A stretch of 64,000 nucleotides of DNA from a virus. Of this stretch, positions 1 through 64,000 are shown piece after piece. The position numbers were made by a program, and so were the translations under genes. The stretch lies in IMG/VR virus record IMGVR_UViG_3300028792_000004, positions 3,385 through 67,384 of that record; one strand, written 5' to 3'. Positions within the stretch are counted from its first letter, which is position 1. The number at the start of each line of letters is the position of its first letter. Below the pieces are notes generated by a model, which was not told the DNA's origin, searched no databases, and saw only the letters and a program-made list of their open reading frames with translations.

Positions 1-422
1 GTGACGTCGGCGTAGCGGCAACCACCGCTGTCGGTGTACTGGTCGACGTAGACCCTGCCTCCGTCTAGTGCCAACTCGAAGCCCTCCTGCAGGCCGTCGT
101 TGTAGTCGTCCTGGGTCTCGGCGGTGTTCTCGTCCATGCTGTCCTGCTCCTTCGGGTTGAGGCTCTCGATGACCAGGGAGAGTGCCATCGCGATCGGGTT
201 GGGGTTGTCGGTCGTGGCGCCACCGGGGTAGGTGATGACGTCGAAGTCCTCGCTGGGTTGGCCGAGGTCGTACGAGCCGACCCACGAGCCCTTGCAGGCG
301 TACGGGTCGCAGGCGTGCACGGCGTCACCGGCCTCGAGGTGGCCGGCCGGCTTGACGCACCGGCAGCGGCCGGCCTTGACCATGCAGAGGCCTGTGGTGC
401 CGTCGATCTGGTGATGGGTCAT
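1..422 (-). CDS. hypothetical protein (runs off window start), Cys/His-rich N-terminus
   Basis: Hand translation from ATG at 422 (MTHHQIDGTTGLCMVKAGRCRC...) is open to position 1; ATGA overlap with the upstream gene stop; GC3-rich codons. Confidence 0.6.
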   Translation of the reverse strand, partial: MTHHQIDGTTGLCMVKAGRCRCVKPAGHLEAGDAVHACDPYACKGSWVGSYDLGQPSEDFDVITYPGGATTDNPNPIAMALSLVIESLNPKEQDSMDENTAETQDDYNDGLQEGFELALDGGRVYVDQYTDSGGCRYADV

Positions 423-844
423 GCTGTTTTGCTCCTTCCGGGCTCAGAGCCCTTCTTGACCCACGGCGGTCGCAGGTCAGTGTGTCCGCGCCGCACCGAG
501 GCCATGGCGTAGCCAGGCTCGACGATGCGCAGATGTCCCAGCAGCGCCACGAGGGCCATATAGCCCTCGTGGTCGATGCCGCCGGGCACCTCGATGTAGA
601 GGTGGTAGTGACCCTCGGTACTCGACGGCTCCAGCCAGGCTGGGTGGTCGATGTCGAGGATCACCTGGTGCGTGCGCCCTTCGGGGAAGGTGCGCATCTG
701 GGAGGAGACCACGTCGGCCTCCTCCATGGTCTGCACCGGCTTGCGCTCGAGGTCGGCCTCGTAGCCGGTCTTGTCCCCCTCGTCCCACTGCACCTGGTAG
801 GGCGTGAGGACCCTCTTGATCCACCCCGCCGCGTTCTTCGGCAT
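419..844 (-). CDS. hypothetical phage protein
   Basis: C-terminal part of ORF 419..1114; ATG at 844 overlaps the stop of 844..1059; LDIDH..SST.GHYHLYI motif recalled from actinophage hypotheticals. Confidence 0.65.
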   Translation of the reverse strand: MPKNAAGWIKRVLTPYQVQWDEGDKTGYEADLERKPVQTMEEADVVSSQMRTFPEGRTHQVILDIDHPAWLEPSSTEGHYHLYIEVPGGIDHEGYMALVALLGHLRIVEPGYAMASVRRGHTDLRPPWVKKGSEPGRSKTA

Positions 845-1059
845 CAGGCTGCCCATTCGGCCACCACCGCCTCGGTCAGGTCGTCCATGGCCTTGAGCGC
901 GCCGGCACGAGCGCGCTCGACTCCGCGGGAGACCTCGCTCTCGTAGCAACCCATGGACCACTTCACGGTGAACTTGTCCTTGACCAAGGTGCAGGTGACC
1001 GAGGTCTTGCCGTTGGCCGCGCGGGAGACGGTGAAGGACTCCGAGATCTCCTCGCTCAT
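844..1059 (-). CDS. hypothetical protein
   Basis: ORF coupled to neighbours by start/stop overlaps. Confidence 0.6.
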   Translation of the reverse strand: MSEEISESFTVSRAANGKTSVTCTLVKDKFTVKWSMGCYESEVSRGVERARAGALKAMDDLTEAVVAEWAA

Positions 1060-1358
1060 CCCAGCACCGCCTTGCCGGTCTCGTTGAGCTCGGCGCGCTC
1101 CCGATCACAGTCACAGATCGCCGCGGGCGGGATGCCCCGGGCGAACAGGTGCGGGTTGCCGCCAGCCTTCCAGGCCGTGAGGCACAGCTCGGCGGTCTCG
1201 CCGCTCACATGGACGTGCAACCCGTGGCTGCGGGAGCCGAGGTAGACCTTGGTGTCCTCGGTCGGGCCCTCGACGCCGACGACCAGCAGCGCGTCAGGCA
1301 TGAACGCATTGACGGGTGAGCCGGACAGCGTCCAGGTGACCTCCTCCTGGCTACTCAC
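1056..1358 (-). CDS. hypothetical protein
   Basis: GTG at 1358 next to the upstream stop; GC3-biased codons. Confidence 0.55.
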   Translation of the reverse strand: MSSQEEVTWTLSGSPVNAFMPDALLVVGVEGPTEDTKVYLGSRSHGLHVHVSGETAELCLTAWKAGGNPHLFARGIPPAAICDCDRERAELNETGKAVLG

Positions 1359-1749
1359 CGTGCAGCACCTCCTCGAGCAGGTCGCGCAGCATCTCGTCGG
1401 CACGGTGGTGGGGGAACCCGGCGTGGCCGGGGTCGGTGCTCACCTGGGCGCGCAGCACCTCGCGGAGCATGTGCAGCTGGACCTTGACCTTCTCCTGCTC
1501 GGTCGAGCCGGCAGGTGTGACCACGATCATCAAGGTCCCGATCTGGCCGGCCGGGTAGTAGCTCGGGTCGTGGACCGACTCGGGGTAGAGGTCGGACCAG
1601 GCGGTGCCGATGGCCGCGCAGGCCAGGTGGCGCGCAGCCTCGAGGTCACGCGCGATGACGACGTACCAGCCGTCCGGCTGGGCGTCGGGGAGTACGGGGT
1701 GCTCGATGGTCGCGTACCGGGACCCGAAGGTCAGGACAAAGCGTTCCAT
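1351..1749 (-). CDS. hypothetical protein
   Basis: SD GAGAGGA upstream of ATG 1749 (MERFVLTFGSRY...). Confidence 0.7.
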   Translation of the reverse strand: MERFVLTFGSRYATIEHPVLPDAQPDGWYVVIARDLEAARHLACAAIGTAWSDLYPESVHDPSYYPAGQIGTLMIVVTPAGSTEQEKVKVQLHMLREVLRAQVSTDPGHAGFPHHRADEMLRDLLEEVLHGE

Positions 1750-2048
1750 GGTGGGTGGTTCCTCTCTGGTGGGTGATGGGGGATTGCACGCCGGACACTG
1801 GCTGCGTGGCCGGACAGACTCGATCGCGACCACTCGGTCGCGAGCGGAGGTGGGCATGACGAAGCGCCCCTTTCGTGAGGTGGGTGCGACCAGCACCAGT
1901 CCTTGCATCCCGTTCGCCGTGCACGGCTACTGCGCCTTACCAGCAATGAGCCCGGGCGCTGCCCGTCCGCTGTCGTGCGACTAGGGGTAACGGTGTCTGC
2001 GGTTGGAGGAGATAGGTCGCCTACTCCCCGTGCTGGATCTTGGGTGAC

Positions 2049-3362
2049 CTAGAGCGAGGCGTCCTCGTCAGCGAGGAGCCGGTCGTAGGCCTGCTCGGCC
2101 GTGATGTCGCCGAGCTGGCCGAAGGCGGGGTTGAAGTCGGTGAACCAGCCCATGCCCTTCTTGCCGTGCCGGTTCTTGGCCACGACCTTCTTGCGGCTGC
2201 GCGAGCTGTGCTCGAGCAGCAGCTGCACGACGTCGGCGTCGGCACCTACGGTGTCCGCGCCGGCGAGGTTCTCCAGGCTGGGCTTGACGCCGGCACCGCG
2301 GGTGATCTGGTTGGCACCCAGGATGGGCACGGCCCGGTCCATCGCGATCTCCTTGAGCTCGGCGGTGATCCCGGCGATCACGCGCCAGTCGGTGCTGGCC
2401 TTCATGCCGTCGCTGCCGCGCATCAGTCCGTAGTAGTCGATGATGACCTTGGTGCCCTCGCCCACCATGCCGCGCACCAGCATCGGGGTGATCGGCTTGT
2501 CGTAGACCCGCAGCTGGCCGGAGTTCTTGGTCCAGGCCTCGATGTACTTGCGCCGGGTGCGGTCGTCGACCTCCTCCCAGTGCAGCCCGACGTCGCGCAT
2601 CACGATCCGGTGGATCCGGTCCAGCACCTCACCGGCCGGCATCTCCAGGGAGAAGAACGAGACGTCCCAGCCGTCCTCGAGGGCAGCGACAGCGTGTTGG
2701 GCCAGCGCCCAGGACTTGCCGACGTTGATCCGCGCAGCCATCGTCCACACGTGCCCGGGGCGGTGGGTGCCCAAGGCGTCGGTCTCGGCACCTGAGGGCA
2801 CCGCGCAGCCTTCACCGAGGTCACCGATGAGGTCGAAGTCGTCGATGCCGGCATAGCCCATCGTGCCGATGCGGGTGGTCTCGATCGCCTCCCGCAAGGT
2901 GGCAACAGCTTCCTCGAGCGCCTCGTCCTTGATCGAGGCCACTGCGGTGCCCATCGCCCTGCGCAGGCAGCGGGCGGAGTAGTCGCGCAGCAGCTCGTTG
3001 GCCGCGAACCGGACTGAGACACCGGGCAGGTAGGGGAAGCCGGGGAAGCGCTTGCAGACGTGCTCAGGGCTCGGCGCTCGTCCCGAGCTCGCCTGGTAGC
3101 GGCTGCACCAGGCGTGCACCGGCTTGTGGCCGATGATCACCGCGGGGTTGACCTCCCAGGCCTCGGGCACGTACTGGCCGGAGTCGAGGAGGGCGGAGAT
3201 GAACAGAACCTCCGGTGCTCCAGAACCCGCATAGGGGTCCCGGCCGGAGGTTCGGAGGGCGTTGGCCGCCTGGGCCAGCTCTGGGTTGTCCAGTGATGCC
3301 GGTGTCGGCAACACGGTGACCAGGGCGAGATTGGGGTCTTCGTCGTGTGGCTGAGTCGACAT
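2049..3362 (-). CDS. dnaB: DnaB-like (SF4) replicative helicase
   Basis: Walker A ARINVGKS, H1a FFSLEM, H2 IIDYYGLM, H3 VPILGANQITR, H4 DADVV...KNRHG; SD GAGGAG before ATG 3362. Confidence 0.9.
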   Translation of the reverse strand: MSTQPHDEDPNLALVTVLPTPASLDNPELAQAANALRTSGRDPYAGSGAPEVLFISALLDSGQYVPEAWEVNPAVIIGHKPVHAWCSRYQASSGRAPSPEHVCKRFPGFPYLPGVSVRFAANELLRDYSARCLRRAMGTAVASIKDEALEEAVATLREAIETTRIGTMGYAGIDDFDLIGDLGEGCAVPSGAETDALGTHRPGHVWTMAARINVGKSWALAQHAVAALEDGWDVSFFSLEMPAGEVLDRIHRIVMRDVGLHWEEVDDRTRRKYIEAWTKNSGQLRVYDKPITPMLVRGMVGEGTKVIIDYYGLMRGSDGMKASTDWRVIAGITAELKEIAMDRAVPILGANQITRGAGVKPSLENLAGADTVGADADVVQLLLEHSSRSRKKVVAKNRHGKKGMGWFTDFNPAFGQLGDITAEQAYDRLLADEDASL

Positions 3363-3950
3363 GGTTCTCCTCGTGATGGTGGGTGGTGGAGCCAAGGCCT
3401 CGAAGGGTGGATGGAGCAAGGGGCCAAGGGGTCTAGGACAGCACAAAGGGAGGGGAGCCACCACCCCTGACCAGTACCGGATGCGTGATCGCGGTGGTGG
3501 CCGGTGGGCAGAGAACTCCCCTCCCTCAGGTGGAGGACGTTATCAGGGGAATGCCCTAGCCGACAACACCCTGACACGATATGGTCCACCATGTGGCACA
3601 CAGCGAAGTAAGTGACGAAGTGGGAGAGTACGAGATGGGGCTGTTGGGACTTGACAAGGACGTGCTACCCTCCCAGCGGCTGAGCGTGCAGCAGGGGCAA
3701 GTGACACTCACCGAGCAGCAGCGTCAAGCCTGCTCGATGCAGAGAAGGACCGAAGGTGCTCACCAGCACTGCCCGAAGCTCCTGAGCGAGCGCTTGGCAT
3801 CCGGCCTAGCGGCCTACAGCCAGCGCTCGCAGCGCAGAGTGCACAGCGAGGCCGCGGGGCCTATCGCGCGAGAACTCTCCTATGACTCAGGATGCGTCAG
3901 GATGGACAGGGTGCTTGCGGGAGAGCGCTGCTGGGGGAACACTCCTAGGC
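3363..3950. promoter_or_regulatory. divergent non-coding control region between the leftward replication genes and the rightward operon
   Basis: About 590 nt with no convincing ORF at a strand switch; contains TGACACGAT (3572-3580) and tandem TCAGGATG (3887, 3897). Confidence 0.55.
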
Positions 3951-4034
3951 ATGCTCATGACTGTGTTGATCATCCTGGCCATCATCGCCCTGCTGCTCTT
4001 CATCATCGGAGGCGTGCGCGGCCGCCGCTACTGA
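3951..4034 (+). CDS. 27-aa single-pass membrane peptide
   Basis: Hand translation MLMTVLIILAIIALLLFIIGGVRGRRY*; hydrophobic helix with basic C-terminus. Confidence 0.6.
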   Translation: MLMTVLIILAIIALLLFIIGGVRGRRY

Positions 4035-4068
4035 CCCACCGACCCCTCCACCCTCACCTGGAGACCCG

Positions 4069-4383
4069 ATGACCTTCCTGCTGGTCCTGTGGCACCTGGC
4101 CCGCCTTGTCGGCAACCTGGCCGTGCTGGTGATGCTGGTGCTGCTGCTCACCGGCCACCTCGAGCTGCGGCGCACCGCGAAGCGGCTCTGGCGGCGCCGG
4201 GAGCTGGAGCTGCGCGAGGCCGACGTGGACATCAGCCACTTCCGCGACCCCACCAACGGCAACCCGGGCGTGCGGGTGACCCACCTTCGGACCGGGAGGG
4301 CAGCTGCGTGTGCGGAGACGAAGTCACAGCACACGAACGAGCAGCTCGCCATCGAGGCACAGGGACGGATCCTCAATGTCTGA
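4069..4383 (+). CDS. membrane-anchored RF-1 (release factor domain 3)-like protein lacking GGQ
   Basis: N-terminal TM helix; DVDISHFR...VRVTHLRTG...SQHTN..LA matches the RF-1 consensus on both sides of the GGQ loop. Confidence 0.7.
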   Translation: MTFLLVLWHLARLVGNLAVLVMLVLLLTGHLELRRTAKRLWRRRELELREADVDISHFRDPTNGNPGVRVTHLRTGRAAACAETKSQHTNEQLAIEAQGRILNV

Positions 4384-4765
4384 GATCCCGGTGCTGAACG
4401 AGACCTGCGCGCACTGCGGGATCTGGGACGGCCACGCCGCGGACTGCCCCCGGCTGCCGGCCAACGCGGCCCGCCGCGGTGTGGTGGACGAGCTCGCCCC
4501 GGAGATCAACGACGCGGTGGGCTACGACAACCGCAAGGAACTGGCCGACCTCTGGCAGGACTTCGCCCCGCTGCCGGAGCAGGGGCTGACCGAGGGCACC
4601 TACGACGCGCTGCTGCACGTGGCCAAGTGGGGTGCCAGGCGCGCGTTGGAGAACCGGCGTGACGTCGGGGCTTGCGTCTGCCGTCCGATCGCGCCTGTTC
4701 CCGGCGTTCACGGTGGCGGCATCGAGCCGCGCCCGCGGTGCCCGCAGCACGGGGAGCGTTCGTGA
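4376..4765 (+). CDS. hypothetical protein with Cys/His motifs
   Basis: CAHC...H...C and C-terminal CxC...CxxH; overlaps the previous stop. Confidence 0.65.
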   Translation: MSEIPVLNETCAHCGIWDGHAADCPRLPANAARRGVVDELAPEINDAVGYDNRKELADLWQDFAPLPEQGLTEGTYDALLHVAKWGARRALENRRDVGACVCRPIAPVPGVHGGGIEPRPRCPQHGERS

Positions 4766-4782
4766 GCACTGGAGAACCGGCG

Positions 4783-5028
4783 ATGAGCGCGCCGCTGCTG
4801 ACCGAGGCCGAGCACCGTGTCGTGGACCTGAGCAGCGAGCTCGCAGTCGAGCTTCATGGCGTCATTGGTCACGGCCCGTCTCGGGCGCAAGACCTTCGCG
4901 AGACCTTCGCCGCCATCCACATGATCCAGAACGCCGTGCTCGCTCAGGCAGCTGCTCGGGCCTACCCCGAGAGGTACCGGCTGATGGGCGAGGCGCTGGT
5001 CAAGGACATCGAGCGAGGGGAGGACTGA
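4783..5028 (+). CDS. hypothetical phage protein
   Basis: IH.IQNAVLAQAAARAYPERY motif recalled from actinophages; SD GGAG. Confidence 0.7.
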   Translation: MSAPLLTEAEHRVVDLSSELAVELHGVIGHGPSRAQDLRETFAAIHMIQNAVLAQAAARAYPERYRLMGEALVKDIERGED

Positions 5029-5135
5029 TGCGCTGCGTGCACTGCCAGGCCAAGCGGCGAGACGTCTCGCTCTGGGGCCAGATCATCAGCCTCGGCCGCG
5101 TGGTCGTGTGCTGCCTACCGAAGGAGATCAGCTGA
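5028..5135 (+). CDS. small hypothetical protein (CxxC)
   Basis: TGATG coupling at both ends. Confidence 0.55.
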   Translation: MRCVHCQAKRRDVSLWGQIISLGRVVVCCLPKEIS

Positions 5136-5593
5136 TGGGACGTCTCGAGCTGCGAGCCCGTGTCATGAGTGACTACGAGGCAGGCCAGGTGCTGCACCCC
5201 AAGGACTACGAGGAGCTGGTCGAGGCCACCGAGACGGTGCCCGCCTGGGACGACGTCGCCCAGCCGGTCCTGTACCCCAGTGAATTCCGCGTCGCGGACC
5301 CGGACCTTGCCCCCGGCGCCAAGGAGATCCCGACCAAGCCCTACGACCGGCTGCTCTGGCGGGCCTACGTGGCGGGAGCCCACTGGGACGACGAGGCCTA
5401 CGACAGCCAGTGGGACGACCGGGCCTACTACGAGGGAACGACCAACGGGCAGTGGATGCTCACCACCTTCTACGAGTTGCTCGACCAGCTGCGCCCGCCG
5501 CCGACCGCAGCCCAGACCATGTGCCCGCTGGGCCGCCCCTACCGCCAGCACGTCCGCAAGTGCTCGCCCGAGTGCGACTGGACGAACCGATGA
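5135..5593 (+). CDS. hypothetical protein
   Basis: TGATG coupling; GC3-rich codons. Confidence 0.7.
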   Translation: MGRLELRARVMSDYEAGQVLHPKDYEELVEATETVPAWDDVAQPVLYPSEFRVADPDLAPGAKEIPTKPYDRLLWRAYVAGAHWDDEAYDSQWDDRAYYEGTTNGQWMLTTFYELLDQLRPPPTAAQTMCPLGRPYRQHVRKCSPECDWTNR

Positions 5594-5625
5594 CCGCAGC
5601 ACACAACCTCACCAAGGAGATCGAC

Positions 5626-5907
5626 ATGCCCAAGAGCACCGCCAAGGCCACCAAGGGCGCCCACGTCACCGTCGTGGACGCCCCCAAGCGCCAGCGCAAG
5701 ACCCCCGAGCAGCGCGCGGTCGAGGCCCTGGAGGCCGCCCGGCGCCGGGTGACCAAGGCCGAGGAGAAGGTGACCAGCACCCACGGCGAGTACGAGGCCG
5801 CCCAGGCCGAGCTGTCCGAGGCCCGCCGCCGGCTGAGTTACGTGGCCACCGACCCGGCGCTGCCCGCCGACCCCGAGTCCGAGGACGACGGCGAGGAGGG
5901 CGCGTGA
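5626..5907 (+). CDS. hypothetical coiled-coil protein
   Basis: SD AAGGAG before ATG 5626. Confidence 0.7.
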   Translation: MPKSTAKATKGAHVTVVDAPKRQRKTPEQRAVEALEAARRRVTKAEEKVTSTHGEYEAAQAELSEARRRLSYVATDPALPADPESEDDGEEGA

Positions 5908-6062
5908 TCACCCAGACCTACGTCCACAGCCACCGCTGCTCCTACGAGAGCGAGACGGTGGTGGTCCGCCCCGAGGTCGAGAACGGGGCCTTCTTCCCCA
6001 AGGTCCCGGTCTGCCTGGAGCTCGGGGCCGAGCTCGAGCTGCTGGCGGAGGAGGACCGATGA
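5904..6062 (+). CDS. small hypothetical protein
   Basis: GTGA and ATGA overlaps. Confidence 0.55.
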   Translation: MITQTYVHSHRCSYESETVVVRPEVENGAFFPKVPVCLELGAELELLAEEDR

Positions 6063-6532
6063 GCGTCTCTGCCGCAGACCCGAACGACCCGAAGGTCCAG
6101 CTGATCAACGCCGCGGCCCGGGTCCTCGTCGAGGCCAAGCAGGTGCCGCACTCCGCGCCGGGGCACTGGGCCGGTGCGCTCTACGAGGCCGGCCTGCTGG
6201 TCGACCCCAGTGCGCTGGCCCACGGCCGGGTGGTCGAGCCCGAGCCTGAGGCCGCTCCCGAGCCCGAGGGCGACCACGTGATCTCCACCCGGGTCGACCT
6301 GGTGCCGGTCGCGATGGGCAAGGTCACCCCGCTCTACCTCGACCTCGGCTCGGACAACACCATCGTGGTCCAGCCCAAGGAGGACCAGGCCGACGGCGAG
6401 CTCGCGCTGAACATCATCATCGGCGGTGGCCTGCCGGTGGAGGTGGTGGCCTGGATGCTCGGGCAGGCGGCTGAGGCGATGGTGCACGGGATCCGGGCGA
6501 ACCGGGTCGACCTGGAGGTGCCCCGTGGCTGA
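6059..6532 (+). CDS. hypothetical protein
   Basis: Coupled ORF, GC3-rich. Confidence 0.7.
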   Translation: MSVSAADPNDPKVQLINAAARVLVEAKQVPHSAPGHWAGALYEAGLLVDPSALAHGRVVEPEPEAAPEPEGDHVISTRVDLVPVAMGKVTPLYLDLGSDNTIVVQPKEDQADGELALNIIIGGGLPVEVVAWMLGQAAEAMVHGIRANRVDLEVPRG

Positions 6533-6806
6533 GCCCCACCTCACCGTCAGCGACCTGTTCCAGCGGGTGCATCTCGCGCTGCGCCAGCACCAGGAGCGCA
6601 CGGCGATCGACCTGCGCCAGTTCGACCCGCGTGTGGTGATCAACAACCGCGACTACGCCGAGTTGCGCATCGAGGCCGAGAACCTGCTGAACTCCTACGA
6701 GGTGCTCGCCTCCTGGGCCACCCTGCGGGTCCTGGGGATCCAGGTGGTGCCCGACCCGATGCTGGCCCAGGGCGAGGTCCGGCTGCGTACGGAGATCTCA
6801 GCGTGA
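6525..6806 (+). CDS. hypothetical protein
   Basis: GTG start overlapping the previous stop; SD GGAGG. Confidence 0.65.
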   Translation: MAEPHLTVSDLFQRVHLALRQHQERTAIDLRQFDPRVVINNRDYAELRIEAENLLNSYEVLASWATLRVLGIQVVPDPMLAQGEVRLRTEISA

Positions 6807-7216
6807 GCGCCCCGGTCATCTGCGCGCGGGAGTCCTGCGGCCACCGGCTGCGCTACCACTTCCAGGACTCCTACGGCGACGGCCGCTGCCTGATCGCGAA
6901 CTGCGAGTGCAACGTGTTCATCGAGCCGGACTTCGCCAACGGGGGCATGATCAAGACTGCCCCAGGACCAGAAGGAGCACGCACCATGGCTGGAACCGCT
7001 TGGGCCGAGCGACACCCCTCGGTGGCCCACTTCGAGAAGCTCTTCGCCTATGAGCACCTGCCCAAGCGCCTGCAGGTGGTCTCCGCGATCTTCGCCGATG
7101 CCGGCCTCGACCTGCTCGCCCAGCTCAACGACGGCCCCGAGCTGACCACCTCGCTGCGCAAGCTGCTCGAGGCCAAGGACTGCGCCGTACGCCAGGCAGT
7201 GATTGACCGTGGCTGA
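6803..7216 (+). CDS. helical-hairpin protein (FAYEHLP...GPE...LRKLLEAKDCAVR), possible Acb2/Tad1-like nucleotide sponge; internal start at 6986
   Basis: Widespread phage family motif; E-x3-[AS]L-x2-L-x-EA-x5-R pattern resembles the Tad1/Acb2 hairpin; SD GAAGGAG before ATG 6986. Confidence 0.5.
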   Translation: MSAPVICARESCGHRLRYHFQDSYGDGRCLIANCECNVFIEPDFANGGMIKTAPGPEGARTMAGTAWAERHPSVAHFEKLFAYEHLPKRLQVVSAIFADAGLDLLAQLNDGPELTTSLRKLLEAKDCAVRQAVIDRG

Positions 7217-7526
7217 GGCTCTGACAGTCGAGCACCCGCTGGATCGCGATCGGCCGGTCGTGATGATTCCGGTCACCGAGGAGATGATCCGCCGCGAGCG
7301 CGACGCGGGTCGGCTCGACGAGGTCTTCGAGTGGGTCGAGAAGGTGGCTCGTGGTCACTTCAACGTGAGCGAGGGTGGCAAGGTGCAGGGCGGCAAGGTG
7401 CACGTCGTCCAGGAGCTCGTGGCCTGCTTCGAGGAGATGACCCGTGGCCGGCACCCCGTCTCGGAGTGCGCCTTCACCCCGCTCACCCGCTACTTCGTCT
7501 ACCAGGCGGTGGTCGACCGTGGCTAG
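7209..7526 (+). CDS. hypothetical protein
   Basis: Coupled ORF. Confidence 0.65.
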   Translation: MAEALTVEHPLDRDRPVVMIPVTEEMIRRERDAGRLDEVFEWVEKVARGHFNVSEGGKVQGGKVHVVQELVACFEEMTRGRHPVSECAFTPLTRYFVYQAVVDRG

Positions 7527-7674
7527 GCGCTCCGGCCGCCCGAACTGGGTGCGCTCCGAGCCCGAGGAGGCCGAGCGGCCCTACACCTCCGTCCGGGTGG
7601 TCTGGGCCGCGATGGCGATGCTGGCGATGGCCTTCGTGGCGATGGCCCTGATCGTGGCGCAGGTGGCCCGATGA
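7519..7674 (+). CDS. small membrane protein
   Basis: C-terminal hydrophobic helix VVWAAMAMLAMAFVAMALIVAQV. Confidence 0.6.
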   Translation: MARRSGRPNWVRSEPEEAERPYTSVRVVWAAMAMLAMAFVAMALIVAQVAR

Positions 7675-8066
7675 GCGCCTACACCCCGCCGCACCTGGAG
7701 GAGCTGGTCAACCAGATCCGCTACAAGCCGGGCTGGTCGGTCTACCTGGACCGCCGCACCGAGCCCGATGGCTCGGGCGGCCTGGCCCTGCACATCGTCA
7801 GCGACACCGAGGACTCCTTCGACTTCGGCAAGCGGATGCGGGTCAACCACACCTTCCTGGTCCCGCCGGCGTCGTACGCCCGCAACGTCTGGGCGGCCTG
7901 GATCTTCGACCGGTTCCGCGACGTGGAGACCCACGAGGCCGGGGAGTTCTTCCGCATCGACGGTGTCCGCGAGTTCGCCCCGCACCACGGCAACGGCGAG
8001 GATCCCTACCGGGTCTGGCACGTCAGTGATTGGGCCACCGCGGCCAAGAGTTCAGGAGAGGACTGA
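7671..8066 (+). CDS. hypothetical phage protein
   Basis: YKPGW...VETHEAGEFF...FAPHHG motif recalled from actinophages. Confidence 0.75.
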   Translation: MSAYTPPHLEELVNQIRYKPGWSVYLDRRTEPDGSGGLALHIVSDTEDSFDFGKRMRVNHTFLVPPASYARNVWAAWIFDRFRDVETHEAGEFFRIDGVREFAPHHGNGEDPYRVWHVSDWATAAKSSGED

Positions 8067-8069
8067 GCA

Positions 8070-8720
8070 ATGAAGTGGAAGAATCGCCATCTGGACGTGA
8101 ACACCCCGATCCCGCACCTGCCGCCCCGCCAGCACCACTGGGACCCGAACATCGGGGACCGGCTCACGGCCTGGCGCACGGTGCCGCCTGACGAGGCCTT
8201 CGACGGCAACCTCACCCCGGTCGGCAAGGAGATCTTCTTCATGCACACCGGCACACCCGGCGGCGACGGCTACCCGTGGGTGGTCGATGCCGTCTCCGGC
8301 AGGACGCGACCGATGAACACCCGGGAGCTGCACACCCCCGCGGGCGGCTGGGGCGTCACCGGGGTCAAGCGCTGGCGTGACCGCCACGGCCAGGCGCCGA
8401 TGACGCTGCTGGAGGGGCTGGCGTGGTGCACCGCGAACCACCGGCTCTGCGCGATGGAGCCCAAGGGTCCGGCCTGGGCGGCCAGCGACCAACACTTCGC
8501 CCTGCTCTACGCCGTCTGCCGCGAGACCGGTCACCCGGCCTGGGTGAAGCGGCTGGCCACGCTGCGGTTCCCCAAGCGGATCGTGATGTCCGCCCACCGC
8601 GCGCACGTCCAGATCGCGGCGATCTACGGCCCAGGGGTGCCCGGCCGCGCCCGCCGGCTGGCGATGACCGCGCGGCTCACCCGGCGGTGGCGCAAGGTGA
8701 GGTTCGACGCGACATGGTGA
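8070..8720 (+). CDS. divergent glycerophosphodiester phosphodiesterase (GDPD)-like protein
   Basis: FDGNLTPVGKEIFFMH resembles E-x-D-V-x-L-T-x-D-G..V.HD; TLLEGL...AMEPK resembles TLEEVL...NIEIK; no canonical HRG. Confidence 0.45.
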   Translation: MKWKNRHLDVNTPIPHLPPRQHHWDPNIGDRLTAWRTVPPDEAFDGNLTPVGKEIFFMHTGTPGGDGYPWVVDAVSGRTRPMNTRELHTPAGGWGVTGVKRWRDRHGQAPMTLLEGLAWCTANHRLCAMEPKGPAWAASDQHFALLYAVCRETGHPAWVKRLATLRFPKRIVMSAHRAHVQIAAIYGPGVPGRARRLAMTARLTRRWRKVRFDATW

Positions 8721-9232
8721 AGTTGATGGAGGACCTCGACCCCGAGGTGCAGCAGGACCTGCTGGCCAAGCGCCGGTCCATCCCCGGTTGGGACGTGGGC
8801 TGCCACGCCACCACCGAGCAGTGGATGGCCTTCTACGCACTGCTGAGTCCGCCGGCGAGGGAGTTCATCGTCGACAACTTGCTCGAGCTGGCCCAGACGG
8901 GCTCGCTCTGCGTCCAGGCCGACCACCTCAGCAGCATGGACGCCTCCTGGGCCCAGTTGACCGAGGTGGTCAAGCTGCACAACGCCCGGGTCGACGAGGT
9001 CACGATGCTGCGCGAGCGGATGGCCCAGCTCGAGGGGATCATCCGCGGCGACGTGGACCTGCTGGCGCTCGCCCGCCGCCTCGAGCAGGCGGAGCACCCA
9101 TCCGTGATCGTCGAGCACCCGCTGCCCGCCGACACCGACTACCTGCCGCTGGCCTTCGACGAGGCCGCCGCGCCCCGCGACCGGGCGCTCTACGTGGTCA
9201 AGGACGCCCCCGACGTGGAAGATGGGGACTGA
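8714..9232 (+). CDS. hypothetical protein (coiled coil)
   Basis: Overlaps the previous stop; GC3-rich. Confidence 0.7.
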   Translation: MVKLMEDLDPEVQQDLLAKRRSIPGWDVGCHATTEQWMAFYALLSPPAREFIVDNLLELAQTGSLCVQADHLSSMDASWAQLTEVVKLHNARVDEVTMLRERMAQLEGIIRGDVDLLALARRLEQAEHPSVIVEHPLPADTDYLPLAFDEAAAPRDRALYVVKDAPDVEDGD

Positions 9233-9234
9233 CG

Positions 9235-9537
9235 ATGGAGGGCGTGAGCGAGATGGCGACCAAGCCGGCGATCAGGATCACCGCTGGTGACGTCCCCGCG
9301 CCCACCGCGAAGGTGGACGTGACACTGTGCGGGGGTCACCTGGACGGGCTGCCGGTCACTGGCGTCGAGGTGCCCGGCACCTGGCCGGTGATCACCACCC
9401 TGGAGCGGTGCGCCCCACCCGCGGGCACCCCGGACTCGAGCCACGCGTTCATCCCGCGGCGCTACCGGATCTGCCTGTGCTCGGGCCGGGTACGGCTGGA
9501 CCGGCGCCGGCGGGTGCGCTACTGCCTCGAGGGCTAG
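9235..9537 (+). CDS. hypothetical protein
   Basis: C-terminal part of ORF 8788..9537; start follows the previous stop. Confidence 0.55.
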   Translation: MEGVSEMATKPAIRITAGDVPAPTAKVDVTLCGGHLDGLPVTGVEVPGTWPVITTLERCAPPAGTPDSSHAFIPRRYRICLCSGRVRLDRRRRVRYCLEG

Positions 9538-9540
9538 ACG

Positions 9541-9586
9541 GCGGGGCCGCGATGGGTAGGCACTACAGCTGCAGCCGCGGCCCCGC
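9541..9586 (+). terminator. inverted repeat between accessory and fibre operons
   Basis: gcggggccgcg (9541-9551) / cgcggccccgc (9576-9586). Confidence 0.45.
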
Positions 9587-9658
9587 GCTTCACTTCGCGA
9601 TCGGCCCCGGCTGGGTCAGACTGGGGAGCCAGGGCACTGCACAGGAAGCTGGCACCAG

Positions 9659-11320
9659 GTGAGCTACGACCACGTCAAGTACAAGAAGCTCGTCTCCCTC
9701 GGCGTCCCCAAGAGACTCGCACTGGCGCTGGCCGACTACACCTACGCGACCACGATGGGCTCCGGTGGCGGCTCCTCGTTCACCTCGGTGCCGCGCCCGG
9801 CCGACTGGCTGGTGACGATCGGGGCGCCGAACACCACCGCCGACTCCTGGTGGGGCGAGGGCGCCTACGTCGAGATGCGCTCGGTCGTGGCCGCGCGCAC
9901 CGGCGTGATCCGGGTCGCCCCGGTCAAGGGCACTGAGCTCGTCGGGACGATCGCCGACCCGAACGAGAACGACGAGGGCAACGCGGAGGTCTACGTCTTC
10001 AAGTCCGCGACGCCGGCCACGGTCAACGACAGCTTCGACGACTCCGTCACCGCGGTCGACGTCTCGGCCAGCCCGAGCGACGTCGAGCTGATGAAGGTCG
10101 TCGCCGGCGAGCACTACGTCGCCTTCTTCGTGCACTGGAACCCGACGAAGGTCTACAACGGCGGCACACCCCAGGGCACGGTGGTCAACTGCGGCCAGGT
10201 CGTCAACGACATGGAGCGCAGCCCCGGGACTCTGTTCGAGGGCTCGACCTACGTGCTGGGCGACGGCGGCGCCGCCGAGGCGCCGTACGCCATCGACCCA
10301 CTGCTCAACTCGATCTCGTTCGGCAAGAACCTGGCCCGCGGTGAGTCGGCGCACGCCGAGGGGCTGCGGAACGACGCCGCAGGTCAGTTCTCCCACGCCG
10401 AGGGCACCGGCAACCGGGCGTGGGGCCTGGGCTCCCATGCCGAGGGCAGCTCGACCAAGGCGACCGGCAACCCCTCCCACGCCGAGGGCACCTCGACGAT
10501 CGCGAGCGGTGCCTCCTCCCACGCCGAGGGGACCTCCACCGAGGCCTCGGGCGGCGCGAGCCATGCCGAGGGTCACCTCACGCTGGCCAGCGGCCTGTAC
10601 TCCCACGCCGAGGGCGAGACCAGCCACGCCACCGCGAACGGCGCCCACGCCGAGGGCGCCGGCAGCATCGCCTCCGGCGACTCGAGCCACGCCGAAGGTG
10701 GTGGCTCGACGGCCTCGGGCCCCTCCGCCCACGCCGAGGGGATCAGCACCTCCGCCACCGGCGCGGCCGCGCACGCCTCGGGCGCCCAGACCCATGCCGA
10801 CGGGGACTACAGCACCACCGAGGGCTTCGGCACGCGCGCGCTGACGCAGAGCTCCCACGCCAGCGGCCACCGCGGCACGGCCACCCGGTACAACGAGTGG
10901 GTCCACGGTGACGGCGACGACGGCTCGACCCCGGTGGCGGCCTGGCACCAGGTCGCCCGCGCTCCGCTGAACCCGGACGGCGACAGCAACGCCACCGCCG
11001 GTGACCACCACCTGGACCTGGCGCTGCGAGGCGCCCACAGCCTGTCGGTGCGCGCTCGGGTGCAGGCGGTCACCCCGGACGGCTCGATCGCGTGCGAATG
11101 GGACATCTCGGCCCTGGTGGTCACCGCGGGCGGCGTCGCGCGGCTGGTCGGCGCTCCGGCGGTGGTCCAGACCTTCGCCGATGCCGGTGCCTCGGGATGG
11201 ACGCTGACCCTGAGCACCCTCGGTGACAGCAGTGCGCTCCGCTTCCAGATCGACACCGGCACCGACGACACGAACCGCTACGGCTGGGCCGACCTGGTCG
11301 AGGGGAGCCTGACGCGGTGA
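9659..11320 (+). CDS. fibre / receptor-binding protein with 14-aa (S/A)HAEG beta-roll repeats
   Basis: Ten HAEG repeats plus three degenerate units at about 10340-10885, a YadA-head-like repeat common in phage fibres. Confidence 0.75.
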   Translation: MSYDHVKYKKLVSLGVPKRLALALADYTYATTMGSGGGSSFTSVPRPADWLVTIGAPNTTADSWWGEGAYVEMRSVVAARTGVIRVAPVKGTELVGTIADPNENDEGNAEVYVFKSATPATVNDSFDDSVTAVDVSASPSDVELMKVVAGEHYVAFFVHWNPTKVYNGGTPQGTVVNCGQVVNDMERSPGTLFEGSTYVLGDGGAAEAPYAIDPLLNSISFGKNLARGESAHAEGLRNDAAGQFSHAEGTGNRAWGLGSHAEGSSTKATGNPSHAEGTSTIASGASSHAEGTSTEASGGASHAEGHLTLASGLYSHAEGETSHATANGAHAEGAGSIASGDSSHAEGGGSTASGPSAHAEGISTSATGAAAHASGAQTHADGDYSTTEGFGTRALTQSSHASGHRGTATRYNEWVHGDGDDGSTPVAAWHQVARAPLNPDGDSNATAGDHHLDLALRGAHSLSVRARVQAVTPDGSIACEWDISALVVTAGGVARLVGAPAVVQTFADAGASGWTLTLSTLGDSSALRFQIDTGTDDTNRYGWADLVEGSLTR

Positions 11321-11670
11321 CCGCGACGCAGGCCCCGTGGCTCGAGCGCCGGCTGATCGCCCTGGGCTTCTCCGAGGCCCAGGCCGCGGCGATGTCGGCG
11401 GACGGAGATCTCGCCGGCGCGCTGGCCGTGCACGCCCTGGACACCTCGATCCACGGGCTGGCGGGCTCGCCTGCGAGTGTGGGCGTCGAGGTGGTGGTCT
11501 CCACCCCGGCGGCCACCTGGACCATCCCGGTGCCCCCGGAGTTCGGGCGCACCCCGGCGGTGATGGTCTTCGTGGCCGACCGCTTCGTCATTGCCGATGT
11601 CGTGGCCGATGCGACCACGGTGACCGTCACCCACCCAGAGCCGACCTCCGGGTCGGTCGTTCTCAACTAG
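11317..11670 (+). CDS. putative virion accessory protein
   Basis: Coupled to the fibre gene; beta-rich C-terminus. Confidence 0.6.
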   Translation: MTATQAPWLERRLIALGFSEAQAAAMSADGDLAGALAVHALDTSIHGLAGSPASVGVEVVVSTPAATWTIPVPPEFGRTPAVMVFVADRFVIADVVADATTVTVTHPEPTSGSVVLN

Positions 11671-11679
11671 GAGCAGCTC

Positions 11680-12570
11680 ATGGCCACCAAGGTCCTCAAC
11701 GGTCTCGACCTCAACGGGAAGATCATCGCCAGCGTCGGCGACCCCTCCGCCGGCACCGACGGTGCCAACAAGCAGTACGTCGACAACGTCGCGGCGGGGC
11801 TGAAGTGGAAGGACAACGTCCGGGCCGCCTCGACGGCGAACATGGCCGTGGCCTCCGCGGTGGTCAACGGCGCCTCGATGGACGGGGTCACCCTGGCCAC
11901 CAACGACCGGGTGCTGCTGAAGAACCAGACGGCGCCGGCCGAGAACGGCATCTACGTCGTCGTTGCCTCCGGCGCTGCGTCCCGGGCCTTCGACGCCGAC
12001 ACCGCGGCCGAGGTCAAGAACATGGTCGTGCGGGTCTCCGAGGGCACCGTGGCGGCCGACACCGCCTGGCAGATGATCACCGATGGCGCGATCACGCTGG
12101 GCACCACCGGGCTGACCTTCACCCAGTTCGCGGTCGGCGTGGTCTACACCGCGGACGGCAACGGCATCGAGCTGGTCGCCCAGCAGTTCCAGCTCGAGCT
12201 GGACGGCACCACGCTGAGCAAGTCGGCCGCCGGGGTCCGGATCGGCTCCGGCGCGGCCGGAGCCGGCCTGGTCGAGGCCAGCGGCGTGCTCGCGGTGGGT
12301 GCGGGCACTGGCATCACCGTGGCTGCGGACACGGTGTCGGTGGACTCCTCGATCGTGGTGCGCAAGTTCGCGGCCAACTGCGTGGTGACCACCAACCCGC
12401 AGACCTTCACCGACAACCTGGGCACCCTGGACAAGACCGCCGAGGTGGTCGAGGTCGCCACCGGCAAGGTGGTGCTGGCTGACGTCTCCTTCCCGACCAC
12501 GAACACCACCGCGGTGGATTTCGGCGGCGCCCCGACCGCCGCCCAGTACCGCGTGGTCGTGCAGGCCTGA
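11680..12570 (+). CDS. fibre / virion decoration protein
   Basis: KQYVD..AAGL.WK..VRAASTAN...DGVTLATNDRVLLKNQT...NGIYVV domain common in phage fibres; SD AGGAG. Confidence 0.7.
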   Translation: MATKVLNGLDLNGKIIASVGDPSAGTDGANKQYVDNVAAGLKWKDNVRAASTANMAVASAVVNGASMDGVTLATNDRVLLKNQTAPAENGIYVVVASGAASRAFDADTAAEVKNMVVRVSEGTVAADTAWQMITDGAITLGTTGLTFTQFAVGVVYTADGNGIELVAQQFQLELDGTTLSKSAAGVRIGSGAAGAGLVEASGVLAVGAGTGITVAADTVSVDSSIVVRKFAANCVVTTNPQTFTDNLGTLDKTAEVVEVATGKVVLADVSFPTTNTTAVDFGGAPTAAQYRVVVQA

Positions 12571-12574
12571 TCCG

Positions 12575-13183
12575 TTGAGACACCTGAGCCCGATCGAGGT
12601 CAAGCAGTCCGCCACCCCGGGCAACCCGGCCAACGGCTACGGCCGGCTGTACCCGAAGTCGGACGGGCGCTGGTACTCCCTGGACCCCGGTGGGATCGAG
12701 GTGCCGGCCGAGGGGGCCAGGTGGGCCCGGAAGCTGGCGGCGGAGACCCGGGTGAACACCGCCGCGCTGGCCAGCGACGCCGACCTGAAGTTCGACGGCG
12801 TCGCCAACGGCGTCTACGACGTGGCGATGACGCTCTACATGAGCGTCTCCGGGTCCTCCTCGACCTCGGACCTGAAGGTGGCCCTGCTGGGGCCGACCGG
12901 GTGCACCTTCGGCGGCCTGGGCGTGGTGCCCGACCTGGCGATCGCCACCAACGTCGGCTCCACCGACTTCTCCCCGTGGTCCGCCGGCACGACCGCCTCC
13001 GACGCAGCGGTGAAGGGGATTGGCCTCGGCCCCACCACCACCACCGAGGTGCACCTCTCGGCTCTGGTCATCTTCGGCAGCACCGCGGGGACCCTCAACC
13101 TCCGCTGGGCCCAGAACGCCGCGGTCAACGTGACCACCACGATGCAGATCGGCAGCCGCCTGCGGTACGAGAGGATCGCCTGA
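12575..13183 (+). CDS. putative minor virion / fibre protein
   Basis: TP..P..G.GRLY.KSDGRWY N-terminus and jelly-roll-like LRWAQN C-terminus. Confidence 0.6.
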   Translation: MRHLSPIEVKQSATPGNPANGYGRLYPKSDGRWYSLDPGGIEVPAEGARWARKLAAETRVNTAALASDADLKFDGVANGVYDVAMTLYMSVSGSSSTSDLKVALLGPTGCTFGGLGVVPDLAIATNVGSTDFSPWSAGTTASDAAVKGIGLGPTTTTEVHLSALVIFGSTAGTLNLRWAQNAAVNVTTTMQIGSRLRYERIA

Positions 13184-13237
13184 GGCCAGGCCGGGTCCGG
13201 CGGTCTTTCCTGCGCGAATCGGTCAGGCTGGGTCAGG

Positions 13238-13465
13238 ATGAGTACTTGTGAGCCCCTACCGCCCTGGCTGGCCGTCGTGCGACGGTTGACCCGTGACTTC
13301 GTCGTGTCAGCCGCCGCCACGAGCGCATTCCTCTACGAGGTGCTCCTCGGCGGCGGCCGACCGGCGGTGCTGACCGCCTGCGTGAGCATCCTGCTCTCGC
13401 CGGTGATCATGCGGGTCGACGAGGCGCGGCGGGCCAAGAGCATAGAGGGTCAACCAGATGAGTAG
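13238..13465 (+). CDS. membrane protein of the lysis cassette (holin-like)
   Basis: Two hydrophobic segments, upstream of the endolysin; start may be GTG 13277. Confidence 0.5.
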   Translation: MSTCEPLPPWLAVVRRLTRDFVVSAAATSAFLYEVLLGGGRPAVLTACVSILLSPVIMRVDEARRAKSIEGQPDE

Positions 13466-13565
13466 TCGGAGCAGGAACAAGTTCCAGGCGTACCCACTCA
13501 CACTCGCGTACGCCCTGATGTGTCTGTGGCTGACGATCGTGATCACCGTGATTGGAGCAAGATGA
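13458..13565 (+). CDS. 35-aa membrane peptide
   Basis: Hand translation MSSRSRNKFQAYPLTLAYALMCLWLTIVITVIGAR*; overlaps both neighbours. Confidence 0.55.
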   Translation: MSSRSRNKFQAYPLTLAYALMCLWLTIVITVIGAR

Positions 13566-13972
13566 TGCCGCACCGAGCTATCTCGCACGTCAGCACGAAG
13601 CACCCGTTCCTGACCTCCCTGGTCATCCTGCTGATCATCGTGATCCCAGGCTTCCTACGTACCCAGCAGGCGATGGACGCCTCGACGGCAGCCTCGGTGG
13701 CCGCCCTGCGCGCGACCACGGAGAACCAGTCGAACGCGATGGTCGCCTGCCAGAACGCGAACGAGTCGCGCAAGGCGAACAAGATCCTCTGGCTCTTCGT
13801 CCTCGAGGTCTCCTCCCAGCAGAAGCGGAACCAGAACGCGCAGCAGGAGCTGATCAGCGAGAAGTTCAGGGCGTGGATCATCGACCTCTACGCCGACCAC
13901 GACTGCTCCCAGCTCGACCTGAAGTACCCGATCCCACCGCCGCCCAGCATCCCCGGCCTCAAGACCAGCTAG
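13562..13972 (+). CDS. membrane-anchored lysis-cassette protein
   Basis: TM helix then exported domain with two Cys (AC...DHDC). Confidence 0.6.
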   Translation: MMPHRAISHVSTKHPFLTSLVILLIIVIPGFLRTQQAMDASTAASVAALRATTENQSNAMVACQNANESRKANKILWLFVLEVSSQQKRNQNAQQELISEKFRAWIIDLYADHDCSQLDLKYPIPPPPSIPGLKTS

Positions 13973-14083
13973 GCGAAGTGCTAACGGCCTCGTGCAACGA
14001 TATGTAACGCTGAGACACAACCTGCCCCTGTGATGACCCGAGACCTCGCGGGGGCGGGTCACCAGACCTCGCGAGGAGACCCG

Positions 14084-14701
14084 ATGGCCAAGCCCCGTCC
14101 CGGAGACATCCGCACCGTCACGATCGCGGGGGTGACCTTCAGGGCGTCCAACCGGACGATCTGGCACCTGCAGTGGACGATCGCCTACCTGAGGCTGCGC
14201 TTCCCCCGAGCCCGGCTGCGGATCATCCAGCCCTGCTACCACACCGGGGTCGCCGCCTCGGCCGGCACGCACAACTGTGACGCCGTCCTCGACGTCTGGA
14301 TCTCCGGCGGCGTGCTCGGCGCTGACCCGTGGCGGGCCCAGCGGGTGCTGCGCTGGCTCGGCTGGGGCGCCTGGTTCCGGCACACCGGCGAGTGGGCCGC
14401 GCGCTCGCGCTGGCACATCCACATGATCTCGCTGCCGCTGGGCCTGCCGAGGAACCCGAGCGCCCAGGACGTCGGCCGCGCCTACGCCCGCCTGGGGCTC
14501 AAGGTCGGGGAGTACATCGACGGCGGCTGGACCACCAAGGGTGCGATCGTCGCGACCAGCCAGGTGGTCGATTTCTTCAACCACGCCGAGGGCCTGGCCA
14601 ATCAGCATGCCCAGAACGACGACCCCTCGTGGTTCCCGTCCGACATCCCCAGCCGTGCATTCCGGCGCAGCTGGCTGTTCACCAACCGCACCGCCGCCTG
14701 A
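14084..14701 (+). CDS. endolysin, M15-like (LAS) Zn peptidase, no obvious cell-wall-binding domain
   Basis: SAGTH-x6-D and WHIH metal-ligand motifs; SD GAGGAG. Confidence 0.7.
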   Translation: MAKPRPGDIRTVTIAGVTFRASNRTIWHLQWTIAYLRLRFPRARLRIIQPCYHTGVAASAGTHNCDAVLDVWISGGVLGADPWRAQRVLRWLGWGAWFRHTGEWAARSRWHIHMISLPLGLPRNPSAQDVGRAYARLGLKVGEYIDGGWTTKGAIVATSQVVDFFNHAEGLANQHAQNDDPSWFPSDIPSRAFRRSWLFTNRTAA

Positions 14702-14711
14702 GGAGTCCACG

Positions 14712-15062
14712 ATGATCCAGCTGCTCCAGTCCATCCCGGCCAAGGTCCGCCAGGCCGTCTACTTCGGCTACGGTGCGATCGTCTTCGCGCTCGGTGGCCT
14801 CCATGTCGGGCTGGTCGCCGCAGCGGTGACCAAGGACCCGGTCTGGCTCACTGTCGTCGACGAGGTCGTGAAGTACTGCGGCATCCCGATCGCCGCGGTC
14901 GCCGGGATCAACGTGACCACCACGAGCACCCCGGCGCCAGCACCGGGCTGGCCTGACCCCGAGGCTGGCGCCCCGAACAGCGCGCCTGGTGCGCCCGGTG
15001 TCGTCGGTGGCGGTCTGGACGGCGGCCCGGTCGCAGAGGGCGACACTCCGCCGCTCCAGTGA
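14712..15062 (+). CDS. holin
   Basis: Two TM segments (IPAKVRQAVY...; PVWLTVV...), directly after the endolysin; SD AGGAG. Confidence 0.65.
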   Translation: MIQLLQSIPAKVRQAVYFGYGAIVFALGGLHVGLVAAAVTKDPVWLTVVDEVVKYCGIPIAAVAGINVTTTSTPAPAPGWPDPEAGAPNSAPGAPGVVGGGLDGGPVAEGDTPPLQ

Positions 15063-16558
15063 CCAAGCTGGCCCTCCTGCGGCCGCCGGTCACCAAGGAC
15101 GAGCTGTGGTGGACGGTCAAGGCCCTGTGGGGCGTGGAACTGCCGCGCACCCAGGTCTGTCCTGACCACGTCTCGCCCTTCGACGCCTTCGCCGAGGCCT
15201 ACTTCGGCAACGAGTTCAACTGGGTGCTCTGGTACGGCTCCCGAGGCACCGGCAAGTCCTACATGCTCGCGCTGCTGGCGATGACCAAGGCCGCCCTGCT
15301 CGAGATCAACGTGACTCTGCTCGGTGGCTCGATGGCCCAGTCGAACAACATCCACGAGCACGTCGAGTCGCTGCTGCTGTACCGCAACGCCCCCACGCAC
15401 GCGATCAGCAACCAGATCAAGACCGAGCTCGGCATGTACGCCGGCAACTGGATCCGCCCGCTCCCGGCCTCCCAGAAGACCGTCCGTGGTCCGCACCCGC
15501 AGATGACGCTGCTGGACGAGATCGACGAGATGGAGCGCAAGATCTACGACGCCGCGATGGGCCAGGCGATGGCCAAGCCCAACGCGCGCGGCATCCGGGT
15601 GGCCGAGATGGTGGTCGCCTCCTCGACCTGGCAGAACCCGGTGGGCACCTTCCAGAGCGTCAAGGATGAGGCCGAGGCGAACGGGATGCCGGTGCGCACC
15701 TGGTGCTGGCGCGAGGTCGTCGAGCCGCACGGCTGGATGGAGCGCGACTTCATCGAGCGCAAGCGCAAGTCGGTACCCAAGGAGATGTTCCGGGTCGAGT
15801 ACGACCTGGGCGAGCCCGCCGGCGGCTCCCGGGCCTTCGACCTCGCGGCGCTGAACAAGGCGTTCGTGGACCTGTCGGTGCTCTCCGAGCGCCACGCCGG
15901 CGACGACGACACCTGGGTCTTCGAGGAGTGGAACCCGAAGGGGTTCTACGCGGCCGGTGCGGACTGGGCCAAGGAGAAGGACAAGACGGTGATCGCGGTG
16001 GTCCGCGTCGACGTCTACCCGCGGCGCACGGTCTACCTGCGCCGGATGAACCGGCGCCCCTGGCCGATGATGATCAAGTGCTTCGACGAGGCGATCGAGC
16101 GGTACATGGCGGTCTCGGCCAACGACGCCACCGGCATCGGCAACGTGGTCAACGACTTCATCGAGGGCACCTCGAACAAGGTCAAGATGATCGGCCAGGA
16201 CCGCACCCGGCTGCTCAACGAGTACGTCGTGGCGGTGGAGAACGGCACCTACCAGCTGCCGCGGAACACCCCGTCCTACGTGATGCACAAGGCGACCACG
16301 GTCGATGACATCTACAACTCCACGAAGTGGGACTCCCACGTGCCCGACGACGTGGTGGCCTTCGCGATGGTGCACCGCGCGGCCGAGCGGCAGGCGCCCT
16401 CGACGACCGCTCAGGGCGTCGAGATGGACCATTCCCCGCCCTCGCAGTTCCGCGACTTCCACGTCTCCCCAGGCCAGGAGCAGCGGGTCGGGGACGTGAT
16501 CACCCCCTCCCAGCACGCCGAGGATGAAGTGGGCGTCTTCTGGCTCGACATGAGCTGA
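15059..16558 (+). CDS. terL: terminase large subunit
   Basis: Walker A GSRGTGKS, Walker B LLDEIDE, nuclease GADWAK and HVPDDVVA. Confidence 0.9.
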   Translation: MTKLALLRPPVTKDELWWTVKALWGVELPRTQVCPDHVSPFDAFAEAYFGNEFNWVLWYGSRGTGKSYMLALLAMTKAALLEINVTLLGGSMAQSNNIHEHVESLLLYRNAPTHAISNQIKTELGMYAGNWIRPLPASQKTVRGPHPQMTLLDEIDEMERKIYDAAMGQAMAKPNARGIRVAEMVVASSTWQNPVGTFQSVKDEAEANGMPVRTWCWREVVEPHGWMERDFIERKRKSVPKEMFRVEYDLGEPAGGSRAFDLAALNKAFVDLSVLSERHAGDDDTWVFEEWNPKGFYAAGADWAKEKDKTVIAVVRVDVYPRRTVYLRRMNRRPWPMMIKCFDEAIERYMAVSANDATGIGNVVNDFIEGTSNKVKMIGQDRTRLLNEYVVAVENGTYQLPRNTPSYVMHKATTVDDIYNSTKWDSHVPDDVVAFAMVHRAAERQAPSTTAQGVEMDHSPPSQFRDFHVSPGQEQRVGDVITPSQHAEDEVGVFWLDMS

Positions 16559-16615
16559 GGGGCGACTGGGGCCGCTCTCGGCTCTACTCTGAGAAGCAAC
16601 ACGTGAGGAGCAGGC

Positions 16616-17620
16616 ATGCAGCACGCGTACGGCGGCGGCAGCGTTGGCGAGGGTCATCGCTACGAGGACGTCTCGAAGACAGTGACCCAGCAGCCCCGCC
16701 CGCAGCTGGAGCGCCAGATCTCCGCGGGCCAGCGCGCGCGGCGTGAGGCCAGCAGCCCCACCAACCAGGTCGCCGCAGGCGGGCTGGCCGCGACCGGGCT
16801 CGGTGCCGGGGTCAGCAGCGGCGCCAGCCGGCGGCTCAAGCGCCTCGACGTCAGGGTCGAGCGGACCCACGCCAGCGCGGCCGAGGCGGCCGATCGGGTC
16901 AAGGAGGCCAACGCGAACGCCCATGTCGCCTTCGGCCATCACGCGGCCGCTGCCCGGGCCCACGCCGACGTGAAGTCCCGGCAGGCCGCACTCGCGGCCT
17001 GGGAGAAGGCCGGCGGGGTCGGCATGCACCGCGACCGGATCAAGTACGCCACCGGCCGGACGGCGCCGTTCACGGTGAAGGCCAAGGGCAGCTCCAGCCA
17101 CGTCACCTACGGCAACCGGCTGACCGCCGAGGCCCACGAGACTGCGGCCCAGGTCAAGGCCCACGCCGCCACGGTCCGCGCCGAGCAGGCCCGCGCCGAG
17201 CAGGCCGGCCGCGAGCACGCGAAGTTCACCCTGGCCCATCACAAGGGGCTGGCCCTGCGGGAGTTCGCGACCCCGAAGCTCAAGGCCCGCCGGGGCGCCG
17301 GCCGGGCGCTGATGCTCGGCGGCGGCCTCGCGGCCGCCGGTGCGGTGGTCCAGGGTGAGCGCAAGCGCCAGGTGGGCAAGTCCGCCTCCCAGCTGGCACG
17401 ACGGGTGGCCCCACTGCGGCGCAGCCCCGAGGCCGTCCGGGCTGCCCTGAGCGGACCTCGCAGCACCGAGCTGGCCGCCCGGATCTCCCGCGCGCGCGCC
17501 GCAGCGCCGGCGCGCGACCCCGAGGCCGTCCGCGCCGCCCTGAGTGCTCCGCGCAACACCCTGAAGACGATCCGGGTGAAGCGAGCCGTGGCAGACCGCC
17601 GCTTCTCCATGGGCCTGTGA
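16616..17620 (+). CDS. basic Ala/Arg-rich head-region protein with glycine-zipper modules
   Basis: SD GAGGAG; GxxxG helices; VSK/T and VGK/S motifs. Confidence 0.6.
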   Translation: MQHAYGGGSVGEGHRYEDVSKTVTQQPRPQLERQISAGQRARREASSPTNQVAAGGLAATGLGAGVSSGASRRLKRLDVRVERTHASAAEAADRVKEANANAHVAFGHHAAAARAHADVKSRQAALAAWEKAGGVGMHRDRIKYATGRTAPFTVKAKGSSSHVTYGNRLTAEAHETAAQVKAHAATVRAEQARAEQAGREHAKFTLAHHKGLALREFATPKLKARRGAGRALMLGGGLAAAGAVVQGERKRQVGKSASQLARRVAPLRRSPEAVRAALSGPRSTELAARISRARAAAPARDPEAVRAALSAPRNTLKTIRVKRAVADRRFSMGL

Positions 17621-17643
17621 GCCCGACGATGAGAAGGTGAGCC

Positions 17644-19215
17644 GTGACTGTTACCCCCTCACAGCGACTAGACAACAGCCCCGCAGGAGCCTCTGGCGCT
17701 GACACCTCCCCGGAGGACATGGCGCTGATGGCCGAGGCCGGCCAGGTCCCGGTCTTCCACGAGATCGGCACCACCGGGCTCAAGCGCTCCGCGGGCTACC
17801 TCGACGAGGAGTTCCTGCCCCAGCTGCGCGGTCGCAAGGCGGTCGGGGTCTTCCGGGAGATGAACGACAACGACCCGATCATCGGCTCGCTGATGTTCGC
17901 GATCACCCGGCTCCTGGGCGACGTCAACTGGCGGGTGGAGCCCGCCGGCAAGGGCAAGGACGCGGCCGAGGCAGCCAAGCTCGTCGAGACCTGCATGGAC
18001 GACATGAACGTCCCCTGGGCGGAGTTCATCATGGAGGCCGCCACCCACCTGGTCTACGGGTGGGCCTGGCACGAGGTCGTCTACAAGCGCCGGACCGGGC
18101 CGTGGGAGCGCAACCCGCGGCTGCGCTCGAAGTACAGCGACGGCAAGATCGGCTGGCGCAAGATGCCGATCCGCTCCCAGGAGACGCTGCTGCGCTGGCT
18201 CTTCGACGATGAGGGCGACACCATCGGGATGGTCCAGATGGCCCCACCCCGGTACGAGACCAACGTGATCCCGCTGAACCGCTCGCTGCTGTTCCGCAAC
18301 GGCGTCTACAAGGGCTCCCCCGAGGGCCGCTCGATGCTGCGCAACGCCTACCGGCCGTGGTTCATGAAGAAGCGCCTCGAGGAGATCGAGGCGGTCGGCA
18401 TCGAGCGCGACCTCGCGGGCCTGCCGATGGTGAAGGTCCCCGCGGAGATGCTGCGCGCCAAGGCCGGCTCGGAGCAGCACAAGCAGGTCGAGGCATTCAA
18501 GAAGATGGTGAAGTCGGTCCGGCGCAACGAGCAGGAGGGGATGGTCTTCCCCGCGGCCTACGACCAGGACACCAAGCAGAAGCTCTACGACTTCGAGCTG
18601 CTCGGTGGCGGCGGCGCCCGGGCCTTCAACATCGACGGCACGATCAAGCGCTACGAGGAGCGGATGCTCGGCACGGTGCTGGCCGACTTCATCCTGCTCG
18701 GCCACCAGCAGACCGGCTCCTACTCGATGCACCTGGACAAGACCGCGATGTTCCGGGCCTCGCTGAACTCGGTGGCCAAGTCGATGGCCGAGGTGATGAA
18801 CCGGCACGCGATCCCGCGGCTGTTCATGGCCAACGGCTGGAAGCCGGCCGAGCTGCCCAAGATCGTGCCCAGCGACGTCGACGCTCCCGACATCGCCCAG
18901 CTCGGTGCGTTCATGACCTCGATGGCCGGCCTCGGCGTGCAGTGGTTCCCGGACCCGACGATGGAGCAGTTCGTGCGCCAGACCGCGCGGCTGCCCGAGC
19001 TCACCGACGACGCCGAGGAGCGTCGTCGGATGATGCAGATGCGCTCGGAGGCCACCGCGTTCAGCCAGGCCAATAGCGCCTACCTGCAGGCGCGCACCCA
19101 GGAGGCGATGGGTGGGATGGATCCGGCCGCGGCCGCTGGCGGCGCAGCCGGTGGTGCAGCTGGCGGTGGCGCGGCTCCTGCCGGCGCAGCGCCGGGGGCG
19201 GGGGCGAAGTCGTGA
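17644..19215 (+). CDS. portal protein
   Basis: Follows TerL; DEEFLPQLRG...EM.DND...GRSMLRNAYRPW..KK...GIERDLAGLP motifs of Mu gp29/DUF935-like portals. Confidence 0.9.
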   Translation: MTVTPSQRLDNSPAGASGADTSPEDMALMAEAGQVPVFHEIGTTGLKRSAGYLDEEFLPQLRGRKAVGVFREMNDNDPIIGSLMFAITRLLGDVNWRVEPAGKGKDAAEAAKLVETCMDDMNVPWAEFIMEAATHLVYGWAWHEVVYKRRTGPWERNPRLRSKYSDGKIGWRKMPIRSQETLLRWLFDDEGDTIGMVQMAPPRYETNVIPLNRSLLFRNGVYKGSPEGRSMLRNAYRPWFMKKRLEEIEAVGIERDLAGLPMVKVPAEMLRAKAGSEQHKQVEAFKKMVKSVRRNEQEGMVFPAAYDQDTKQKLYDFELLGGGGARAFNIDGTIKRYEERMLGTVLADFILLGHQQTGSYSMHLDKTAMFRASLNSVAKSMAEVMNRHAIPRLFMANGWKPAELPKIVPSDVDAPDIAQLGAFMTSMAGLGVQWFPDPTMEQFVRQTARLPELTDDAEERRRMMQMRSEATAFSQANSAYLQARTQEAMGGMDPAAAAGGAAGGAAGGGAAPAGAAPGAGAKS

Positions 19216-20543
19216 GTGAGCAGAGCCGGCGCACCCAGCACGCGACCAACGCGGCCGCCGGCCTGGGGCTGATCGCCGCCGGCGAGGGCATGGGGCACTT
19301 CGCCTCGGCCCGCGCCAGTCGCGCGGGACGGGTCAGCTCGATGATCCTGCCGCGCGGGGTGAAGGCGGTTGGGGTCCCGCTGGCGGCCACCGGCGTGGTC
19401 GGTGCTGCCCGCAACCGCGGCCGCGCCGATCGTGTCGACCTCACCAAGCTGCCCAAGCAGGTCGCGCACGGCACCGTCAAGATTCCCCGGGCGCGCCGCA
19501 AGGCCGCCACCCAGACCGCGGCCGACACCGGCGCCGCCGTCCTGGGCGGCACCGCCACCGGCTACCTGCTGCGTCGCGCCGGGCGTACGCCGGCGGGTCG
19601 CGTCGCGCTGGGCACTGTCGGCTCGGTCGGTGGCGCATCGAGCGCGCTCTACGGCCGGCAGAAGGGTCGTGAGTCCGGCCGTCGCCGTGCTCGGCTGGCC
19701 AAGGCCGAGCCCCAGCAGCACCAGCGGACCTTCCGGCTGCCGGTCCCCACCGTGGCCGACACCCACGAGGACTGGAAGTTGCACCGCCAGCGCCGCAGGA
19801 CGGCGAACACCTCGATCGCCGCGGCCGGGGTCGGCGCGGCGGCGCTAGCCGCCCGCGCCCCGCACCTGGTCAAGCCCAAGAAGCCCTCCCAGCGGCTGCT
19901 CAAGCTGCGCTCGCGCGGGAACAAGCTCTCCGAGGGGCTCGGTGCCGGTGCGGTGCTGGCTGGCCTCTACAGCGCCGGCACGGGCTACAGCACGAACCGC
20001 CACGACCTCGACGTCCAGGCTCGGCGGCTGCGCGAGCGGGACGCGCTCCTGCACCGCCGGAGCCCGGTGAACAAGGACGCCTTCACCCGCAAGTATGGCA
20101 ACCGGATCTCCCCGCAGGCCGAGTCCGGGTACGAGTACCTGCGCCAGGGCCGCAACCGGCAGGCGCGCAGCGCGGCGCTGAACACCGGACTGACGGCGGT
20201 CAACGCCACCGCGGCGCTGCGCGGCGGCAAGGTCATGCGTCCGGTCGGCCTCGGCCTGGGCGCGATCACCGGCACCCAGGCCGTGCGCCAGTACCGCGGC
20301 GCGAAGCGCTGGGAGGGCCACATGAAGAAGATCCGGGCCAAGGCCTACGAGCGCGCCGGCCAGGGCGTCTACGGCCGCGACCGGGAGATCGCCAAGGACG
20401 ACCTGTCCAAGGCCCTACTGCGAGTCCGCCCACCTGGGCTACCGTTCCCGAAGGGGCTCCGCCGGGCCCCCGCCATGCGCGCCGGCAGCGTACGGCGGAC
20501 CGCGAGCGGCAAGATGGTCGCCTTCCGCGGCTCCTACGGATGA
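19212..20543 (+). CDS. basic modular head-region protein (glycine zippers separated by LAK/VNK/IAK/LSK sites)
   Basis: GTGA overlap with portal; composition and repeated motifs. Confidence 0.65.
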   Translation: MSEQSRRTQHATNAAAGLGLIAAGEGMGHFASARASRAGRVSSMILPRGVKAVGVPLAATGVVGAARNRGRADRVDLTKLPKQVAHGTVKIPRARRKAATQTAADTGAAVLGGTATGYLLRRAGRTPAGRVALGTVGSVGGASSALYGRQKGRESGRRRARLAKAEPQQHQRTFRLPVPTVADTHEDWKLHRQRRRTANTSIAAAGVGAAALAARAPHLVKPKKPSQRLLKLRSRGNKLSEGLGAGAVLAGLYSAGTGYSTNRHDLDVQARRLRERDALLHRRSPVNKDAFTRKYGNRISPQAESGYEYLRQGRNRQARSAALNTGLTAVNATAALRGGKVMRPVGLGLGAITGTQAVRQYRGAKRWEGHMKKIRAKAYERAGQGVYGRDREIAKDDLSKALLRVRPPGLPFPKGLRRAPAMRAGSVRRTASGKMVAFRGSYG

Positions 20544-20547
20544 GGAG

Positions 20548-23500
20548 ATGCCCGTGTCGAAGGTGCTGAGTGTGCTGGCCAAGGCGGTGCAGCAGGACGA
20601 GGAGTCCGCTGCCGAGCTGATGGACCAGATCGCGATGGAGGTCATCGCCGACGAGATCGACGCCCATGGCGGCGACATCGAGCTGCTGGCCCGCCCACAG
20701 CTGGCCGAGCTGGTCGCCAAGGCCAAGCGCGGCCTGCTGCGCGGCTACGTCGCCAAGGCTGTCGCGGGCACCTACCCCGACGAGTCATACGCCCGCGTCG
20801 CGGCGCAGCTGAACATGCTCACCGAGGTGATCAAGGACGATGAGCCGTTCGACCCGAAGAAGCACCCCCGCGGCCAGGGTGGCCGGTTCACCCGTTCGAT
20901 CAGCCACGCTCCGGTCTCCAGCCTCTCCCACATCAGGGACTACCGGCAGCTCTCCCCGGCCAACCGGAGCCTGCGCGCCGCCGGCAAGGACCCCGACACG
21001 GACCCGGCCCGGGACAAGTTCCTGGCCGAGCAGGGGGAGTGGGAGGACGCCCAGCGGAAGATGAAGGAGTTCCAGGACACCTTCCCCGGCTCCACTAGGA
21101 ACGTCGACGCCGTCTTCTCCTTCCGGACCAAGGACGGCTCGAGCGAGAAGTTCTCCGTCCCGCTGGGCAAGCCGCTGGACGCCAACATCGCCGCAGCGGC
21201 CGGGTACGGCCTCGACGACCGGCTGGACTTCGTGGAGATCCAGCCCGGCCCCGGCGCCAACGAGGCCCTGAAGGACAAGGTCGCGCGCTTCAACGACATC
21301 GCCGGCCAGACCGGCTCGCCGCGCACTGCCCGGCTGATGACCAGCTACGACCCGGAGAAGCTGCGCTACCTCGGCGGGGTCTTCGGCGACGACATCAACG
21401 GCGAGGCCGTCCAGCGCCCCGGCATCAAGCGGTTCTTCAGCCGGACCCAGGCGGCCGGCAACGTGCTCGAGGGGATCACCGGCGCGGAGAAGTACGGCAA
21501 GATGGTGCGCCTGGCCGGTGAGTTCGGCTCCGAGGCCGACCGGGCGCTGGGCCCCGCGGCCCAGCGCGCCGCCTACCGCTACCGCGGCACCGAGAAGGAG
21601 GCCGACCCGACCTTGCGCCGGGCCTTCACCAGCCGCGACATGCAGCTGGTCGACGCGGTGGGCGAGGCCAACAGCGGGGACGACCTGGCGCGGGTCGACC
21701 AGATCCGCGAGGGGATCAAGCAGCAGAAGCGCGAGCGGGGCGGCACCAGCCCGGTGCTCGGCGCCCTGGAGCACCGGCTCACCGAGTCGGCCAACTCCCC
21801 CGAGCCGATGCTCGGTGACGAGCTGGCGATGAAGGTCCGCTCCGACGTCGCCGCGGCGCACATGATGTCCACGCTGCCCGACGACCCGCGCGCGGCCGAG
21901 CTCTCCCGGCTCTCGGGTCACGTGCTGCCCTCCCAGGGCGTGATCATCGACCACGATGGCGACGTGGTCTCCCAGGCGGTCGGCTACGGCGAGGACCACT
22001 ACTTGCCCTTCGACCTGAAGAACATCCGCGCGCTCAAGGGCGGCCAGTACGTGCGTACCCGGATGGAGGGCGGCCCCACCGGCGAGGACGTCTACGCCCT
22101 GGTCGCCACCGGCGCCCGGATGGGCACCGTGGTGTCCTCGAGCGGGGTCTTCACCTTCGAGATGGACCCGAACTTCCGCGGCCGCCGCGGCTCCAGCGAC
22201 AAGGCCCGGATGGTCTACCAGCGCTACCTGGAGATCCTCGACGCCGTGGACGGCTCCGGGCTCTACTCCCGCGACCTCTCCGCTGCCGACAAGGCCCGCG
22301 TGGAGGAGACCGCGAGCGCGATGAACTACGAGATCGGCGGCACTGAGCACCAGGCGATGCTGAACGCCGAGCGGGCCAAGCAGAAGAAGCTCACCCCCGA
22401 CCAGGTAGAGGCCATCGAGGCCGAGGCACGCCAGGAGCTGCAGGCCAGCGGCCGGCGCTTCACCGAGCTTTCCACCGCGCGGCAGAACGCCGAGGTCACC
22501 TCGCTGACCGAGGAGCGTGTGCTGGAGCGCAAGGGCGAGCTGATCCGCGAGGTCTCGCTCAACGCCGAGGGCTACGCGCTGGCCATGAAGACGCTGCAGC
22601 AGCAGTTCCCCTACTTCATCCGCACCGCGACCTACGAGCCGCTGCGCAACAAGGAGACTGGCGGCGGCTTCTTCGCTGCCCGGGGTATGGACGCGGGCCA
22701 GGCCGTGCGCCAGCGCTCGCTGTCCGACGACCGCGGCTACGTCCGTCCAGGTGGGCTGCGCTCGGAGGGCACCAAGGAGGGCTTCTACGCCACCGCCGGC
22801 GCGCGCAGGCTCAAGCGGACCAAGCGGGACGAGCCCGAAGAGTCTCCCAAGGCGATCCCGGCCGCAGCCGGGACCGCCGCTGTGACAACTCCTGGCGCTG
22901 CTGCCCCCGCCGCGGCGCCCAGCCAGGCCACGGCCGTTCCCAGTGGGAAGCTCGCTGAGGCGCTGGCGCCGCGCTCGACCGAGTTCACCAACAGGCGCGA
23001 TGTGGCGGTCAAGGAACTCCACCAGGCGTGGGCCGTGCTCAGCCAGTCCAACCAGGGTCAGCTCGGTGGCCAGGGACTGGAGAACCTCGGCGGCGCGCAG
23101 GTCCCGTGGGACCAGGTCAAGGGTCGTCGCGACCTCGCGGCCGCCTGGCTGATGGACGCGGTGCCGGCACAGTTCAACGAGGTGATGTCCACCGACCAGG
23201 CCAGCGCGCTCGACGTGCTCTCGGACCGGGACCTGATCGCCTCTACTGTGCGCGGCAAGCTCTCGGCCGGTGCGGCTGGCTGGGGCGACCCCCAGGCGAT
23301 CGAGGCGCTGCAGCTGCCCGGGGTCAAGGACTCCGACTCCTTCGCCAGGTACGTGGCCGACACCGCCCAGCGGGTGGTGGACTACCAGCAGCTGGCCAAC
23401 CCGGCCTTCTTCCGCACCACCGAGGGCGTCTGGGAGACCAGCGGGCCGCGCGAGCAGCCCGACCTGGCCACGATCACCACCCAGGAGGGGCTGGACGCCT

Positions 23501-24066
23501 ACGCCAAGCAGCACCCCGAGACGGCCCGGCTCGCCCAGACCATCGGCCTCGCCGGAGACCGCCCCCGGCGGTTCTCCGACATGAAGTCCGACGTCGCAGA
23601 GCGGCTGAAGGCACTGAAGGCCTTCTCCAACTTCAGCGACGCGCTGCGCGCAGCCGCGACGAGCATCAGCTCCCCGGACCAGATGAAGGAGCGGGCAGTC
23701 GCTCAGAAGCTCTCCGAGGCTGGGATCGACGCCGACCAACTGGGCAAGATGGTCGGTCGGCAGTTCGGCAGCCCGGTGGAGATCGCCGACTGGGCGCGCG
23801 GGGAGGCCGGCGTCTCCGGCGCGGACCGGGCGGCGATGGAGATCCAGCGGGCCTGGTCCCTGGCCGCGGTCTCCAGACTGGTCGACGCGGCCGAAGGCGG
23901 TGACCTGGTCCCAAAAGACGAGCCCGCCCTGGCCCGACTGGCCAAGGCGGCGCCCTCGCTCCCACGGGTCGCCGTGCTCTCACCGAAGGACCCACGGAGT
24001 CTGGTGGTGAAGCGCCTGGTGCGCGACCAACCGCTCCCGCGAGCCTTTCGCGCGCAGAGAAGGTAG
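20548..24066 (+). CDS. large putative internal head protein (1172 aa), N-terminal partner of a -1 frameshift
   Basis: SD GAGGAG; HPRGQGGRF motif; degenerate JAB/MPN-like segment; slippery site near the C-terminus. Confidence 0.7.
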   Translation: MPVSKVLSVLAKAVQQDEESAAELMDQIAMEVIADEIDAHGGDIELLARPQLAELVAKAKRGLLRGYVAKAVAGTYPDESYARVAAQLNMLTEVIKDDEPFDPKKHPRGQGGRFTRSISHAPVSSLSHIRDYRQLSPANRSLRAAGKDPDTDPARDKFLAEQGEWEDAQRKMKEFQDTFPGSTRNVDAVFSFRTKDGSSEKFSVPLGKPLDANIAAAAGYGLDDRLDFVEIQPGPGANEALKDKVARFNDIAGQTGSPRTARLMTSYDPEKLRYLGGVFGDDINGEAVQRPGIKRFFSRTQAAGNVLEGITGAEKYGKMVRLAGEFGSEADRALGPAAQRAAYRYRGTEKEADPTLRRAFTSRDMQLVDAVGEANSGDDLARVDQIREGIKQQKRERGGTSPVLGALEHRLTESANSPEPMLGDELAMKVRSDVAAAHMMSTLPDDPRAAELSRLSGHVLPSQGVIIDHDGDVVSQAVGYGEDHYLPFDLKNIRALKGGQYVRTRMEGGPTGEDVYALVATGARMGTVVSSSGVFTFEMDPNFRGRRGSSDKARMVYQRYLEILDAVDGSGLYSRDLSAADKARVEETASAMNYEIGGTEHQAMLNAERAKQKKLTPDQVEAIEAEARQELQASGRRFTELSTARQNAEVTSLTEERVLERKGELIREVSLNAEGYALAMKTLQQQFPYFIRTATYEPLRNKETGGGFFAARGMDAGQAVRQRSLSDDRGYVRPGGLRSEGTKEGFYATAGARRLKRTKRDEPEESPKAIPAAAGTAAVTTPGAAAPAAAPSQATAVPSGKLAEALAPRSTEFTNRRDVAVKELHQAWAVLSQSNQGQLGGQGLENLGGAQVPWDQVKGRRDLAAAWLMDAVPAQFNEVMSTDQASALDVLSDRDLIASTVRGKLSAGAAGWGDPQAIEALQLPGVKDSDSFARYVADTAQRVVDYQQLANPAFFRTTEGVWETSGPREQPDLATITTQEGLDAYAKQHPETARLAQTIGLAGDRPRRFSDMKSDVAERLKALKAFSNFSDALRAAATSISSPDQMKERAVAQKLSEAGIDADQLGKMVGRQFGSPVEIADWARGEAGVSGADRAAMEIQRAWSLAAVSRLVDAAEGGDLVPKDEPALARLAKAAPSLPRVAVLSPKDPRSLVVKRLVRDQPLPRAFRAQRR
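23896..23950 (+). promoter_or_regulatory. programmed -1 ribosomal frameshift signal (SD-like GGCGGTGA, C CCA AAA, stem-loop)
   Basis: Heptamer 23910-23916 in the zero frame; hairpin 23924-23950 starts 7 nt downstream; -1 frame open 23904-24941. Confidence 0.75.
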
Positions 24067-24941
24067 AGGCGGCCTACGACGCCCTGGAAGACATGATCGG
24101 CATGGAGTCGGTCAAGCGTCAGGCGTACTCCCTCGCCGCGGCGGCGCAAGCACGCCGCGAGCGTGAGGAGGCCGACCTGCCCGTCACCGACCGGACCAAC
24201 CACCTGGTCTTCACCGGCAGCCCCGGGGTGGGCAAGACGTCGGTGGCGCGGATCTTCAAGGACCTGTACTACGGACTGGGCCTGATCGAGCGCGACTCCT
24301 ACGTCGAGGCGCAGACCTCGGACCTGATGGGGTCCTACATGGGCCAGACTCCCGAGCGCACCCGGAAGTTCCTCGAGGACAACAAGGGCGGCGTGATCTT
24401 CATCGACGAGGCCTACAAGTTCTCCGAGGGCGAGCGCAACGAGTACGGCCAGCAGGCACTCAACGAGATCCTCACCTTCGCCGACGAGCACCGTGGCGAC
24501 ACCGTGATCATCCTGGCTGGCTACCCCGAGGCGATGCGCAGGATGCTCAACACCAACCCCGGGCTGCCGCGGCGCTTCCCGAACGTGATCGAGCTGCCCG
24601 ACCTCGACCGCGGCGGGATGAGCGAGGTGATGCACCGCAACCTGCGCTCGAACCTGGACAAGCTCGCACCCGGCGGGCACCAGGCGCTCGAGCGCGCCAT
24701 GGACCGCGCGCTCCCCGCTCTGCAGACCGGCAACGCCGGCGAGGTGCGCAACCTGCTGGAGAAGATCCACACCGCCCGCGACCTGCGGCTGGCCCCGCTG
24801 CCGAAGCGCACGATGGCCGACAAGACCACGATCACCATCGACGACATCGAGATCGGCACCCGGGACTACCTCGCCAGCGCGCAGGCCCAGCGCGGCCGGC
24901 TGGTGCCGACGAATCGGAAGAAGTCCCTTGCAGACGGGTGA
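23910..24941 (+). CDS. SpoVK/CbbX/EccA-family AAA+ ATPase domain, probably expressed as a frameshift extension (first ATG at 24093 lies inside the domain)
   Basis: HLVFTGSPGVGKT, GSYMGQT, GGVIFIDEAY, IILAGY, NPGL.RRF; homologous first helix EAAYDALEDMIG begins upstream of the ATG. Confidence 0.85.
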   Translation, partial: PKRRARPGPTGQGGALAPTGRRALTEGPTESGGEAPGARPTAPASLSRAEKVEAAYDALEDMIGMESVKRQAYSLAAAAQARREREEADLPVTDRTNHLVFTGSPGVGKTSVARIFKDLYYGLGLIERDSYVEAQTSDLMGSYMGQTPERTRKFLEDNKGGVIFIDEAYKFSEGERNEYGQQALNEILTFADEHRGDTVIILAGYPEAMRRMLNTNPGLPRRFPNVIELPDLDRGGMSEVMHRNLRSNLDKLAPGGHQALERAMDRALPALQTGNAGEVRNLLEKIHTARDLRLAPLPKRTMADKTTITIDDIEIGTRDYLASAQAQRGRLVPTNRKKSLADG

Positions 24942-27222
24942 GCGCTGGTGGACCGACATCGAGAAGGCCCAGCAGGTCCTCTCGATCGTCGGAGGCGACG
25001 ACGTGGCGCAGAGCGTCGGCACGGTGGCGCTGGGCTACCACGCCGTGCTGGCGAGCTCGCTGCGCCCGCTGTGCGCCCGCACGCTGATCGACCATGCGGA
25101 CGTGACCAACGCGCTCGAGGACGTCGACCTGTTCCCGGTGATGAAGGCGATGACCGCCGCCGTCTCCCCGGTGCTCGGCGACGCCGCCGGGGTCTACGCC
25201 GCCGACCTGGTGGGCCAGCTGCACCAGGAGGCCGAGGAGGGGATCCTCCACGAGCTGCGGATCCTCGTCTCCAAGGGCGTGGCGTGGCCTCAGGCGATCG
25301 AGCGCGTCTGTGGCGTCGCCGGCGTCCCGGCTCGCGCGGTCAACGGCTACGTGCAGAAGATGGCCCAGCCACAGGTGAACCCCCTGGTGCTGGCCGACGA
25401 GGGCGACCGCACGCTGATGACCTGGGCCTCCCGGCTGGGCGCGCGCGAGGCCACCTCACCACTGGAGGGTGTGGCCAAGGTCGAGAGCTTCGACGAACGC
25501 GAGCACCCACGGTCCGGGGAGACCGGCCGCTTCGTGGAGGCTCCTGACGACGGGGCCACCGCCGGCGGCGAGCGGCAGGCGCGGCTGTCCCGGCTGTCCC
25601 GCCTCTCCCGGCTCAGCAACCTCCAGGCTCGGTCCCGTGCCGAGGCGAGTGAGCGCGTCGCAGCGGAGGAGAAGCGCCAGGGCGAGAAGAAGTCCCTGGC
25701 CGAGCTCCAGGCCGAGGTGCTCGGTCGCCGCGGGGCGCAGGGCCGCGCGCCCCGCACGCGCGGCGCGCAGGGCCGTGAAGCGCAGGGTCGCGAAGCGCAG
25801 GTGCGGGCCCCGCGCATCCAGGAGGCCCCCAGGACACGCGAGCTGGCGCGGGTTGAGGAGGCGCCGGCGCCGATCGCGGCGCAGCGTGAGTCCTTCGGCC
25901 ACCGGCTGCACGAGCAGGTCTCGGTCGACATGAACCCCGGCGCCATCGCACTCACGCACATCGGCGCGATCCTCTCCGGCAACGAGATCGGCCGGCTGGG
26001 AGACGTCACCACGAAGCCGGGCGAGCAGGTCATCGGCCAAGCGAGACTGCTGATCGACCAGGCCTACGTCAGCCACGACAACGGCGACGGCACCTACGAG
26101 CTCGACGAGAACTACGACTACCGGATCACCGGCGCCGAGCTCAGCGGCCTCGACCTCGTACTGCGGCTGGCGCCGATCGAGGACGGCGGCGTCGGCAAGG
26201 CGGACTTCGACGAGCGCGAGCACCCGCGTGACGAGGATGGCCGCTTCTCCGAGACCGAGTCCAGGCGTCAGCGCCTCTCCCGCCTCTCCCGACTCCAGGG
26301 GCTGGCCAACCGGCAGGCCCGGCAGGCGGCGGCGAGTGCCGCCGAGACCAAGGCTCGCGAGGCTGCTCGGGACGAGGCGAGTGCCACCGAAGCGGTGCTC
26401 GCGCGGATGCAGCCCGCGCAGGGTCGAGAGGCCAAGACGCGCGGGGCCCAGACCAGGAGCGCCCGACTCGTGCCCACCCGGGCGCGCAGCGCCCGGAGGG
26501 CTGCGGAGGAAACCAGGCAGGAAGCGCAGCCCCAGGTCGACCACCTCAGCGCCGAGCGGCCGGCACTGCTGCTCGACGAGTCCACTTTCGCCCAGCTCAC
26601 CAACGCCTATGTCGACGACGAGGCGTTCAAGGAGCCCACGAACCTCAGCGCGGTGACCGGCAGGTCACCGAGCGAGATCAAGTCGCTGATGAAGTCCACC
26701 CAGATGGTGCAAGGGGACCAGGTCAGTGATCGCCTCGCTGCGCACGCGTGGCAGTCGATCTTCCAGCAGCATCGTGGCCGGCAGATGATCGAGGTCGCCG
26801 AGGCGCACCACGTCTTCACCACGGCCGGTGAGGCGCGTGACGCCGCGATCCAGCTGCTCGGTGCGGAGAAGCGGCTCGACGAGGACGGCCTCGAGGCCTA
26901 CGTCCCCGGGGTCGAGGCGATCGCGCACCGCGGCGGCGGCCCGGCCGTCTACCGCCCGGTCGTCTACCGGCAGCCCCTGGAGGGCAGCAGCGATCTGCAC
27001 GACGCTCCGTTGCACGTGATGACCGGCGACGCAGGCGCGATGATGCGCCTGCGCAACGGCGACACCGAGGGGCTGGTGATCCAGCGCGTCGGCGAGGGCG
27101 CCGGCGCGCAGGAGCTGGAGCGGATGGGCGGCGGCACTCACCTGGGCTTCGCCGATGTGCACCTGAACACCAACGTCTTCGAGGTCATAGACACGCGCCA
27201 ACCGCGGGAACGTCGGCCATGA
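24928..27222 (+). CDS. putative internal head protein with two HPR..GRF / RLSRL / AQGR modules
   Basis: TTG start with GGAAG SD; internal duplication visible in the translation. Confidence 0.7.
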   Translation: MQTGERWWTDIEKAQQVLSIVGGDDVAQSVGTVALGYHAVLASSLRPLCARTLIDHADVTNALEDVDLFPVMKAMTAAVSPVLGDAAGVYAADLVGQLHQEAEEGILHELRILVSKGVAWPQAIERVCGVAGVPARAVNGYVQKMAQPQVNPLVLADEGDRTLMTWASRLGAREATSPLEGVAKVESFDEREHPRSGETGRFVEAPDDGATAGGERQARLSRLSRLSRLSNLQARSRAEASERVAAEEKRQGEKKSLAELQAEVLGRRGAQGRAPRTRGAQGREAQGREAQVRAPRIQEAPRTRELARVEEAPAPIAAQRESFGHRLHEQVSVDMNPGAIALTHIGAILSGNEIGRLGDVTTKPGEQVIGQARLLIDQAYVSHDNGDGTYELDENYDYRITGAELSGLDLVLRLAPIEDGGVGKADFDEREHPRDEDGRFSETESRRQRLSRLSRLQGLANRQARQAAASAAETKAREAARDEASATEAVLARMQPAQGREAKTRGAQTRSARLVPTRARSARRAAEETRQEAQPQVDHLSAERPALLLDESTFAQLTNAYVDDEAFKEPTNLSAVTGRSPSEIKSLMKSTQMVQGDQVSDRLAAHAWQSIFQQHRGRQMIEVAEAHHVFTTAGEARDAAIQLLGAEKRLDEDGLEAYVPGVEAIAHRGGGPAVYRPVVYRQPLEGSSDLHDAPLHVMTGDAGAMMRLRNGDTEGLVIQRVGEGAGAQELERMGGGTHLGFADVHLNTNVFEVIDTRQPRERRP

Positions 27223-27243
27223 TGGAGACGACGAGGAGGAACG

Positions 27244-27969
27244 ATGCGTGATGCGAGGACCGTGGTGAGCAAGCTGCACGAGGTCGACCCTGGCTTCCGG
27301 GAGCTCTGCGACACCCTCTTCGGCGGTGCCGTCGACGTGGACCGCGTCTACGAGGCTGCCTACACCCGCGACGGGGTCTCGAAGATGTTCCCCGACGCCG
27401 CCGACCTGCACGCGCCCGGCACTGGCGGGCTGCGCGCCACCGGACGCCGCCGGCGCAAGCCGAAGGCGGCAGTCCACAAGGGCGAGGAGCGGGTGGGCGA
27501 GGAGGAGATCCTCGACGCCGGTGAGGTGCTGGACGAGATCGAGAAGGGCGCCGGCGTCGACGTCATCTTCCACACCGAGTTCGCCAAGATGGACACCGAC
27601 AAGCGCGAGGTCTTCGGCTGGGCCAGTGTCGTGGAGCTCAACGGCCAGCCGGTCGAGGACCGCCAGGGCGACATCATCACCCCCGAGGAGCTCGAGCGCG
27701 CGGCGTACTCCTACGTGCAGAAGTCCCGCGTCGGCGGCCGCCAGCACCAGCGCGAGGGCGACAGCCCCTTCCACGCCTCCGACATGATCGAGTCCCTGGT
27801 GCTGACCAAGGAGAAGGTCGAGAAGATGGGGCTCCCCGCGAGCACCCCGCTCGGCTGGTGGGTCGGCTACAAGGTGCACGACGACGACACCTGGTCGGCC
27901 ATCAAGAAGGGCGACCTCACCGGCTTCTCGATCCACGGCCGCGGCCGCCGGGTCCCGATCGAGGCCTGA
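27244..27969 (+). CDS. XkdF-type (S78-like) prohead serine protease domain
   Basis: KREVFGWA...D.QGD....ELERAAY...QH...MIES...GWWVG.KV.D...W..IKKG.LTGFSIHG; SD GAGGAGG. Confidence 0.8.
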   Translation: MRDARTVVSKLHEVDPGFRELCDTLFGGAVDVDRVYEAAYTRDGVSKMFPDAADLHAPGTGGLRATGRRRRKPKAAVHKGEERVGEEEILDAGEVLDEIEKGAGVDVIFHTEFAKMDTDKREVFGWASVVELNGQPVEDRQGDIITPEELERAAYSYVQKSRVGGRQHQREGDSPFHASDMIESLVLTKEKVEKMGLPASTPLGWWVGYKVHDDDTWSAIKKGDLTGFSIHGRGRRVPIEA

Positions 27970-29177
27970 TGGGCGCGCTCGTTCAGACTGATGACCGCCG
28001 CAAGCGCGCGGTCACGGCAGGCCTGAGTGGTGTCGGTGCTGCAGCTGGTGCGGGCGGGCTCGCACTCGCCGGCTCCAAGTTCGGTGCCGCGGCGCGCAAG
28101 GCGCCCAAGGGGATGCGCCTGAAGGCGGCGTACCGCTCGGAGAAGGGCGCCGCGCTGCTGCTCCCGCTGGAGGCCGCAGGGCTCGCTGGTGAGTTCTCCG
28201 CGACCAAGATCCTGCACTCCGACGCCAAGAAGAACCGCCCGGTGGTCCAGCTCAACAAGGCCACCTCGCTGCGCCCGAACTACTACTTCAACCCGGCGAC
28301 CGCCGAGCGGCAGGAGGGCAAGCGTCAGCGTCTCGCGACCGAGGCCCAGCACCAGGGCGCTCGAGCGACGGCACTGGGCTTCACCGCCGCCGGCGGGTCG
28401 GCGCTCGGCGCCCGGGCCACCACCAGCCGTCTGGCCCCGGCTGCGGCCGCGTCTGCGCACCGCGGCGCGATCGCCCGCGGCGTACCCCGCGAGCACGCTG
28501 ACCTGGCGCATGCGAAGTTCCACCAGGTCCGCACCTGGGCCAAGCCCCGCCGTGGACGACTGCTGGCTGGCGCGACGGCCGCTGCCGGTGCCACGGCTGC
28601 CGCTGGGGCGGTGGCGCGCTGGAAGCGCGACGAGACCACCGGCATCAGCCAGGACCTTGGCCGCTCCGCATCCGGCGCGCGCTACAGCCGCTACAAGGAC
28701 CAGGTGGGCAAGGCGCTGCCGCTCGCACTCGCGGCAGAGGGCATCACCCTTGGGGTGAAGGCCAGCCAGCGGATGACCCCGGCCCACGTCCGGCAGATCA
28801 AGCGGGTCGGCGCCGGCGTGGCCGGCGGCGCCCTGGTCGCCACCGGCGCCTACAGCACCGGCCGGGTCCGGGAGACCAAGCGCAACCGCCGGCTGGTCCG
28901 CGCTGCGCAGACGACGTCGAAGCAGCGCGGGCTCCGAGACGTCACCAAGGCCGAGGCCCACCTCGAGGACGTCGCCAAGAGCTCCTACCGGCGCCGTACG
29001 GTGCCTGACCCCGGTTCCGAGCTCGACGTCATCGCCGCAGCTGCGCTGCTGCTCGACTCCGAGCACGAGAAGAGCTGGCTGCCCTGGCGCCGGCGCAAGC
29101 AGATCCACGAGCAGCTGCAGGCGGCCATCGCGCGTGGCTACCTCAACGCTCCGTACACCGTGGGAGGTCCTCGATGA
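27969..29177 (+). CDS. basic modular head-region protein with glycine zippers
   Basis: TGATG coupling; LNK/A, VGK/A, VTK/A and VAK/S motifs. Confidence 0.65.
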   Translation: MGALVQTDDRRKRAVTAGLSGVGAAAGAGGLALAGSKFGAAARKAPKGMRLKAAYRSEKGAALLLPLEAAGLAGEFSATKILHSDAKKNRPVVQLNKATSLRPNYYFNPATAERQEGKRQRLATEAQHQGARATALGFTAAGGSALGARATTSRLAPAAAASAHRGAIARGVPREHADLAHAKFHQVRTWAKPRRGRLLAGATAAAGATAAAGAVARWKRDETTGISQDLGRSASGARYSRYKDQVGKALPLALAAEGITLGVKASQRMTPAHVRQIKRVGAGVAGGALVATGAYSTGRVRETKRNRRLVRAAQTTSKQRGLRDVTKAEAHLEDVAKSSYRRRTVPDPGSELDVIAAAALLLDSEHEKSWLPWRRRKQIHEQLQAAIARGYLNAPYTVGGPR

Positions 29178-29890
29178 CCGAGTTGGTGGAGTACCGCAAG
29201 GCACTGAGCACCAAGGCCCAAGTCGGGCTCGGAGTCGCTGGCGGGACTGCCGGCGTGGCAGCGCTCGCGGCATCTCCAGCCGGCCGTAAGCGCCGCAAGC
29301 TGGAGCAGTTCAGGGCGGAGTACCGCCGCTCGAGCCCGGAGCAGCAGGCGTTGACTCGGCAGCGGTTCACGGAGGCCTACTCGCGCAACCGGGCCCAGAC
29401 TCTGATGAGTCAGGCCATCCAGAAAGGAAGCACCATGTCGATCGAGTCCACCACGGACGTCTACGAGTCTGAGGGCCACGGCGACGGCCGCGGGCACAGC
29501 ATGCAGTCGGTCGAGAAGGCGATGATCCCCACGCCGCAGGGCGTGCTCGGCACGTACCTGGTGCCCGAGGAGATCTCCAAGCGCGCGCGCCGCTACGACC
29601 CAGAAGCCGACCGGCAGCGCCGGATGGGCCTCTACGCCGGCGCGGGCCTGGGCGGCGGTGCGGTGCTCGCCCGGGAGTCTGCCGACCGGCTCTCCAACTC
29701 GGTCGACCGGGAGCGGCGCACTGTCACGGTCCCCAAGATCAAGCTCAAGGGGCTGAAGGGCGCGGAGCTGAAGGCGGCCAAGCGCGGCCGCTCAGGGCTC
29801 GGCCTGGCGGCCCTGGCTGCCCTCTCCAGCGGCGGTGGGGTCGCGGCCTACCGGCACGGCATCTCGCGCCGGAACCAGCCCTACAACTGA
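29174..29890 (+). CDS. basic modular head-region protein with glycine zippers
   Basis: SD GGAGG; YRK/A, IQK/G, VEK/A and ISK/R motifs. Confidence 0.65.
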   Translation: MTELVEYRKALSTKAQVGLGVAGGTAGVAALAASPAGRKRRKLEQFRAEYRRSSPEQQALTRQRFTEAYSRNRAQTLMSQAIQKGSTMSIESTTDVYESEGHGDGRGHSMQSVEKAMIPTPQGVLGTYLVPEEISKRARRYDPEADRQRRMGLYAGAGLGGGAVLARESADRLSNSVDRERRTVTVPKIKLKGLKGAELKAAKRGRSGLGLAALAALSSGGGVAAYRHGISRRNQPYN

Positions 29891-29956
29891 TCTGGTGGAC
29901 GATCTTGCTCAACTTCGCGTGCCAACGGCCGATTCCGGCGTCAGGATGATCTTGAG

Positions 29957-31036
29957 ATGACCAGACGGACCATGCTCAGTGACTTGGAGATCGACGAGGT
30001 CTCCACTGTCGATCGACCCGCGAACCAGCACGGACTGATCACCTTCTCGAAGCGTTACGGCAGCATCGAGAAGAGCACCCATACCGAGGAGGACCTCATG
30101 TCGGCCGGAACAGCAGAGATCGAGGTGTTCGACGACGAGGGCACCCCAGTGGACCCCGACTCGCTCGAGCACGGTGCCCTGGTCTACGACGTCGATGGCA
30201 ACGAGTACGCCTACGTCGAGGACGAGGAGGACGACGACCAGGTCGGCAAGTCCCTCTTCTCCGACCCGGAGGGTGCGCTCAACGCGGCCCGGAAGGTCAC
30301 CCGCAACGGCCGCGCAGCTGCGGCGCGCGGTGCGGCCAACCGCAAGGCCGCGGGCGCAGTCGACAACGCCGCCCGCCGGGGCCGCGGAGCCAAGGACTAC
30401 ATGTACTCCTCGGGCGGCACGACCCGGGGCGCTGACGGCGTCTTCACCGCGGGCAACCGCGGTCTGACCCGCAACGGCCGCGTCGTCCTGACCACCGCCG
30501 GAGGTGCTGGTGCCGCCGGCGCCGCCGCTGGCTACGAGACGGCCAAGAAGTCGCTGGGTGACCACGTCCTCGAGGAACTCTCCAAGGCCGTGACCGAGGA
30601 CGACCGCGCCGACATCATCGCCAAGGCGCTCGACCAGGTCGAGATCGCCAAGTCCGAAGCCGCCCAGGTCCGCAAGGAGCTCGACGACGAGAGGGACCTG
30701 CGCCTGGAGACCGAGTTCATCTCCAAGGCCGACGAGTACAACCTCCCCGTCGACCCCTCCGAGTTCGGCCCGGTGCTCAAGCGCCTGGTCGAGCGGATGG
30801 ACGAGGACGACCTGGAGATCCTGGACCAGGTCTTCAAGTCGGCCGGCGACCTGCTCTACCAGGAGTACGGCCACGTCGGTGGCGGCTCCAACAGCTCGAT
30901 CATCGACAGCGTGGACGCGCTGGCCGGTGAGATGGTCACCAAGGCCGGAGGTGGCTTCACCACCGCCGAGGCCCAGGTGGCGCTGTTCGAGGCCAACCCC
31001 GAGGCGTACGACGCCTACATCCAGGAAGGACGCTGA
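29957..31036 (+). CDS. scaffolding protein with an N-terminal protease-like strand (LEIDEVSTVDRPAN)
   Basis: Upstream of decoration and capsid genes; acidic helical C-terminus ending PEAYDAYIQEGR; many hydrophobic-x-K/[AS] motifs. Confidence 0.7.
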   Translation: MTRRTMLSDLEIDEVSTVDRPANQHGLITFSKRYGSIEKSTHTEEDLMSAGTAEIEVFDDEGTPVDPDSLEHGALVYDVDGNEYAYVEDEEDDDQVGKSLFSDPEGALNAARKVTRNGRAAAARGAANRKAAGAVDNAARRGRGAKDYMYSSGGTTRGADGVFTAGNRGLTRNGRVVLTTAGGAGAAGAAAGYETAKKSLGDHVLEELSKAVTEDDRADIIAKALDQVEIAKSEAAQVRKELDDERDLRLETEFISKADEYNLPVDPSEFGPVLKRLVERMDEDDLEILDQVFKSAGDLLYQEYGHVGGGSNSSIIDSVDALAGEMVTKAGGGFTTAEAQVALFEANPEAYDAYIQEGR

Positions 31037-31039
31037 CCC

Positions 31040-31459
31040 ATGGCGTACGAGGAGACTCTCAGGAACATCAGCCTCGACGCTGACGCGTCGCTGGCTGCGC
31101 AGACGGGCATCTCGGGCACGCCCGGTGCGGCCAGTCCGCACTACGGCCCGGCCCTGTTCCGCTTCGTCAAGGTCACCGGAGCGCACGCCTGTGGCCGCGC
31201 TGCGGCCCAGACGGACGACGTGATCGGGGTGTGCCAGAACAAGCCCCAGGTCGTCGGAGGCGCCACGACCGTGGCGATCGCCGGTGTGACGATGCTCATG
31301 GCGGGTGCGGCAGTCGCCGCGACCGACAAGATCTCGTCGGACAACCAGGGCCGCGGGGTCCCGCTCGGTGGAGCGGGTGCCGGTGCGGTCCAGTTCGGGG
31401 TTGCGGTCGATGCCGCGGCTGCTGCCGGACACCTCTTCCCGATGCTGATCAAGGTCTGA
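31040..31459 (+). CDS. capsid decoration / cement protein (DUF2190-like)
   Basis: FRFVK...IGV.QNKP...TVAIAG...AG.AVAA.D.I.SD.QGR; lies between scaffold and capsid. Confidence 0.75.
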   Translation: MAYEETLRNISLDADASLAAQTGISGTPGAASPHYGPALFRFVKVTGAHACGRAAAQTDDVIGVCQNKPQVVGGATTVAIAGVTMLMAGAAVAATDKISSDNQGRGVPLGGAGAGAVQFGVAVDAAAAAGHLFPMLIKV

Positions 31460-31474
31460 AGGAGATCCTGAGCC

Positions 31475-32467
31475 ATGCCGCTTCCCACACAGAGTGACCT
31501 CCACGTCAACGTCCCGCTGACGAACGTCTCGGTCGCCTACATGCAGAAGGCCGGCGACTACATCGCCAGCAAGGTCTTCCCCAAGGTGCCCGTCACCAAG
31601 CAGTCGGACCTCTACTGGAAGTACTCCAAGTCCGACTGGCGTCGGACCGAGGTCAAGCGCCGTGCGCCTGCCACGGAGTCGCCCGGGGTCGGCTGGAGCC
31701 AGACGACCGACAACTACTACTGCCACCCGTACGCGGTCCACAAGGACATCGACGACCAGGTGCGCGCGAACTCGGACTCGAACTTCAAGCTCGACAAGGA
31801 GTCCACCGAGTTCATCACCAACCAGCTCCTGCTCAAGCGGGACCTGGACTGGAACGCCACCTACTTCAAGTCCGGCGTCTGGGACGTCGACCTGGTCGGT
31901 GGCACGGACTTCACGAAGTTCGACGACGCGGCCTCGGACCCGATCAGCTTCATGGCGCAACGGATCATCCAGTTCCGCAAGCGCAACGGCTTCAAGCCGA
32001 ACAAGCTGGTCCTGGGTGCCAACGTGATGGTGGGGCTGAAGAACCACCCCGACATCATCGACCGGATCAAGTACACCCAGCGGGGCATCGTCACCGAGGA
32101 CCTGATCGCGACCCTCTTCGACATCGACGACATCTACACGTCGTATGCCACGCTGTCGGACGGCCCGCAGATCCCGGACGCGCAGCTGCAGGACGCAGCT
32201 GCGACGTACGACTTCATCACGGACCCGAACGGCATGCTGATGCTGTACGCGCCCGCGAGCCCGTCGCTGCAGACCCCGAGCGCCGGCTACACCTTCACCT
32301 GGGACGGCTACGTCAACTCCGGCGGCAACGGCATCCGCATCAAGCGGTTCCGCCAGGAGCAGATCGAGTCCGACCGCGTGGAGGGGTCGATGACCTACGA
32401 CATGAAGGTCGTCAGCCCGGACTGCGGCGAGTACTTCAGCGACGTCGTCGCCGCCATCGCGGACTGA
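31475..32467 (+). CDS. major capsid protein (lambda gpE-like)
   Basis: PLTNVSVAY.Q...YIA.KVFP.VPV.KQSD.Y.KY.K N-terminus; 330 aa; SD AAGGAG. Confidence 0.9.
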   Translation: MPLPTQSDLHVNVPLTNVSVAYMQKAGDYIASKVFPKVPVTKQSDLYWKYSKSDWRRTEVKRRAPATESPGVGWSQTTDNYYCHPYAVHKDIDDQVRANSDSNFKLDKESTEFITNQLLLKRDLDWNATYFKSGVWDVDLVGGTDFTKFDDAASDPISFMAQRIIQFRKRNGFKPNKLVLGANVMVGLKNHPDIIDRIKYTQRGIVTEDLIATLFDIDDIYTSYATLSDGPQIPDAQLQDAAATYDFITDPNGMLMLYAPASPSLQTPSAGYTFTWDGYVNSGGNGIRIKRFRQEQIESDRVEGSMTYDMKVVSPDCGEYFSDVVAAIAD

Positions 32468-32473
32468 TCCGCG

Positions 32474-32719
32474 ATGGCTCGCACGTTGACGGGCTCGCTG
32501 CAGCACCTGGTCGTCGCCCGGCCGGTCAAGCTCAACGGCGTGCTCGTCGCGGTCGGGACGGTGCTCACCAAGGGCTCTGCTCGGCTGGCCGGTGCGCGGA
32601 TCAGCTCGCTGATCTCGCGCGGGTACCTCCGGGTGCCCGGCCAGTTGCCGCTGCGGTCCAATCGTGACTTCCGGGCCTTCCACCTCAGCCCAAGCGACAT
32701 CAGGAAGATGGACGCATGA
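32474..32719 (+). CDS. small head-associated protein
   Basis: Position after the capsid gene; SLISRGYL motif. Confidence 0.55.
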   Translation: MARTLTGSLQHLVVARPVKLNGVLVAVGTVLTKGSARLAGARISSLISRGYLRVPGQLPLRSNRDFRAFHLSPSDIRKMDA

Positions 32720-33039
32720 GCACGAAGCCTCGCGCCCCTCGCGGCCCTCGCGCTCCGGTGACTCGGGAGACCCCCGAGCTGCCGGAGGGCGAGGCGTCTG
32801 CGCCCACCCTGGTGGTCGAGGAGCACGGCGACATCGAGGTCTCGGACGGCGCCTCTGCGCCGGCCGGGGGCGTCCCGGCGGTCTCCCTGGATGAGCCCTA
32901 CGACGGCCGCTGGATGGTGTGCCGCAAGCCGTTCAAGCTCAACGGGAAGAAGTACGTCGCCGGTGACGAGGTCCCAGTCGACTTGATCCCGCGACCCGAG
33001 TCGTGGGTCAGGACAGGGTTCCTGCGGGAAGCATCATGA
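32716..33039 (+). CDS. small head-associated protein
   Basis: ATGA coupling; C-terminal VCRKPF...Y..GDEVP...WVRTGFL. Confidence 0.6.
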   Translation: MSTKPRAPRGPRAPVTRETPELPEGEASAPTLVVEEHGDIEVSDGASAPAGGVPAVSLDEPYDGRWMVCRKPFKLNGKKYVAGDEVPVDLIPRPESWVRTGFLREAS

Positions 33040-33761
33040 CCGGCCGCCTTGTGCCGGTCATCAAGGCGTCGAAGCAGGACGGGAACTACGTCAAGGCCGG
33101 CGAGAACGACCGCTGGATCCGCTCCCGCGGCGAGCGTCACGCCACCCTGCGTGGCATGGCCCCGGGCATCGGCATGAGTGTCGGCGGCTTGGTCGCCTAC
33201 TCCGGTGGCGTCGCCACGGGGAACAGGAAGCTCAGCCGCACTGGCATCGGGACGCTGGCCGCCGGCACCGTCGCAGAACACGTGGGTGGCCACCGCGCTG
33301 CCAACAAGTGGCGGCGCAAGCAGGGCATCGGTGAGCGCAACTACTGGTCCGGCAAGGCCCGCGAGGTGGGCAAGGCCTCTCCCTCCAGGACCCGCAAGCG
33401 TCGCCAGGAGCGCCGTGAGGGCTCTGCGAAGCCCACGGCGGGCCCGGACCCCCAGCTGCTCGCCGGACAGGCTCAGCGCGACCTGCGCGCCCTCGAGGCG
33501 GCCGAGGCCGGGCACGACCACCCCGCGTTCAAGCGGCCCAAGACCCCGGTGACCGCCATTCCGCCTCCCGCAGCGGTCAACCATGCGACCACGCCGGCGT
33601 CAGCCGCGCGCGGTCTGGCCTCGCGCCGGTTGAAGGTCGGCGGTGGCGTCGCTGCCGGCGTCGGTGCTGCCACGGCCGGCGGCGTGCTGCTCGACCGCAA
33701 GCTCAAGCAGCGCAAGCGCGCGCTCCAGGGCGTCACCGGCAAGGCCCGCAACCAGCGATAG
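33036..33761 (+). CDS. basic modular head-region protein with glycine zippers
   Basis: VIK/A and VGK/A motifs; GVAAGVGAATAGG helix followed by a basic tail. Confidence 0.65.
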   Translation: MTGRLVPVIKASKQDGNYVKAGENDRWIRSRGERHATLRGMAPGIGMSVGGLVAYSGGVATGNRKLSRTGIGTLAAGTVAEHVGGHRAANKWRRKQGIGERNYWSGKAREVGKASPSRTRKRRQERREGSAKPTAGPDPQLLAGQAQRDLRALEAAEAGHDHPAFKRPKTPVTAIPPPAAVNHATTPASAARGLASRRLKVGGGVAAGVGAATAGGVLLDRKLKQRKRALQGVTGKARNQR

Positions 33762-33771
33762 GAGGCAGGCC

Positions 33772-34086
33772 ATGAGCCACCAGACCTACCTCATCGCCAA
33801 GGCGCAGCGCGGGCTCGAGGGCTTCGCCAAGTCCCTCATGCCCGGCGGAGTGCCCAAGCGCGCTGTCGAGCTCAGCGCCCAGGAGCGCCGGGGGATGCGG
33901 ATGCGCCTCGAGCGCCAGGCCCGGGTGCGCGAAGGCACCCTGCCGGGGCTGGGGCGCACTTCGGGGGTCGGCACCGCCCGGGGTTCGCGCACGCCGTACT
34001 TCGCCGAGCAGAACCGTAAGGTGGTCCGGCGTGAGAAGCGGATCGCTGAGGGCGAGAAGGTCTCACCAGTGCGGAGGCGACCATGA
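33772..34086 (+). CDS. small basic head-region protein
   Basis: SD GGAGG; IAK/A and FAK/S motifs. Confidence 0.6.
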   Translation: MSHQTYLIAKAQRGLEGFAKSLMPGGVPKRAVELSAQERRGMRMRLERQARVREGTLPGLGRTSGVGTARGSRTPYFAEQNRKVVRREKRIAEGEKVSPVRRRP

Positions 34087-34553
34087 CCTGGACCTACTCC
34101 AGCGACCCGGCGACCAGCGACCTGGACGCCGTCCGGTTCCTGCTCCAGGACGTCGAGGAGCAGGAGGCATTCCTGACAAACGAGGAGATCCAGTACCTGC
34201 TGGACACCTACCTCGACCGCTGGAACTCGACCACGGCCGTCGCAGCGATGGCAGCCGAGGTGCTCTCCAACCGGTTCGCCCGGGAGATCTCGGTCTCCGG
34301 TGACGGCGTCTCGATCGACACCGCCGCGCTGCAGCAGCGCTTCGCCGACGTGGCCTCCTCGCTGCGCGAGCTCTATAAGGCCGAGGGCGCCACCGAGACC
34401 TTCCTCGAGGACTTCTCCGGCGTGCTCGCCCACGGCTTCGACGACTCCCTGGCGCCGCTGAACTTCGGGCTGGGGATGCACGACAACATCGAGGTGGGCG
34501 ACCAGGCCGACGGCCGGCCGCAGCGCTACCAGAGCCCGCTCGAGCTGTTCTGA
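34083..34553 (+). CDS. head-to-tail adaptor
   Basis: MTWTY...D.VRFL.QD......L..EEI.YLL motif; synteny. Confidence 0.75.
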   Translation: MTWTYSSDPATSDLDAVRFLLQDVEEQEAFLTNEEIQYLLDTYLDRWNSTTAVAAMAAEVLSNRFAREISVSGDGVSIDTAALQQRFADVASSLRELYKAEGATETFLEDFSGVLAHGFDDSLAPLNFGLGMHDNIEVGDQADGRPQRYQSPLELF

Positions 34554-35035
34554 TGCGCGCCGTACGCCGCCTGGGGCAGCCCTCGCCCCTGGTGATGAAG
34601 ATGGCCCGCCGCCAGATCGTGGACCGGATGCCCGGCTTCGTCCGGATCGAGCGGCGCAGGGGCGAGCCCACGATGGCCCCGGACACCCTGGACCTCTCCT
34701 ACGAGAACGACGTCGTCTACGAGGGTCGCGCCCGGCTGGCGCTGGAGTCGGCCGGCCCGGTCCAGGACACCGACGAGCTGATCTTCGAGGTCTCCGGCCA
34801 GGTGGTGGTGCCCTACGCGATCGGGGACCAGGTGATCCGGCCGATGGCCGAGGACGTGATCAGCGTGATCGGCCACGTCGACGAGCTCTTCGTCGGCGCA
34901 GTGCTGCGCATCACCGGGGTCTCCCGGGCCGGGCACCTGCCGCTGCAGCGCGAGTTGACCGTGGACGGGATGGCGCCGGCGAAGAACTGGTCGGACACCA
35001 CGGTGACCCCGGTCATCGAGACGGACGGCCCCTGA
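34553..35035 (+). CDS. head-to-tail stopper (DUF6093-like)
   Basis: VYEGRAR motif; synteny. Confidence 0.65.
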   Translation: MRAVRRLGQPSPLVMKMARRQIVDRMPGFVRIERRRGEPTMAPDTLDLSYENDVVYEGRARLALESAGPVQDTDELIFEVSGQVVVPYAIGDQVIRPMAEDVISVIGHVDELFVGAVLRITGVSRAGHLPLQRELTVDGMAPAKNWSDTTVTPVIETDGP

Positions 35036-35274
35036 TGCCCGACCACCACCAGGCGGTCGCGGACCTGACCAGGCGCGTCGAGCGGACCAGCTCCCTGAAG
35101 GCACGCGCGGGGAGCGACATCGCTGCCGCGGTGCAGGGGCACCGCGGAGACAGTACGGTGAGTGTGGCCGCCTCGGGCAGTGGGGCACAGGTCACCATCA
35201 GTGGCCCCGACGCCGCTGAGCACCGCGCTGAGGTGCACCAGGCGGCCGTAGCCGCGCTCAAGAAGGAGCGGTAG
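35035..35274 (+). CDS. small neck / tail-completion protein
   Basis: Synteny; TGATG coupling. Confidence 0.5.
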   Translation: MPDHHQAVADLTRRVERTSSLKARAGSDIAAAVQGHRGDSTVSVAASGSGAQVTISGPDAAEHRAEVHQAAVAALKKER

Positions 35275-35721
35275 ATGTTCGACCTCCAGGCACTCACGGT
35301 CGTGCTCCAGACGACGCTGGCCGATGACCGCTACCTCGTCGGGATCGGCGAGGCCCCCAAGGCCGGCGGCTGGTCCGGGGGTACGCCGGGCGAGGGCGTC
35401 TACAAGCCCTACCTGGTGCTGCTGCACGCCGGGTCCACCCCGATCTTCAGCCCCACGATCAGCGGCCATGAGCGCGACTGGCAGGTCAACTTCACCGTCC
35501 GCGCCTCCGCGGCCTCCTACGCCCAGCTGAACGGCCTGGGCAGCCGCTGGCGGGCGCACATCGAGGACTGGGTCCGCGACGAGCCGTCCTTCGGCTCGCC
35601 GGCCTGGGGCATCGGCAACCTGACCTGGAACGCGCTGGGCCCGGCCGAGCCCAACCGATCGACCTCACCCACCACGTGGAGGCAGCAGGACTCCGTGGGC
35701 TTCATCGTCACGAAGCCGTAG
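35275..35721 (+). CDS. tail terminator
   Basis: Precedes the major tail gene; PYLVL...QV.FTV pattern. Confidence 0.65.
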   Translation: MFDLQALTVVLQTTLADDRYLVGIGEAPKAGGWSGGTPGEGVYKPYLVLLHAGSTPIFSPTISGHERDWQVNFTVRASAASYAQLNGLGSRWRAHIEDWVRDEPSFGSPAWGIGNLTWNALGPAEPNRSTSPTTWRQQDSVGFIVTKP

Positions 35722-35794
35722 GTGGTCAGTCCCATCCGCACTACCATCGAAATCGGAACGGCCCACAGGGCCACCGCAGACACGAGGAGGACCC

Positions 35795-36289
35795 GTGGGT
35801 CGCATCATTCCCAACGAGGAGAGCTGGATCGCCTTCAGTGAGGTGATGCCAGCGAACCTGGCGGCACCGACCGAGGCCGAGCTCTCCGCCGTGGACGTCC
35901 ACAACTGGACCAAGCAGATCGTCTCGCTGAACGCCTCGAGCTCGGGCAACACCGTGCCGACCCCGGACATCGGCACGATGTTCGAGACCTCGGTGCCCGG
36001 CACCAGCTCGGCGCAGTTCACGCTCGACGTGTACCGCGACGACGACCCGACCAAGGACCTGCCCTTCAAGACCCTGAAGCGCGGCGTCAAGGGCGTCTTC
36101 TACATCTCCCGCTTCGGCGGCACCGGCCCCTCCAAGCGGCCTGCGGCCGCCGAGGACCTCGAGGTGTGGCCCGTCCAGGTGACCAGCCGCGGCTCCTCGG
36201 CGCTGGCCTCCAACACCGCGCAGATGGCGACCATCACCTGCTCGGTTCCGGAGGAGCCGCAGGAGGACGCGGTCGTAGCCGGCCCGTAG
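35795..36289 (+). CDS. major tail (tube) protein
   Basis: PT.AEL......W...I........N.VPTPD...FETSVPG; SD GAGGAGG. Confidence 0.8.
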   Translation: MGRIIPNEESWIAFSEVMPANLAAPTEAELSAVDVHNWTKQIVSLNASSSGNTVPTPDIGTMFETSVPGTSSAQFTLDVYRDDDPTKDLPFKTLKRGVKGVFYISRFGGTGPSKRPAAAEDLEVWPVQVTSRGSSALASNTAQMATITCSVPEEPQEDAVVAGP

Positions 36290-36297
36290 TCCGTGAA

Positions 36298-36366
36298 CTC
36301 GCGCACCTGGCCTCGGGGGTGAGGCCGATGGCCGGGTGCGCGAGGTCTGCCCCCAGCAGACCTCGC
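36298..36366 (+). terminator. two overlapping, mutually exclusive hairpins after the major tail gene
   Basis: ctcgcgcacctggcc/ggccgggtgcgcgag (36298-36344) versus gcgaggtctgc/gcagacctcgc (36340-36366). Confidence 0.5.
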
Positions 36367-36406
36367 ACCGCTTCTCCCCTCACCAACCTCACCGAAAGGC
36401 ACCACC

Positions 36407-36811
36407 ATGAGCGAGTCCAAGAAGAACAGCACCCTCCAGATCGCGACCCTCGAGCAGCTCCTGGGCAAGAAGAGTCGCTGCGAGACGATCCCGATCGAGA
36501 TCTACGACGGGGACGGTCCGATCAAGCTCGGCATCAAGCTGAAGGCGCTCCCCTCCGAGGAGTACGACGACCTGATCACCCAGCACCCGCCGACGGACAA
36601 GGACAAGAAGGAGGGGGCGCAGTGGAACCCCGACACCTTCGCCCCCGCGCTCATGGCACGGACCTTCGTCGAGCCGGTGCTCGACCTGGCCGGTGCGCGC
36701 AAGCTCTGGAAGGCCGAGACCTGGTCCTCGGGCGAGCTCATCGACCTGTTCAACTCCTGCGTGCGGATCAACCTCAAGGGGCTGAATGTCCCTTTATCCG
36801 CCGGCGACTGA
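36407..36811 (+). CDS. tail assembly chaperone (gpG-like)
   Basis: Between major tail and tape measure; SD GAAAGG. Confidence 0.85.
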   Translation: MSESKKNSTLQIATLEQLLGKKSRCETIPIEIYDGDGPIKLGIKLKALPSEEYDDLITQHPPTDKDKKEGAQWNPDTFAPALMARTFVEPVLDLAGARKLWKAETWSSGELIDLFNSCVRINLKGLNVPLSAGD

Positions 36812-37146
36812 GGGTAGACCCCACCTTCTCGCTCGAGGTCGCCTGGACGTCTGATCACGGCTTGCCGCACTCCACGCTGCTGCGCTGGGACCCGATGGAC
36901 CGGGCGAAGCTGATGGCGCACCTGCTGGAGAAGTCCGAGCGGTGCACGATGTGCGGCACCTCAGGCTGGGAGTGGGACCCCGAGCAGGGTGGGGACCGCA
37001 ACGCCTATGAGCCGGCGGCGCACAACTGCATGGGCTGCTACCACATCAAGCTGGCCCAGCAGGACACCGAGCTGATGCCCGGCGCCTCGATCACGCTGGT
37101 CCCGAAGAGCCAGAAGCACCGGCTGAAGGCGGCGATCCCGGCGTGA
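36790..37146 (+). CDS. tail assembly chaperone -1 frameshift extension (gpGT-like, about 246 aa in total)
   Basis: Slippery C CCT TTA at 36790-36796; -1 frame continues PFIRRRLRVDPTF... to 37146. Confidence 0.85.
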   Translation, partial: PFIRRRLRVDPTFSLEVAWTSDHGLPHSTLLRWDPMDRAKLMAHLLEKSERCTMCGTSGWEWDPEQGGDRNAYEPAAHNCMGCYHIKLAQQDTELMPGASITLVPKSQKHRLKAAIPA

Positions 37147-40100
37147 GCGACATGGCGCCCGAGGGCGGGATGGACCAGCAGACCTACACCACCGTCTACG
37201 ACGTGCAGGTCCAGGGCCAGCAGGGCATGAACGCCATACTGGAGATCACCAACCAGTACTCGGCGGCCGCGGACAACCTGCTCGGGCGGGTGGCCAAGCT
37301 CAACATGGGCCTGGGCACGATGTCCAAGCACTACGTGGGGCTGAAGCCGCAGAACGCCGGCGCGGTCTCCGAGGCGGCGCGCTACCAGCAGCAGCTGTCC
37401 TCCCTCGAGGCGACGGTGCGGGTCTCGACCAAGGGCAACAAGGCCTACAACGAGACCTTCGGCGAGCTGCGCAAGAACACCAAGGCGCTGGCCCGGGAGA
37501 TGCCGATCGGGATGGGCCAGGCGGTCCAGCAGGTCGACGCGCTGCACCAGAGCGGGGTGAAGAGCAACCGGGAGATCAAGTCCCTGGCCCAGACCTACAC
37601 CGAACTCGGCAAGGCCAACGCCGAGTTCGGCCCGGCCCTGGGCGCCGACATGCAGTCGGTGAACAAGATCTACGACGCCAACATCAAGCAGTCCCGGAAC
37701 TACGCCGACTCGCTGACCACGGTCACCCAGAAGCTCGGCGGCACCGCGAGCGGCACGCTGTCCTTCGCCAAGTCGATCGCTCCGATCGCGGCCACGGTCG
37801 GGATGGGCGAGTCCCAGGTGATCGGGCTCTCCAACGCCTTCTCGAAGATGGGCGAGGACGGCTACGGCGCCGCCACAGCGGTGAACAAGGTGCTGCTGGA
37901 CATGAACCGCTCGATCCGCCAGGGCACCCCGGAGATCGGCAACTACGCCCGGCTGCTGGACATGGACACCTCCTCGCTGACCAAGCTCTTCAAGGAGAAG
38001 CCCGACGAGGTGCTGACCCGGTTCACTGAGGCGATCGCCAAGAAGGGCCCCGACGCGATGCAGCAGCTCGACGAGCTGGGCCTCGACGGGGTGCGCACGG
38101 TGCGCTCGATCCAGGCGGTCTCCAAGGGCGGCGGGCTGCGTGAGTCGATCAAGACTGCGGTGGAGGGCTATGGCTCCGGGTCGACCAAGACCGGGGCGGA
38201 GCAGGCCACCAGCGGGCTCAACGACGAGCTGACCAAGCTGCAGGAGACCACCAGGCAGACCGTGGAGGCCACCGGCCGGCCGTTCCTGGGCTTCCTGGAG
38301 GAGATCGTCCGGCTCTCCAACGCAGCCACCGACGCGATCCGCGGTGTCGTCGACTCCAGCGCGATGCAGGGCATCGGCAAGGTCGGCGCTGTCGTCGGCA
38401 CTGTCGGCGGCGGTGTGATGCAGGTGGCTCAGCTCGGGCTGATGGCCGCCTTCGCCAAGAGGGCGGTCGGCGGCGGGATGGGCCTGCTCGGCGACGCGCG
38501 CGCGGACTTCCGCGCCGGTCGTAACGTGGTGGCCAGCACCGCCGGGAGTGCGAGGCCGGTGGGTCCGAACGAGGCCGCGGCGATCGCCGAGAAGCACGGC
38601 TGGGCCGCGAGGATGGGTGGCTTCTACGGCCGGAGCGCCGGGGCTGGCCCGGAGCCGGAGGCGACCCGCGACTGGAGGTCGCAGGCCCGCTCCCTGAGCC
38701 GCGGAATCTACGAGGGTGGTCGCCGCGGTGCACTGGGTGCACTGGGCGTCACCAACGCGCTCCACCAGGGCCTGATCAACGACACCCGGGCGGCCTCGGG
38801 CAAGGAGGTCCCGGTCTCGCCCGCTCGGGCGGCCTACCAGGAGCAGATGCGCGCGGCTTCGGAGCGTGCCACCATCCAGGAGCGGTTGGTGGCCCGTGGC
38901 GCTGCCACCAGCAGCCTGCTGGGCAAGGGGATGTTCCAGGACCAGTCCTTCGGCCGCGCGCTGGGCACGACGGCGTACACCAGCCTGGTGCGCGCTCCTG
39001 CAGCTGGTCTGGGCTTCCTGGGCGGCAGCGCCGGCAGGCTGGGGGCGATGGGCCTGCAGGGCACCGGGCGGATGCTCGGGGCTGCCGGCAGCCTCGGTGC
39101 CGCCGGGTTGGGCGCGCTGGGCATCACCGCCCCGATCGCGGCCCTCGCCGGCGCTGGCTACCTCGGCTATAAGGCCTACCAGGGCCACGAGGCGCGCGCT
39201 GAGGCCGCTGACCGGATCCAGAGCTCCGTGGGTGACCCGAATGCCGCCTACAACGACTTCGCGGCCGCCATGGGCCACGCGGGCCGATCCACGACGAACT
39301 TCGCCGACGCCGCCGAGCAGGCGGCGTCGCGGCTCAACGACATCAACCCGACCAAGGGCGACGCCTTCAAGATCTCCGACGCCGAGGTGACCCAGGCGCA
39401 CGCCTACAAGGGCCCGCTGGCGCTGAAGCTCTCCGATGCCGAGCAGGGCAAGACGGGCATCGGCCACCGGATCGCAATGCAGATCGTGGGTGGCTGGGAC
39501 CCGATGAACAACAACCAGCACGGCAGCAACGATCGGATCGACACCAAGGCGCTCTACGCCAAGGCCGCGCTGACCCTGGGCAACAAGGCGTCCAAGGACG
39601 ACATCCAGACGATGATGTTCGACTACCTGGCCCAGCACGTGCCCAAGGGCCAGGTGCAGGACGTCGCGAACATGCTGAAGAAGCGCTACGGCGGCGAGGG
39701 TGGCACTGCGAAGCCCGACTACGCACTGGGCGTCCAGGCGGCGTACGCCGCCCAGCAGCGCTCCCCCTCGAGCAAGCTCAGCGGGCCCTCCGCCGAGGCC
39801 CAGGACGCCATGAACGAGACCTTCGCCGGCATCGGGCAGGAGAAGGAGCGGGTCGGGAGCATCTACGGCGACCGGTCGGCCGCGGTGCAGGGCTACGGCG
39901 AGACCAACAAGCTGATGGCCGCCTACGCCGGCCAGCGCAAGAAGATGAGCTCCTCGGAGCGGGCGCAGCTGGACAACCTGGTCTCCGCTGGCCTGGCCGG
40001 CGAGCTGGGGATGGACAAGAAGGACATCAAGGGTCACCTGGACGCCGGCTCGATCGGTGAGCTGGTCAAGGACCTGAAGGGCGACAAGGTCACCTCGGCC

Positions 40101-42329
40101 ACCAAGCAGGGCATCTCCGACTGGAGGACCCTGGGGTCGGTCTCCGGCCCGGTCACGATGGCCGACCTGCTCGGGGTGGCCGAGCGGCCCAAGGAGCCCG
40201 GCTACGAGAAGGCCGCCGGGTCCTCCCTGGACGCCAGCTACGGCCAGGTCACTGGCCGTAGGGCGAGCAACAAGGAGTGGGACGAGGGGCTGCACGGGGT
40301 CGCCTCGAAGCTCTTCGACATGGGCAAGACCTTCGACGAGGGTGGCAAGGCGCTCAAGGCCGGGATGACTCCGCTGCAGAGGGCGGTCTCCCGGCTGGAG
40401 TCGGGCGACGTGAGCCCGGCGACCAGCTACCGCGCCGGGTCGCTGATGGCTCAGACCGAGCTGCGCCGCTACGGCGGCAACGCCGGGATGGCTGGGCTGG
40501 GGCTGACCGTCGCCGCGCAGAAGATCTCGGACCCCAACGTCCGGTCGGCGATGACCACCGAGGGTCAGGCCTACCTGCAGAACGTGGTGCAGCCGCTGCA
40601 GGCCGCCCGGCAGTCCCCGGTCGAGTCGCTGCGCAACCGGATCCAGACCGGCCGGGTCGCGGTCGCCCAGCTGAGCAAGATCGACACGCCCGAGGCGCAG
40701 ACCGCGATGGTCAACCAACAGGCCGACATGGCCTCGGCGCAGGCCTCGATGATCGAAATGCGCAAGCAGTACCAGAACCAGATCATCGAGACGATGCGCT
40801 CGATCAAGATCTCCAACGAGCAGGCGCAGATCTCCGAGGGGCGCGCGACCGAGGACTACCAGCGCTCCCGGCTCTACGCCGAGCAGGACTACGACACCCA
40901 GATCTACCGGGCCCGGCGCGACTTCGGGCGCCAGATGAAGAACGCCCAGCAGGACTTCCAGAAGCAGATCAGCCGCTCCGAGGACGACTACCAGCTGGGC
41001 CGCGAGCGCGCGCAGGAGGACTACCAGAAGTCCCGCCGGCGTGCCCAGGAGGACTTCCAGCGCCAGCAGCGGTACTCGATCGAGGACCACCAGCGCCAGG
41101 TCAACTACCTGCTCAAGGACGCCGCGTCCAACATGTACGACCCCTACAAGCGGATCCAGGCGGCCGACGTGATGGACGCCTCCGGCCTGGGCGGCAACGT
41201 CCGGGAGCAGGCGGCGATGCTGCGCCGGCAGAGCGCGAACGTCAAGCGGCTCAAGGAGCTGGGCCTGTCCCAGCGCACGATCGACTCCCTGGACCTCTAC
41301 AACCCGGCGAACGCCTACCAGGCCGAGCGGCTGGTCCAGGACATCGAGCAGGACCACAACGCGGGCACCCAGCTCAACTCCGCGGTGGCCGAGAAGGACG
41401 CGGCCGCGGCGCCGCTCGCCTCGAGCAGCGAGTCGTTCCGACGCTCGGAGGAGGAGTTCAAGGTCGGCCTGGGGCGCTCGGCCGACCAGTTCGAGGTCTC
41501 GATGGTCCGGATGGAGACCGACCAGCGGGTCGCCATGAACCGGATGGCCACCGACCAGCGCAAGGCGATGAACCGGGTGATGGCCGACCAGCGCATCGCC
41601 CGGAGCCGGGCGGTGCAGGAGCACCGGATCGCGATGGCCGACGCCGCCGCCGATGAGACCAAGGCGCTGGGCCGGATGGCAACCGCGCAGTCGACGGCGA
41701 TGGAGCGGATGCGCGCGGACGTGGCGCGCTCGAACCGGCTCACCGTCGAGGCGCTGGGGCGGCAGGGCAAGCAGCTGACCAAGAGCGCGGCGCAGATCGC
41801 CAAGGAGTCGGCGAAGGCGATCGCCGATGCCCCCAAGGCGTGGACCGGGCCGCTGGTCGCCGCGGTCAACACGATGACCGCGGCGCTGCGCAATGAGCTG
41901 GCCAAGGTGCAGATCAACGCCTCGATGAGCTTCTCGGCCCCCAAGATCCTCGGCAACGCCCAGTCCGGGTACCACGTGGCCGGCTCGAACACGAAGTTCT
42001 ACGCCTCCGGCGGCATCGCGATGAGCCCGCACATGGGCGTGGTGGCTGAGTCCGGCTACCCCGAGGCGATGATCCCGCTGAACCACCGTGGCGCGGAGAT
42101 GATGGCCCAGGTGATGCAGCGCTACGCCACCTCCGACCAGACCCGCGGGGTGCACGCGCAGTCCTACGCGAACCCGGTCAACCAGCACCAGACGTTCACC
42201 TACGACTACTCCACCCGGGTCGAGAGCGTCACCGTGGTGGCCAACGACCCGCACGAGATGTTCCGGCAGCTGGAGAGCATCGCCTCCACCAAGCGGCTGG
42301 TCCAGCCGGCGGGGAACCAGGTCGCATGA
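37143..42329 (+). CDS. tape measure protein
   Basis: 1728 aa, Ala/Gly-rich, TM stretches, 11-residue periodic EDY/QDF repeats, C-terminal ASGG...E.G.PEA.IPL. Confidence 0.92.
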   Translation: MSDMAPEGGMDQQTYTTVYDVQVQGQQGMNAILEITNQYSAAADNLLGRVAKLNMGLGTMSKHYVGLKPQNAGAVSEAARYQQQLSSLEATVRVSTKGNKAYNETFGELRKNTKALAREMPIGMGQAVQQVDALHQSGVKSNREIKSLAQTYTELGKANAEFGPALGADMQSVNKIYDANIKQSRNYADSLTTVTQKLGGTASGTLSFAKSIAPIAATVGMGESQVIGLSNAFSKMGEDGYGAATAVNKVLLDMNRSIRQGTPEIGNYARLLDMDTSSLTKLFKEKPDEVLTRFTEAIAKKGPDAMQQLDELGLDGVRTVRSIQAVSKGGGLRESIKTAVEGYGSGSTKTGAEQATSGLNDELTKLQETTRQTVEATGRPFLGFLEEIVRLSNAATDAIRGVVDSSAMQGIGKVGAVVGTVGGGVMQVAQLGLMAAFAKRAVGGGMGLLGDARADFRAGRNVVASTAGSARPVGPNEAAAIAEKHGWAARMGGFYGRSAGAGPEPEATRDWRSQARSLSRGIYEGGRRGALGALGVTNALHQGLINDTRAASGKEVPVSPARAAYQEQMRAASERATIQERLVARGAATSSLLGKGMFQDQSFGRALGTTAYTSLVRAPAAGLGFLGGSAGRLGAMGLQGTGRMLGAAGSLGAAGLGALGITAPIAALAGAGYLGYKAYQGHEARAEAADRIQSSVGDPNAAYNDFAAAMGHAGRSTTNFADAAEQAASRLNDINPTKGDAFKISDAEVTQAHAYKGPLALKLSDAEQGKTGIGHRIAMQIVGGWDPMNNNQHGSNDRIDTKALYAKAALTLGNKASKDDIQTMMFDYLAQHVPKGQVQDVANMLKKRYGGEGGTAKPDYALGVQAAYAAQQRSPSSKLSGPSAEAQDAMNETFAGIGQEKERVGSIYGDRSAAVQGYGETNKLMAAYAGQRKKMSSSERAQLDNLVSAGLAGELGMDKKDIKGHLDAGSIGELVKDLKGDKVTSATKQGISDWRTLGSVSGPVTMADLLGVAERPKEPGYEKAAGSSLDASYGQVTGRRASNKEWDEGLHGVASKLFDMGKTFDEGGKALKAGMTPLQRAVSRLESGDVSPATSYRAGSLMAQTELRRYGGNAGMAGLGLTVAAQKISDPNVRSAMTTEGQAYLQNVVQPLQAARQSPVESLRNRIQTGRVAVAQLSKIDTPEAQTAMVNQQADMASAQASMIEMRKQYQNQIIETMRSIKISNEQAQISEGRATEDYQRSRLYAEQDYDTQIYRARRDFGRQMKNAQQDFQKQISRSEDDYQLGRERAQEDYQKSRRRAQEDFQRQQRYSIEDHQRQVNYLLKDAASNMYDPYKRIQAADVMDASGLGGNVREQAAMLRRQSANVKRLKELGLSQRTIDSLDLYNPANAYQAERLVQDIEQDHNAGTQLNSAVAEKDAAAAPLASSSESFRRSEEEFKVGLGRSADQFEVSMVRMETDQRVAMNRMATDQRKAMNRVMADQRIARSRAVQEHRIAMADAAADETKALGRMATAQSTAMERMRADVARSNRLTVEALGRQGKQLTKSAAQIAKESAKAIADAPKAWTGPLVAAVNTMTAALRNELAKVQINASMSFSAPKILGNAQSGYHVAGSNTKFYASGGIAMSPHMGVVAESGYPEAMIPLNHRGAEMMAQVMQRYATSDQTRGVHAQSYANPVNQHQTFTYDYSTRVESVTVVANDPHEMFRQLESIASTKRLVQPAGNQVA

Positions 42330-42754
42330 GCGGGAACCTGATCAACTACGCCCGGGTCTCGGTCCCGGGCGGGTGGCTGGTGCTCACCGAGGGGCCCTAC
42401 AGCCTCGCTGAGGGCACCATGGAGCGCTTCGAGTCCAAGCTGCGCTCGGTCACCGCCTCCAACGAGCTGACGGCCGGTGAGTGGACGGTGGTGGCAGTGG
42501 AGTCCAACGAGACCTTCCCGTTCAACATCCGGGTCAAGGGCGACGGCTCCCAGGGCAGCTGCTTCGCTGCTGCCCGGGCCCTGAAGCAGGCGCTGCAGCG
42601 GCGCAACTTCGTCCTGGAGACCACCCTTGGTGACTGGGTGATGCAGTGGAACTGCTTCGCGGCCGACGTCACGATCGAGGCCAGCAAGCCTCTGCTCTAC
42701 GCCGCGCAGGCCGTAGTCTCGACAACGATGAGCGCACTACCCCAGGAGGCCTGA
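42326..42754 (+). CDS. distal-tail-like minor tail protein
   Basis: Immediately after the tape measure. Confidence 0.6.
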   Translation: MSGNLINYARVSVPGGWLVLTEGPYSLAEGTMERFESKLRSVTASNELTAGEWTVVAVESNETFPFNIRVKGDGSQGSCFAAARALKQALQRRNFVLETTLGDWVMQWNCFAADVTIEASKPLLYAAQAVVSTTMSALPQEA

Positions 42755-42755
42755 G

Positions 42756-43172
42756 ATGCCGCTCGGTCCCTTCGGACGCAAGTACGCCGCCCAGCGGGTC
42801 TTCATGGGTGCCGGCGCTCCGTTCGTCATCTCCGGGCTGTGGGTGGCGCTGCTGAACGAGGCGGCGATCGACACTTCCACCGGCACCACGATCAAGGAGC
42901 CGGCCGCCGCGGCCTACGAGCGGGTCCCGGTGCTGCTCAACGCCACGAACACCGTGGTCGGCGCCGGCGGGACCGGCTACTTCAAGGACCGGGTCGTCTG
43001 GCCGATGGTGATGGCCGAGAGCTGGGGGGCGATCGTGGGCTACGCGCTGCTCACCGCACAGAGCGGTGGCGAGCTCTTCGCCTACGACACCCTGCCGCTG
43101 ACGATCCCGATCGGCGGCGACGTCCCGCAGATCCCGGAGAACACGATGACGTTCTCCATCCCGACCTCGTAG
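42756..43172 (+). CDS. minor tail protein
   Basis: LWVALL...E.....YERV...WP......WG.I.G.AL motif of small phage tail proteins. Confidence 0.65.
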   Translation: MPLGPFGRKYAAQRVFMGAGAPFVISGLWVALLNEAAIDTSTGTTIKEPAAAAYERVPVLLNATNTVVGAGGTGYFKDRVVWPMVMAESWGAIVGYALLTAQSGGELFAYDTLPLTIPIGGDVPQIPENTMTFSIPTS

Positions 43173-43236
43173 TGCTCGCCGGGCTGCCCCGCGCGTGGGA
43201 CGCTAGGCGGAGCCTCACCCACGAACAGGAGTCCAG

Positions 43237-43647
43237 ATGACCACCAGGATCGCCACCGCCACCCGCAACGCGATGGCCGCCGCCGCGGCCGCGCTCGTCG
43301 ACGCCGGGTCCGGCCCGGGCACGATCGAGGTCCGCACCGGTGCGCAGCCGGCAACGCCGGCTGACGCCGCGACCGGCACCCTGCTGGTGACCTTCACGCT
43401 CAACGACCCGGCCTACACCGGCCCCACGGTCGGCGTGATGGACCTCGACGTCACCCCGGCGATCCAGGCGAACCCGGTGGCCACCGGCACGGCCGGCTGG
43501 TTCCGGCTCAAGGACTCCACCGGTGCCGCGGTGCTCGACGGCGCCTGCGGCACCTCCGGCGCGCAGCTGAACCTGACCACCACGGCGCTGGAGACCGGGG
43601 TCCAGGTCTCGATCGCCTCGGGCACCATCACCCAGCCCGGAGCCTGA
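43237..43647 (+). CDS. minor tail protein
   Basis: RNAMA.....D.G...G.I..RTG.QP...GTA.WFR..DS.G..V.DG.CG motif; SD AGGAG. Confidence 0.7.
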   Translation: MTTRIATATRNAMAAAAAALVDAGSGPGTIEVRTGAQPATPADAATGTLLVTFTLNDPAYTGPTVGVMDLDVTPAIQANPVATGTAGWFRLKDSTGAAVLDGACGTSGAQLNLTTTALETGVQVSIASGTITQPGA

Positions 43648-43675
43648 TCCGCTGACGATCTGAGGGGCGGCGACG

Positions 43676-46600
43676 GTGTCAGTCTCATTCGTCCAGCGCA
43701 ACGCCGCCAAGCGCCAGGGCGGCGGCGTTGGCCTCATCACGGTGCCGTACCACGCCTCGGCGCAGGCTGGCGACCTGCAGCTGCTGATGGTCAGCACGTT
43801 CGCCTCGGGGGCACCGGCGGCTCCAAGCGGCTCTGGGTGGTCCCAGCTGCACAGCAGGGCCGACACCTACTCCCTGATGGCGATCTACGTCAGGACCCTG
43901 GTCACCGCGGACCTGACCTCGAACGTCACGGTCAACCTCACCGCCTCGGACTGGGGCAACGCCGAGCTGCGCACCTACCGGCCGTCCGGCGCGGCGGCCT
44001 TCGAGCTCGCCGGCAGTGGCGAGGGCCTGGTCGCGGCGGCCGTGACCGCGAAGGCATTGCTGGTCCGGTGCTGGGCTGAGGCGCAGAACAACAGCTCCGG
44101 CGGCTCGGCCAAGACACTCACCGCACCGGCCGGGCTGCTGAACAGCGGCTCCCCCACCAGCTACAACTGGTACGACGGCGGCCTGGCGGGTGACGACCCG
44201 GTGGCCAACGGCGCGGCCGGGACCTCGACCGCGGTGCACGGCGGCGGCGGCGAGAGCAGGTCCTCGCAGTGGGCGAACGTCCAGATCTCCGAAGACCTGC
44301 CCACGGGCGACCTGACCATCGCGCTGCCGCCGTTGGTGACCAGCACCGACGTCACCGTCCCCACGTCGGGTGACCTGGACATCGTGCTGCCGCCGGTGGT
44401 GTTCCAGGCCAGTGGCGCCACGGTCCCGGCCGGGCACCTCGACGCCGTACTCCCGCCGTTGGCGTACGACGCCGCCGGCCGCTCCCAGCTCAACTACCAG
44501 ATCGTCTTCATGCCGCCGCTGGTGGCCGATGCCAGCGGCAACCGGACCCTCACCGAGATGCCGGTCACCCTGCCGGCCCTGTCCGTGGAGACCGTGCTGG
44601 ACCCGAACCAGCCGCCGGACTTCACCACGGTGATGCGGGCGCTGGACCCCGACCTGTGGTGGACGATGGACGCCTCGGACGCGCGCGAGGTGATCGCCGA
44701 CGGCGACTGGGCCGGCTGGCAGCGCATCATCGACGCCTCGGGCCACGGCAGCGACGGCGCGCTCTACGTCGCCGGCGGCTCCAGCTTCCCTGACGGCCTG
44801 GTGGTCGATTCCCTCGACACCGCCTTCGAGGGTACGGCGGCGACCCAGGTGGCCACGATCAGCACCGAGGCCGACCCGGTGCTCCAGGCCAGTGCGGAGT
44901 TCAGCGCCTTCGTGCTGGTCGACTACGTCTCCGCGGCGCCCTTCACCGGCTACGGCTATCACGGCACCATCGGTCGGCAGGGCGTCTGGGCGCTCGGCCT
45001 GCAGGACGGCTACTACGACTTCAAGTACCACGCGGCCGGTGGCGGCGTGCAGGACCACCTGCTCTCCAACCCCGCTGTCGGCTACTCCCCGGAGGGACCG
45101 GCGAGCCTGGGGGTGATCATCAGCCGTGACCCCGCAGGGGTCGCCTACGTGCAGGCCTTCCTCAACGGCGTGCCCACCGACCCGGAGCCGGTGGAGCTCT
45201 ACGGCGGCCTCGACGCGACCTACGACCCCTACTACTGGAGCGGCATCCGGGTCGGCGCGGACGGGGCCTGGGCCGGCCTCGTCCAGCACGCCGCGCACTT
45301 CAAGCGAGCCCTGGTCCCCTCCGACTTCGCCGCGCTGCACGCCAGCGCCTTCGCGGCCCGGGCCAAGCGGAGCAGGCTGCGCGCGCCGATGCCGGCCCTG
45401 ACGGCCGGCATCGAGGCCATGGTGCCCGACACACTCCGTGCCGACGTGGTGATGCCGGCGCTGTCCTTCGACGCCTACGACGCCACCCTGGCCGCCCAGG
45501 ACCTCCCTGGGGCCGCCAGTTGGCACGACGCCGTCCCGGTCACCCGCGGCAAGCAGACCAGGCCCGCAGCGCGGCTCTCCTACCCCGAGGACGACGACTC
45601 CGGGCTGGTCTGGCCCTACTTCTCGTCCTGGTGGAAGTGGACGGCCGACGTCACCACCGAGGTCTGGTTCTCCACGTTCCGCTCGATCCCCATCCCGGGG
45701 CAGGGCATCGACACCGTGCTGGTGGTCTACACCGAGGCCGGCGGGGTGCTGACCGAGGTGTTCAGCAACGACGACGTGGACAACTGGAACGCCTCCCAGG
45801 TGGTCATCCCCGCCCCGGTGCTGGGGGAGACCTACTACATCCGCTGCGGCTCCTTCAACAACAGCGGCAGCGGGATCGCCTCCTACGTCCTGGACAACGA
45901 CCTGACGCCGGCGCCGACGCTGGCCGACCTGATCGTGGCGGACGGCGGCCGCGGCCCTGCCGGTGCCGGCGACAAGGTCACCGCCCCGCTGACCGAGGCC
46001 AACTCGGTCTCCGCACCTACCCACATCCCGGCCGGGCAGCAGGCCTGGTGGCTCTGGACGGCCGACTACAACGGCACGATCTCCTTCGACGCGCTGCTGA
46101 GCCAGCACTGGTTCACCGGCGGCGCGGGCAGTGCTGACCCCCGGGTCGGCCTCGAACTGTGGGACGACAGTGAGTGGCTGGCCTACTCCGAGGGCCACGG
46201 CACTGTGGAGACGGTGCCGCGCGGGCAGATCAGCTGGAACGTGATCGCCGGGCACCGCTACTACATCAAGCTCACCCCGCTCGGCGGCGACATCAACGCC
46301 TTCCTGCGGATCTCGCCGCTCGCCTTCGGCTCGATCGTCACCCCGGCGCCGAAGAGCTTCGTCATCGACGCCACCCCGCTCGACCGGGACCAGGTGGCCA
46401 GCTCGCTCTCGCTGCCCTCCGCAGACCTGAAGTACTACTCCGAGCTCGGCGCCGGCCCGGTGGCGATCGACCACACGCTCCCCAGCGGCTATGCGTCTCC
46501 GGTGCAGCAGTTCTCCGGCTTCTACGGCCACTACCGGCTGACGCGCGCCTACGCCGGCGTCGAGCCCCAGCTGGACCACATGGGCTCGCTGTCCTGCCTG

Positions 46601-48622
46601 TGGGAGCAGGCCAGGACCGGGAGCCGGGACTACCAGTTCTGGGGGAAGTACGCCTCGGGGTACTGGTATGGCCCCGAGGACCCCTACGACGAGCACGGGT
46701 CCGTCGGCCGCGGCGACTGCGCGAGCAACTGGTACACCAACGCCGTGATCTCCGATGCCTTCAACTCGGCTGGAGCCGTGGGGGCGAGCTTCTGGTCCGA
46801 CGGCACGCCGCCCTACCAGAGCGCCGACATCGCGACCCAGGGGACCCACTTCCAGCTCAGCGTCAGCGAGCTGGTCAAGAGCCTGCGCGACCGCCCCGAC
46901 GTCCGCGACGACGCGGTGGTCTCCGCGATCTCGCTGATGGCCGACGAGCCGGCCACCCGGCAGGAGAACATCTGGGGCTGGTTCGTCAAGTCCACCCGGC
47001 CGAAGGTGTGGAACGACGGCTACTTCAAGCAGTGGGGCCCGGACTACAACGGCAGCTGGTGGGGCTCGGGGGTCTCCGACGCCGAGCAGTTCGCCTGGAT
47101 GGACCACAACATCTTCAGCGGCTACTCGCCCAAGCGCGACGGGGCCGCGATCTGGACGCCGCTCCCCGACGACGTCCTGACCGAGGCGCACGCCTTCGAG
47201 AACGATACGGCCAACGACCTCTCCGCCGGCGTGAAGGGCCGCGGGCTGACCCTGGCCTACCTGCCCCCGGAGGTGGCCCGGCACGAGCCCCCGTACCAGC
47301 TGTGGCGCGCCTTCGGCTACGAGACCGCCTCGGTCTCGGCGATGTCGTACGGCGCCCGGGTGCTGATGAAGGTCGACCTGCAGGAGCTCCCCTACCTCAG
47401 CGACGGCCAGCCGCTGGGTTCGGACGGCAGCACCTTCCCGGTCGTGATCCCCTACGACCCGAACTCCTACTACGACAACAACTTCCCGCCGGCGCTGGAC
47501 CCCGGCCCGGTGGGCTCCCAGATCCTCTTCGGGCCCTACCCGGTCAAGTTCTCCCCGGTGATCGACGTGCTGGTCTTCGGACCGCGGCACAAGAACATCC
47601 CCTGGCCCGAGGTGCAGGCCACCGCGGCCTTCGAGACCGAGCTGGTCACCCAGGTGCCGGTGCCCAACGCCGACCCGCTGGCGCGCCCGGCCGGCTCGGT
47701 GCGCTTCGTGATGCCGGAGCTCACCATCCTCGAGGGGATCCCGAGGTCCTCGAAGGCCGCCGGCCGGATCGCCTTCACCAGCGAGACGTCGCCGCCGGCG
47801 CTGGTCAGCCAACTCTTCTCCACCCCGCACCTGGTCGACCTGGGTGAGGACCTGCGCTTCCCGCCCATCCTGGCCACCAGCCAGGTGAGCACCTCCAGCT
47901 ACCGGCGCCACCCCACCGACCCGCTGCTGCACCGCACCAGCGCCGAGGTGACCTCGCTGCCGAGCTCGGACGGCTCGGTGACGCTGGCCTCTCCGCTGCC
48001 CGGCCCGGAGCGGGTCTCCTCCTACGCCTACTGGCGCGGTGCCCCGGCGGCCACCACGGCGGTCTCCTTCCGGTCCACCTTGATCGGTGAGGAGTCGCTG
48101 GCCGCGGCCACCGGCGACTGGATCACCGGAGACGAGTTCACCGTGCTGCTCGCCGTGGTGCTCGACGACGCCAGCGTGCAGGGGCCGCTGAGCCCGCTGG
48201 TCGTGGCCGCCAGTCCGACCGGCGCACCTCGAGCAGGGCTGTTCTTCAACTCCGACTCCGAGGTGCTGCTCTGGGACGCCCAGCACGACGTCGACGACAT
48301 CACCAAGCGGGTCCGTGGCAAGGTCCAGCTGCTCGACGACATCCGCCGGGTCTCCCAGCCGGTGCTGGTCGGGGCCCGGATCGACAACGTCACCGGCAAG
48401 GTGACGTTGGTCGCCGCCGACAGCCGGCTGCGCACCGTGGAGACGAGCTTGGCCGCCCCGATCGGGACGGACCACCAGCTGCTGATCGGTGACGCCGGCA
48501 CGTTGACCAGCCCCGGGGCCTTCGACATGCTCGACATGCGCTGGTGGCGCCGCTCGCTCACCGACGCCGAGCTGCTGAGCGCGGCCGCGGCGATGACCGA
48601 CCTGTGGGGAGTGCTGGCATGA
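43676..48622 (+). CDS. large multidomain tail-tip / receptor-binding protein (LamG-like and PPC-like domains)
   Basis: 1648 aa; LamG-like segments (WW.MD...; FLNG; ..D.RWW.RSL) and two WW.WTA...DT.L.VY...NDD repeats. Confidence 0.7.
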   Translation: MSVSFVQRNAAKRQGGGVGLITVPYHASAQAGDLQLLMVSTFASGAPAAPSGSGWSQLHSRADTYSLMAIYVRTLVTADLTSNVTVNLTASDWGNAELRTYRPSGAAAFELAGSGEGLVAAAVTAKALLVRCWAEAQNNSSGGSAKTLTAPAGLLNSGSPTSYNWYDGGLAGDDPVANGAAGTSTAVHGGGGESRSSQWANVQISEDLPTGDLTIALPPLVTSTDVTVPTSGDLDIVLPPVVFQASGATVPAGHLDAVLPPLAYDAAGRSQLNYQIVFMPPLVADASGNRTLTEMPVTLPALSVETVLDPNQPPDFTTVMRALDPDLWWTMDASDAREVIADGDWAGWQRIIDASGHGSDGALYVAGGSSFPDGLVVDSLDTAFEGTAATQVATISTEADPVLQASAEFSAFVLVDYVSAAPFTGYGYHGTIGRQGVWALGLQDGYYDFKYHAAGGGVQDHLLSNPAVGYSPEGPASLGVIISRDPAGVAYVQAFLNGVPTDPEPVELYGGLDATYDPYYWSGIRVGADGAWAGLVQHAAHFKRALVPSDFAALHASAFAARAKRSRLRAPMPALTAGIEAMVPDTLRADVVMPALSFDAYDATLAAQDLPGAASWHDAVPVTRGKQTRPAARLSYPEDDDSGLVWPYFSSWWKWTADVTTEVWFSTFRSIPIPGQGIDTVLVVYTEAGGVLTEVFSNDDVDNWNASQVVIPAPVLGETYYIRCGSFNNSGSGIASYVLDNDLTPAPTLADLIVADGGRGPAGAGDKVTAPLTEANSVSAPTHIPAGQQAWWLWTADYNGTISFDALLSQHWFTGGAGSADPRVGLELWDDSEWLAYSEGHGTVETVPRGQISWNVIAGHRYYIKLTPLGGDINAFLRISPLAFGSIVTPAPKSFVIDATPLDRDQVASSLSLPSADLKYYSELGAGPVAIDHTLPSGYASPVQQFSGFYGHYRLTRAYAGVEPQLDHMGSLSCLWEQARTGSRDYQFWGKYASGYWYGPEDPYDEHGSVGRGDCASNWYTNAVISDAFNSAGAVGASFWSDGTPPYQSADIATQGTHFQLSVSELVKSLRDRPDVRDDAVVSAISLMADEPATRQENIWGWFVKSTRPKVWNDGYFKQWGPDYNGSWWGSGVSDAEQFAWMDHNIFSGYSPKRDGAAIWTPLPDDVLTEAHAFENDTANDLSAGVKGRGLTLAYLPPEVARHEPPYQLWRAFGYETASVSAMSYGARVLMKVDLQELPYLSDGQPLGSDGSTFPVVIPYDPNSYYDNNFPPALDPGPVGSQILFGPYPVKFSPVIDVLVFGPRHKNIPWPEVQATAAFETELVTQVPVPNADPLARPAGSVRFVMPELTILEGIPRSSKAAGRIAFTSETSPPALVSQLFSTPHLVDLGEDLRFPPILATSQVSTSSYRRHPTDPLLHRTSAEVTSLPSSDGSVTLASPLPGPERVSSYAYWRGAPAATTAVSFRSTLIGEESLAAATGDWITGDEFTVLLAVVLDDASVQGPLSPLVVAASPTGAPRAGLFFNSDSEVLLWDAQHDVDDITKRVRGKVQLLDDIRRVSQPVLVGARIDNVTGKVTLVAADSRLRTVETSLAAPIGTDHQLLIGDAGTLTSPGAFDMLDMRWWRRSLTDAELLSAAAAMTDLWGVLA

Positions 48623-50880
48623 GCGCACCAGTGGCGGCGATGCTGGAGTCCGAGCGCGTCGGGCAGTGGAAGTACTACGTGCGCTACCAGAACCGCTGGC
48701 TCGACATCACCAAGGTGCGCGGCGCCCCGGTCGAGCACGAGTCGATGAGCGAGACAGACCCCTTCGGCTATGGCGAGTGCACCATCTCGATCAAGTCGAT
48801 CACCGCCGTGGAGCCCATCGGGGTCGGCGAGCTGGCCTGGTTCATGCCCGAGCGGGACCTCAACATCGTCTGGGCGCACTCCTTGGCGGACGGCTCGGAC
48901 TACCGCGAGGACATCGTCTGGGAGGGCTTCCTGGGCTCCCCGGAGTGGGCCCTGATCGGGGTCACCGTGCTGTGCGTGGGTGCGCTGCGCCAGGTGGACA
49001 ACTACCTGGCCAAGCCGGAGTACCTGCTGCGGCCGCTGACCTACGAGTACGCGATCGAGCGCCAGCTGCGCCGGCGGGTGGACTCGAGGTGGCGGCCGCT
49101 GCGGGTGGACTGGCCCGTGGACTGGCCGAACTCCTTCAACTCCAAGGACTTCGTGGGCGAGCAGCCCTACATGCTCCCCGTCGGTGGTGACGGGCTGGTC
49201 GACGGCGCGCCCTGGACGGGCCTGCTGACGCGCGAGACGGGCCGCTGGGAGCCTGCGCTGTCCTCCTACGTCCAGGGGCTCCTGACGGGCATGCAGAGCG
49301 CTGAGGGGCCCTGGACGCTGATGATGGAGCCCGGGCGCCAGCCCGTGCTCCGTGTGCGCCGCGTCCCGGCCTCCGACGACCCCACGATCCCGGTGATCGA
49401 CGTGCTCTCCCCCGGCGTCTCCGGCCTGCGCTTCCGCTGGGACCACACCCAGAAGGGCAACGTGATCTTCGGCCAGGGCCGGTCGATCTCCGGCTCGGCG
49501 TACTCCGGGGTGCGGATGAGCGTGGTCGGTGGCCAGGCGATCACCTCCCACGAGCCGTACGCCGCGCTGCGCCAGGTGCACCCGGCCGAGGTGAGCAACC
49601 CCTGGCTCAACGACGAGGTGATGCGCAAGGAGGTCTCCATCCCCTTCTCCGAGGGGTTGACCGAGAAGGAGGCCGCCGGCGTCTCCGCGCTACAGCTGCA
49701 GCGGGTGGGCGACCCGGGTCTGACCGGGTCGCTGACGCTGATGGAGGACCTGCTCGTCGACGGGGTGATCATGCCCCGCCAGCTGGTGCGCGCCGGAATC
49801 TCGATCCGGATGCGGAACCTGCTGGGCGAGGTGGACGGCATCGTGGCCCACGTCGTGGAGGTCTCCCGCGACGCCCAGGGCAACCCCACGCTGACCTGGG
49901 ACACCAAGTACCGCGACCAGCTCACCGTCCAGGAGATGCGCAAGCGCGGCCGCGACGCGATGCGGGTGCCCCGGCTGCTCACCGTCGGCAGCTTCGAGCC
50001 GAACGTCCCCGACCTGATCTTCCCGTGGTCCTACGAGGGCGGCTCGGGCTACCTGCCGGCGAGCTCGGCGACGCTGTGGCAGGGCCCGACCACCCAGCCG
50101 CGCAAGTACGAGGCGATCGGCTTCCCCTGGACCGACCTCACCAGGGACCGCCCGCCGAAGAGCCCGGCCTGGGAGAACTGCTACGCCAAGATCGGCCCGG
50201 TCGACTACGAGGACGCCTCCAGCAACTGGGCCACCCGGGCGGTGGGGGACTTCCACCGCGGCTACCCGATGATCCTCGGCGCCGCCGGCAACATCCGGCT
50301 GATCCAGGTCGCGGCCTTCGACGAGGACGGCAACGTGCTGCCGGTGAGGTTCCACGTCGGCCTCTACTACTCCAACACCGTGGACCCCACCCACATGCCG
50401 AAGATCCCGGCGATCCCGGCCGACTACATCGCCGACCTGAACCGGGCCAAGTCCGACCAGCTGCGCGGGACGACCTTCAACTACAAGCCCGGGCAGCCCT
50501 ACCCGTTCTTCCACAACGCCTTCAACACCGGGTACAACCCGGACGGCACGAAGGTGATCAGCACCAACCAGGTGAGCACCGCGGCGCAGATGATCGTGGC
50601 CTACGGCAACGGCTACGAGCAGGCGGGCTTCTGGCCCGGCAACCAGGACGCCGGCGACGCCCCCAGCGGGATGTTCTCCGACGAGTCCGGGTTCTCCTTC
50701 GACTTCATGGAGAATGTGCCCAACCGCTTCCCCGGCGGCGGCTACCGGCACCTCACGCCCGGCGAGGCCACCGCCGACATCGTGACGGCGTACGTGATGA
50801 TCTACTGCGACGACCACGGGGACGAGCCGGTCTACTTCCTGGGCCGGGCCTATCGCGACGAGCCAGGATCGAAGGCCTGA
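48619..50880 (+). CDS. minor tail / baseplate hub protein
   Basis: ATGA overlap; position in the tail tip module. Confidence 0.65.
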   Translation: MSAPVAAMLESERVGQWKYYVRYQNRWLDITKVRGAPVEHESMSETDPFGYGECTISIKSITAVEPIGVGELAWFMPERDLNIVWAHSLADGSDYREDIVWEGFLGSPEWALIGVTVLCVGALRQVDNYLAKPEYLLRPLTYEYAIERQLRRRVDSRWRPLRVDWPVDWPNSFNSKDFVGEQPYMLPVGGDGLVDGAPWTGLLTRETGRWEPALSSYVQGLLTGMQSAEGPWTLMMEPGRQPVLRVRRVPASDDPTIPVIDVLSPGVSGLRFRWDHTQKGNVIFGQGRSISGSAYSGVRMSVVGGQAITSHEPYAALRQVHPAEVSNPWLNDEVMRKEVSIPFSEGLTEKEAAGVSALQLQRVGDPGLTGSLTLMEDLLVDGVIMPRQLVRAGISIRMRNLLGEVDGIVAHVVEVSRDAQGNPTLTWDTKYRDQLTVQEMRKRGRDAMRVPRLLTVGSFEPNVPDLIFPWSYEGGSGYLPASSATLWQGPTTQPRKYEAIGFPWTDLTRDRPPKSPAWENCYAKIGPVDYEDASSNWATRAVGDFHRGYPMILGAAGNIRLIQVAAFDEDGNVLPVRFHVGLYYSNTVDPTHMPKIPAIPADYIADLNRAKSDQLRGTTFNYKPGQPYPFFHNAFNTGYNPDGTKVISTNQVSTAAQMIVAYGNGYEQAGFWPGNQDAGDAPSGMFSDESGFSFDFMENVPNRFPGGGYRHLTPGEATADIVTAYVMIYCDDHGDEPVYFLGRAYRDEPGSKA

Positions 50881-50881
50881 C

Positions 50882-51241
50882 ATGACCATGATCATCGGCA
50901 CCACCTACTCCTACGAGATCATCGACCTCAGCGTCTCCCAGCCCACCTGGGCCGGGCTGTTCCACACGATGCCCACCCTGATCGACCCGCTCTCGGCCGA
51001 GGTCGCCGGCGGCGGCTACGCCCGCCCGGCGGCCACGCTGCAGCGCTCAGGGCGGCGGCTGGTCAACGAGAACGCGCTGATCTTCCCCGGCGTCCCGGCC
51101 GGGATCATGGTGGCGGTGGGGCTGTTCACCGCCGCGACCAACGGCGAGTTGTGGCTGGCGACGTCGTTCTCCCCGCAGGTGACCACCCCGGGTGGGAAGT
51201 CACTGGTGCTGGAGCCCGGAGAGCTCGCTTTCGCGCTTTAG
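50882..51241 (+). CDS. minor tail protein (paralogue-like of 42756..43172)
   Basis: GLF...P......EV.GGGYAR...N...I.F....GLFTAAT.G motif. Confidence 0.65.
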   Translation: MTMIIGTTYSYEIIDLSVSQPTWAGLFHTMPTLIDPLSAEVAGGGYARPAATLQRSGRRLVNENALIFPGVPAGIMVAVGLFTAATNGELWLATSFSPQVTTPGGKSLVLEPGELAFAL

Positions 51242-51261
51242 GCCAAGACGGAAAAGGGCAT

Positions 51262-51300
51262 AAAAAAAGGACCCGGTTCCCCCGCCCGAAGGCGGGGGAA
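51262..51300 (-). terminator. intrinsic terminator for leftward transcription
   Basis: 10-bp stem ttcccccgcc/ggcgggggaa with C(UUCG)G loop on the minus strand, followed by T7. Confidence 0.8.
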
Positions 51301-51504
51301 ACAGGCAGTGGAATAGGCCTAGAACGCAAAGAAGGCCCGGGTGCGGGCCCCGCCCTCGGCAGAGGAGACGGGGCCCGCGTTGGGCAATCCGGTTGGGCGC
51401 ACTCTGACTGTCCAACTGTTCGGGAACAGAGCCCCGGCCTGCGCCGACCGAGACCCTGCCCCGCTCAGGACCAACCAACCTCGAGTCGACGCCTCATCGT
51501 CCTC

Positions 51505-51945
51505 TCAGTCGGCCAATCCCGACCCCGCACCACCACCCATCACGATGGCGGGGGAAATGATTCCGTCAGATTCCAGGGACTCGCCCTGTATGACGGACTG
51601 TCGAGGCCCGAACGGGCGCTTCTTGTTGCCGTCCGTGACCTGATGGGTGCTCGGGTACCCCGACCCCCGCATCGGGGCCTTGGGGTAGGTCTCTGCACCG
51701 AGCCACACGGCCATGTTCTGGAAGGCGTCCACCGAGGTGGCCAGATGGCGCATGAAGCCGGTCGCTGCTTGGAAGTGCTCCAGTGATCGCATCACACCAG
51801 GTGTTGCACGGGGACCTGCGAAGAGTGCCCCCAGGGCGACCACTGCCGCGAGAATGAGTAATACCAAGATCTTCCTCTCGTCTGTTCTTGCTTGGATAGG
51901 AGCGAGGCATAGAACCGAGCATTCCGGTCCTTGAGCCGATCCCAA
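51505..51945 (-). CDS. possible membrane protein
   Basis: Hydrophobic ILVLLILAAVVALGALFAG; overlaps 51792..52826 by about 150 nt; start uncertain. Confidence 0.3.
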   Translation of the reverse strand: MGSAQGPECSVLCLAPIQARTDERKILVLLILAAVVALGALFAGPRATPGVMRSLEHFQAATGFMRHLATSVDAFQNMAVWLGAETYPKAPMRGSGYPSTHQVTDGNKKRPFGPRQSVIQGESLESDGIISPAIVMGGGAGSGLAD

Positions 51946-52826
51946 TAGGGAATCAGCAACGGGTCGAAGCAGAGCCGCTCGTACGGCTGCACTTCAGCGA
52001 AGGAATCCAACACGGCCGTGATGTGAGCGTGACCACCGCAAGGGCGGCAGCAGCCGTTGGCCGGGTCCCAGATGCAGCTGAGGTAATCAGAGGCCCACGA
52101 CGTCGCCGGGTTCACGGCCGTGAAGCACTCAGCCCTGTGACCGAGCTGCAGCGCCTGATCGCGCAGCGGCACCTCACCGACGAAGTAGAAGTCGTCCTCG
52201 GAGAGGCTGCTCGGCATGCAGTTGTCCATCGGCCACATCCGCTCGATCTCCTTGATCGTCTCGGAGATCGCGATGAGCACCTGCTCGTCCTCGATCGGGA
52301 GGACGTGATTCACAGGCATCACCATCTGGACTCGGCCGTCCTGGGACAGCGAACCATCCATCAGCTCGTACCACATGCCATCCGGGGCGTGCATCGACCA
52401 CGGCCCGCTCAGCGAGGGCCAGGTGGAGTGTGAGGAGAGGATGCCTACCACCGGCAGCGCGTCCTCCCCCTCCATCTCGTCGGGTCCGTGGAACTCCTCG
52501 AGGTACCAGGAGTCTGGCTTGATCTGGACCCCATCGAGGCACGTCACCGATGCCCACTCAACGAGCATGGGCACCCACAGCGGGTTGGACTCCAAGGAGA
52601 CGGGTTCTGGGTAGTCGCCGTACTCCTCGTAGTTGTGCAGGCCCCAGCGCCCCAGGGCGAGGCCCCGACCACTCTGATTGGGCACGATCTGCCGCCACAT
52701 CTCTGCGTCGGAGTCGAACTCGCTCAGGTGCTCGAGGTACCCCAGCCCCGGGGTGCTGGCGGCGAAGGGACCGAGATGGGCTTCGGCCGATCCTTCGCCA
52801 CGACCTGCATCAGGCTGCAGGGTCAC
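51792..52826 (-). CDS. acidic hypothetical protein with a C-terminal Cys cluster
   Basis: 344-aa ORF; GTGA overlap with the upstream gene; C..x7..CC..C..H. Confidence 0.65.
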   Translation of the reverse strand: MTLQPDAGRGEGSAEAHLGPFAASTPGLGYLEHLSEFDSDAEMWRQIVPNQSGRGLALGRWGLHNYEEYGDYPEPVSLESNPLWVPMLVEWASVTCLDGVQIKPDSWYLEEFHGPDEMEGEDALPVVGILSSHSTWPSLSGPWSMHAPDGMWYELMDGSLSQDGRVQMVMPVNHVLPIEDEQVLIAISETIKEIERMWPMDNCMPSSLSEDDFYFVGEVPLRDQALQLGHRAECFTAVNPATSWASDYLSCIWDPANGCCRPCGGHAHITAVLDSFAEVQPYERLCFDPLLIPYWDRLKDRNARFYASLLSKQEQTRGRSWYYSFSRQWSPWGHSSQVPVQHLV

Positions 52827-53947
52827 CTGCTACCTGAGGGAGTCGGCTGTCCCGGGGTGCTCGGGACCGCCTTCTTGCCCTGAGCCTGCCCACGCCGGCC
52901 CCTGGGCTGCGGGCCGTGCGCCTGGGCGGTGGACCGCTTCCCGGCCGGGTGAGCGACCTCGGCCTCGAGCTCCTTGAGGTGCGCGGCCTCGTCGGCCTCG
53001 ACCTGTGCGGCGTGCTGCTCCCGCGCCATGTCGACCTCTTCGGGGTCCGTGGTCCCCTCGACGACCAGCTTGGTCTCGCCGTCGATCTCGACCTCGCGGG
53101 TCGTGATGACCTTCTCCGTCTCCTGGACGGGCTTGGCCTCAGTGGCCGCGGACTCACCAGTGGCGGGGTCAGCAGGCGCCGCGGCCGGCTGTGCCGGCGC
53201 TGCCGGCGCGGACTTCTCCGAGCGCAGCTGGCCGTAGCCGTCGTAGAGGCTGATGCTGGCGATGATGCCGGCGGCGATGCTCATCCCACGCGCGGTGCCG
53301 AGCATTGCCGCGAGCGGCAGGCCGACGACCGGGATGGAGCTGACCAGGGCTGCGAGCAGACCCTGGGAGGCCAGGTTGACACCCACGCCGAGGGCGAGGG
53401 GCAGAGCCAGCTTGGTCATCGTGGAGGTCGCTGCGTCGTTGGTGGCAGCGGTGTAGAAGTCCTTGTGACCGCGGGAGACCGTGGCGCAGAACTGGTGGAA
53501 GGCCAGCGTGGTGCGGATCGAGGCGTTCTCGACCATGTGACCGAGCCGCTCACCGGCGGAGGGCCAGACCCAGCCGACTGCCTTCGCGGAGGCTCGACCG
53601 AGCCACCTGGTGCCACGCCCGAGCAGGGAGAGCCCGGTCTTGACCATCGCTCCGGTGAAGGAGGTCACGGTCTCCACGCGGCGCATCACCCAGCGGTAGG
53701 AGGGCTTGTGGGCCATCGCGGCGAGCATGGCGAAGCCGGGAAGTCCGGACGGGATGCGCTCCCAGTAGGGCTTCACGAACTGCGCGATCGCGGCCTGCCG
53801 CTCAGCGGCCAGGCCACGGACACGGCGGATTGCCTGGAGTACCCGGATCTTGGTTCGGGTCCAGACCGCACGCGGACTGAGGACCTTGACCGCGACAAGG
53901 GTCGCGTCCAATTCCTCTACGCCTGAGGCGTCGAATGTCGTCGACAT
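52823..53947 (-). CDS. hypothetical membrane protein
   Basis: SD GAAAGGAG; central hydrophobic helices; acidic/Pro-rich C-terminus. Confidence 0.7.
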   Translation of the reverse strand: MSTTFDASGVEELDATLVAVKVLSPRAVWTRTKIRVLQAIRRVRGLAAERQAAIAQFVKPYWERIPSGLPGFAMLAAMAHKPSYRWVMRRVETVTSFTGAMVKTGLSLLGRGTRWLGRASAKAVGWVWPSAGERLGHMVENASIRTTLAFHQFCATVSRGHKDFYTAATNDAATSTMTKLALPLALGVGVNLASQGLLAALVSSIPVVGLPLAAMLGTARGMSIAAGIIASISLYDGYGQLRSEKSAPAAPAQPAAAPADPATGESAATEAKPVQETEKVITTREVEIDGETKLVVEGTTDPEEVDMAREQHAAQVEADEAAHLKELEAEVAHPAGKRSTAQAHGPQPRGRRGQAQGKKAVPSTPGQPTPSGSR

Positions 53948-54002
53948 GACGATGCTCCTTTCGAGAGCGTTGGTGGTTGCTGCCGTGGCATCTGTTGCCA
54001 GG

Positions 54003-54166
54003 CCGGGTGCACGGGATCAACTCCCGTGCACCCGGTGAGGGACCAGAGTCCGGACATGCAGAAGGCCCCCAGCGCCGTGGTGCGCCAGGGGCCTTCCGAA
54101 GTCTTACGTGGAGCAGTCGCTACGGGGTTTCCGCATCGTGCAGGTTTGCCACTCGGGCGGCTGCTC
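54003..54166 (-). other. highly structured 5' leader or possible small RNA (three hairpins)
   Basis: Perfect 14-bp IR 54003-54035; IR 54061-54096; IR 54110-54166. Confidence 0.55.
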
Positions 54167-54209
54167 CGCTCTGCAAGAAGGTATGTAGATCCCTCCTTGC
54201 GTACCGCCT

Positions 54210-54239
54210 ATGTTACGCCATGAGACGTAACGGGGTCAA
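54210..54239 (-). promoter_or_regulatory. sigma-A/HrdB-type promoter TTGACC-N18-TAACAT
   Basis: Read directly on the minus strand; shares a 20-bp core with 55563-55582. Confidence 0.7.
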
Positions 54240-54349
54240 GGACTCATGTCCGAGTAGAACTGGTGACAGCTCACGCAGTACCCCTGGCGGACGTCCTCCG
54301 GATGATGGGAGACGCGTCCGCACTGGGGGCAGGTCGTTGACTCCCTCAC
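54236..54349 (-). CDS. 37-aa zinc-finger-like protein
   Basis: Hand translation ...TCPQCGRVSHHPEDVRQGYCVSCH..., a motif recalled from actinophages; GTGA overlap. Confidence 0.7.
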   Translation of the reverse strand: MRESTTCPQCGRVSHHPEDVRQGYCVSCHQFYSDMSP

Positions 54350-54570
54350 CGCTTGTTCACCAGCCAGACCTCGGTCTCGCTGATGATCCGCAGCATCTCC
54401 CCCGGACGCTTGGCCAACCCCGCGGCCTCGAGCACCCGCGGGTCGGTCTGCACGTGCCGGTCGAGCGGTACCGGCCGCCGACGCGGGCCCTTGTCCTTGC
54501 CACGGCTCCGGCGCAAGCCGGAGACGGGCTCGGAGACCTTGACGCTGGCGACCTCCTGGATCTTGCTCAT
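54346..54570 (-). CDS. small basic hypothetical protein
   Basis: ATGA coupling. Confidence 0.6.
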   Translation of the reverse strand: MSKIQEVASVKVSEPVSGLRRSRGKDKGPRRRPVPLDRHVQTDPRVLEAAGLAKRPGEMLRIISETEVWLVNKR

Positions 54571-54707
54571 CGAACCTCTCCCTTCTTCGGATCGAAGCCG
54601 CAGCGCAGGCAGTGGTGATCGCCCTTGCACTCTCGGCTGTTGTGACAGGACCACTGGTGCAGGTGCAGCCGGCAGGCTAGCGTCGTACGGAACTTCCGGC
54701 GCTTCAT
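54567..54707 (-). CDS. small Cys/His-rich protein
   Basis: CRLHLHQW...CLRCG; ATGA coupling. Confidence 0.6.
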   Translation of the reverse strand: MKRRKFRTTLACRLHLHQWSCHNSRECKGDHHCLRCGFDPKKGEVR

Positions 54708-54988
54708 CGAGCCACCGCCGGCAGCAGCAGTGCGAGCACCGGGAAGAACGCCAGCGCGGCGACCGCGGCGCCGATGTAGGCCCTCGTGGAGGGCCACAGC
54801 GTCCCGATCAGCCGTTTGCGCTCCTCGCGGACCTCCTGGAGCCGCCTCCAGACCTCAGTGCGCTCGATCGCACCGGTCATGTCGTCGAGCTGGGCGACCA
54901 GCCGACGCTCCTCAACAGCCAGGGCGTCGACCTTGGCCTGGATCGCTGGCCGGTCGATCTCCCCGCGGAACTGGCCCCACCCGATCAC
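54704..54988 (-). CDS. small membrane protein
   Basis: Coiled coil followed by a C-terminal TM helix. Confidence 0.65.
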   Translation of the reverse strand: MIGWGQFRGEIDRPAIQAKVDALAVEERRLVAQLDDMTGAIERTEVWRRLQEVREERKRLIGTLWPSTRAYIGAAVAALAFFPVLALLLPAVAR

Positions 54989-55431
54989 TCGCCGCCGCCT
55001 TGGATCCGGCGCATGGCGATCATCATGATGCGCTTGGCGACCGTCTCGGTCTTGGCGTTGAGCTCGACGACGGACTCGATGATCTGGTCGCGCTCCTCGT
55101 CAGAGGCCTCCATGACGGTGAAGGCGTGCTCGACCAGGCGGCTGGGGTGCAGCGCGTCCTTCAGACCCACGGCGACGACCTCGACAGCCGTCTCGGTGAG
55201 GAACTCCCCGATCATCCTGGTCGTCGTCATCACCTGGAGCGCGGCATCGGCGGCCTCCAGCCTCTCCTGCCTGTCCTCGGGGTCCTCGTCCTCGAAGACC
55301 GGCCTGGTGCCCTTGGGGGCCCGCGCCAGCCAGTCCTCGACGGACTCACGGGGTTTGCGGCCTGCCATCAGGGGGCCGAAGATCTCACCGGCCTTCTTGC
55401 TCAGGGGTGTGACGTTGTCGTTGTCGGTCAT
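54985..55431 (-). CDS. hypothetical protein
   Basis: SD AAGGAGG. Confidence 0.7.
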   Translation of the reverse strand: MTDNDNVTPLSKKAGEIFGPLMAGRKPRESVEDWLARAPKGTRPVFEDEDPEDRQERLEAADAALQVMTTTRMIGEFLTETAVEVVAVGLKDALHPSRLVEHAFTVMEASDEERDQIIESVVELNAKTETVAKRIMMIAMRRIQGGGE

Positions 55432-55466
55432 GGCTGCCTCCTTGAGGCGTCGATGGGTGGATACGC

Positions 55467-55512
55467 AAAAGAGCCCCTGAGTCGCACGGGGGGTGACGAC
55501 TCAGGGGCTCTT
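55467..55512 (-). terminator. intrinsic terminator / attenuator just downstream of a promoter
   Basis: 14-16-bp IR gagcccctgagtcg/cgactcaggggctc followed by TTTT on the minus strand. Confidence 0.7.
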
Positions 55513-55564
55513 CAGGCGAGGAAGCCGCCTGTCTTGGAGCAGGACGGATTCCGCGCTTACCTCT

Positions 55565-55593
55565 ATGTTACGCCATGAGACGATTCAGTGCAA
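55565..55593 (-). promoter_or_regulatory. sigma-A-type promoter TTGCAC-N17-TAACAT
   Basis: Read directly on the minus strand; same -10 and spacer core as 54210. Confidence 0.7.
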
Positions 55594-55607
55594 CCGTTTC
55601 TGCGCGA

Positions 55608-55814
55608 TCAGAGGGCAGTTTTGCGCCATGCAGCAGGCGGAAAGCCACCTCCGGTGAGCCACACGTCCAGGGCATCTACACGCTCCGCGAGCTCCTCCAG
55701 AAGGCCCTCGTGGTACTCCCGGCTGACGCCGGGCCGGAGCCGACCGCCCTTCTTGGTCATCTCGATCCGCTTGAGCAAGTCGCGGATCTCGGTCAGGCAC
55801 TCATCGGGATCCAT
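55608..55814 (-). CDS. small hypothetical phage protein
   Basis: MDP...L.EIR...ALD.WL..GGF.P.AW motif recalled from actinophages. Confidence 0.7.
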   Translation of the reverse strand: MDPDECLTEIRDLLKRIEMTKKGGRLRPGVSREYHEGLLEELAERVDALDVWLTGGGFPPAAWRKTAL

Positions 55815-56037
55815 GGAAGGCCCTCCTCCAGTCGACCTGCCAGCTGGCGATCGCCGAGAAGTCCTCCATCGGGAGCCGCTCCTCGGCCGCCAGGGCCACC
55901 GCAGCCAGCTGGGCGTGCACAGCGGCCGCGGCGATGTTCTCGGCCCGGATGCGCGAGGACCACACCTCCGGGTCGTCGTGGTCCGGCTGGGTCTCCAGGA
56001 GCCGCTGAGCGGCCTCGTAGTGCTCGGCGCCCGTCAC
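55801..56037 (-). CDS. small hypothetical phage protein
   Basis: MTG.EHY..A.RLL...A.VHA.LA motif. Confidence 0.65.
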   Translation of the reverse strand: MTGAEHYEAAQRLLETQPDHDDPEVWSSRIRAENIAAAAVHAQLAAVALAAEERLPMEDFSAIASWQVDWRRAFHGSR

Positions 56038-56264
56038 TGGTCGTCCTTGGCCTGCAGGGCCCGCACCAGCGCGGCCTTGAGGCCGTACGGCGCCTCCTGC
56101 CACTTCAGCGCCCGGCGGATAGCGGCCGAGGCGGTGGCTTCAGCCGTCACCGCCGCCACTCGCTTGAGGTTCTCCAGCTCGCTCGAGGTCACCAGCACGG
56201 AGACCTTGTGGAAGCCCTCCGGCAGTTCCTCGAGCTCGTCGAGCATCCCGGTGATGGTGTTCAT
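56034..56264 (-). CDS. possible ribbon-helix-helix DNA-binding protein
   Basis: KVSVLVTSSELENLKRVA...ASAAIRRAL pattern. Confidence 0.45.
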   Translation of the reverse strand: MNTITGMLDELEELPEGFHKVSVLVTSSELENLKRVAAVTAEATASAAIRRALKWQEAPYGLKAALVRALQAKDDQ

Positions 56265-56407
56265 CGGCCACGCTCCTCGTCCTCGGCACGCAGCTCGGCT
56301 AGGGCCTCGTCGACCAGCTCGAGCATGCCCTTGTAGGTCAACGTCCGGGCCAGGGTGTTGCCTGACCGGGCGAGGAGCCTCTTGCGCAGTGCTTGCAGGT
56401 ATCGCAT
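56261..56407 (-). CDS. small hypothetical protein
   Basis: Hand translation MRYLQALRKRLL...; coupled at both ends. Confidence 0.55.
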   Translation of the reverse strand: MRYLQALRKRLLARSGNTLARTLTYKGMLELVDEALAELRAEDEERGR

Positions 56408-56778
56408 CAGATCTCATCCTCCAGAGTCGTGCCGCGGAGCTCGTGCGCAGCGGCCTTGATCATCTCGATGGCCTCCAGGGCTTGTTCCCGGGAGACCGTG
56501 GGCCCGGCGTTGTGCCAGATGTGCTCGAGGATCTTCTCGGCCGAGACGGTGTAGGGCAGGTTGGTGTTCCAGTCCTCCTCCTCGGCGAAGCCGATCCCGA
56601 TGGTGCCGAACTTCGGGAAGCCGACCACGGCCTGGGCCTCGTTCAGTCCGACCCGGAAGACCCAGTAGTCCTCGTCCCCGACCGGCGGGGTGAACAGGAT
56701 GCCGATGTTGCTGCTGGTGACCAGCCGCGACTCGTCCACGGTGTCGTCCTTGCGCTCCAGCTTCAGCACGCCCGTCAC
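56407..56778 (-). CDS. hypothetical phage protein
   Basis: YW..RV...QA.VGFPKF.TIGIGFA.E.DWNTNLPY motif. Confidence 0.7.
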   Translation of the reverse strand: MTGVLKLERKDDTVDESRLVTSSNIGILFTPPVGDEDYWVFRVGLNEAQAVVGFPKFGTIGIGFAEEEDWNTNLPYTVSAEKILEHIWHNAGPTVSREQALEAIEMIKAAAHELRGTTLEDEI

Positions 56779-56951
56779 AGGTCCTGCCCCATGTAGTCGG
56801 AGTACTCGGAGTCGGCCACGGCCTTCGAGGCGTCCTCGGCCGCGATGATGACGTCGCCCCAGGTGATCGGGGACGCCGCGGTGCGCGGAGCCATGTTCCG
56901 CTTCAGCTGCTCGGCCAGCGCCTCGAGTGCCGCGCTCGGCTTCGTGGCCAT
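56775..56951 (-). CDS. small hypothetical protein
   Basis: TGATG coupling with the DUF932 gene. Confidence 0.55.
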   Translation of the reverse strand: MATKPSAALEALAEQLKRNMAPRTAASPITWGDVIIAAEDASKAVADSEYSDYMGQDL

Positions 56952-57919
56952 CAGAGCGCCCCGATGATCGTGAGGGCCTTGACCTTGGCCGGGTCGCCGG
57001 TGACCAGCTGCTTGATCACCTGGCTGTCGTCGCTGCGGTGCTTGACCTCCCAGTCGCAGTACTCGGTGGCGGCCTGCAGCAGCTTGTACTTCGTGTCGGG
57101 CAGGAAGGCCATCGTCTCCGGCCGTTCCCAGACCTCCATGAACTTCGCGCGCCGGCGGCTCACGCCGGCGCGTTGGTTGTCGGTCTGGTCGGTGGAGTAC
57201 GGCATCCACTGGTCCAGGAAGTCCTCGACCGTGCCCCGGTGCAGCGCCTGGTCGGCGAGCACGTGGGCCATGATCTTGAACTGGTCGATCGAGGCCAGAG
57301 ACGACTCGACCGCGAGCTTCGCTGCGTTGGTCCGCTCGGCCCAGTTCCGGGTGTGCCGGATGGTGAAGCCCATCCCGGATGAGTCGATGCTCGACTCCGC
57401 CATCGCCTGGGTGTTCGCACAGACCACACGGAATGCGCTCGGCCCCAGCTTCAGGCCGCCGCGGCCGTCGTGTCGGGCGGAGACCACCAGCTGGGGCAGC
57501 GTGAGCGAGGAGTCACCCTGGACCTGGATCGGCTCCCCGAGGTTCAGGGTGGCGGTGACGATCCGGCCGCCCTTGAGCACCACCAGGGCCTCGTAGCGCA
57601 CCTTCGGCACGTTCTGTAGCACGTAGTCGATGATCGAGCCGAGCTCAGTGTTGTCGATGACGGCGTAGGAGGAGGACTGGACGCTGAGCAGCGTCTTGGT
57701 GTCGGAGCGGACCAGGCCGACGTACTCGTTGGTGGCCATGGACATCCGGCCCAGCGGCGTCTCGATCTCGACACGGACCGGGGCGGTCTCGGGCTCCCAG
57801 TCGAGGTCGGCGAGCTTGCGCGCGTCTTCCCACTTCTCGATCTCTTCGGTGACGACGACTCCCTGGCGATGCCAGGCGGGCTCCCGGTAGAAGAAGCCGG
57901 ACTCGAACTCTGCGGACAT
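56951..57919 (-). CDS. DUF932 / TIGR03299-family protein
   Basis: PAWH.QG...LDWE...VRSD....L......Y..IDN...L..GR...HDG.G...FRVVC.NT...IRHT. Confidence 0.85.
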   Translation of the reverse strand: MSAEFESGFFYREPAWHRQGVVVTEEIEKWEDARKLADLDWEPETAPVRVEIETPLGRMSMATNEYVGLVRSDTKTLLSVQSSSYAVIDNTELGSIIDYVLQNVPKVRYEALVVLKGGRIVTATLNLGEPIQVQGDSSLTLPQLVVSARHDGRGGLKLGPSAFRVVCANTQAMAESSIDSSGMGFTIRHTRNWAERTNAAKLAVESSLASIDQFKIMAHVLADQALHRGTVEDFLDQWMPYSTDQTDNQRAGVSRRRAKFMEVWERPETMAFLPDTKYKLLQAATEYCDWEVKHRSDDSQVIKQLVTGDPAKVKALTIIGAL

Positions 57920-57951
57920 GGTGGTTCCTTTCGGTGGGTGGTGGGTGGTGC

Positions 57952-58170
57952 TTATTTCGTGCGGTTCAGCGAGTCGCAGATCACGTGACCGGCGATGTCG
58001 ACGATCAGGCCTGCGTCGTACTCCCCGGCGACCTTCCGTTGGTCTGGATCCCAGAGCGTCCAGCCGCCGACCCGGGTGCAGGACAGCTCATAGCCGTACG
58101 GCAGGTTGAAGATCGAGGTCCGCTCGATCCCCTCAGTGGTGATGTGCACGTCGTGGTACGACGGGTTCAT
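57952..58170 (-). CDS. small hypothetical protein
   Basis: Coupled ORF. Confidence 0.55.
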   Translation of the reverse strand: MNPSYHDVHITTEGIERTSIFNLPYGYELSCTRVGGWTLWDPDQRKVAGEYDAGLIVDIAGHVICDSLNRTK

Positions 58171-58340
58171 CGTGCGTCCTCCTCGGCCTCGGCGCGGGTG
58201 GGTGCGCCTTCGCCGTACGTGAGCTCCTCCTTGGTGTAGAGGTGCTTGTCGCGGTCGCGCTCGGTGAGGGCCTCCTCATCCTCGTGCTCGTAGGGCACGT
58301 CATCTGGGTGCTCGTCCCAGTAGTTGATCCCGAAGGTCAT
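58167..58340 (-). CDS. small acidic protein
   Basis: ATGA coupling. Confidence 0.55.
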   Translation of the reverse strand: MTFGINYWDEHPDDVPYEHEDEEALTERDRDKHLYTKEELTYGEGAPTRAEAEEDAR

Positions 58341-58639
58341 CGCGGGTAGAACCTGTCGGAGATCTCGTGGCTCGGATCCAGCAGGAAGGTGCCCCGCGCC
58401 GAGGCATCCCGCAGGCGCGCGGGCTCCGGCACCTCGTCCGGCGGGTTGACGGCGAACTGCTCGCCGCTGGGTCCGACGATGATCGGCGCCCACCACAGCT
58501 GGGTCTCGCGGTAGTGGTCGAGCACCGCCCGCTCGAGCGGACCGTTGTGGTTGTGACAGAGCTCGGAGAACTCCGCCAGGGACAGGGAGTCCAGCGCGAT
58601 CCGCTGGTCGTCGGTGAGCTCGGTGTCGAGGTAGCCCAT
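58337..58639 (-). CDS. hypothetical protein
   Basis: TGATG coupling. Confidence 0.6.
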   Translation of the reverse strand: MGYLDTELTDDQRIALDSLSLAEFSELCHNHNGPLERAVLDHYRETQLWWAPIIVGPSGEQFAVNPPDEVPEPARLRDASARGTFLLDPSHEISDRFYPR

Positions 58640-58965
58640 CAGCCGGCCTGCGATCCGTAGAGCCGCTCGAGGATGCCGAGGCCGTGCGCAGTAGACCTGA
58701 GCCGCTTGTTCATGCGCTCGCCAGTGCTCTCGGACATGTCCTGGTCCGGCCAGTAGTGGTTGCCGATCGAGCTCTCGAGGCTCGCCTTGGGGTAGGCCGC
58801 CTGGACCAGCCGAACGACCTGGCTGTAGGCCAGCGTGAAGCCTTCGAGTTCCTCGTGGGAGATCTTCAACCCCGGCTCCTGGACGAGCTCGGTGACATGA
58901 CTCTCGACCTCCAGCAGTAGGTCGGTCGCCAGCGACATCAGGCGCTGGCGGGGGGTGTGGGACAT
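58639..58965 (-). CDS. hypothetical protein
   Basis: SD GAGAGG. Confidence 0.65.
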   Translation of the reverse strand: MSHTPRQRLMSLATDLLLEVESHVTELVQEPGLKISHEELEGFTLAYSQVVRLVQAAYPKASLESSIGNHYWPDQDMSESTGERMNKRLRSTAHGLGILERLYGSQAG

Positions 58966-59006
58966 GATGGATTCCTCTCATTGGGTGGGCGTGTCAGGAC
59001 GTACTG

Positions 59007-59045
59007 GGTGGACATTGGTGGACATCTGCTGTCACAGTTGACAGC
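59007..59045. promoter_or_regulatory. operator-like cluster: tandem GGTGGACAT (10-bp period) plus palindrome GCTGTCA-N4-TGACAGC
   Basis: Read directly; intergenic, next to the HTH gene. Confidence 0.55.
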
Positions 59046-59064
59046 GTGATGGGTGGGTAAGACA

Positions 59065-59101
59065 GAAAGGGCCGGCTCCCTGGTGGGGGGAGCCGGCCTT
59101 C
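59065..59101 (-). terminator. intrinsic terminator after the HTH gene
   Basis: ggccggctccc/gggagccggcc stem followed by TTTCTGTCTT on the minus strand. Confidence 0.7.
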
Positions 59102-59114
59102 TGCGTGTCTGGAC

Positions 59115-59351
59115 TTAGTCGCCGGCAGCGGCGGCCGCGGCAGCCTTCGCGTCCCAGCTGCCGTCGTCGATGTAGGCCTGCAGGTCGTCGAGGCGCACCC
59201 GGGTCTTGGACCGCTTGGAGTCCGGCGAGGAGATGTCGACGGCCCGCAGCGCGCTGGCGCTGATCAGCCGATACACGTGGGGCTTGGAGCAGCTGAGCCG
59301 CTCGGCGGTCTCGTCGATGGTGAGGAGGCGGGTGTCCATGCGCTCCATCAT
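59115..59351 (-). CDS. excisionase-like HTH_17 DNA-binding protein
   Basis: LLTIDETAERL.CSK.HVYRLI....L.AV....RV...DL.AYI. Confidence 0.8.
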   Translation of the reverse strand: MMERMDTRLLTIDETAERLSCSKPHVYRLISASALRAVDISSPDSKRSKTRVRLDDLQAYIDDGSWDAKAAAAAAAGD

Positions 59352-59375
59352 GGTCCATATCGTCTCAGCAGACAA

Positions 59376-59413
59376 CAGGGCCCCGACCGCTCATGACAAC
59401 GATCGGGGCCCTG
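59376..59413. terminator. inverted repeat ending the leftward virion-like operon
   Basis: cagggccccga / tcggggccctg. Confidence 0.5.
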
Positions 59414-59430
59414 CGTTCAGGAGGTCGGGC

Positions 59431-59895
59431 TCAGTCCAGGTAGGACAGCCCCAGGCGACGGCACTGGTCGCGGGTGAGGTAGCCGGTCGCCTTCTGGCCG
59501 AGCTCCTCCTGGTAGGCCTTGATCGCCTTGACCAGTGCCTCGGACCACTCGGTCTTCGGTGAGAGCTTCAGCGCCACGTGGGCGTTGTAGGCCGAGGCCG
59601 AGACGACGCCGAGGCGCTGGTCGGCGTGCCGGATGATGTTGCCGTCCATGGTCGCCTGGACGGCCTCGGCCGCGGTGTCGACGGGCTCGGCCTGAATCGC
59701 CCGGGCCTCGTCGTCGGTGTCGGCGTCGGTACCGGCGGTGTGGTCGGGGGCCGGAGGCGTGTTGCCGGCGGCGGCGACCACCGCCTCGGTCTGCTTTTCG
59801 GTCGGCGCCTTGGCGTCCTCGAGGATCTTCTGCTGCTCCTCGGGGGTGCGGTTGGCGGCGTCCTGGCCGGCCTGGGCCGGAGTCGTGTCTGCCAT
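59431..59895 (-). CDS. protein with acidic N-terminus and C-terminal peptidoglycan-binding-like domain
   Basis: AIKAYQEELGQKATGYLT...LG matches the PG_binding_1 pattern; SD GAAAGG. Confidence 0.55.
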   Translation of the reverse strand: MADTTPAQAGQDAANRTPEEQQKILEDAKAPTEKQTEAVVAAAGNTPPAPDHTAGTDADTDDEARAIQAEPVDTAAEAVQATMDGNIIRHADQRLGVVSASAYNAHVALKLSPKTEWSEALVKAIKAYQEELGQKATGYLTRDQCRRLGLSYLD

Positions 59896-59968
59896 GGGTG
59901 GTTCCTTTCGTTGGGCTGTCGCGTCAGCAGTCCTCATCGTGACACGGGGAGCGCTCAAGGTGAACAGA

Positions 59969-60493
59969 TCAGGGCAGCGGGCGCACCAGCAGCGTCGCCG
60001 GGTACTCCGCCGAGGCGTTGAGCGCTGCGGCCCCGGCAGAGAGCTGCAGGGTGGCCAGGATGGTGTAGGTACCGGCCGGGAGCACCGGGCAGACGGTCAG
60101 CGAGCCGCCGCCGGCGGGACGGCCGGCCGGCAGGTCCACCTGGGTGCCACCCATCGGCGTACCGCCGATGTTGCCCGGGCGCAGCCGGAAGCGCGCGGTG
60201 GCGGCGTCGGTGGCCGTGAGGGCGTCCCAGGACAGCGTCAGCTGGACCTGGGTGGGCTCGGTGAGCACGAACTGGTCGCTGGTCAGCACCGCGACCTCGC
60301 TGGTGCCCACAGGGGGCGTGTCGGCCTCCAGGGTCTTCGTGGTGGAGACCAGCCCGCCGATGTTCAGCAGCCGGTAGTTGTCGAGCAGGGTGTCGATCGC
60401 CTCCACGGCGTCCTGGATCTGGGTGGCTGCGTCGATCAGGTAGTCGATCCCGTTCTGGGGGAACGGGATGCCCTTGGGGGTCTGAGTGGTCAC
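59969..60493 (-). CDS. putative minor virion / fibre protein
   Basis: TPKGIPFP...AVEAID N-terminus typical of actinophage tail proteins; beta-rich C-terminus. Confidence 0.55.
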   Translation of the reverse strand: MTTQTPKGIPFPQNGIDYLIDAATQIQDAVEAIDTLLDNYRLLNIGGLVSTTKTLEADTPPVGTSEVAVLTSDQFVLTEPTQVQLTLSWDALTATDAATARFRLRPGNIGGTPMGGTQVDLPAGRPAGGGSLTVCPVLPAGTYTILATLQLSAGAAALNASAEYPATLLVRPLP

Positions 60494-60501
60494 GAGAGCT
60501 C

Positions 60502-61335
60502 CTAGTAGGTGACGCCGGGGGTGCCGTACTTGATGGTCGGGTTGATCTCCCCGTGCTTGATGCTCGCCTCGCCGTGCTCGGCATAGGTCTGCTCGGTCGA
60601 GGCCGTCCTGCGGATGCCGGCGCTCTCCACCCGGTTCGAGGCGTGCAGGGTCACCGCGGCGTTGGCCGCGTCGGTGTGCACGTAGACCGTGGTGCCGTCG
60701 GCGCGCACCGAGGTGACGGCGTCGTCCTCGGCCCAGACGGTGCTGGCGCGCAGGGCGCCGGTCGACTCGTCGAAGACGCTGAGCTTGTGCGCGGTGCGGC
60801 GGGTGTAGAAGCCTGGCGTCAGGTCCGCGCGCTCGACGGGGCGGACCTCGAGGAAGATCTCGTCGTCGACCGCGACGACGTACATCGCCGGGCCAGCACC
60901 TCCCCTGCCGAAGAAGCTGCCGGCCACGTAGTAGGCCCCGGCCTCGACCTTGACCCGGCCCACGAGGGAGCCGCCGCCGCTCTGCGCGGTCGGGACGTCG
61001 GTGAGGACCAGGTGGTTGCCGGCGCGGAAGGTGCCCAGGTAGCGGTCGTCCTCGACCGCGTAGAGCCCCAGCTGGGCCTGGAGCACCGGATTGGCCTGGT
61101 CGCCCAGGTAGCGGGCGCTGGGCCAGTCCAGGTGGCACACCAGCGAGACCGGCTCGGTGACGAACAGGTCAGGGGAGCGTACGGCGTACCTCGAGCCGGA
61201 CTTGTGGTTGCCCGGCCCCGTCCCGGTCACCCCAGTGACCGGGAGTCCGGCCAGCAGCGGGACGAAGTTGCGGTCGATGGGCTTCGCGGGGTGAGCGCCG
61301 TCCGGCCGGATCAGGCCGGCACTCATCGTGCTCAC
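60502..61335 (-). CDS. putative virion protein (beta-rich)
   Basis: GTGA coupling to the TerS-like gene. Confidence 0.5.
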   Translation of the reverse strand: MSTMSAGLIRPDGAHPAKPIDRNFVPLLAGLPVTGVTGTGPGNHKSGSRYAVRSPDLFVTEPVSLVCHLDWPSARYLGDQANPVLQAQLGLYAVEDDRYLGTFRAGNHLVLTDVPTAQSGGGSLVGRVKVEAGAYYVAGSFFGRGGAGPAMYVVAVDDEIFLEVRPVERADLTPGFYTRRTAHKLSVFDESTGALRASTVWAEDDAVTSVRADGTTVYVHTDAANAAVTLHASNRVESAGIRRTASTEQTYAEHGEASIKHGEINPTIKYGTPGVTY

Positions 61336-61841
61336 GCGCTGCCCTTCTCCTCGAGCTCGCCGAGCACGACCTCGCCGCTCTCCGCGGCGTAGGCCGCGAT
61401 GGCCTTCAGCGCCTCGATGTACTCGGTGCTGGTGCCGCCGATGACCACTGTGGTCTGGCCGGCGGTGGCGGCCGCGGTGTCCAGCTCGAGCAGGCGGACC
61501 CGTTCCTTGACCAGGTCGAGGATGAACCTCCCCTTCGGCACGTCGCCCTGGAGCGCGCCCCGCATGTTGGCCTTCACCAGCATGTCGAGCCGGACGAGCT
61601 CGAGGTCGAGCAGCTCGGCCTTGGTGGCGTCGTTGACCAGCTCGGCCGCAGCCCTGATGCCGTAGGCGACGGCCTCGCGCGCGTTCTTGGGGGTCAGCCG
61701 CATCTTGTCGGCGATCTCCCACCAGTCGTAGCCCTCGGCACGCAGCTTGCGGGCCTCCATGGACTTCTCCAGCCGCTCCTCCTCGAGGAGCGCCGCGGTG
61801 GTCTCGCTGACGGTGGCCAGGTGGCGATTACGCGGTGGCAC
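61332..61841 (-). CDS. terminase small subunit-like HTH protein
   Basis: LR.EG..W.EIA...ELVRLD.L....ALQGD....IL....RVRLLELD, the actinophage TerS-like pattern. Confidence 0.65.
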   Translation of the reverse strand: MPPRNRHLATVSETTAALLEEERLEKSMEARKLRAEGYDWWEIADKMRLTPKNAREAVAYGIRAAAELVNDATKAELLDLELVRLDMLVKANMRGALQGDVPKGRFILDLVKERVRLLELDTAAATAGQTTVVIGGTSTEYIEALKAIAAYAAESGEVVLGELEEKGSA

Positions 61842-62259
61842 GGTGAACCTCCGGTCGTTGGGAGCCGAGCACGGCGGAGATCCTGTCCCCGCCGTGCTCG
61901 GCCAGCAGCTCTTTGCGCTCGGCGCCGTTGAGGCCGCCGGCGATCACCTTGGAGGTGTCAGCGATCGCCACGAGCAGGCACTCCTTGCGCACCGGACACA
62001 CCTCCCAGCAGATCGCCTTGGCCCGCTCCTCCTGGCGGAGGGTGTGGTGCCGCTTGTCTGCTCCTACCCACAGTGACGGATCCGGCCAGTCAGAGCACGT
62101 CGTCAGCTCCCACCAGTGCCGCCTCGGCCGCCATCCGGGCGCCGAGCGCGAGGCAGAAGGCGTCGAGGCAGTCCTGGGTGGGGGCTGCCCTTGCCCACGC
62201 GGGATGTCGCTGGGCGACCCACGCCGCGACCTGCTCCTTGTCGAAGCCTCCGTGCCCAC
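61828..62259 (-). CDS. whiB: WhiB-family transcription factor
   Basis: W-x5-C...AKAICWEVCPVRKECL...GGL...ER; four Cys; only canonical start is GTG 62259 inside ruvC. Confidence 0.8.
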   Translation of the reverse strand: MGTEASTRSRSRRGSPSDIPRGQGQPPPRTASTPSASRSAPGWRPRRHWWELTTCSDWPDPSLWVGADKRHHTLRQEERAKAICWEVCPVRKECLLVAIADTSKVIAGGLNGAERKELLAEHGGDRISAVLGSQRPEVHRATA

Positions 62260-62671
62260 AGACGACCTTCTTCCAGCTGCTCGACGCCGTTAGCACCACG
62301 GTGGCCCCGGCGTTCCTGGCTGCGAGCACGAGCACCCCGCACACCTGGTTCAGGTCCATCGTGGCGTTACCGCCTCGCGTCGTGGTGAGAGGACGCTCGA
62401 CAGCCACCAGCGTAGGCCGATGACTGGTGAAAATGCCGGAAGCGGTTGACTCCTGCACGATCAGGTGATCTCCGAGCAACTCCGGCCCGACCTCGGCGAG
62501 TGCCCTCTTGGTGGTCGGTCGAGGCCAGTCGTAGTCGTACAGCACGCCCCGGGGCTCCGGGCTGGAGTCGATGATCGCGACCGCCAGCTTCCGCTTCCCG
62601 TAGTCGACGCCGGCGTAGAGCGGCGAGTACCTCGAGAGCGATAACTGCCCGCCCACCTGGATGCCGGTCAC
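62090..62671 (-). CDS. ruvC: RuvC-like Holliday junction resolvase
   Basis: GVDYG, VAVERP, WKK.VCG.G...KEQV, D..DA..LA catalytic acidic motifs. Confidence 0.85.
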   Translation of the reverse strand: MTGIQVGGQLSLSRYSPLYAGVDYGKRKLAVAIIDSSPEPRGVLYDYDWPRPTTKRALAEVGPELLGDHLIVQESTASGIFTSHRPTLVAVERPLTTTRGGNATMDLNQVCGVLVLAARNAGATVVLTASSSWKKVVCGHGGFDKEQVAAWVAQRHPAWARAAPTQDCLDAFCLALGARMAAEAALVGADDVL

Positions 62672-63054
62672 TTCCCGCTCCCGGTGAAGACCCTGATCTG
62701 CGCTTCGAGCACGTCGTCGAGGAGGAACCACTCCCCGATGACGTGCTGCTCGACGAAGTCCCGGTGCAGGTCGTGCTCGGCGTCACCACCGAGCACGACC
62801 AGTGCGACCAACGGCGCGGACCAGTCCATCTCCGGCGGGCTGAGCACATGCTGGATCCAAGCCGGGCGAGCCAGCTCGTTGATCCGCCGGCGAGGCTTGT
62901 TGGTCGCCCCGATCTTCACCCACCCCTGCCGCTGCACGATGTAGGTCCATTCGTGGATGACGCTGAGCGCGCACCCACAGACCGTGCAGCGGCGTCGGCG
63001 CCACCAGTTCTCGGGCACCTCGAAGAGGGGCTCGTGCTCGAGCACCGCAGTCAC
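62668..63054 (-). CDS. T5orf172/MUG113-like GIY-YIG-fold protein with N-terminal CxxC
   Basis: TYIV....VKIG.T..P.RR..EL...E..LH..F......GEWF. Confidence 0.75.
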   Translation of the reverse strand: MTAVLEHEPLFEVPENWWRRRRCTVCGCALSVIHEWTYIVQRQGWVKIGATNKPRRRINELARPAWIQHVLSPPEMDWSAPLVALVVLGGDAEHDLHRDFVEQHVIGEWFLLDDVLEAQIRVFTGSGK

Positions 63055-63518
63055 TTCCCACTCCCAGGCATCAGCGCCGGCATGCCGCCGGTCTCGTAGG
63101 CCTTGGTGATCTGCGGGATGACCCACTGCCCGACCGTCTCGCCGTTGGGCAGCATCATGTGCATCGCGAACTCCTGCTCGAAGGTCACGATCCCGGCTTC
63201 CACGGCCTCCAGCTTGGCCTTGATCACCAGCGCCAGCGCCCGCCAGCGCTGGCGCACCGCCTGCTCGTAGGCCTCCTCGACCTGGGTCGGGGTGCGCTTG
63301 GTCTGCCGGGCCGGGGTGTGGGTGAACTCCCGGGCGGCCTTGTCGGGCAGCGGGAGGGTGAACTTCACCTGCCGGTCGTTGGCCACGAACCCGACGATCG
63401 CCTGGTTGCCGTCCCAGCCGTACATGAACGACGTCGCGCCGTAGCGCGAGAGTGTCCGCTCGATCTCCGCGCGTGACCGCCCGGAGTCGACCGAGGTCTT
63501 CTCGGCGTAGGTGCTCAT
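63051..63518 (-). CDS. conserved hypothetical phage protein
   Basis: YA..T.V...RSR.EIE..L..YGA...WRAL.L.IKAKLEAVE.GI..FE.EF. Confidence 0.8.
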   Translation of the reverse strand: MSTYAEKTSVDSGRSRAEIERTLSRYGATSFMYGWDGNQAIVGFVANDRQVKFTLPLPDKAAREFTHTPARQTKRTPTQVEEAYEQAVRQRWRALALVIKAKLEAVEAGIVTFEQEFAMHMMLPNGETVGQWVIPQITKAYETGGMPALMPGSGK

Positions 63519-63982
63519 CGTGCGGACACCGCAGCGTCGGTGGTGCGGTACTCGCCCTGGGACTTGTCGATGAAGCGCCGACTCAGCTCGATCACTGCGT
63601 CGTGCCAGTCGCTCACCACGGTGACCCCCTCGCGCAGCCGGTGGAAGACGTTCTCCGGCTCTCCCACGACCAGGACTGGGAGGCCCAGGGACAGGGCGTA
63701 GCCGGTCTCCACGTGCCGGCCACCGCCCCCGCGGTGGCCGGTGGCGCCTTCGGTGAAGAGCACCAGCATGTCCGATTGGGAGATGTCGTAGAGGTCGTCC
63801 ATCGCGTGCTTGTCGACCTGCTCGGCGGGCAGGTCGGTGGCGGCGCCGGTGGTGCCGTCGTTGATCTCGTGCTTCTCCTCGAGCCAGGTCGAGGTGACGG
63901 TGAACCCGATCCGGGTCAGCTCGTCGGCGCAATCCCTGATGTGGTCGCGGGACTCGTAGGCAGATGCCAGGTAGATCCTCAT
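63515..63982 (-). CDS. nucleoside 2-deoxyribosyltransferase (NDT)-like protein
   Basis: IYLAS...DL.DI..SD.LV......GG.HVE.GYA..LG.PV.VVG. Confidence 0.75.
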   Translation of the reverse strand: MRIYLASAYESRDHIRDCADELTRIGFTVTSTWLEEKHEINDGTTGAATDLPAEQVDKHAMDDLYDISQSDMLVLFTEGATGHRGGGGRHVETGYALSLGLPVLVVGEPENVFHRLREGVTVVSDWHDAVIELSRRFIDKSQGEYRTTDAAVSAR

Positions 63983-64000
63983 GCGCGGTCTCCTTCGTTG

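Follow-up and report, generated by a model that had tools for sequence, protein, structure and literature searches.

Why do so many genes of a single phage head module repeat the same short lysine motif? The question is raised by a 64,000-nucleotide stretch of viral DNA (hereafter the window; positions 3,385 to 67,384 of IMG/VR record IMGVR_UViG_3300028792_000004), which belongs to an uncultured phage of 67.5 kb with a long non-contractile tail, as indicated by its major tail and tape-measure genes. Hints of the host come from two MAG bins only, Microlunatus and an acidobacterium. A first-pass annotation had singled out ten ORFs, starting at positions 16616, 19212, 20548, 24928, 27244, 27969, 29174, 29957, 33036 and 33772, in which a hydrophobic residue, any residue and a lysine are followed mostly by Ala or Ser, and had proposed that they encode capsid-internal cargo cut at these sites by a prohead protease into dozens of cationic peptides. 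All the site strings and Gly-rich strings that it quoted were found in the ORFs to which they had been assigned.

Distribution of the motif in the window and among relatives

Compared with within-protein shuffles, the motif [VILF]-x-K-[AS] is present 29 times in the ten ORFs for 7.9 expected (z 7.7), and the anticipated excess over tail and early proteins holds after correction for composition, since both of these stay at expectation (7 versus 6.8 and 2 versus 2.9, respectively). Head-core proteins (2 versus 3.3 expected) and minus-strand genes (5 versus 4.7) gave similar values. In the same ten ORFs the control versions of the motif are flat, both with arginine ([VILF]xR[AS], 13 versus 17.8 expected) and with glutamate ([VILF]xE[AS], 14 versus 11.3). 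It could be argued that composition, or the periodicity of helices in proteins rich in Ala and Lys, is enough to produce the excess, as the ORFs are Ala- and Gly-rich and the scaffold is helical; this explanation was tested and rejected, and we consider it extremely improbable in view of the z-score against shuffles, the flat Arg and Glu versions, the absence of enrichment in P22 and lambda, whose scaffolds are helical too, and the observation that, in the scaffold orthologues, a hydrophobic-x-K is found nearby for 69% of the motif lysines versus 10% of other lysines.

Four ORFs are significant singly, namely 29957 (8 versus 0.62), 24928 (4 versus 0.62), 27969 (4 versus 1.09) and 33772 (2 versus 0.15); for the remaining six (16616, 19212, 20548, 27244, 29174 and 33036) the excess has no individual significance. 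The ten ORFs had been picked by the earlier reader for their motif content, a selection bias that is limited by scanning the whole window with a site position matrix trained exclusively on scaffold orthologues from other contigs. Across the nine ORFs other than the scaffold, this matrix recovered 12 sites where 1.5 were expected (z 8.5); the window's remaining 54 ORFs gave 4, with an expectation of 3.5. The motif excess outlasts the removal of the scaffold ORF 29957, its strongest carrier, and the repeated hydrophobic-x-Lys-Ala/Ser motif is real. Among relatives, where site positions are retained at 30-55% identity, the enrichment is 3.1-fold (z 41.6) on the upstream side of the capsid gene and 1.1-fold on its downstream side.

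Throughout the lineage the portal gene is followed by one for a basic protein and then by those for the large proteins, the protease, further basic proteins, the scaffold and the capsid, in this order. In the window, where all features described here lie on the plus strand, the portal gene (17644..19215) is of the Mu / P23-45 type (Pfam PF06074, 3.8e-26; phrog_113, 7.6e-77) and carries the motif at chance level (1 versus 0.86). An AAA+ ATPase gene (24093..24941; Pfam PF00004, 3.1e-15, and AAA_lid_6; motif 0 versus 0.35) is located within the head module and occupies the equivalent place in nine related loci. The decoration-like or auxiliary head protein (31040..31459; phrog_673, 3.1e-13) has no motif copy, nor does the major capsid protein (31475..32467; phrog_1005, 5.1e-84; 0 versus 0.67 expected), which is found in 80 IMG/VR loci at 58-71% identity.

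The protease and the scaffold

ORF 27244 (27244..27969) is, judging from its match to Pfam PF14550 (Peptidase_S78_2; E 9e-21, 74.6 bits for a cut-off of 24, residues 112-236) and, tentatively, from a fold match to T4 gp21, an XkdF-type prohead serine protease. The AlphaFold2 (AF2) model, with a pLDDT of only 62, predicts a helical N-domain (residues 1-40), a disordered linker (42-109) that includes K47, K79 and K101, and a protease domain (108-232), so that the motif in the linker directly precedes the protease domain. With VIA-align the best match of this low-confidence model was T4 gp21 (5jbl_A; Z 7.0, rmsd 3.3, 107 aligned), a value within the range of chance matches that stands 2 Z units over the next row; the varicella-zoster virus (VZV) protease reached Z 4.2, and a Foldseek search of the model against the PDB gave no match. 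Across 32 sequences the candidate catalytic residues H168, S184, H231 and S229 do not vary, the sites K47, K101 and K115 are retained in 77-100% of 33 orthologues, and the motif is 3.1-fold enriched in the protease ORF of relatives.

The scaffold protein (29957..31036; 359 aa, net charge -32) carries eight strict motif copies for 0.62 expected and eleven hydrophobic-x-K sites in all, and its gene lies immediately upstream of the decoration-like and capsid genes. It begins with an E-V-S-x-V-D-R-P-A-N strand, and only its C-terminal part is matched by phrog_13547. Residues 99-210 form an internal basic Gly/Ala insert bordered by VGK/S and LSK/A. The lysines K32, K210, K223, K257 and K329 are retained in 98-100% of 63 orthologues, in which the motif is enriched 12.8-fold (453 versus 35 expected).

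Several motif copies in the scaffold and none in the capsid protein is also the pattern of phage HK97, in which the proven cut lies at K103/S104 (PMC10275583). In the record's sequence this position reads F-N-K/S, which is a form of the motif described here, and the HK97 scaffold domain has four motif copies while the mature capsid protein has none. The two systems are alike in the form of the site cut in the gp5 delta domain by gp4 (MEROPS S78). They differ in that scaffold and capsid protein are one chain in HK97 and the products of separate genes here, and in that the phage described here has an XkdF-type protease (PF14550) together with nine further site-bearing ORFs; HK97 is not known to have any other head-internal substrates.

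Cultured phages with XkdF-type proteases were compared as well, the set comprising Lactococcus ul36 (ORF34), Bacillus vB_BtS_B83 (gp09), Pseudomonas KPP23 (ORF084/085), Roseobacter RDJL Phi 1 (gp71/72) and Arthrobacter Mufasa8 (gp4/5). As in the window, these combine the protease family with a V-S-x-V-D-x-x-A-N strand that has a hydrophobic-x-K-[SA] site after it; their scaffold part shows a 6- to 10-fold motif excess (ul36, 10 versus 1.5; B83, 13 versus 1.5; Mufasa8, 8 versus 0.8; KPP23, 10 versus 1.6; RDJL Phi 1, 9 versus 1.25). In ul36 and B83 strand, protease and scaffold form one chain, whereas in the window the strand stands at the start of the scaffold ORF, and the protease gene is separated from the scaffold gene by two basic ones. 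Related scaffolds of Kharcho (9 versus 1.0), LiSara (8 versus 1.2) and ValentiniPuff (9 versus 1.1) are similarly enriched, although the protease was located in none of these phages. No scaffold enrichment was seen for lambda C/Nu3, served by an S49 protease, or for P22 gp8, which has no protease; the protease-scaffold protein of the archaeal virus HSTV-1 is not enriched either (2 versus 0.6), yet its protease is of the XkdF type.

Because the site positions are retained, the HK97 cut F-N-K/S matches, and the scaffolds of XkdF-type phages are enriched while those of lambda and P22 are not, the motif most likely serves as recognition site for the phage's own XkdF-type protease, ORF 27244. That it is a prohead-protease site had been suggested in the first-pass annotation, and this suggestion fits the HK97 cut, the scaffold enrichment, the predicted linkers and the ends of the 1172-aa protein described below. 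The enzyme would cut after the lysine of hydrophobic-x-Lys-Ala/Ser, as the HK97 protease does at F-N-K/S; a limited literature search found no published statement of XkdF-type protease specificity, and cuts after Lys would be masked in trypsin-based data. Once the procapsid is assembled, the acidic scaffold, with its eight to eleven sites, would be cut into short pieces, and the protease would release its own catalytic domain at the linker site ahead of it. A motif that is common to proteins expected inside the shell, abundant in the scaffold and less frequent in the putative cargo, could also be a binding or loading signal, similar to encapsulin cargo peptides, which tethers both to the inner face of the capsid and is not cut. 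This we regard as very unlikely, considering that the motif is a proven cleavage site in HK97, that it is found immediately ahead of the protease domain and on linker boundaries, not at free termini, and that it is not enriched in scaffolds of phages lacking an S78-type protease (lambda, P22).

Candidate substrates beyond the scaffold

Two of the site-bearing ORFs encode large acidic proteins. The 1172-aa protein (20548..24066) has the sites K12, K58, K70 and K96 in a putative N-terminal helical propeptide and K1133 near the C-terminus; K12, K70 and K96 are retained in 65-83% of orthologues of about 30% identity (K96 in 65%). In its AF2 model (pLDDT 75.5) helices are found within residues 3-96, K96 ends the helix 79-96 and is followed by a low-confidence linker (97-104), and K1133 lies just ahead of a low-confidence stretch (1136-1144), so that predicted structure and conservation both point to a terminal propeptide ending in a protease site. 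A structure search returned no match in the PDB and, in BFVD, only the protein's own uncultured-phage orthologue and weak unnamed rows; more than 200 homologues exist, none of them named, on contigs of 60-75 kb. The 764-aa protein (24928..27222; motif 4 versus 0.62, p 0.003) has VAK/V at 184 and VGK/A at 424, each immediately ahead of an F-D-E-R-E-H-P-R...G-R-F motif and retained in 55-64% of 11 orthologues; it has no match among cultured phages. Both are folded proteins that seem trimmed at their termini; neither is the string of cationic modules that had been supposed.

A Mu-type portal gene is usually followed by that of the MuF / SPP1 gp7 minor head protein. Its profile (PF04233 or a related PHROG) was sought in ORFs 19212 and 20548, and neither shows any Pfam match even at E 5 or any PHROG match.

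The other candidates are strongly basic. Between terminase and portal, ORF 16616 (16616..17620; 334 aa, net +35) has no family in Pfam or PHROG and one strict site, VGK/S at 255, which the close relative L098 has at 256 even though the two proteins are just 37% identical. The 443-aa product of ORF 19212 (19212..20543; net +63, eight uncharged runs) has LAK/A at 164 and LSK/A at 400, both retained in L098, besides VNK/D at 288 and IAK/D at 395; relatives likewise encode a basic protein (net +42 to +93) after the portal, and tblastn gave no match in 50,697 cultured phage records. Downstream of the protease, ORF 27969 (27969..29177; 402 aa, net +41; motif 4 versus 1.09, p 0.019) contains LNK/A 97, VGK/A 248, VTK/A 327 and VAK/S 337, the last retained in L098; its own model has a pLDDT of 0.49, and it falls exclusively in viral hypothetical clusters of the ESM Atlas. 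ORF 29174 (29174..29890; 238 aa, net +19) has VEK/A at 115 and ISK/R at 136, the latter scoring 11.9 on the scaffold-trained matrix; its orthologues lie downstream of the protease in relatives, and no match was found among cultured phages. After the capsid gene, ORF 33036 (33036..33761; 241 aa, net +32) has VIK/A at 10 and VGK/A at 113, and relatives encode basic proteins of net +28 to +32 at its position. Next to it is the small ORF 33772 (33772..34086; 104 aa, net +16; motif 2 versus 0.15, p 0.007), in which the N-terminal IAK/A 10 and FAK/S 20 both pass the matrix.

Five of these basic proteins (ORFs 16616, 19212, 27969, 29174 and 33036) contain 22 uncharged Gly/Ala runs of at least 15 residues for 4.9 expected (z 8.8). 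The runs span 15-27 residues, with flank charges averaging +2.3 and +2.9 per 10 residues. Modules made of a basic stretch and a GxxxG helix had been described for these genes; the uncharged runs with charged flanks bear out the general layout, whereas strict GxxxG is not above composition (27 versus 21.8, z 1.2), and it is a looser small-xxx-small-xxx-small zipper that is enriched (z 4.3). Such runs with basic flanks look like membrane segments, and some such genes are labelled 'membrane protein' in cultured actinophage records, as would be expected if the products acted in the membrane of the infected cell (exclusion, lysis timing or envelope remodelling) and their sites were incidental. We find this improbable: the hydrophobicity of the runs (mean Kyte-Doolittle 1.0-1.66) is low, at or below the usual range of membrane helices, the enrichment is Lys-specific over Arg, and the same module is inserted within the scaffold of close relatives and fused to the N-terminus of a 1150-aa protein in distant ones.

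It may be asked instead whether only the scaffold and the protease bear the motif as a genuine protease site, the extra proteins being transient aids to assembly, an inner core that is broken down and expelled, or lying outside the procapsid, and their few matches being weakly selected or partly due to chance. The bulk of the signal is indeed in the scaffold and protease ORFs, six ORFs are not significant singly, and the motif is enriched overall just 1.2-fold in orthologues of the 1172-aa protein. Nevertheless, the scaffold-trained matrix finds its 12 sites versus 1.5 in non-scaffold ORFs; in basic proteins with Gly/Ala runs from relatives (83 proteins), where the plain motif is enriched 1.6-fold and the Arg control stands at 0.93, the matrix is enriched 4.3-fold (z 13.5); these fast-evolving proteins keep their sites at 37-55% identity; and K96 of the 1172-aa protein sits at a helix-linker boundary and is widely retained. 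We therefore hold this explanation to be rather unlikely.

Processing in the head and known counterparts

Since about 12 kb of extra head genes bear the same site, their products probably enter the procapsid during assembly and are processed inside it. Terminal propeptides would be lost from the two large acidic proteins, and the strongly basic ones, six in number and with Gly/Ala runs in five, would yield cationic pieces kept with the DNA. Strict sites in the ten ORFs predict about 35 pieces, of which some 15-20 are cationic (40-255 residues), a figure that falls short of the dozens of cationic peptides first envisaged. The idea of ten cationic cargo genes is similarly narrowed to the six strongly basic ORFs; among the other four are the scaffold and the protease, unrecognised as such by the earlier reader, which carry much of the signal. 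The scaffold itself, with its site-bounded basic Gly/Ala insert, speaks for a connection of the basic modules with the inside of the procapsid, as does the gene order common to the lineage. Taken as a whole, an account in which an XkdF-type protease, cutting after Lys, chops the scaffold and processes extra cargo in the head appears to us somewhat probable. For the cationic pieces, DNA charge neutralisation is the simplest reading, and membrane insertion during ejection is possible. More tentatively, and with considerable doubt, this widespread, uncultured lineage of soil phages may devote about 18% of its genome to capsid cargo, including a new, fast-evolving class of polycationic Gly/Ala-run proteins that would be cut in the head by an HK97-type protease and would afterwards condense DNA or enter membranes as ejection proteins. 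If true, this would be the counterpart, in a long-tailed phage, of the internal proteins of T4 and T7 or of adenovirus core proteins; the extra cargo genes were found in none of the cultured phages searched.

In phiKZ and SPN3US many head and ejection proteins are reported to be processed at one motif (PMC5694885, PMC10052503), S/A/G-x-E or A-x-E. Both are jumbo myophages that cut after Glu, at sites mapped experimentally. In contrast, the phage analysed here is of 67.5 kb with a long non-contractile tail, and its sites are predicted. In T4, one short code of the gp21 protease, I/L-x-E, is common to the scaffold gp22, the small core proteins gp67 and gp68, and the injected internal proteins IPI-III and Alt, whose N-terminal, capsid-targeting propeptides are removed. 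The T4 gene order, as generally known, of portal, core proteins, protease, scaffold and capsid resembles that of the head module studied here, although T4 differs in protease family, in a P1 Glu and in its contractile tail, shows no sequence similarity, and has internal proteins that are small and free of Gly/Ala runs.

The head module and its lysine-centred motif

The window derives from a 67.5 kb IMG/VR virus record with a G+C content of about 70%, and its head module extends over 15059-34086 on the + strand. Encoded there, all on the + strand, are the large terminase (15059; phrog_2), a Mu / P23-45 type portal (PF06074) at 17644, an AAA+ ATPase that includes AAA_lid_6 (24093-24941) and, at 27244-27969, a prohead protease of the XkdF type (PF14550, E 9e-21); next come the genes for a scaffold-like protein at 29957, for a decoration-like one (phrog_673) at 31040 and, at 31475, for the major capsid protein (phrog_1005, E 5e-84). 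Since a major tail protein and a tape measure of 1728 residues are found 3' of the head module, the phage belongs to the long-tailed type. Two tail-region ORFs, at 43676-48622 (1648 aa) and 48619-50880 (753 aa), gave no PHROG match. Nine ORFs of the head module, among which the AAA+ ATPase alone has a known family, amount to 3980 residues and so to 17.7% of the genome. Concerning the host, a scan of genome collections retrieved two MAG bins only, one of them Microlunatus, and a megablast of the whole region against cultured phages returned as its sole match 86 bases of the portal gene (18337-18422), with 93% DNA identity to the Arthrobacter phages Kharcho and Ottawa; the Microlunatus bin, this portal match and the G+C content weakly point to Actinomycetota.

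The first-pass annotation had ascribed a recurrent hydrophobic-x-Lys site to ten ORFs of this region, named by their start positions (16616, 19212, 20548, 24928, 27244, 27969, 29174, 29957, 33036 and 33772), and every site and Gly-rich string that it quoted was found in the window ORFs. In its strict form, [VILF]-x-K-[AS], with the cut presumed after Lys, the ten ORFs contain 29 copies of the motif vs 7.9 expected from residue shuffles within each protein (z 7.7), whereas head-core proteins (2 vs 3.3), tail proteins (7 vs 6.8), plus-strand early proteins (2 vs 2.9) and minus-strand proteins (5 vs 4.7) are flat. The excess is real and non-random, and it is specific for Lys, patterns with Arg or Glu in its place being flat in the window. 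The signal is uneven among the ORFs: 29957 alone carries 8 motifs vs 0.62 expected, and 24928, 27969 and 33772 are also individually significant, the remaining six not. To counter the bias of reader-chosen ORFs, a position matrix of the site, trained on scaffold orthologues from other contigs, was scanned across every window ORF; it scored 12 sites where 1.5 were expected in the nine listed ORFs besides the scaffold, and 4 vs 3.5 in the 54 remaining ORFs. By computation, the motif is restricted to head-module proteins. Beyond the motif itself, the matrix favours Ser/Ala/Gly at P2 and Leu/Phe/Ala at P2'.

Proposed recognition by HK97 and XkdF-type proteases

The proposal that the motif is a prohead-protease cleavage code gains support from cultured phages. 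The maturation cut of HK97 lies at K103/S104 (PMC10275583). In the HK97 record this bond reads F-N-K|S, a proven cut identical in form to the motif of the window; the scaffold domain of 103 residues contains I-Q-K-A, L-T-K-S, L-I-K-S and F-N-K-S, and the mature capsid protein contains zero motifs. An excess is also seen in scaffolds adjoining XkdF-type proteases, namely Lactococcus ul36 ORF34 (10 vs 1.5 expected), Bacillus B83 gp09 (13 vs 1.5), Arthrobacter Mufasa8 gp5 (8 vs 0.8), Pseudomonas KPP23 ORF085 (10 vs 1.6) and Roseobacter RDJL Phi 1 gp72 (9 vs 1.25), as well as in the related scaffolds Arthrobacter Kharcho gp98 (9 vs 1.0), LiSara gp23 (8 vs 1.2) and Microbacterium ValentiniPuff gp54 (9 vs 1.1), in none of which was a protease located. 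The negative controls are flat, both lambda C/Nu3, with an S49 protease (0 vs 0.35), and P22 gp8, with no protease (1 vs 0.77); the archaeal virus HSTV-1 (2 vs 0.6) is an exception among XkdF carriers. The motif is associated with S78/XkdF-type proteases, and on these sequence comparisons the reading that head proteases of the HK97/XkdF type recognise it is well supported.

Processing of scaffold and internal proteins by a head protease is already known in kind; a Lys-specific consensus for the prohead protease, XkdF or PF14550 was not found stated in the limited library consulted, and may nevertheless be published. If the reading is true, the four residues hydrophobic-x-Lys|Ala/Ser would predict substrates of HK97- and XkdF-type proteases from sequence alone, making it possible to annotate scaffold and cargo genes in thousands of phage genomes, including cultured ones; such cuts would have been missed because trypsin-based virion proteomics is blind to cuts after Lys.

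For the window protease (ORF 27244), the model comes closest in structure to the protease gp21 of T4 (Z 7.0, rmsd 3.3, 107 aligned), a suggestive, not strong, resemblance in fold, and Foldseek gave no match for the model. At the head of the scaffold ORF (29957-30055) lies an E-V-S-x-V-D-R-P-A-N strand followed by F-S-K, whereas in ul36 ORF34 and B83 gp09 the protease chain carries the equivalent strand (V-S-Y-V-D-K-A-A-N...L-T-K-S) at its own N-terminus. It would seem that the protease-scaffold gene was split and rearranged in the window phage, with two basic genes in between. A complex prediction for the protease domain (100-241) and the scaffold N-terminus (1-60) was too weak to be counted as evidence for this pairing: it scored 0.44, the best of three controls 0.01, with contact agreement of runs of at least 62% and partner pLDDT of at least 40, and in the benchmark, where 58 of 80 solved complexes and 2 of 110 mismatches attained the mark, scores of 0.60 or less came from just 7 of the 80.

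In public records, XkdF-type protease domains are labelled 'DNA methyltransferase' in RDJL Phi 1 gp71 (locus L097, 6947-7345) and in Rhizobium and Lactococcus phage records, and phrog_1530 bears this label as well, probably an annotation error that spread. Moreover, the post-portal proteins LiSara gp17 (locus L001, 12642-14249) and Kharcho gp85 (locus L095, 7100-8755) carry Cys-x-x-Cys ... P-x-H-P-x-C-R-C, a motif of MuF/SPP1 gp7-type minor head proteins, and LiSara gp17 is annotated as a head maturation protease despite it.

Conservation of the sites among relatives

Relatives were collected from IMG/VR through the capsid protein, the best 80 of 142 being kept (58-71% identity); the protease has 11 relatives there, and the 1172-residue product of ORF 20548 has >200 homologues, all unnamed, on contigs of 60-75 kb, a pattern scan of IMG/VR giving no close relative of this protein. 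Across the lineage the genes are conserved in order. After the portal come a very basic protein (net +42 to +93) and one of ~1150 residues, then in some cases the ATPase, followed by a protein of ~800 residues and the protease; between one and three basic proteins precede an acidic scaffold with eight motifs (net -27 to -44), to which succeed the decoration-like and capsid proteins and, further on, another basic protein. Motif enrichment in these relatives is 3.1-fold 5' of the capsid gene (z 41.6) vs 1.1-fold 3' of it, reaching 12.8-fold in 63 scaffolds (453 vs 35 expected) and 3.1-fold in the protease ORF. The 0.51-fold depletion in their core head proteins was set aside as unspecific, since the patterns with Arg and Glu are depleted to an equal degree.

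The sites are also conserved in position. K32, K210, K223, K257 and K329 are retained in 98-100% of scaffold orthologues, and one V-G-K site persists within a stretch of highly variable length. In the protease ORF, a site in the disordered linker, directly N-terminal to strand 1 of the catalytic domain, is conserved in 77% of orthologues. In the 1172-residue protein, K12, K70 and K96 are conserved in 65-83% of orthologues that are ~30% identical, vs 4% for other lysines; in the model, K96 ends a helix (79-96) that is followed by a low-confidence linker, and K1133 is placed alike near the C-terminus. In a close relative (L098), 77% identical in the core of this protein, the sites found in 16616, 19212 and 27969 persist despite just 37-55% identity in the basic proteins.

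Candidate capsid-loaded proteins

Six ORFs (16616, 19212, 27969, 29174, 33036 and 33772) are strongly basic (net +16 to +63). The described succession of basic stretch, Gly-rich run and basic tail stands for five of the six, in which 22 uncharged Gly/Ala-rich runs of 15-27 residues have basic flanks; the runs are marginal in hydrophobicity for membrane helices, and strict GxxxG spacing is not above composition in the basic ORFs. In a non-redundant set of 83 such proteins from relatives, enrichment is 1.6-fold for the motif, 2.3-fold with a small P2 residue and 4.3-fold with the matrix (z 13.5), vs 0.93 for the Arg control. A Gly/Ala module bounded by sites lies within the scaffold in the window and close relatives, and in distant relatives the module is fused to the N-terminus of the ~1150-residue protein, which ties the basic modules to the procapsid interior. 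Four of the candidate cargo ORFs, compared by tblastn with 50,697 phage records, gave no match, and an Atlas feature search for ORF 27969 returned viral hypotheticals only.

The first-pass annotation had taken all ten ORFs for capsid-internal cargo matured into dozens of cationic, membrane-active peptides. Two of the ten are the protease and the scaffold, and strict sites would split the basic ORFs into about 15-20 predicted cationic pieces, each 40-255 residues long. For the basic proteins and for both large ones (ORFs 20548 and 24928) a role as cargo is plausible, the number and function of the products having been overstated. In the mechanism proposed, the extra head-module proteins would be enclosed in the procapsid, the ORF 27244 product would cut hydrophobic-x-Lys|Ala/Ser bonds and the fragments would remain with the DNA; a membrane role of the fragments is speculative. 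To our knowledge, internal head proteins are well documented for myophages and podophages, and hardly at all for long-tailed phages; the reading, if true, would provide a large, unstudied set of candidate capsid-loaded proteins from a phage lineage that is common in soil.

The two large proteins, of 1172 and 764 aa, do not conform to a string of modules: they are acidic and mostly well-folded (pLDDT of at least 70 in 789 of 1172 residues of the AF2 model for ORF 20548), and the concentration of sites at their ends fits propeptide removal instead. No relatives of known function were detectable for either; the model of the 1172-aa protein had no match in PDB and, in BFVD, its own uncultured-phage orthologue and weak unnamed rows only, an Atlas feature search gave nothing for it, and Pfam at E 5 gave nothing for five unexplained ORFs. 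Residues about 320-740 of ORF 20548 (21500-22800) form a confidently modelled and highly conserved core, in which 42 residues are invariant across 28 sequences, as in D-H-Y-L-P-F and Y-R-Y-R-G-T-E; this core, for which PDB gave no match and BFVD its own orthologue only, may represent a fold, enzymatic or structural, that is new. Predicted cut sites are followed by an aromatic-x-x-x-x-H-P-R-x3-4-G-R-F motif once in the 1172-aa protein (20833-20900) and twice in the 764-aa protein (25477-25545 and 26197-26265), with K96 and K184 and K424, respectively, lying a few residues N-terminal to it; orthologues of the former at ~30% identity keep a looser form (an aromatic residue followed by R-D or H-P-R and by G-R/Q-F). 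Between these two genes, and at the same place in nine related loci, lies the AAA+ ATPase (24093-24941), an unusual component of a head module that could serve in cargo loading or unfolding.

Follow-up and report, generated by a model that had tools for sequence, protein, structure and literature searches.

In a 64,000-nucleotide stretch of viral DNA (IMGVR_UViG_3300028792_000004:3385-67384; hereafter the window), the gene for an XkdF-type prohead protease ends soon after its putative nucleophile, which raises the question of where the last segment of the protease fold is encoded. A sequence-only reading had answered that the scaffold donates the last strand in trans, with two cargo genes in between. 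Both of the open reading frames that it named, and the end peptides that it quoted, are present in the window: the protease ends in ...IKKGDLTGFSIHGRGRRVPIEA, and the scaffold-like protein starts with MTRRTMLSDLEIDEVSTVDRPANQHGLITFSKR (Table 1).

Table 1. Features of the protease and scaffold locus, in positions counted from the first nucleotide of the window.
Feature	Position	Strand	Evidence and remarks
Prohead protease gene, XkdF type (PF14550), core only	27244..27969	+	241 aa; Pfam match
Protease N-terminal extension, aa 1-101: small helical domain, variable linker, island ending at K101	27244..27546	+	Model and alignment
Putative catalytic His168	27745..27747	+	Invariant in 61 relatives; pairs with invariant His94 of same-chain family
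Putative nucleophile Ser229 in GFSIHG	27928..27930	+	Invariant in 61 relatives; pairs with Ser148 (GYSMAG) of same-chain family
Intervening gene 1, 403 aa; Gly/Ala-rich hydrophobic stretches	27966..29177	+	Start overlaps protease stop (ATGA)
Intervening gene 2, 238 aa	29174..29890	+	Start overlaps gene 1 stop (ATGA)
Scaffold-like gene, 359 aa	29957..31036	+	Directly 5' of phrog_673 gene, then major capsid gene
Detached protease segment, scaffold aa 7-32, LSDLEIDEVSTVDRPANQHGLITFSK, ending at K32	29975..30052	+	Alignment, hhalign, PF04586
Small head gene, 139 aa, phrog_673	31040..31459	+	PHROG E 3.1e-13
Major capsid protein, 330 aa, phrog_1005	31475..32467	+	E 5.1e-84; residues 4-326 on profile 5-315 of 315

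The protease gene encodes an XkdF core from which one segment is absent. Its sole Pfam family is PF14550 (Peptidase_S78_2/XkdF; 74.6 bits against a cut-off of 24), with residues 112-236 aligned to profile positions 4-124 of 126, and PF04586 gave no match. When compared by hhalign with XkdF proteins that hold core and segment in the same chain (the same-chain family), residues 95-241 paired with same-chain residues 24-161 (E 2.2e-18), and same-chain residues 1-23 were left unpaired. The S-x-V-x-x-x-A-N...K segment of the same-chain family has no counterpart in the window's protease, and a search for the segment motif in the XkdF reading frames of 80 related loci found none. Twelve residues separate Ser229 from the end of the gene, and the relatives end in the same manner, with ...TGFS(I/V/L)HG(R/K/S/A)G(K/R)R followed by 5-10 residues (120 of 120 among the matches listed). 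The core residue D143 is conserved, in a GD motif common to HK97, and could supply a triad member without the segment.

Upstream of the core, the helices of the N-terminal extension (residues 4-55) are modelled with pLDDT values of 73-81, and this helical domain is kept in 26 related loci. The linker is gapped in the alignment and has [VMLI]-x-K-[SA]-D as its sole conserved island; K101, present in 56 of 61 relatives, is a candidate processing site at which the protease may be cleaved.

The absent segment is found at the start of the scaffold-like protein, which we so name from its position; its only family match, over residues 208-355, is to phrog_13547, of unknown function (E 3.5e-6). All sampled scaffold relatives start with D(L/I)E(I/F)DE(V/I)SxVDRxANQHxLIxF(S/A)K, and this 26-residue N-terminal motif is the best-conserved part of the scaffold: D13, E14, S16, V18, D19, A22, N23, Q24 and K32 are invariant in 51 scaffolds, the remainder being about 40-75% identical to the window's protein. 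By hhalign, the scaffold N-termini align onto residues 2-33 of the same-chain XkdF family (E 1.4e-7), whose N-terminus has S15, V17, A21, N22 and K30 invariant. PF04586 was matched by 23 of 52 scaffold N-terminal fragments (best E 3e-4, all under the 21-bit cut-off), compared with 4 matches for the runner-up family, and the matches of four fragments inspected singly covered positions 128-161 of the 165 in the profile; when the 60-residue fragment from the window was searched against Pfam, no PF04586 match came up at E<=1. The segment also aligns with residues 139-164 of HK97 gp4 in a single alignment (E 0.0011), and a motif profile built from unrelated same-chain XkdF N-termini placed the scaffold N-terminus first of 1124 six-frame open reading frames in the window, a marginal result for one sequence (iE 0.05, the next being 2.8). 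Judged on these sequence comparisons, the pattern of reading frames and motif is far beyond chance. Among the segment residues, all but the Ala and the Lys differ between families (Ser is replaced by Asp in Mufasa8, and Asn by Val, Gln or Thr elsewhere), so a contribution of the segment to catalysis is doubtful.

The order of elements resembles that of HK97 gp4 (PF04586, Peptidase_S78), where the first strands, the His and G-x-S-x-G are likewise followed by E-[IV]-S-x-[VC]-x-x-P-A-N...K, with an identical Ser-to-Lys spacing of 16 residues in the last segment, and then by a part that carries the enzyme into the shell. The HK97 pattern given in the sequence-only reading holds for gp4 itself, which has GMSVGF, with Ser114 as the counterpart of Ser229, and then LREISVCTFPANEQAGIAAMK(159)S. 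A direct hhalign comparison of the window's protease with gp4 is weak (E 0.048) and covers the first strands only, and the core of the window belongs to PF14550, not to PF04586. Whereas gp4 is one chain, the window's chain stops past the nucleophile, and the last segment opens another protein 2 kb away. HK97 also has no separate scaffold and uses the delta domain of its capsid protein, whereas the window has a scaffold-like gene; its major capsid protein is without an N-terminal delta domain, and a separate scaffold is therefore expected.

The split is conserved among relatives. The gene-neighbourhood survey that the sequence-only reading had proposed as a check covered 80 related loci, 74 of which had enough flank; all 74 have a segment-less XkdF core and a downstream reading frame headed by the motif, separated by 15-4839 nt (median 1.9 kb). 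In 25 related loci, relatives of intervening gene 2 stand between the protease and scaffold genes, and the order scaffold, phrog_673 gene, capsid gene is retained in 66; searches of both intervening genes, the supposed cargo, against Pfam and PHROG returned no family match. At loci L050, L052 and L059, the core is embedded in much longer reading frames with further domains C-terminal to it.

We found the segment in three layouts. It is N-terminal in the same chain in Bacillus phage vB_BtS_B83 (gp09), HSTV-1 (gp13), HHTV-2 (gp38) and P12024L. The xkdF-like fusions of the first three have the core family and the segment in common with the window, and a scaffold-like body is part of the system; their segment is circularly permuted relative to HK97 and the scaffold body comes after the core, whereas in the window segment and scaffold body form one protein and the core another. 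The N-terminal position of the segment, put forward in the sequence-only reading for PBSX XkdF as a permutation, is true of the xkdF-like B83 gp09 and of nearly all of its best 150 relatives, whose matches start at query residues 1-8 with three exceptions (19, 31 and 42). In the second layout, that of ORF12 of Methanobacterium phages psiM2 and psiM100 (PF14550), the segment is C-terminal to the core and the order is that of the window (core, about 25 residues, segment, Lys, scaffold-like tail), but the chain is unsplit; the arrangement of the window could have arisen from a psiM2-type layout through one stop and one start codon.

The third layout, with the segment in trans on the scaffold, is that of the window's clade and of Arthrobacter phage Mufasa8 (gp4/gp5), Roseobacter phages CRP-6 (gp55/gp54) and RDJL6, Rhizobium phage RHph_Y1_11 (gp149/gp150), Stenotrophomonas phage Summit (gp3/gp5) and MT835491. 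The window's clade is a deep, all-trans clade (SH-aLRT 99) that includes CRP-6 and RDJL6. In the cultured split phages, a segment-less core is followed by a segment-led gene that is adjacent or one small gene away, whereas two larger genes (403 and 238 aa) intervene in the window; in the adjacent cases CRP-6, Mufasa8, L076 and L079, the scaffold start overlaps or abuts the protease stop. The second genes of the cultured phages are annotated 'hypothetical protein', we found no remarks on the split in these phages, and in the literature we found no description of this protease/scaffold segment split. Every unsplit PF14550 protein examined retains the segment together with the core in one chain. 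All of the layouts examined have a Lys after the segment, which resembles the site at which HK97 cuts gp5, FNK103/S104, with its hydrophobic-x-K context. The segment is thus portable, a property to be expected if it docks autonomously.

The structure models are consistent with a core that is incomplete. One relative with core and segment in the same chain was modelled at pLDDT 84; in this model, the N-terminal segment (strand 2-17) exceeds 90, and a long strand follows the Ser. Its matches to the T4 gp21 protease (Z 9.6, rmsd 3.0, 117 residues aligned) and to the varicella-zoster virus (VZV) protease (Z 5.1) stand clear of the remaining ones, and the latter puts the fold of this relative in the superfamily of the herpesvirus enzymes. 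The alignments to the VZV and HCMV proteases stop just past the nucleophile, after which these enzymes have two more core strands. The window's core modelled alone reached pLDDT 62.9, with the last nine residues (233-241) below 50 and no strand past Ser229, and its match to gp21 (Z 4.4, rmsd 4.8, 93 aligned) was tied with unrelated proteins; the low model confidence may come from alignment quality instead of an incomplete fold. From sequence order, we infer that the segment stands in place of the last gp21/assemblin strands.

Co-folding of core residues 105-241 with scaffold residues 1-45, also proposed by the sequence-only reading, scored 0.42 against 0.00 for the best of three controls, with at least 65% of contacts common between runs and a partner pLDDT of at least 45. 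Of 80 solved complexes, 58 reached the mark, as did 2 of 110 mismatched pairs, and this pass falls in the weak band: scores of 0.60 or less include only 7 of the 80 solved complexes, yet both passing mismatches, and weak-band passes are wrong more often than right unless the pairing is likely a priori. The claim that the scaffold supplies the last strand thus stands as to the absence of the segment from the protease gene, its presence at the scaffold start and the conservation of the split in 74 loci and several cultured phages; as to binding, the co-fold is a weak pass.

Our main reading, to which we give a probability of roughly 60%, is that this phage prohead protease is genetically split, with the core in one gene and a beta-segment in the first 32 residues of the scaffold, and that docking and cleavage connect the two. 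The scaffold N-terminal segment would dock on the XkdF core as extra beta-strands, tying the protease to the scaffold and therefore building it into the procapsid; docking may also be required for a stable, active enzyme. After assembly, the protease would cleave after conserved Lys residues, at K101 of its own pro-region and at K32 of the scaffold (FSK/R), a plausible release site that is invariant in 51/51 scaffolds. With the K32 cut, core and segment would stay together as the complete protease, and the scaffold body, now detached from them, could exit. What we infer in this scheme is that the segment binds, that activity depends on it and that the Lys sites are cleaved. Because far more scaffold than protease is normally made, the majority of scaffold N-termini would have no partner, which counts against this reading. 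In lambda C/Nu3, P2 gpO and herpesvirus UL26/UL26.5, the protease enters the procapsid via a covalent scaffold link, whereas the window would use non-covalent sharing of a part of the fold.

An unlikely alternative is that the core is complete and active alone and that the scaffold motif is a docking tag, which brings the protease, or a different partner (the portal or the capsid protein, for example), into the procapsid and has no role in fold or activity. The His, the Ser and the conserved Asp all lie within the core, the domains after the core in L050, L052 and L059 indicate that its C-terminus need not be free, and the weak co-fold score (0.42) is consistent with such a tag. HK97 gp4 reportedly targets the capsid by its C-terminal tail. 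However, the motif is no such tail but belongs to the Pfam S78 domain model itself (about positions 128-161 of 165), all unsplit PF14550 proteins examined carry it along with the core in one chain, and in the same-chain relative its model reaches a pLDDT above 90, whereas the core-alone model is poor and its fold unrecognisable.

It is improbable that the scaffold N-terminus is mainly a recognition sequence for the K32 cut, sitting transiently in the active-site groove as a substrate or pseudo-substrate and resembling the protease segment through a common autocleavage site. The Lys is indeed the most widely conserved position across layouts, and its hydrophobic-x-K context, like that of HK97 gp5 FNK/S, recurs at protease K101. 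The roughly 25 conserved residues N-terminal to the Lys (including D13, E14, S16, V18, D19, A22, N23 and Q24) nevertheless exceed protease subsite needs, the K101 site is without such an upstream motif, and the matches to PF04586 and to same-chain XkdF come from the upstream part, not from the Lys. Still less credible is that the motif is a relic, left either from protease and scaffold having once been fused or from a nested start of the scaffold in the style of lambda C/Nu3, with a present role specific to the scaffold and unrelated to the protease. The overlapping or abutting stop and start codons of CRP-6, Mufasa8, L076 and L079 are what would remain if a fusion of core, segment and scaffold, such as psiM2 ORF12, acquired a stop mutation, but the motif is more constrained than the rest of the scaffold and accompanies a segment-less XkdF core in 74/74 loci, a co-occurrence that spans the deep all-trans clade (SH-aLRT 99). 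Recoding, by which frameshifting or read-through would unite the halves in one polypeptide, would take one frame change at the stop in the adjacent relatives, but it is excluded for the window by the gene map, in which the halves lie 2 kb apart with two complete genes between them, translationally coupled and in other frames, and the gap in relatives reaches 4.8 kb.

A stronger form of the split-protease reading, which we regard as possible though somewhat doubtful, is that two chains are obligatory for this enzyme: until scaffold residues 1-32 insert and provide its missing strands, the XkdF core would be either unfolded or without activity. Since such an enzyme would need the scaffold, proteolysis could begin nowhere but in the procapsid, where the scaffold is concentrated; after the K32 cut, the segment would be kept and the scaffold body would leave. 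In adenovirus (protease and pVIc), flaviviruses (NS3 and NS2B) and hepatitis C virus (NS3 and NS4A), a peptide of a second viral protein adds a beta-strand and switches the protease on, in adenovirus inside the particle. The likeness to these enzymes would be one of mechanism only, their folds and families being unrelated to those of the window. If the obligate two-chain reading is true, the fold would be a natural split-protein system whose segment functions N-terminally, C-terminally or on a second chain, and phages could place genes for internal proteins between the two halves.

Sequence comparison supports a prohead protease divided between two genes in the window: an XkdF-type core (241 aa) in one, and in another, the scaffold gene (359 aa), a conserved N-terminal segment at residues 7-32. 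The sequence-only reading had proposed this division from two peptides, both of which are present where it placed them, and a survey of gene neighbourhoods upholds it. We fetched 80 viral loci with protease relatives; 74 extend far enough downstream, and in every one of these the motif heads a downstream + strand ORF and is never found in the protease ORF. The two ORFs are 15-4839 nt apart in these 74 loci (median 1.9 kb), and the gene order scaffold, phrog_673, capsid is retained in 66. Since the gap varies in both length and contents, the space between the halves can be regarded as a variable insertion site. One apparent full-length match with segment and core in the same chain, at locus L054, proved to be an overrun of the alignment and lacks the motif.

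Genes of the protease-scaffold region and its surroundings, all on the + strand (window coordinates)
Feature	Coordinates	Strand	Remarks
Head-module protein, 1172 aa	20548-24066	+	
AAA+ ATPase	24093-24941	+	
764-aa protein	24928-27222	+	
Protease	27244-27969	+	Pfam PF14550
403-aa protein, no family assigned	27966-29177	+	start in ATGA overlap with preceding gene
238-aa protein, no family assigned	29174-29890	+	start in ATGA overlap with preceding gene
Scaffold-like protein	29957-31036	+	
phrog_673 protein	31040-31459	+	
Major capsid protein	31475-32467	+	phrog_1005, E 5e-84

Of a 67.6-kb record of an uncultivated virus in IMG/VR, the window covers 64 kb, with a G+C of about 70%. Comparison of the region and its scaffold with deposited phages gave no match by megablast (DNA) or tblastn (protein). 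Pfam and PHROG gave no family match for the pair of genes that separates protease and scaffold; these genes contain several hydrophobic Gly/Ala-rich stretches (27966-29890), and perhaps encode proteins of the head interior or of ejection. In 25 loci the protease-scaffold gap holds a relative of the 238-aa gene. Matches to the 403-aa protein occur elsewhere in 8 loci only, all in XkdF-core ORFs, and may reflect low-complexity sequence. The 238-aa gene shares a frame with the scaffold gene, and the 66 nt between them lack a stop (29888-29959), so that reading through a single stop would fuse the two. We set this aside as probably chance because it is not conserved: in relative L007 the frames differ.

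In the protease, residues 112-236 matched PF14550 (Peptidase_S78_2, XkdF) with a score of 74.6 bits, over positions 4-124 of the 126 in the profile. The putative catalytic pair, His168 and Ser229 (in GFSIHG), is invariant in 61 protease relatives, and the C-terminus falls 10-20 residues past the GFSIHG serine in 120 of the 120 relatives listed. The first 100 residues (window 27244-27546) are a small helical domain followed by a variable linker, whose end, [VMLI]-x-K-[SA]-D, is the sole conserved island of the region (K101 in 56 of 61 sequences). The helical domain is kept in 26 related loci, and the extension as a whole looks like a candidate pro-region with a putative processing site at K101; the split proteases Mufasa8 gp4 and RDJL6 differ in being without these ~100 residues. 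In some relatives (L050 649-3114, L052 4912-8235, L059 2173-5469) the XkdF core lies within a far longer frame extending 1-2 kb beyond the Ser motif, so that the core is fused to other domains, yet the segment stays on a separate scaffold.

The strongest constraint within the scaffold protein falls on its N-terminal motif. D(L/I)E(I/F)DE(V/I)SxVDRxANQHxLIxF(S/A)K starts after 5-25 residues in all scaffold relatives, and in 51 sequences otherwise 40-75% identical to that of the window, D13, E14, S16, V18, D19, A22, N23, Q24 and K32 are invariant. A second conserved block lies directly after the segment (scaffold aa 45-85, window 30089-30211) and reads ...MP..(F/Y)DE.G..VD...LE.GD(V/I)V.D..G.EY..., with G62, L70 and G73 invariant and V76, D78 and G81 conserved in at least 90%. 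The scaffold body of Mufasa8 gp5 (L002 4321-5610) is unusual: after the segment come about 250 residues of Ala/Pro/His-rich low-complexity repeats and a short helical C-terminal part.

Four independent sequence comparisons identify the scaffold motif as a probable piece of the protease fold. Bacillus phage B83 gp09, an xkdF-like protein of 399 aa, begins ...ELKNAKITHVSYVDKAANKKQFFFTKS and continues with an XkdF core and a scaffold-like tail. Searching a representative library with its first 170 residues gave 6506 relatives at E<=0.001; of the top-scoring 150, nearly all align from query residues 1-8 (the exceptions from 19, 31 and 42), and S15, V17, A21, N22 and K30 are invariant in an alignment of 68. 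In profile-profile comparison, the scaffold N-termini aligned to residues 2-33 of this same-chain family (E 1.4e-7) and the window protease family to residues 24-161 (E 2.2e-18); one same-chain protein therefore corresponds to two window genes. PF04586, the HK97-type Peptidase_S78 family, matched 23 of 52 scaffold N-terminal fragments (best E 3e-4; next family, 4), all below the 21-bit cut-off, and had no match to the window's own fragment. Four fragments scanned individually matched the final stretch of the domain model (positions 128-161 of 165). HK97 gp4 itself carries GMSVGF (Ser114), 24 residues, and LREISVCTFPANEQAGIAAMK159S; the scaffold profile gave a sole alignment to it at residues 139-164 (E 0.0011), and the motif Ser and Lys are 16 residues apart in both. 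A scan of viral contigs for HK97 gp4 relatives gave near-identical copies only, of no use for a diverse S78 profile. Of the background given in the sequence-only reading, the HK97-type order within one chain was correct, and the permuted N-terminal segment ascribed to PBSX XkdF holds for the xkdF-like relatives (the B83 gp09 family) on which it was checked.

Among deposited phages and prophages, we found the segment in three layouts. It comes first in the same chain in B83, HSTV-1, HHTV-2, Nonlabens P12024L and two Bacillaceae prophages, and last in psiM2 and psiM100, where the core is followed by about 25 residues, ...VVTVSIVDRPAVPKARYLSIKR and a scaffold-like tail. It is on the next structural gene in Mufasa8 (gp4/gp5), CRP-6 (gp55/gp54), RDJL6, RHph_Y1_11 (gp149/gp150), Summit (gp3/gp5) and the gut phage MT835491. 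A profile made from same-chain proteins only splits into two matches on two ORFs in Summit, RHph_Y1_11 and Mufasa8 (strand-part iE 3.9e-7, 3.8e-6 and 1.2e-3, respectively) and in 22 metagenomic loci. In the split cores RHph_Y1_11 gp149 (L183 5977-6615) and Summit gp3 (L185 3251-3853), the C-terminus is extended by a stretch in which His-rich motifs are paired (HDHEF...HKHLF and HRHEF...HRHRF) and may form a metal site. Annotation of the RHph genes as 'DNA methyltransferase/prohead protease' finds no obvious support in the 213-aa sequence.

A quick tree of 73 cores joined the window clade with CRP-6, RDJL6 and MT835491 in one clade in which the segment is always in trans, on the scaffold (SH-aLRT 99), and placed RHph_Y1_11 with Summit, and the long-branched Mufasa8, among same-chain forms. 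The split amounts to at least two changes on this tree, and could still have a single origin. Its simplest route would be the gain of a stop and a start codon between nucleophile and segment of a psiM2-like gene; adjacent, overlapping gene pairs resemble the product of such a change.

The structure model of a same-chain relative (pLDDT 84, pTM 0.78) has the N-terminal segment as a strand at residues 2-17 (pLDDT >90), a disordered linker at 36-47 and a long strand after the serine. Its top structural match was the T4 gp21 prohead protease (Z 9.6, rmsd 3.0, 117 aligned), followed by the VZV (Z 5.1) and HCMV (Z 3.6) proteases, above unrelated rows; the alignments to the herpesvirus enzymes end just past the nucleophile. 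These two enzymes have two further core strands after the nucleophile, one of them bearing the third catalytic residue. The window core alone was modelled at pLDDT 62.9, with its last nine residues (233-241) below 50 and no strand formed after Ser229. VIA-align gave the window's own model no row above Z 4.7 and no recognisable fold match, neither model had a Foldseek match in the PDB at E<=0.001 (with the same-chain model, T4 gp21 came up only at E ~1), and PDB sequence searches with the window protease, HK97 gp4 and the same-chain profile returned chance-level matches only. The poor core-alone model fits an incomplete fold, but alignment quality could also account for it. Co-folding of core residues 105-241 with scaffold residues 1-45 lent weak support, with a score of 0.42 against 0.00 for the best of three controls. 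Of 80 solved complexes 58 reached the mark, as did 2 of 110 mismatches; scores of 0.60 or less came from only 7 of the 80 solved complexes and from both passing mismatches. At least 65% of contacts were common to the runs, and partner pLDDT was at least 45; the output named no interface.

We favour, at a probability of roughly 0.6, a mechanism in which the first 32 scaffold residues dock onto the core as added strands; docking would fasten the enzyme to the scaffold and thereby bring it into the procapsid. For a strand given in trans, as first proposed, the genetic split and the homology stand, and binding and activation are what we infer. That the core requires the segment for activity is less certain than docking, and we suggest it only tentatively. 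A catalytic contribution by the segment is doubtful: its residues vary too much between families to make a case for one, and the core has a conserved Asp of its own, D143. The segment as a pure tether on a self-sufficient core seems to us unlikely.

Two segment positions are the most constant across all layouts: the small residue at the Ala of P-A-N, and a Lys about 16 residues after the Ser/Asp. The context of this Lys is always hydrophobic-x-K (FSK/R in the window, FTK/S in B83, SIK/R in psiM2, AMK/S in HK97 gp4), and the cut in the HK97 capsid protein is at FNK103/S104. A segment that serves as an extended substrate site is improbable, and one that is a relic with another role more improbable still. 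Fusion of the halves by recoding, through frameshift or read-through, is excluded by the 2 kb and two genes between them. A cut after the Lys in the segment-last and trans layouts would free a complete protease, core and segment, from the scaffold or targeting part. This favours counting the segment as part of the protease module, and makes release by cleavage at the candidate site FSK/R a reasonable proposal.

Taken singly, the components are familiar: proteases of the PF14550 and PF04586 families, and fusions of protease and scaffold as in lambda C/Nu3, P2 gpO and herpesvirus UL26. How the protease enters the procapsid and stays silent until assembly is finished has, to our knowledge, been worked out in only a few model phages; all of these use a covalent connection with the scaffold or capsid protein, or a targeting tail. 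Literature searches on XkdF/PF14550, prohead protease permutation and strand complementation between maturation protease and scaffold turned up no account of such a split. What this analysis adds is the distant placement of the halves, two genes apart, a scheme of three layouts that takes in the psiM2 form with its segment last, a conserved Lys at the segment boundary, and a set of cultured phages suited to testing. Annotation can be mended, as the second half is a 'hypothetical protein' in several deposited phages and 'protease' genes of 127-241 aa are less than whole domains. If true, a fold shared between protease and scaffold would be a different solution to procapsid entry and silencing, nearer that of the adenovirus protease with pVIc, and in mechanism it would also be like NS3 with NS2B or NS4A; it would account for what the best-conserved scaffold region does. 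Because cultured Arthrobacter, Roseobacter, Rhizobium and Stenotrophomonas phages also have the split, the idea is directly testable, and the three positions of the segment (first, last and in trans) provide a natural setting in which to study circular permutation and fold complementation.
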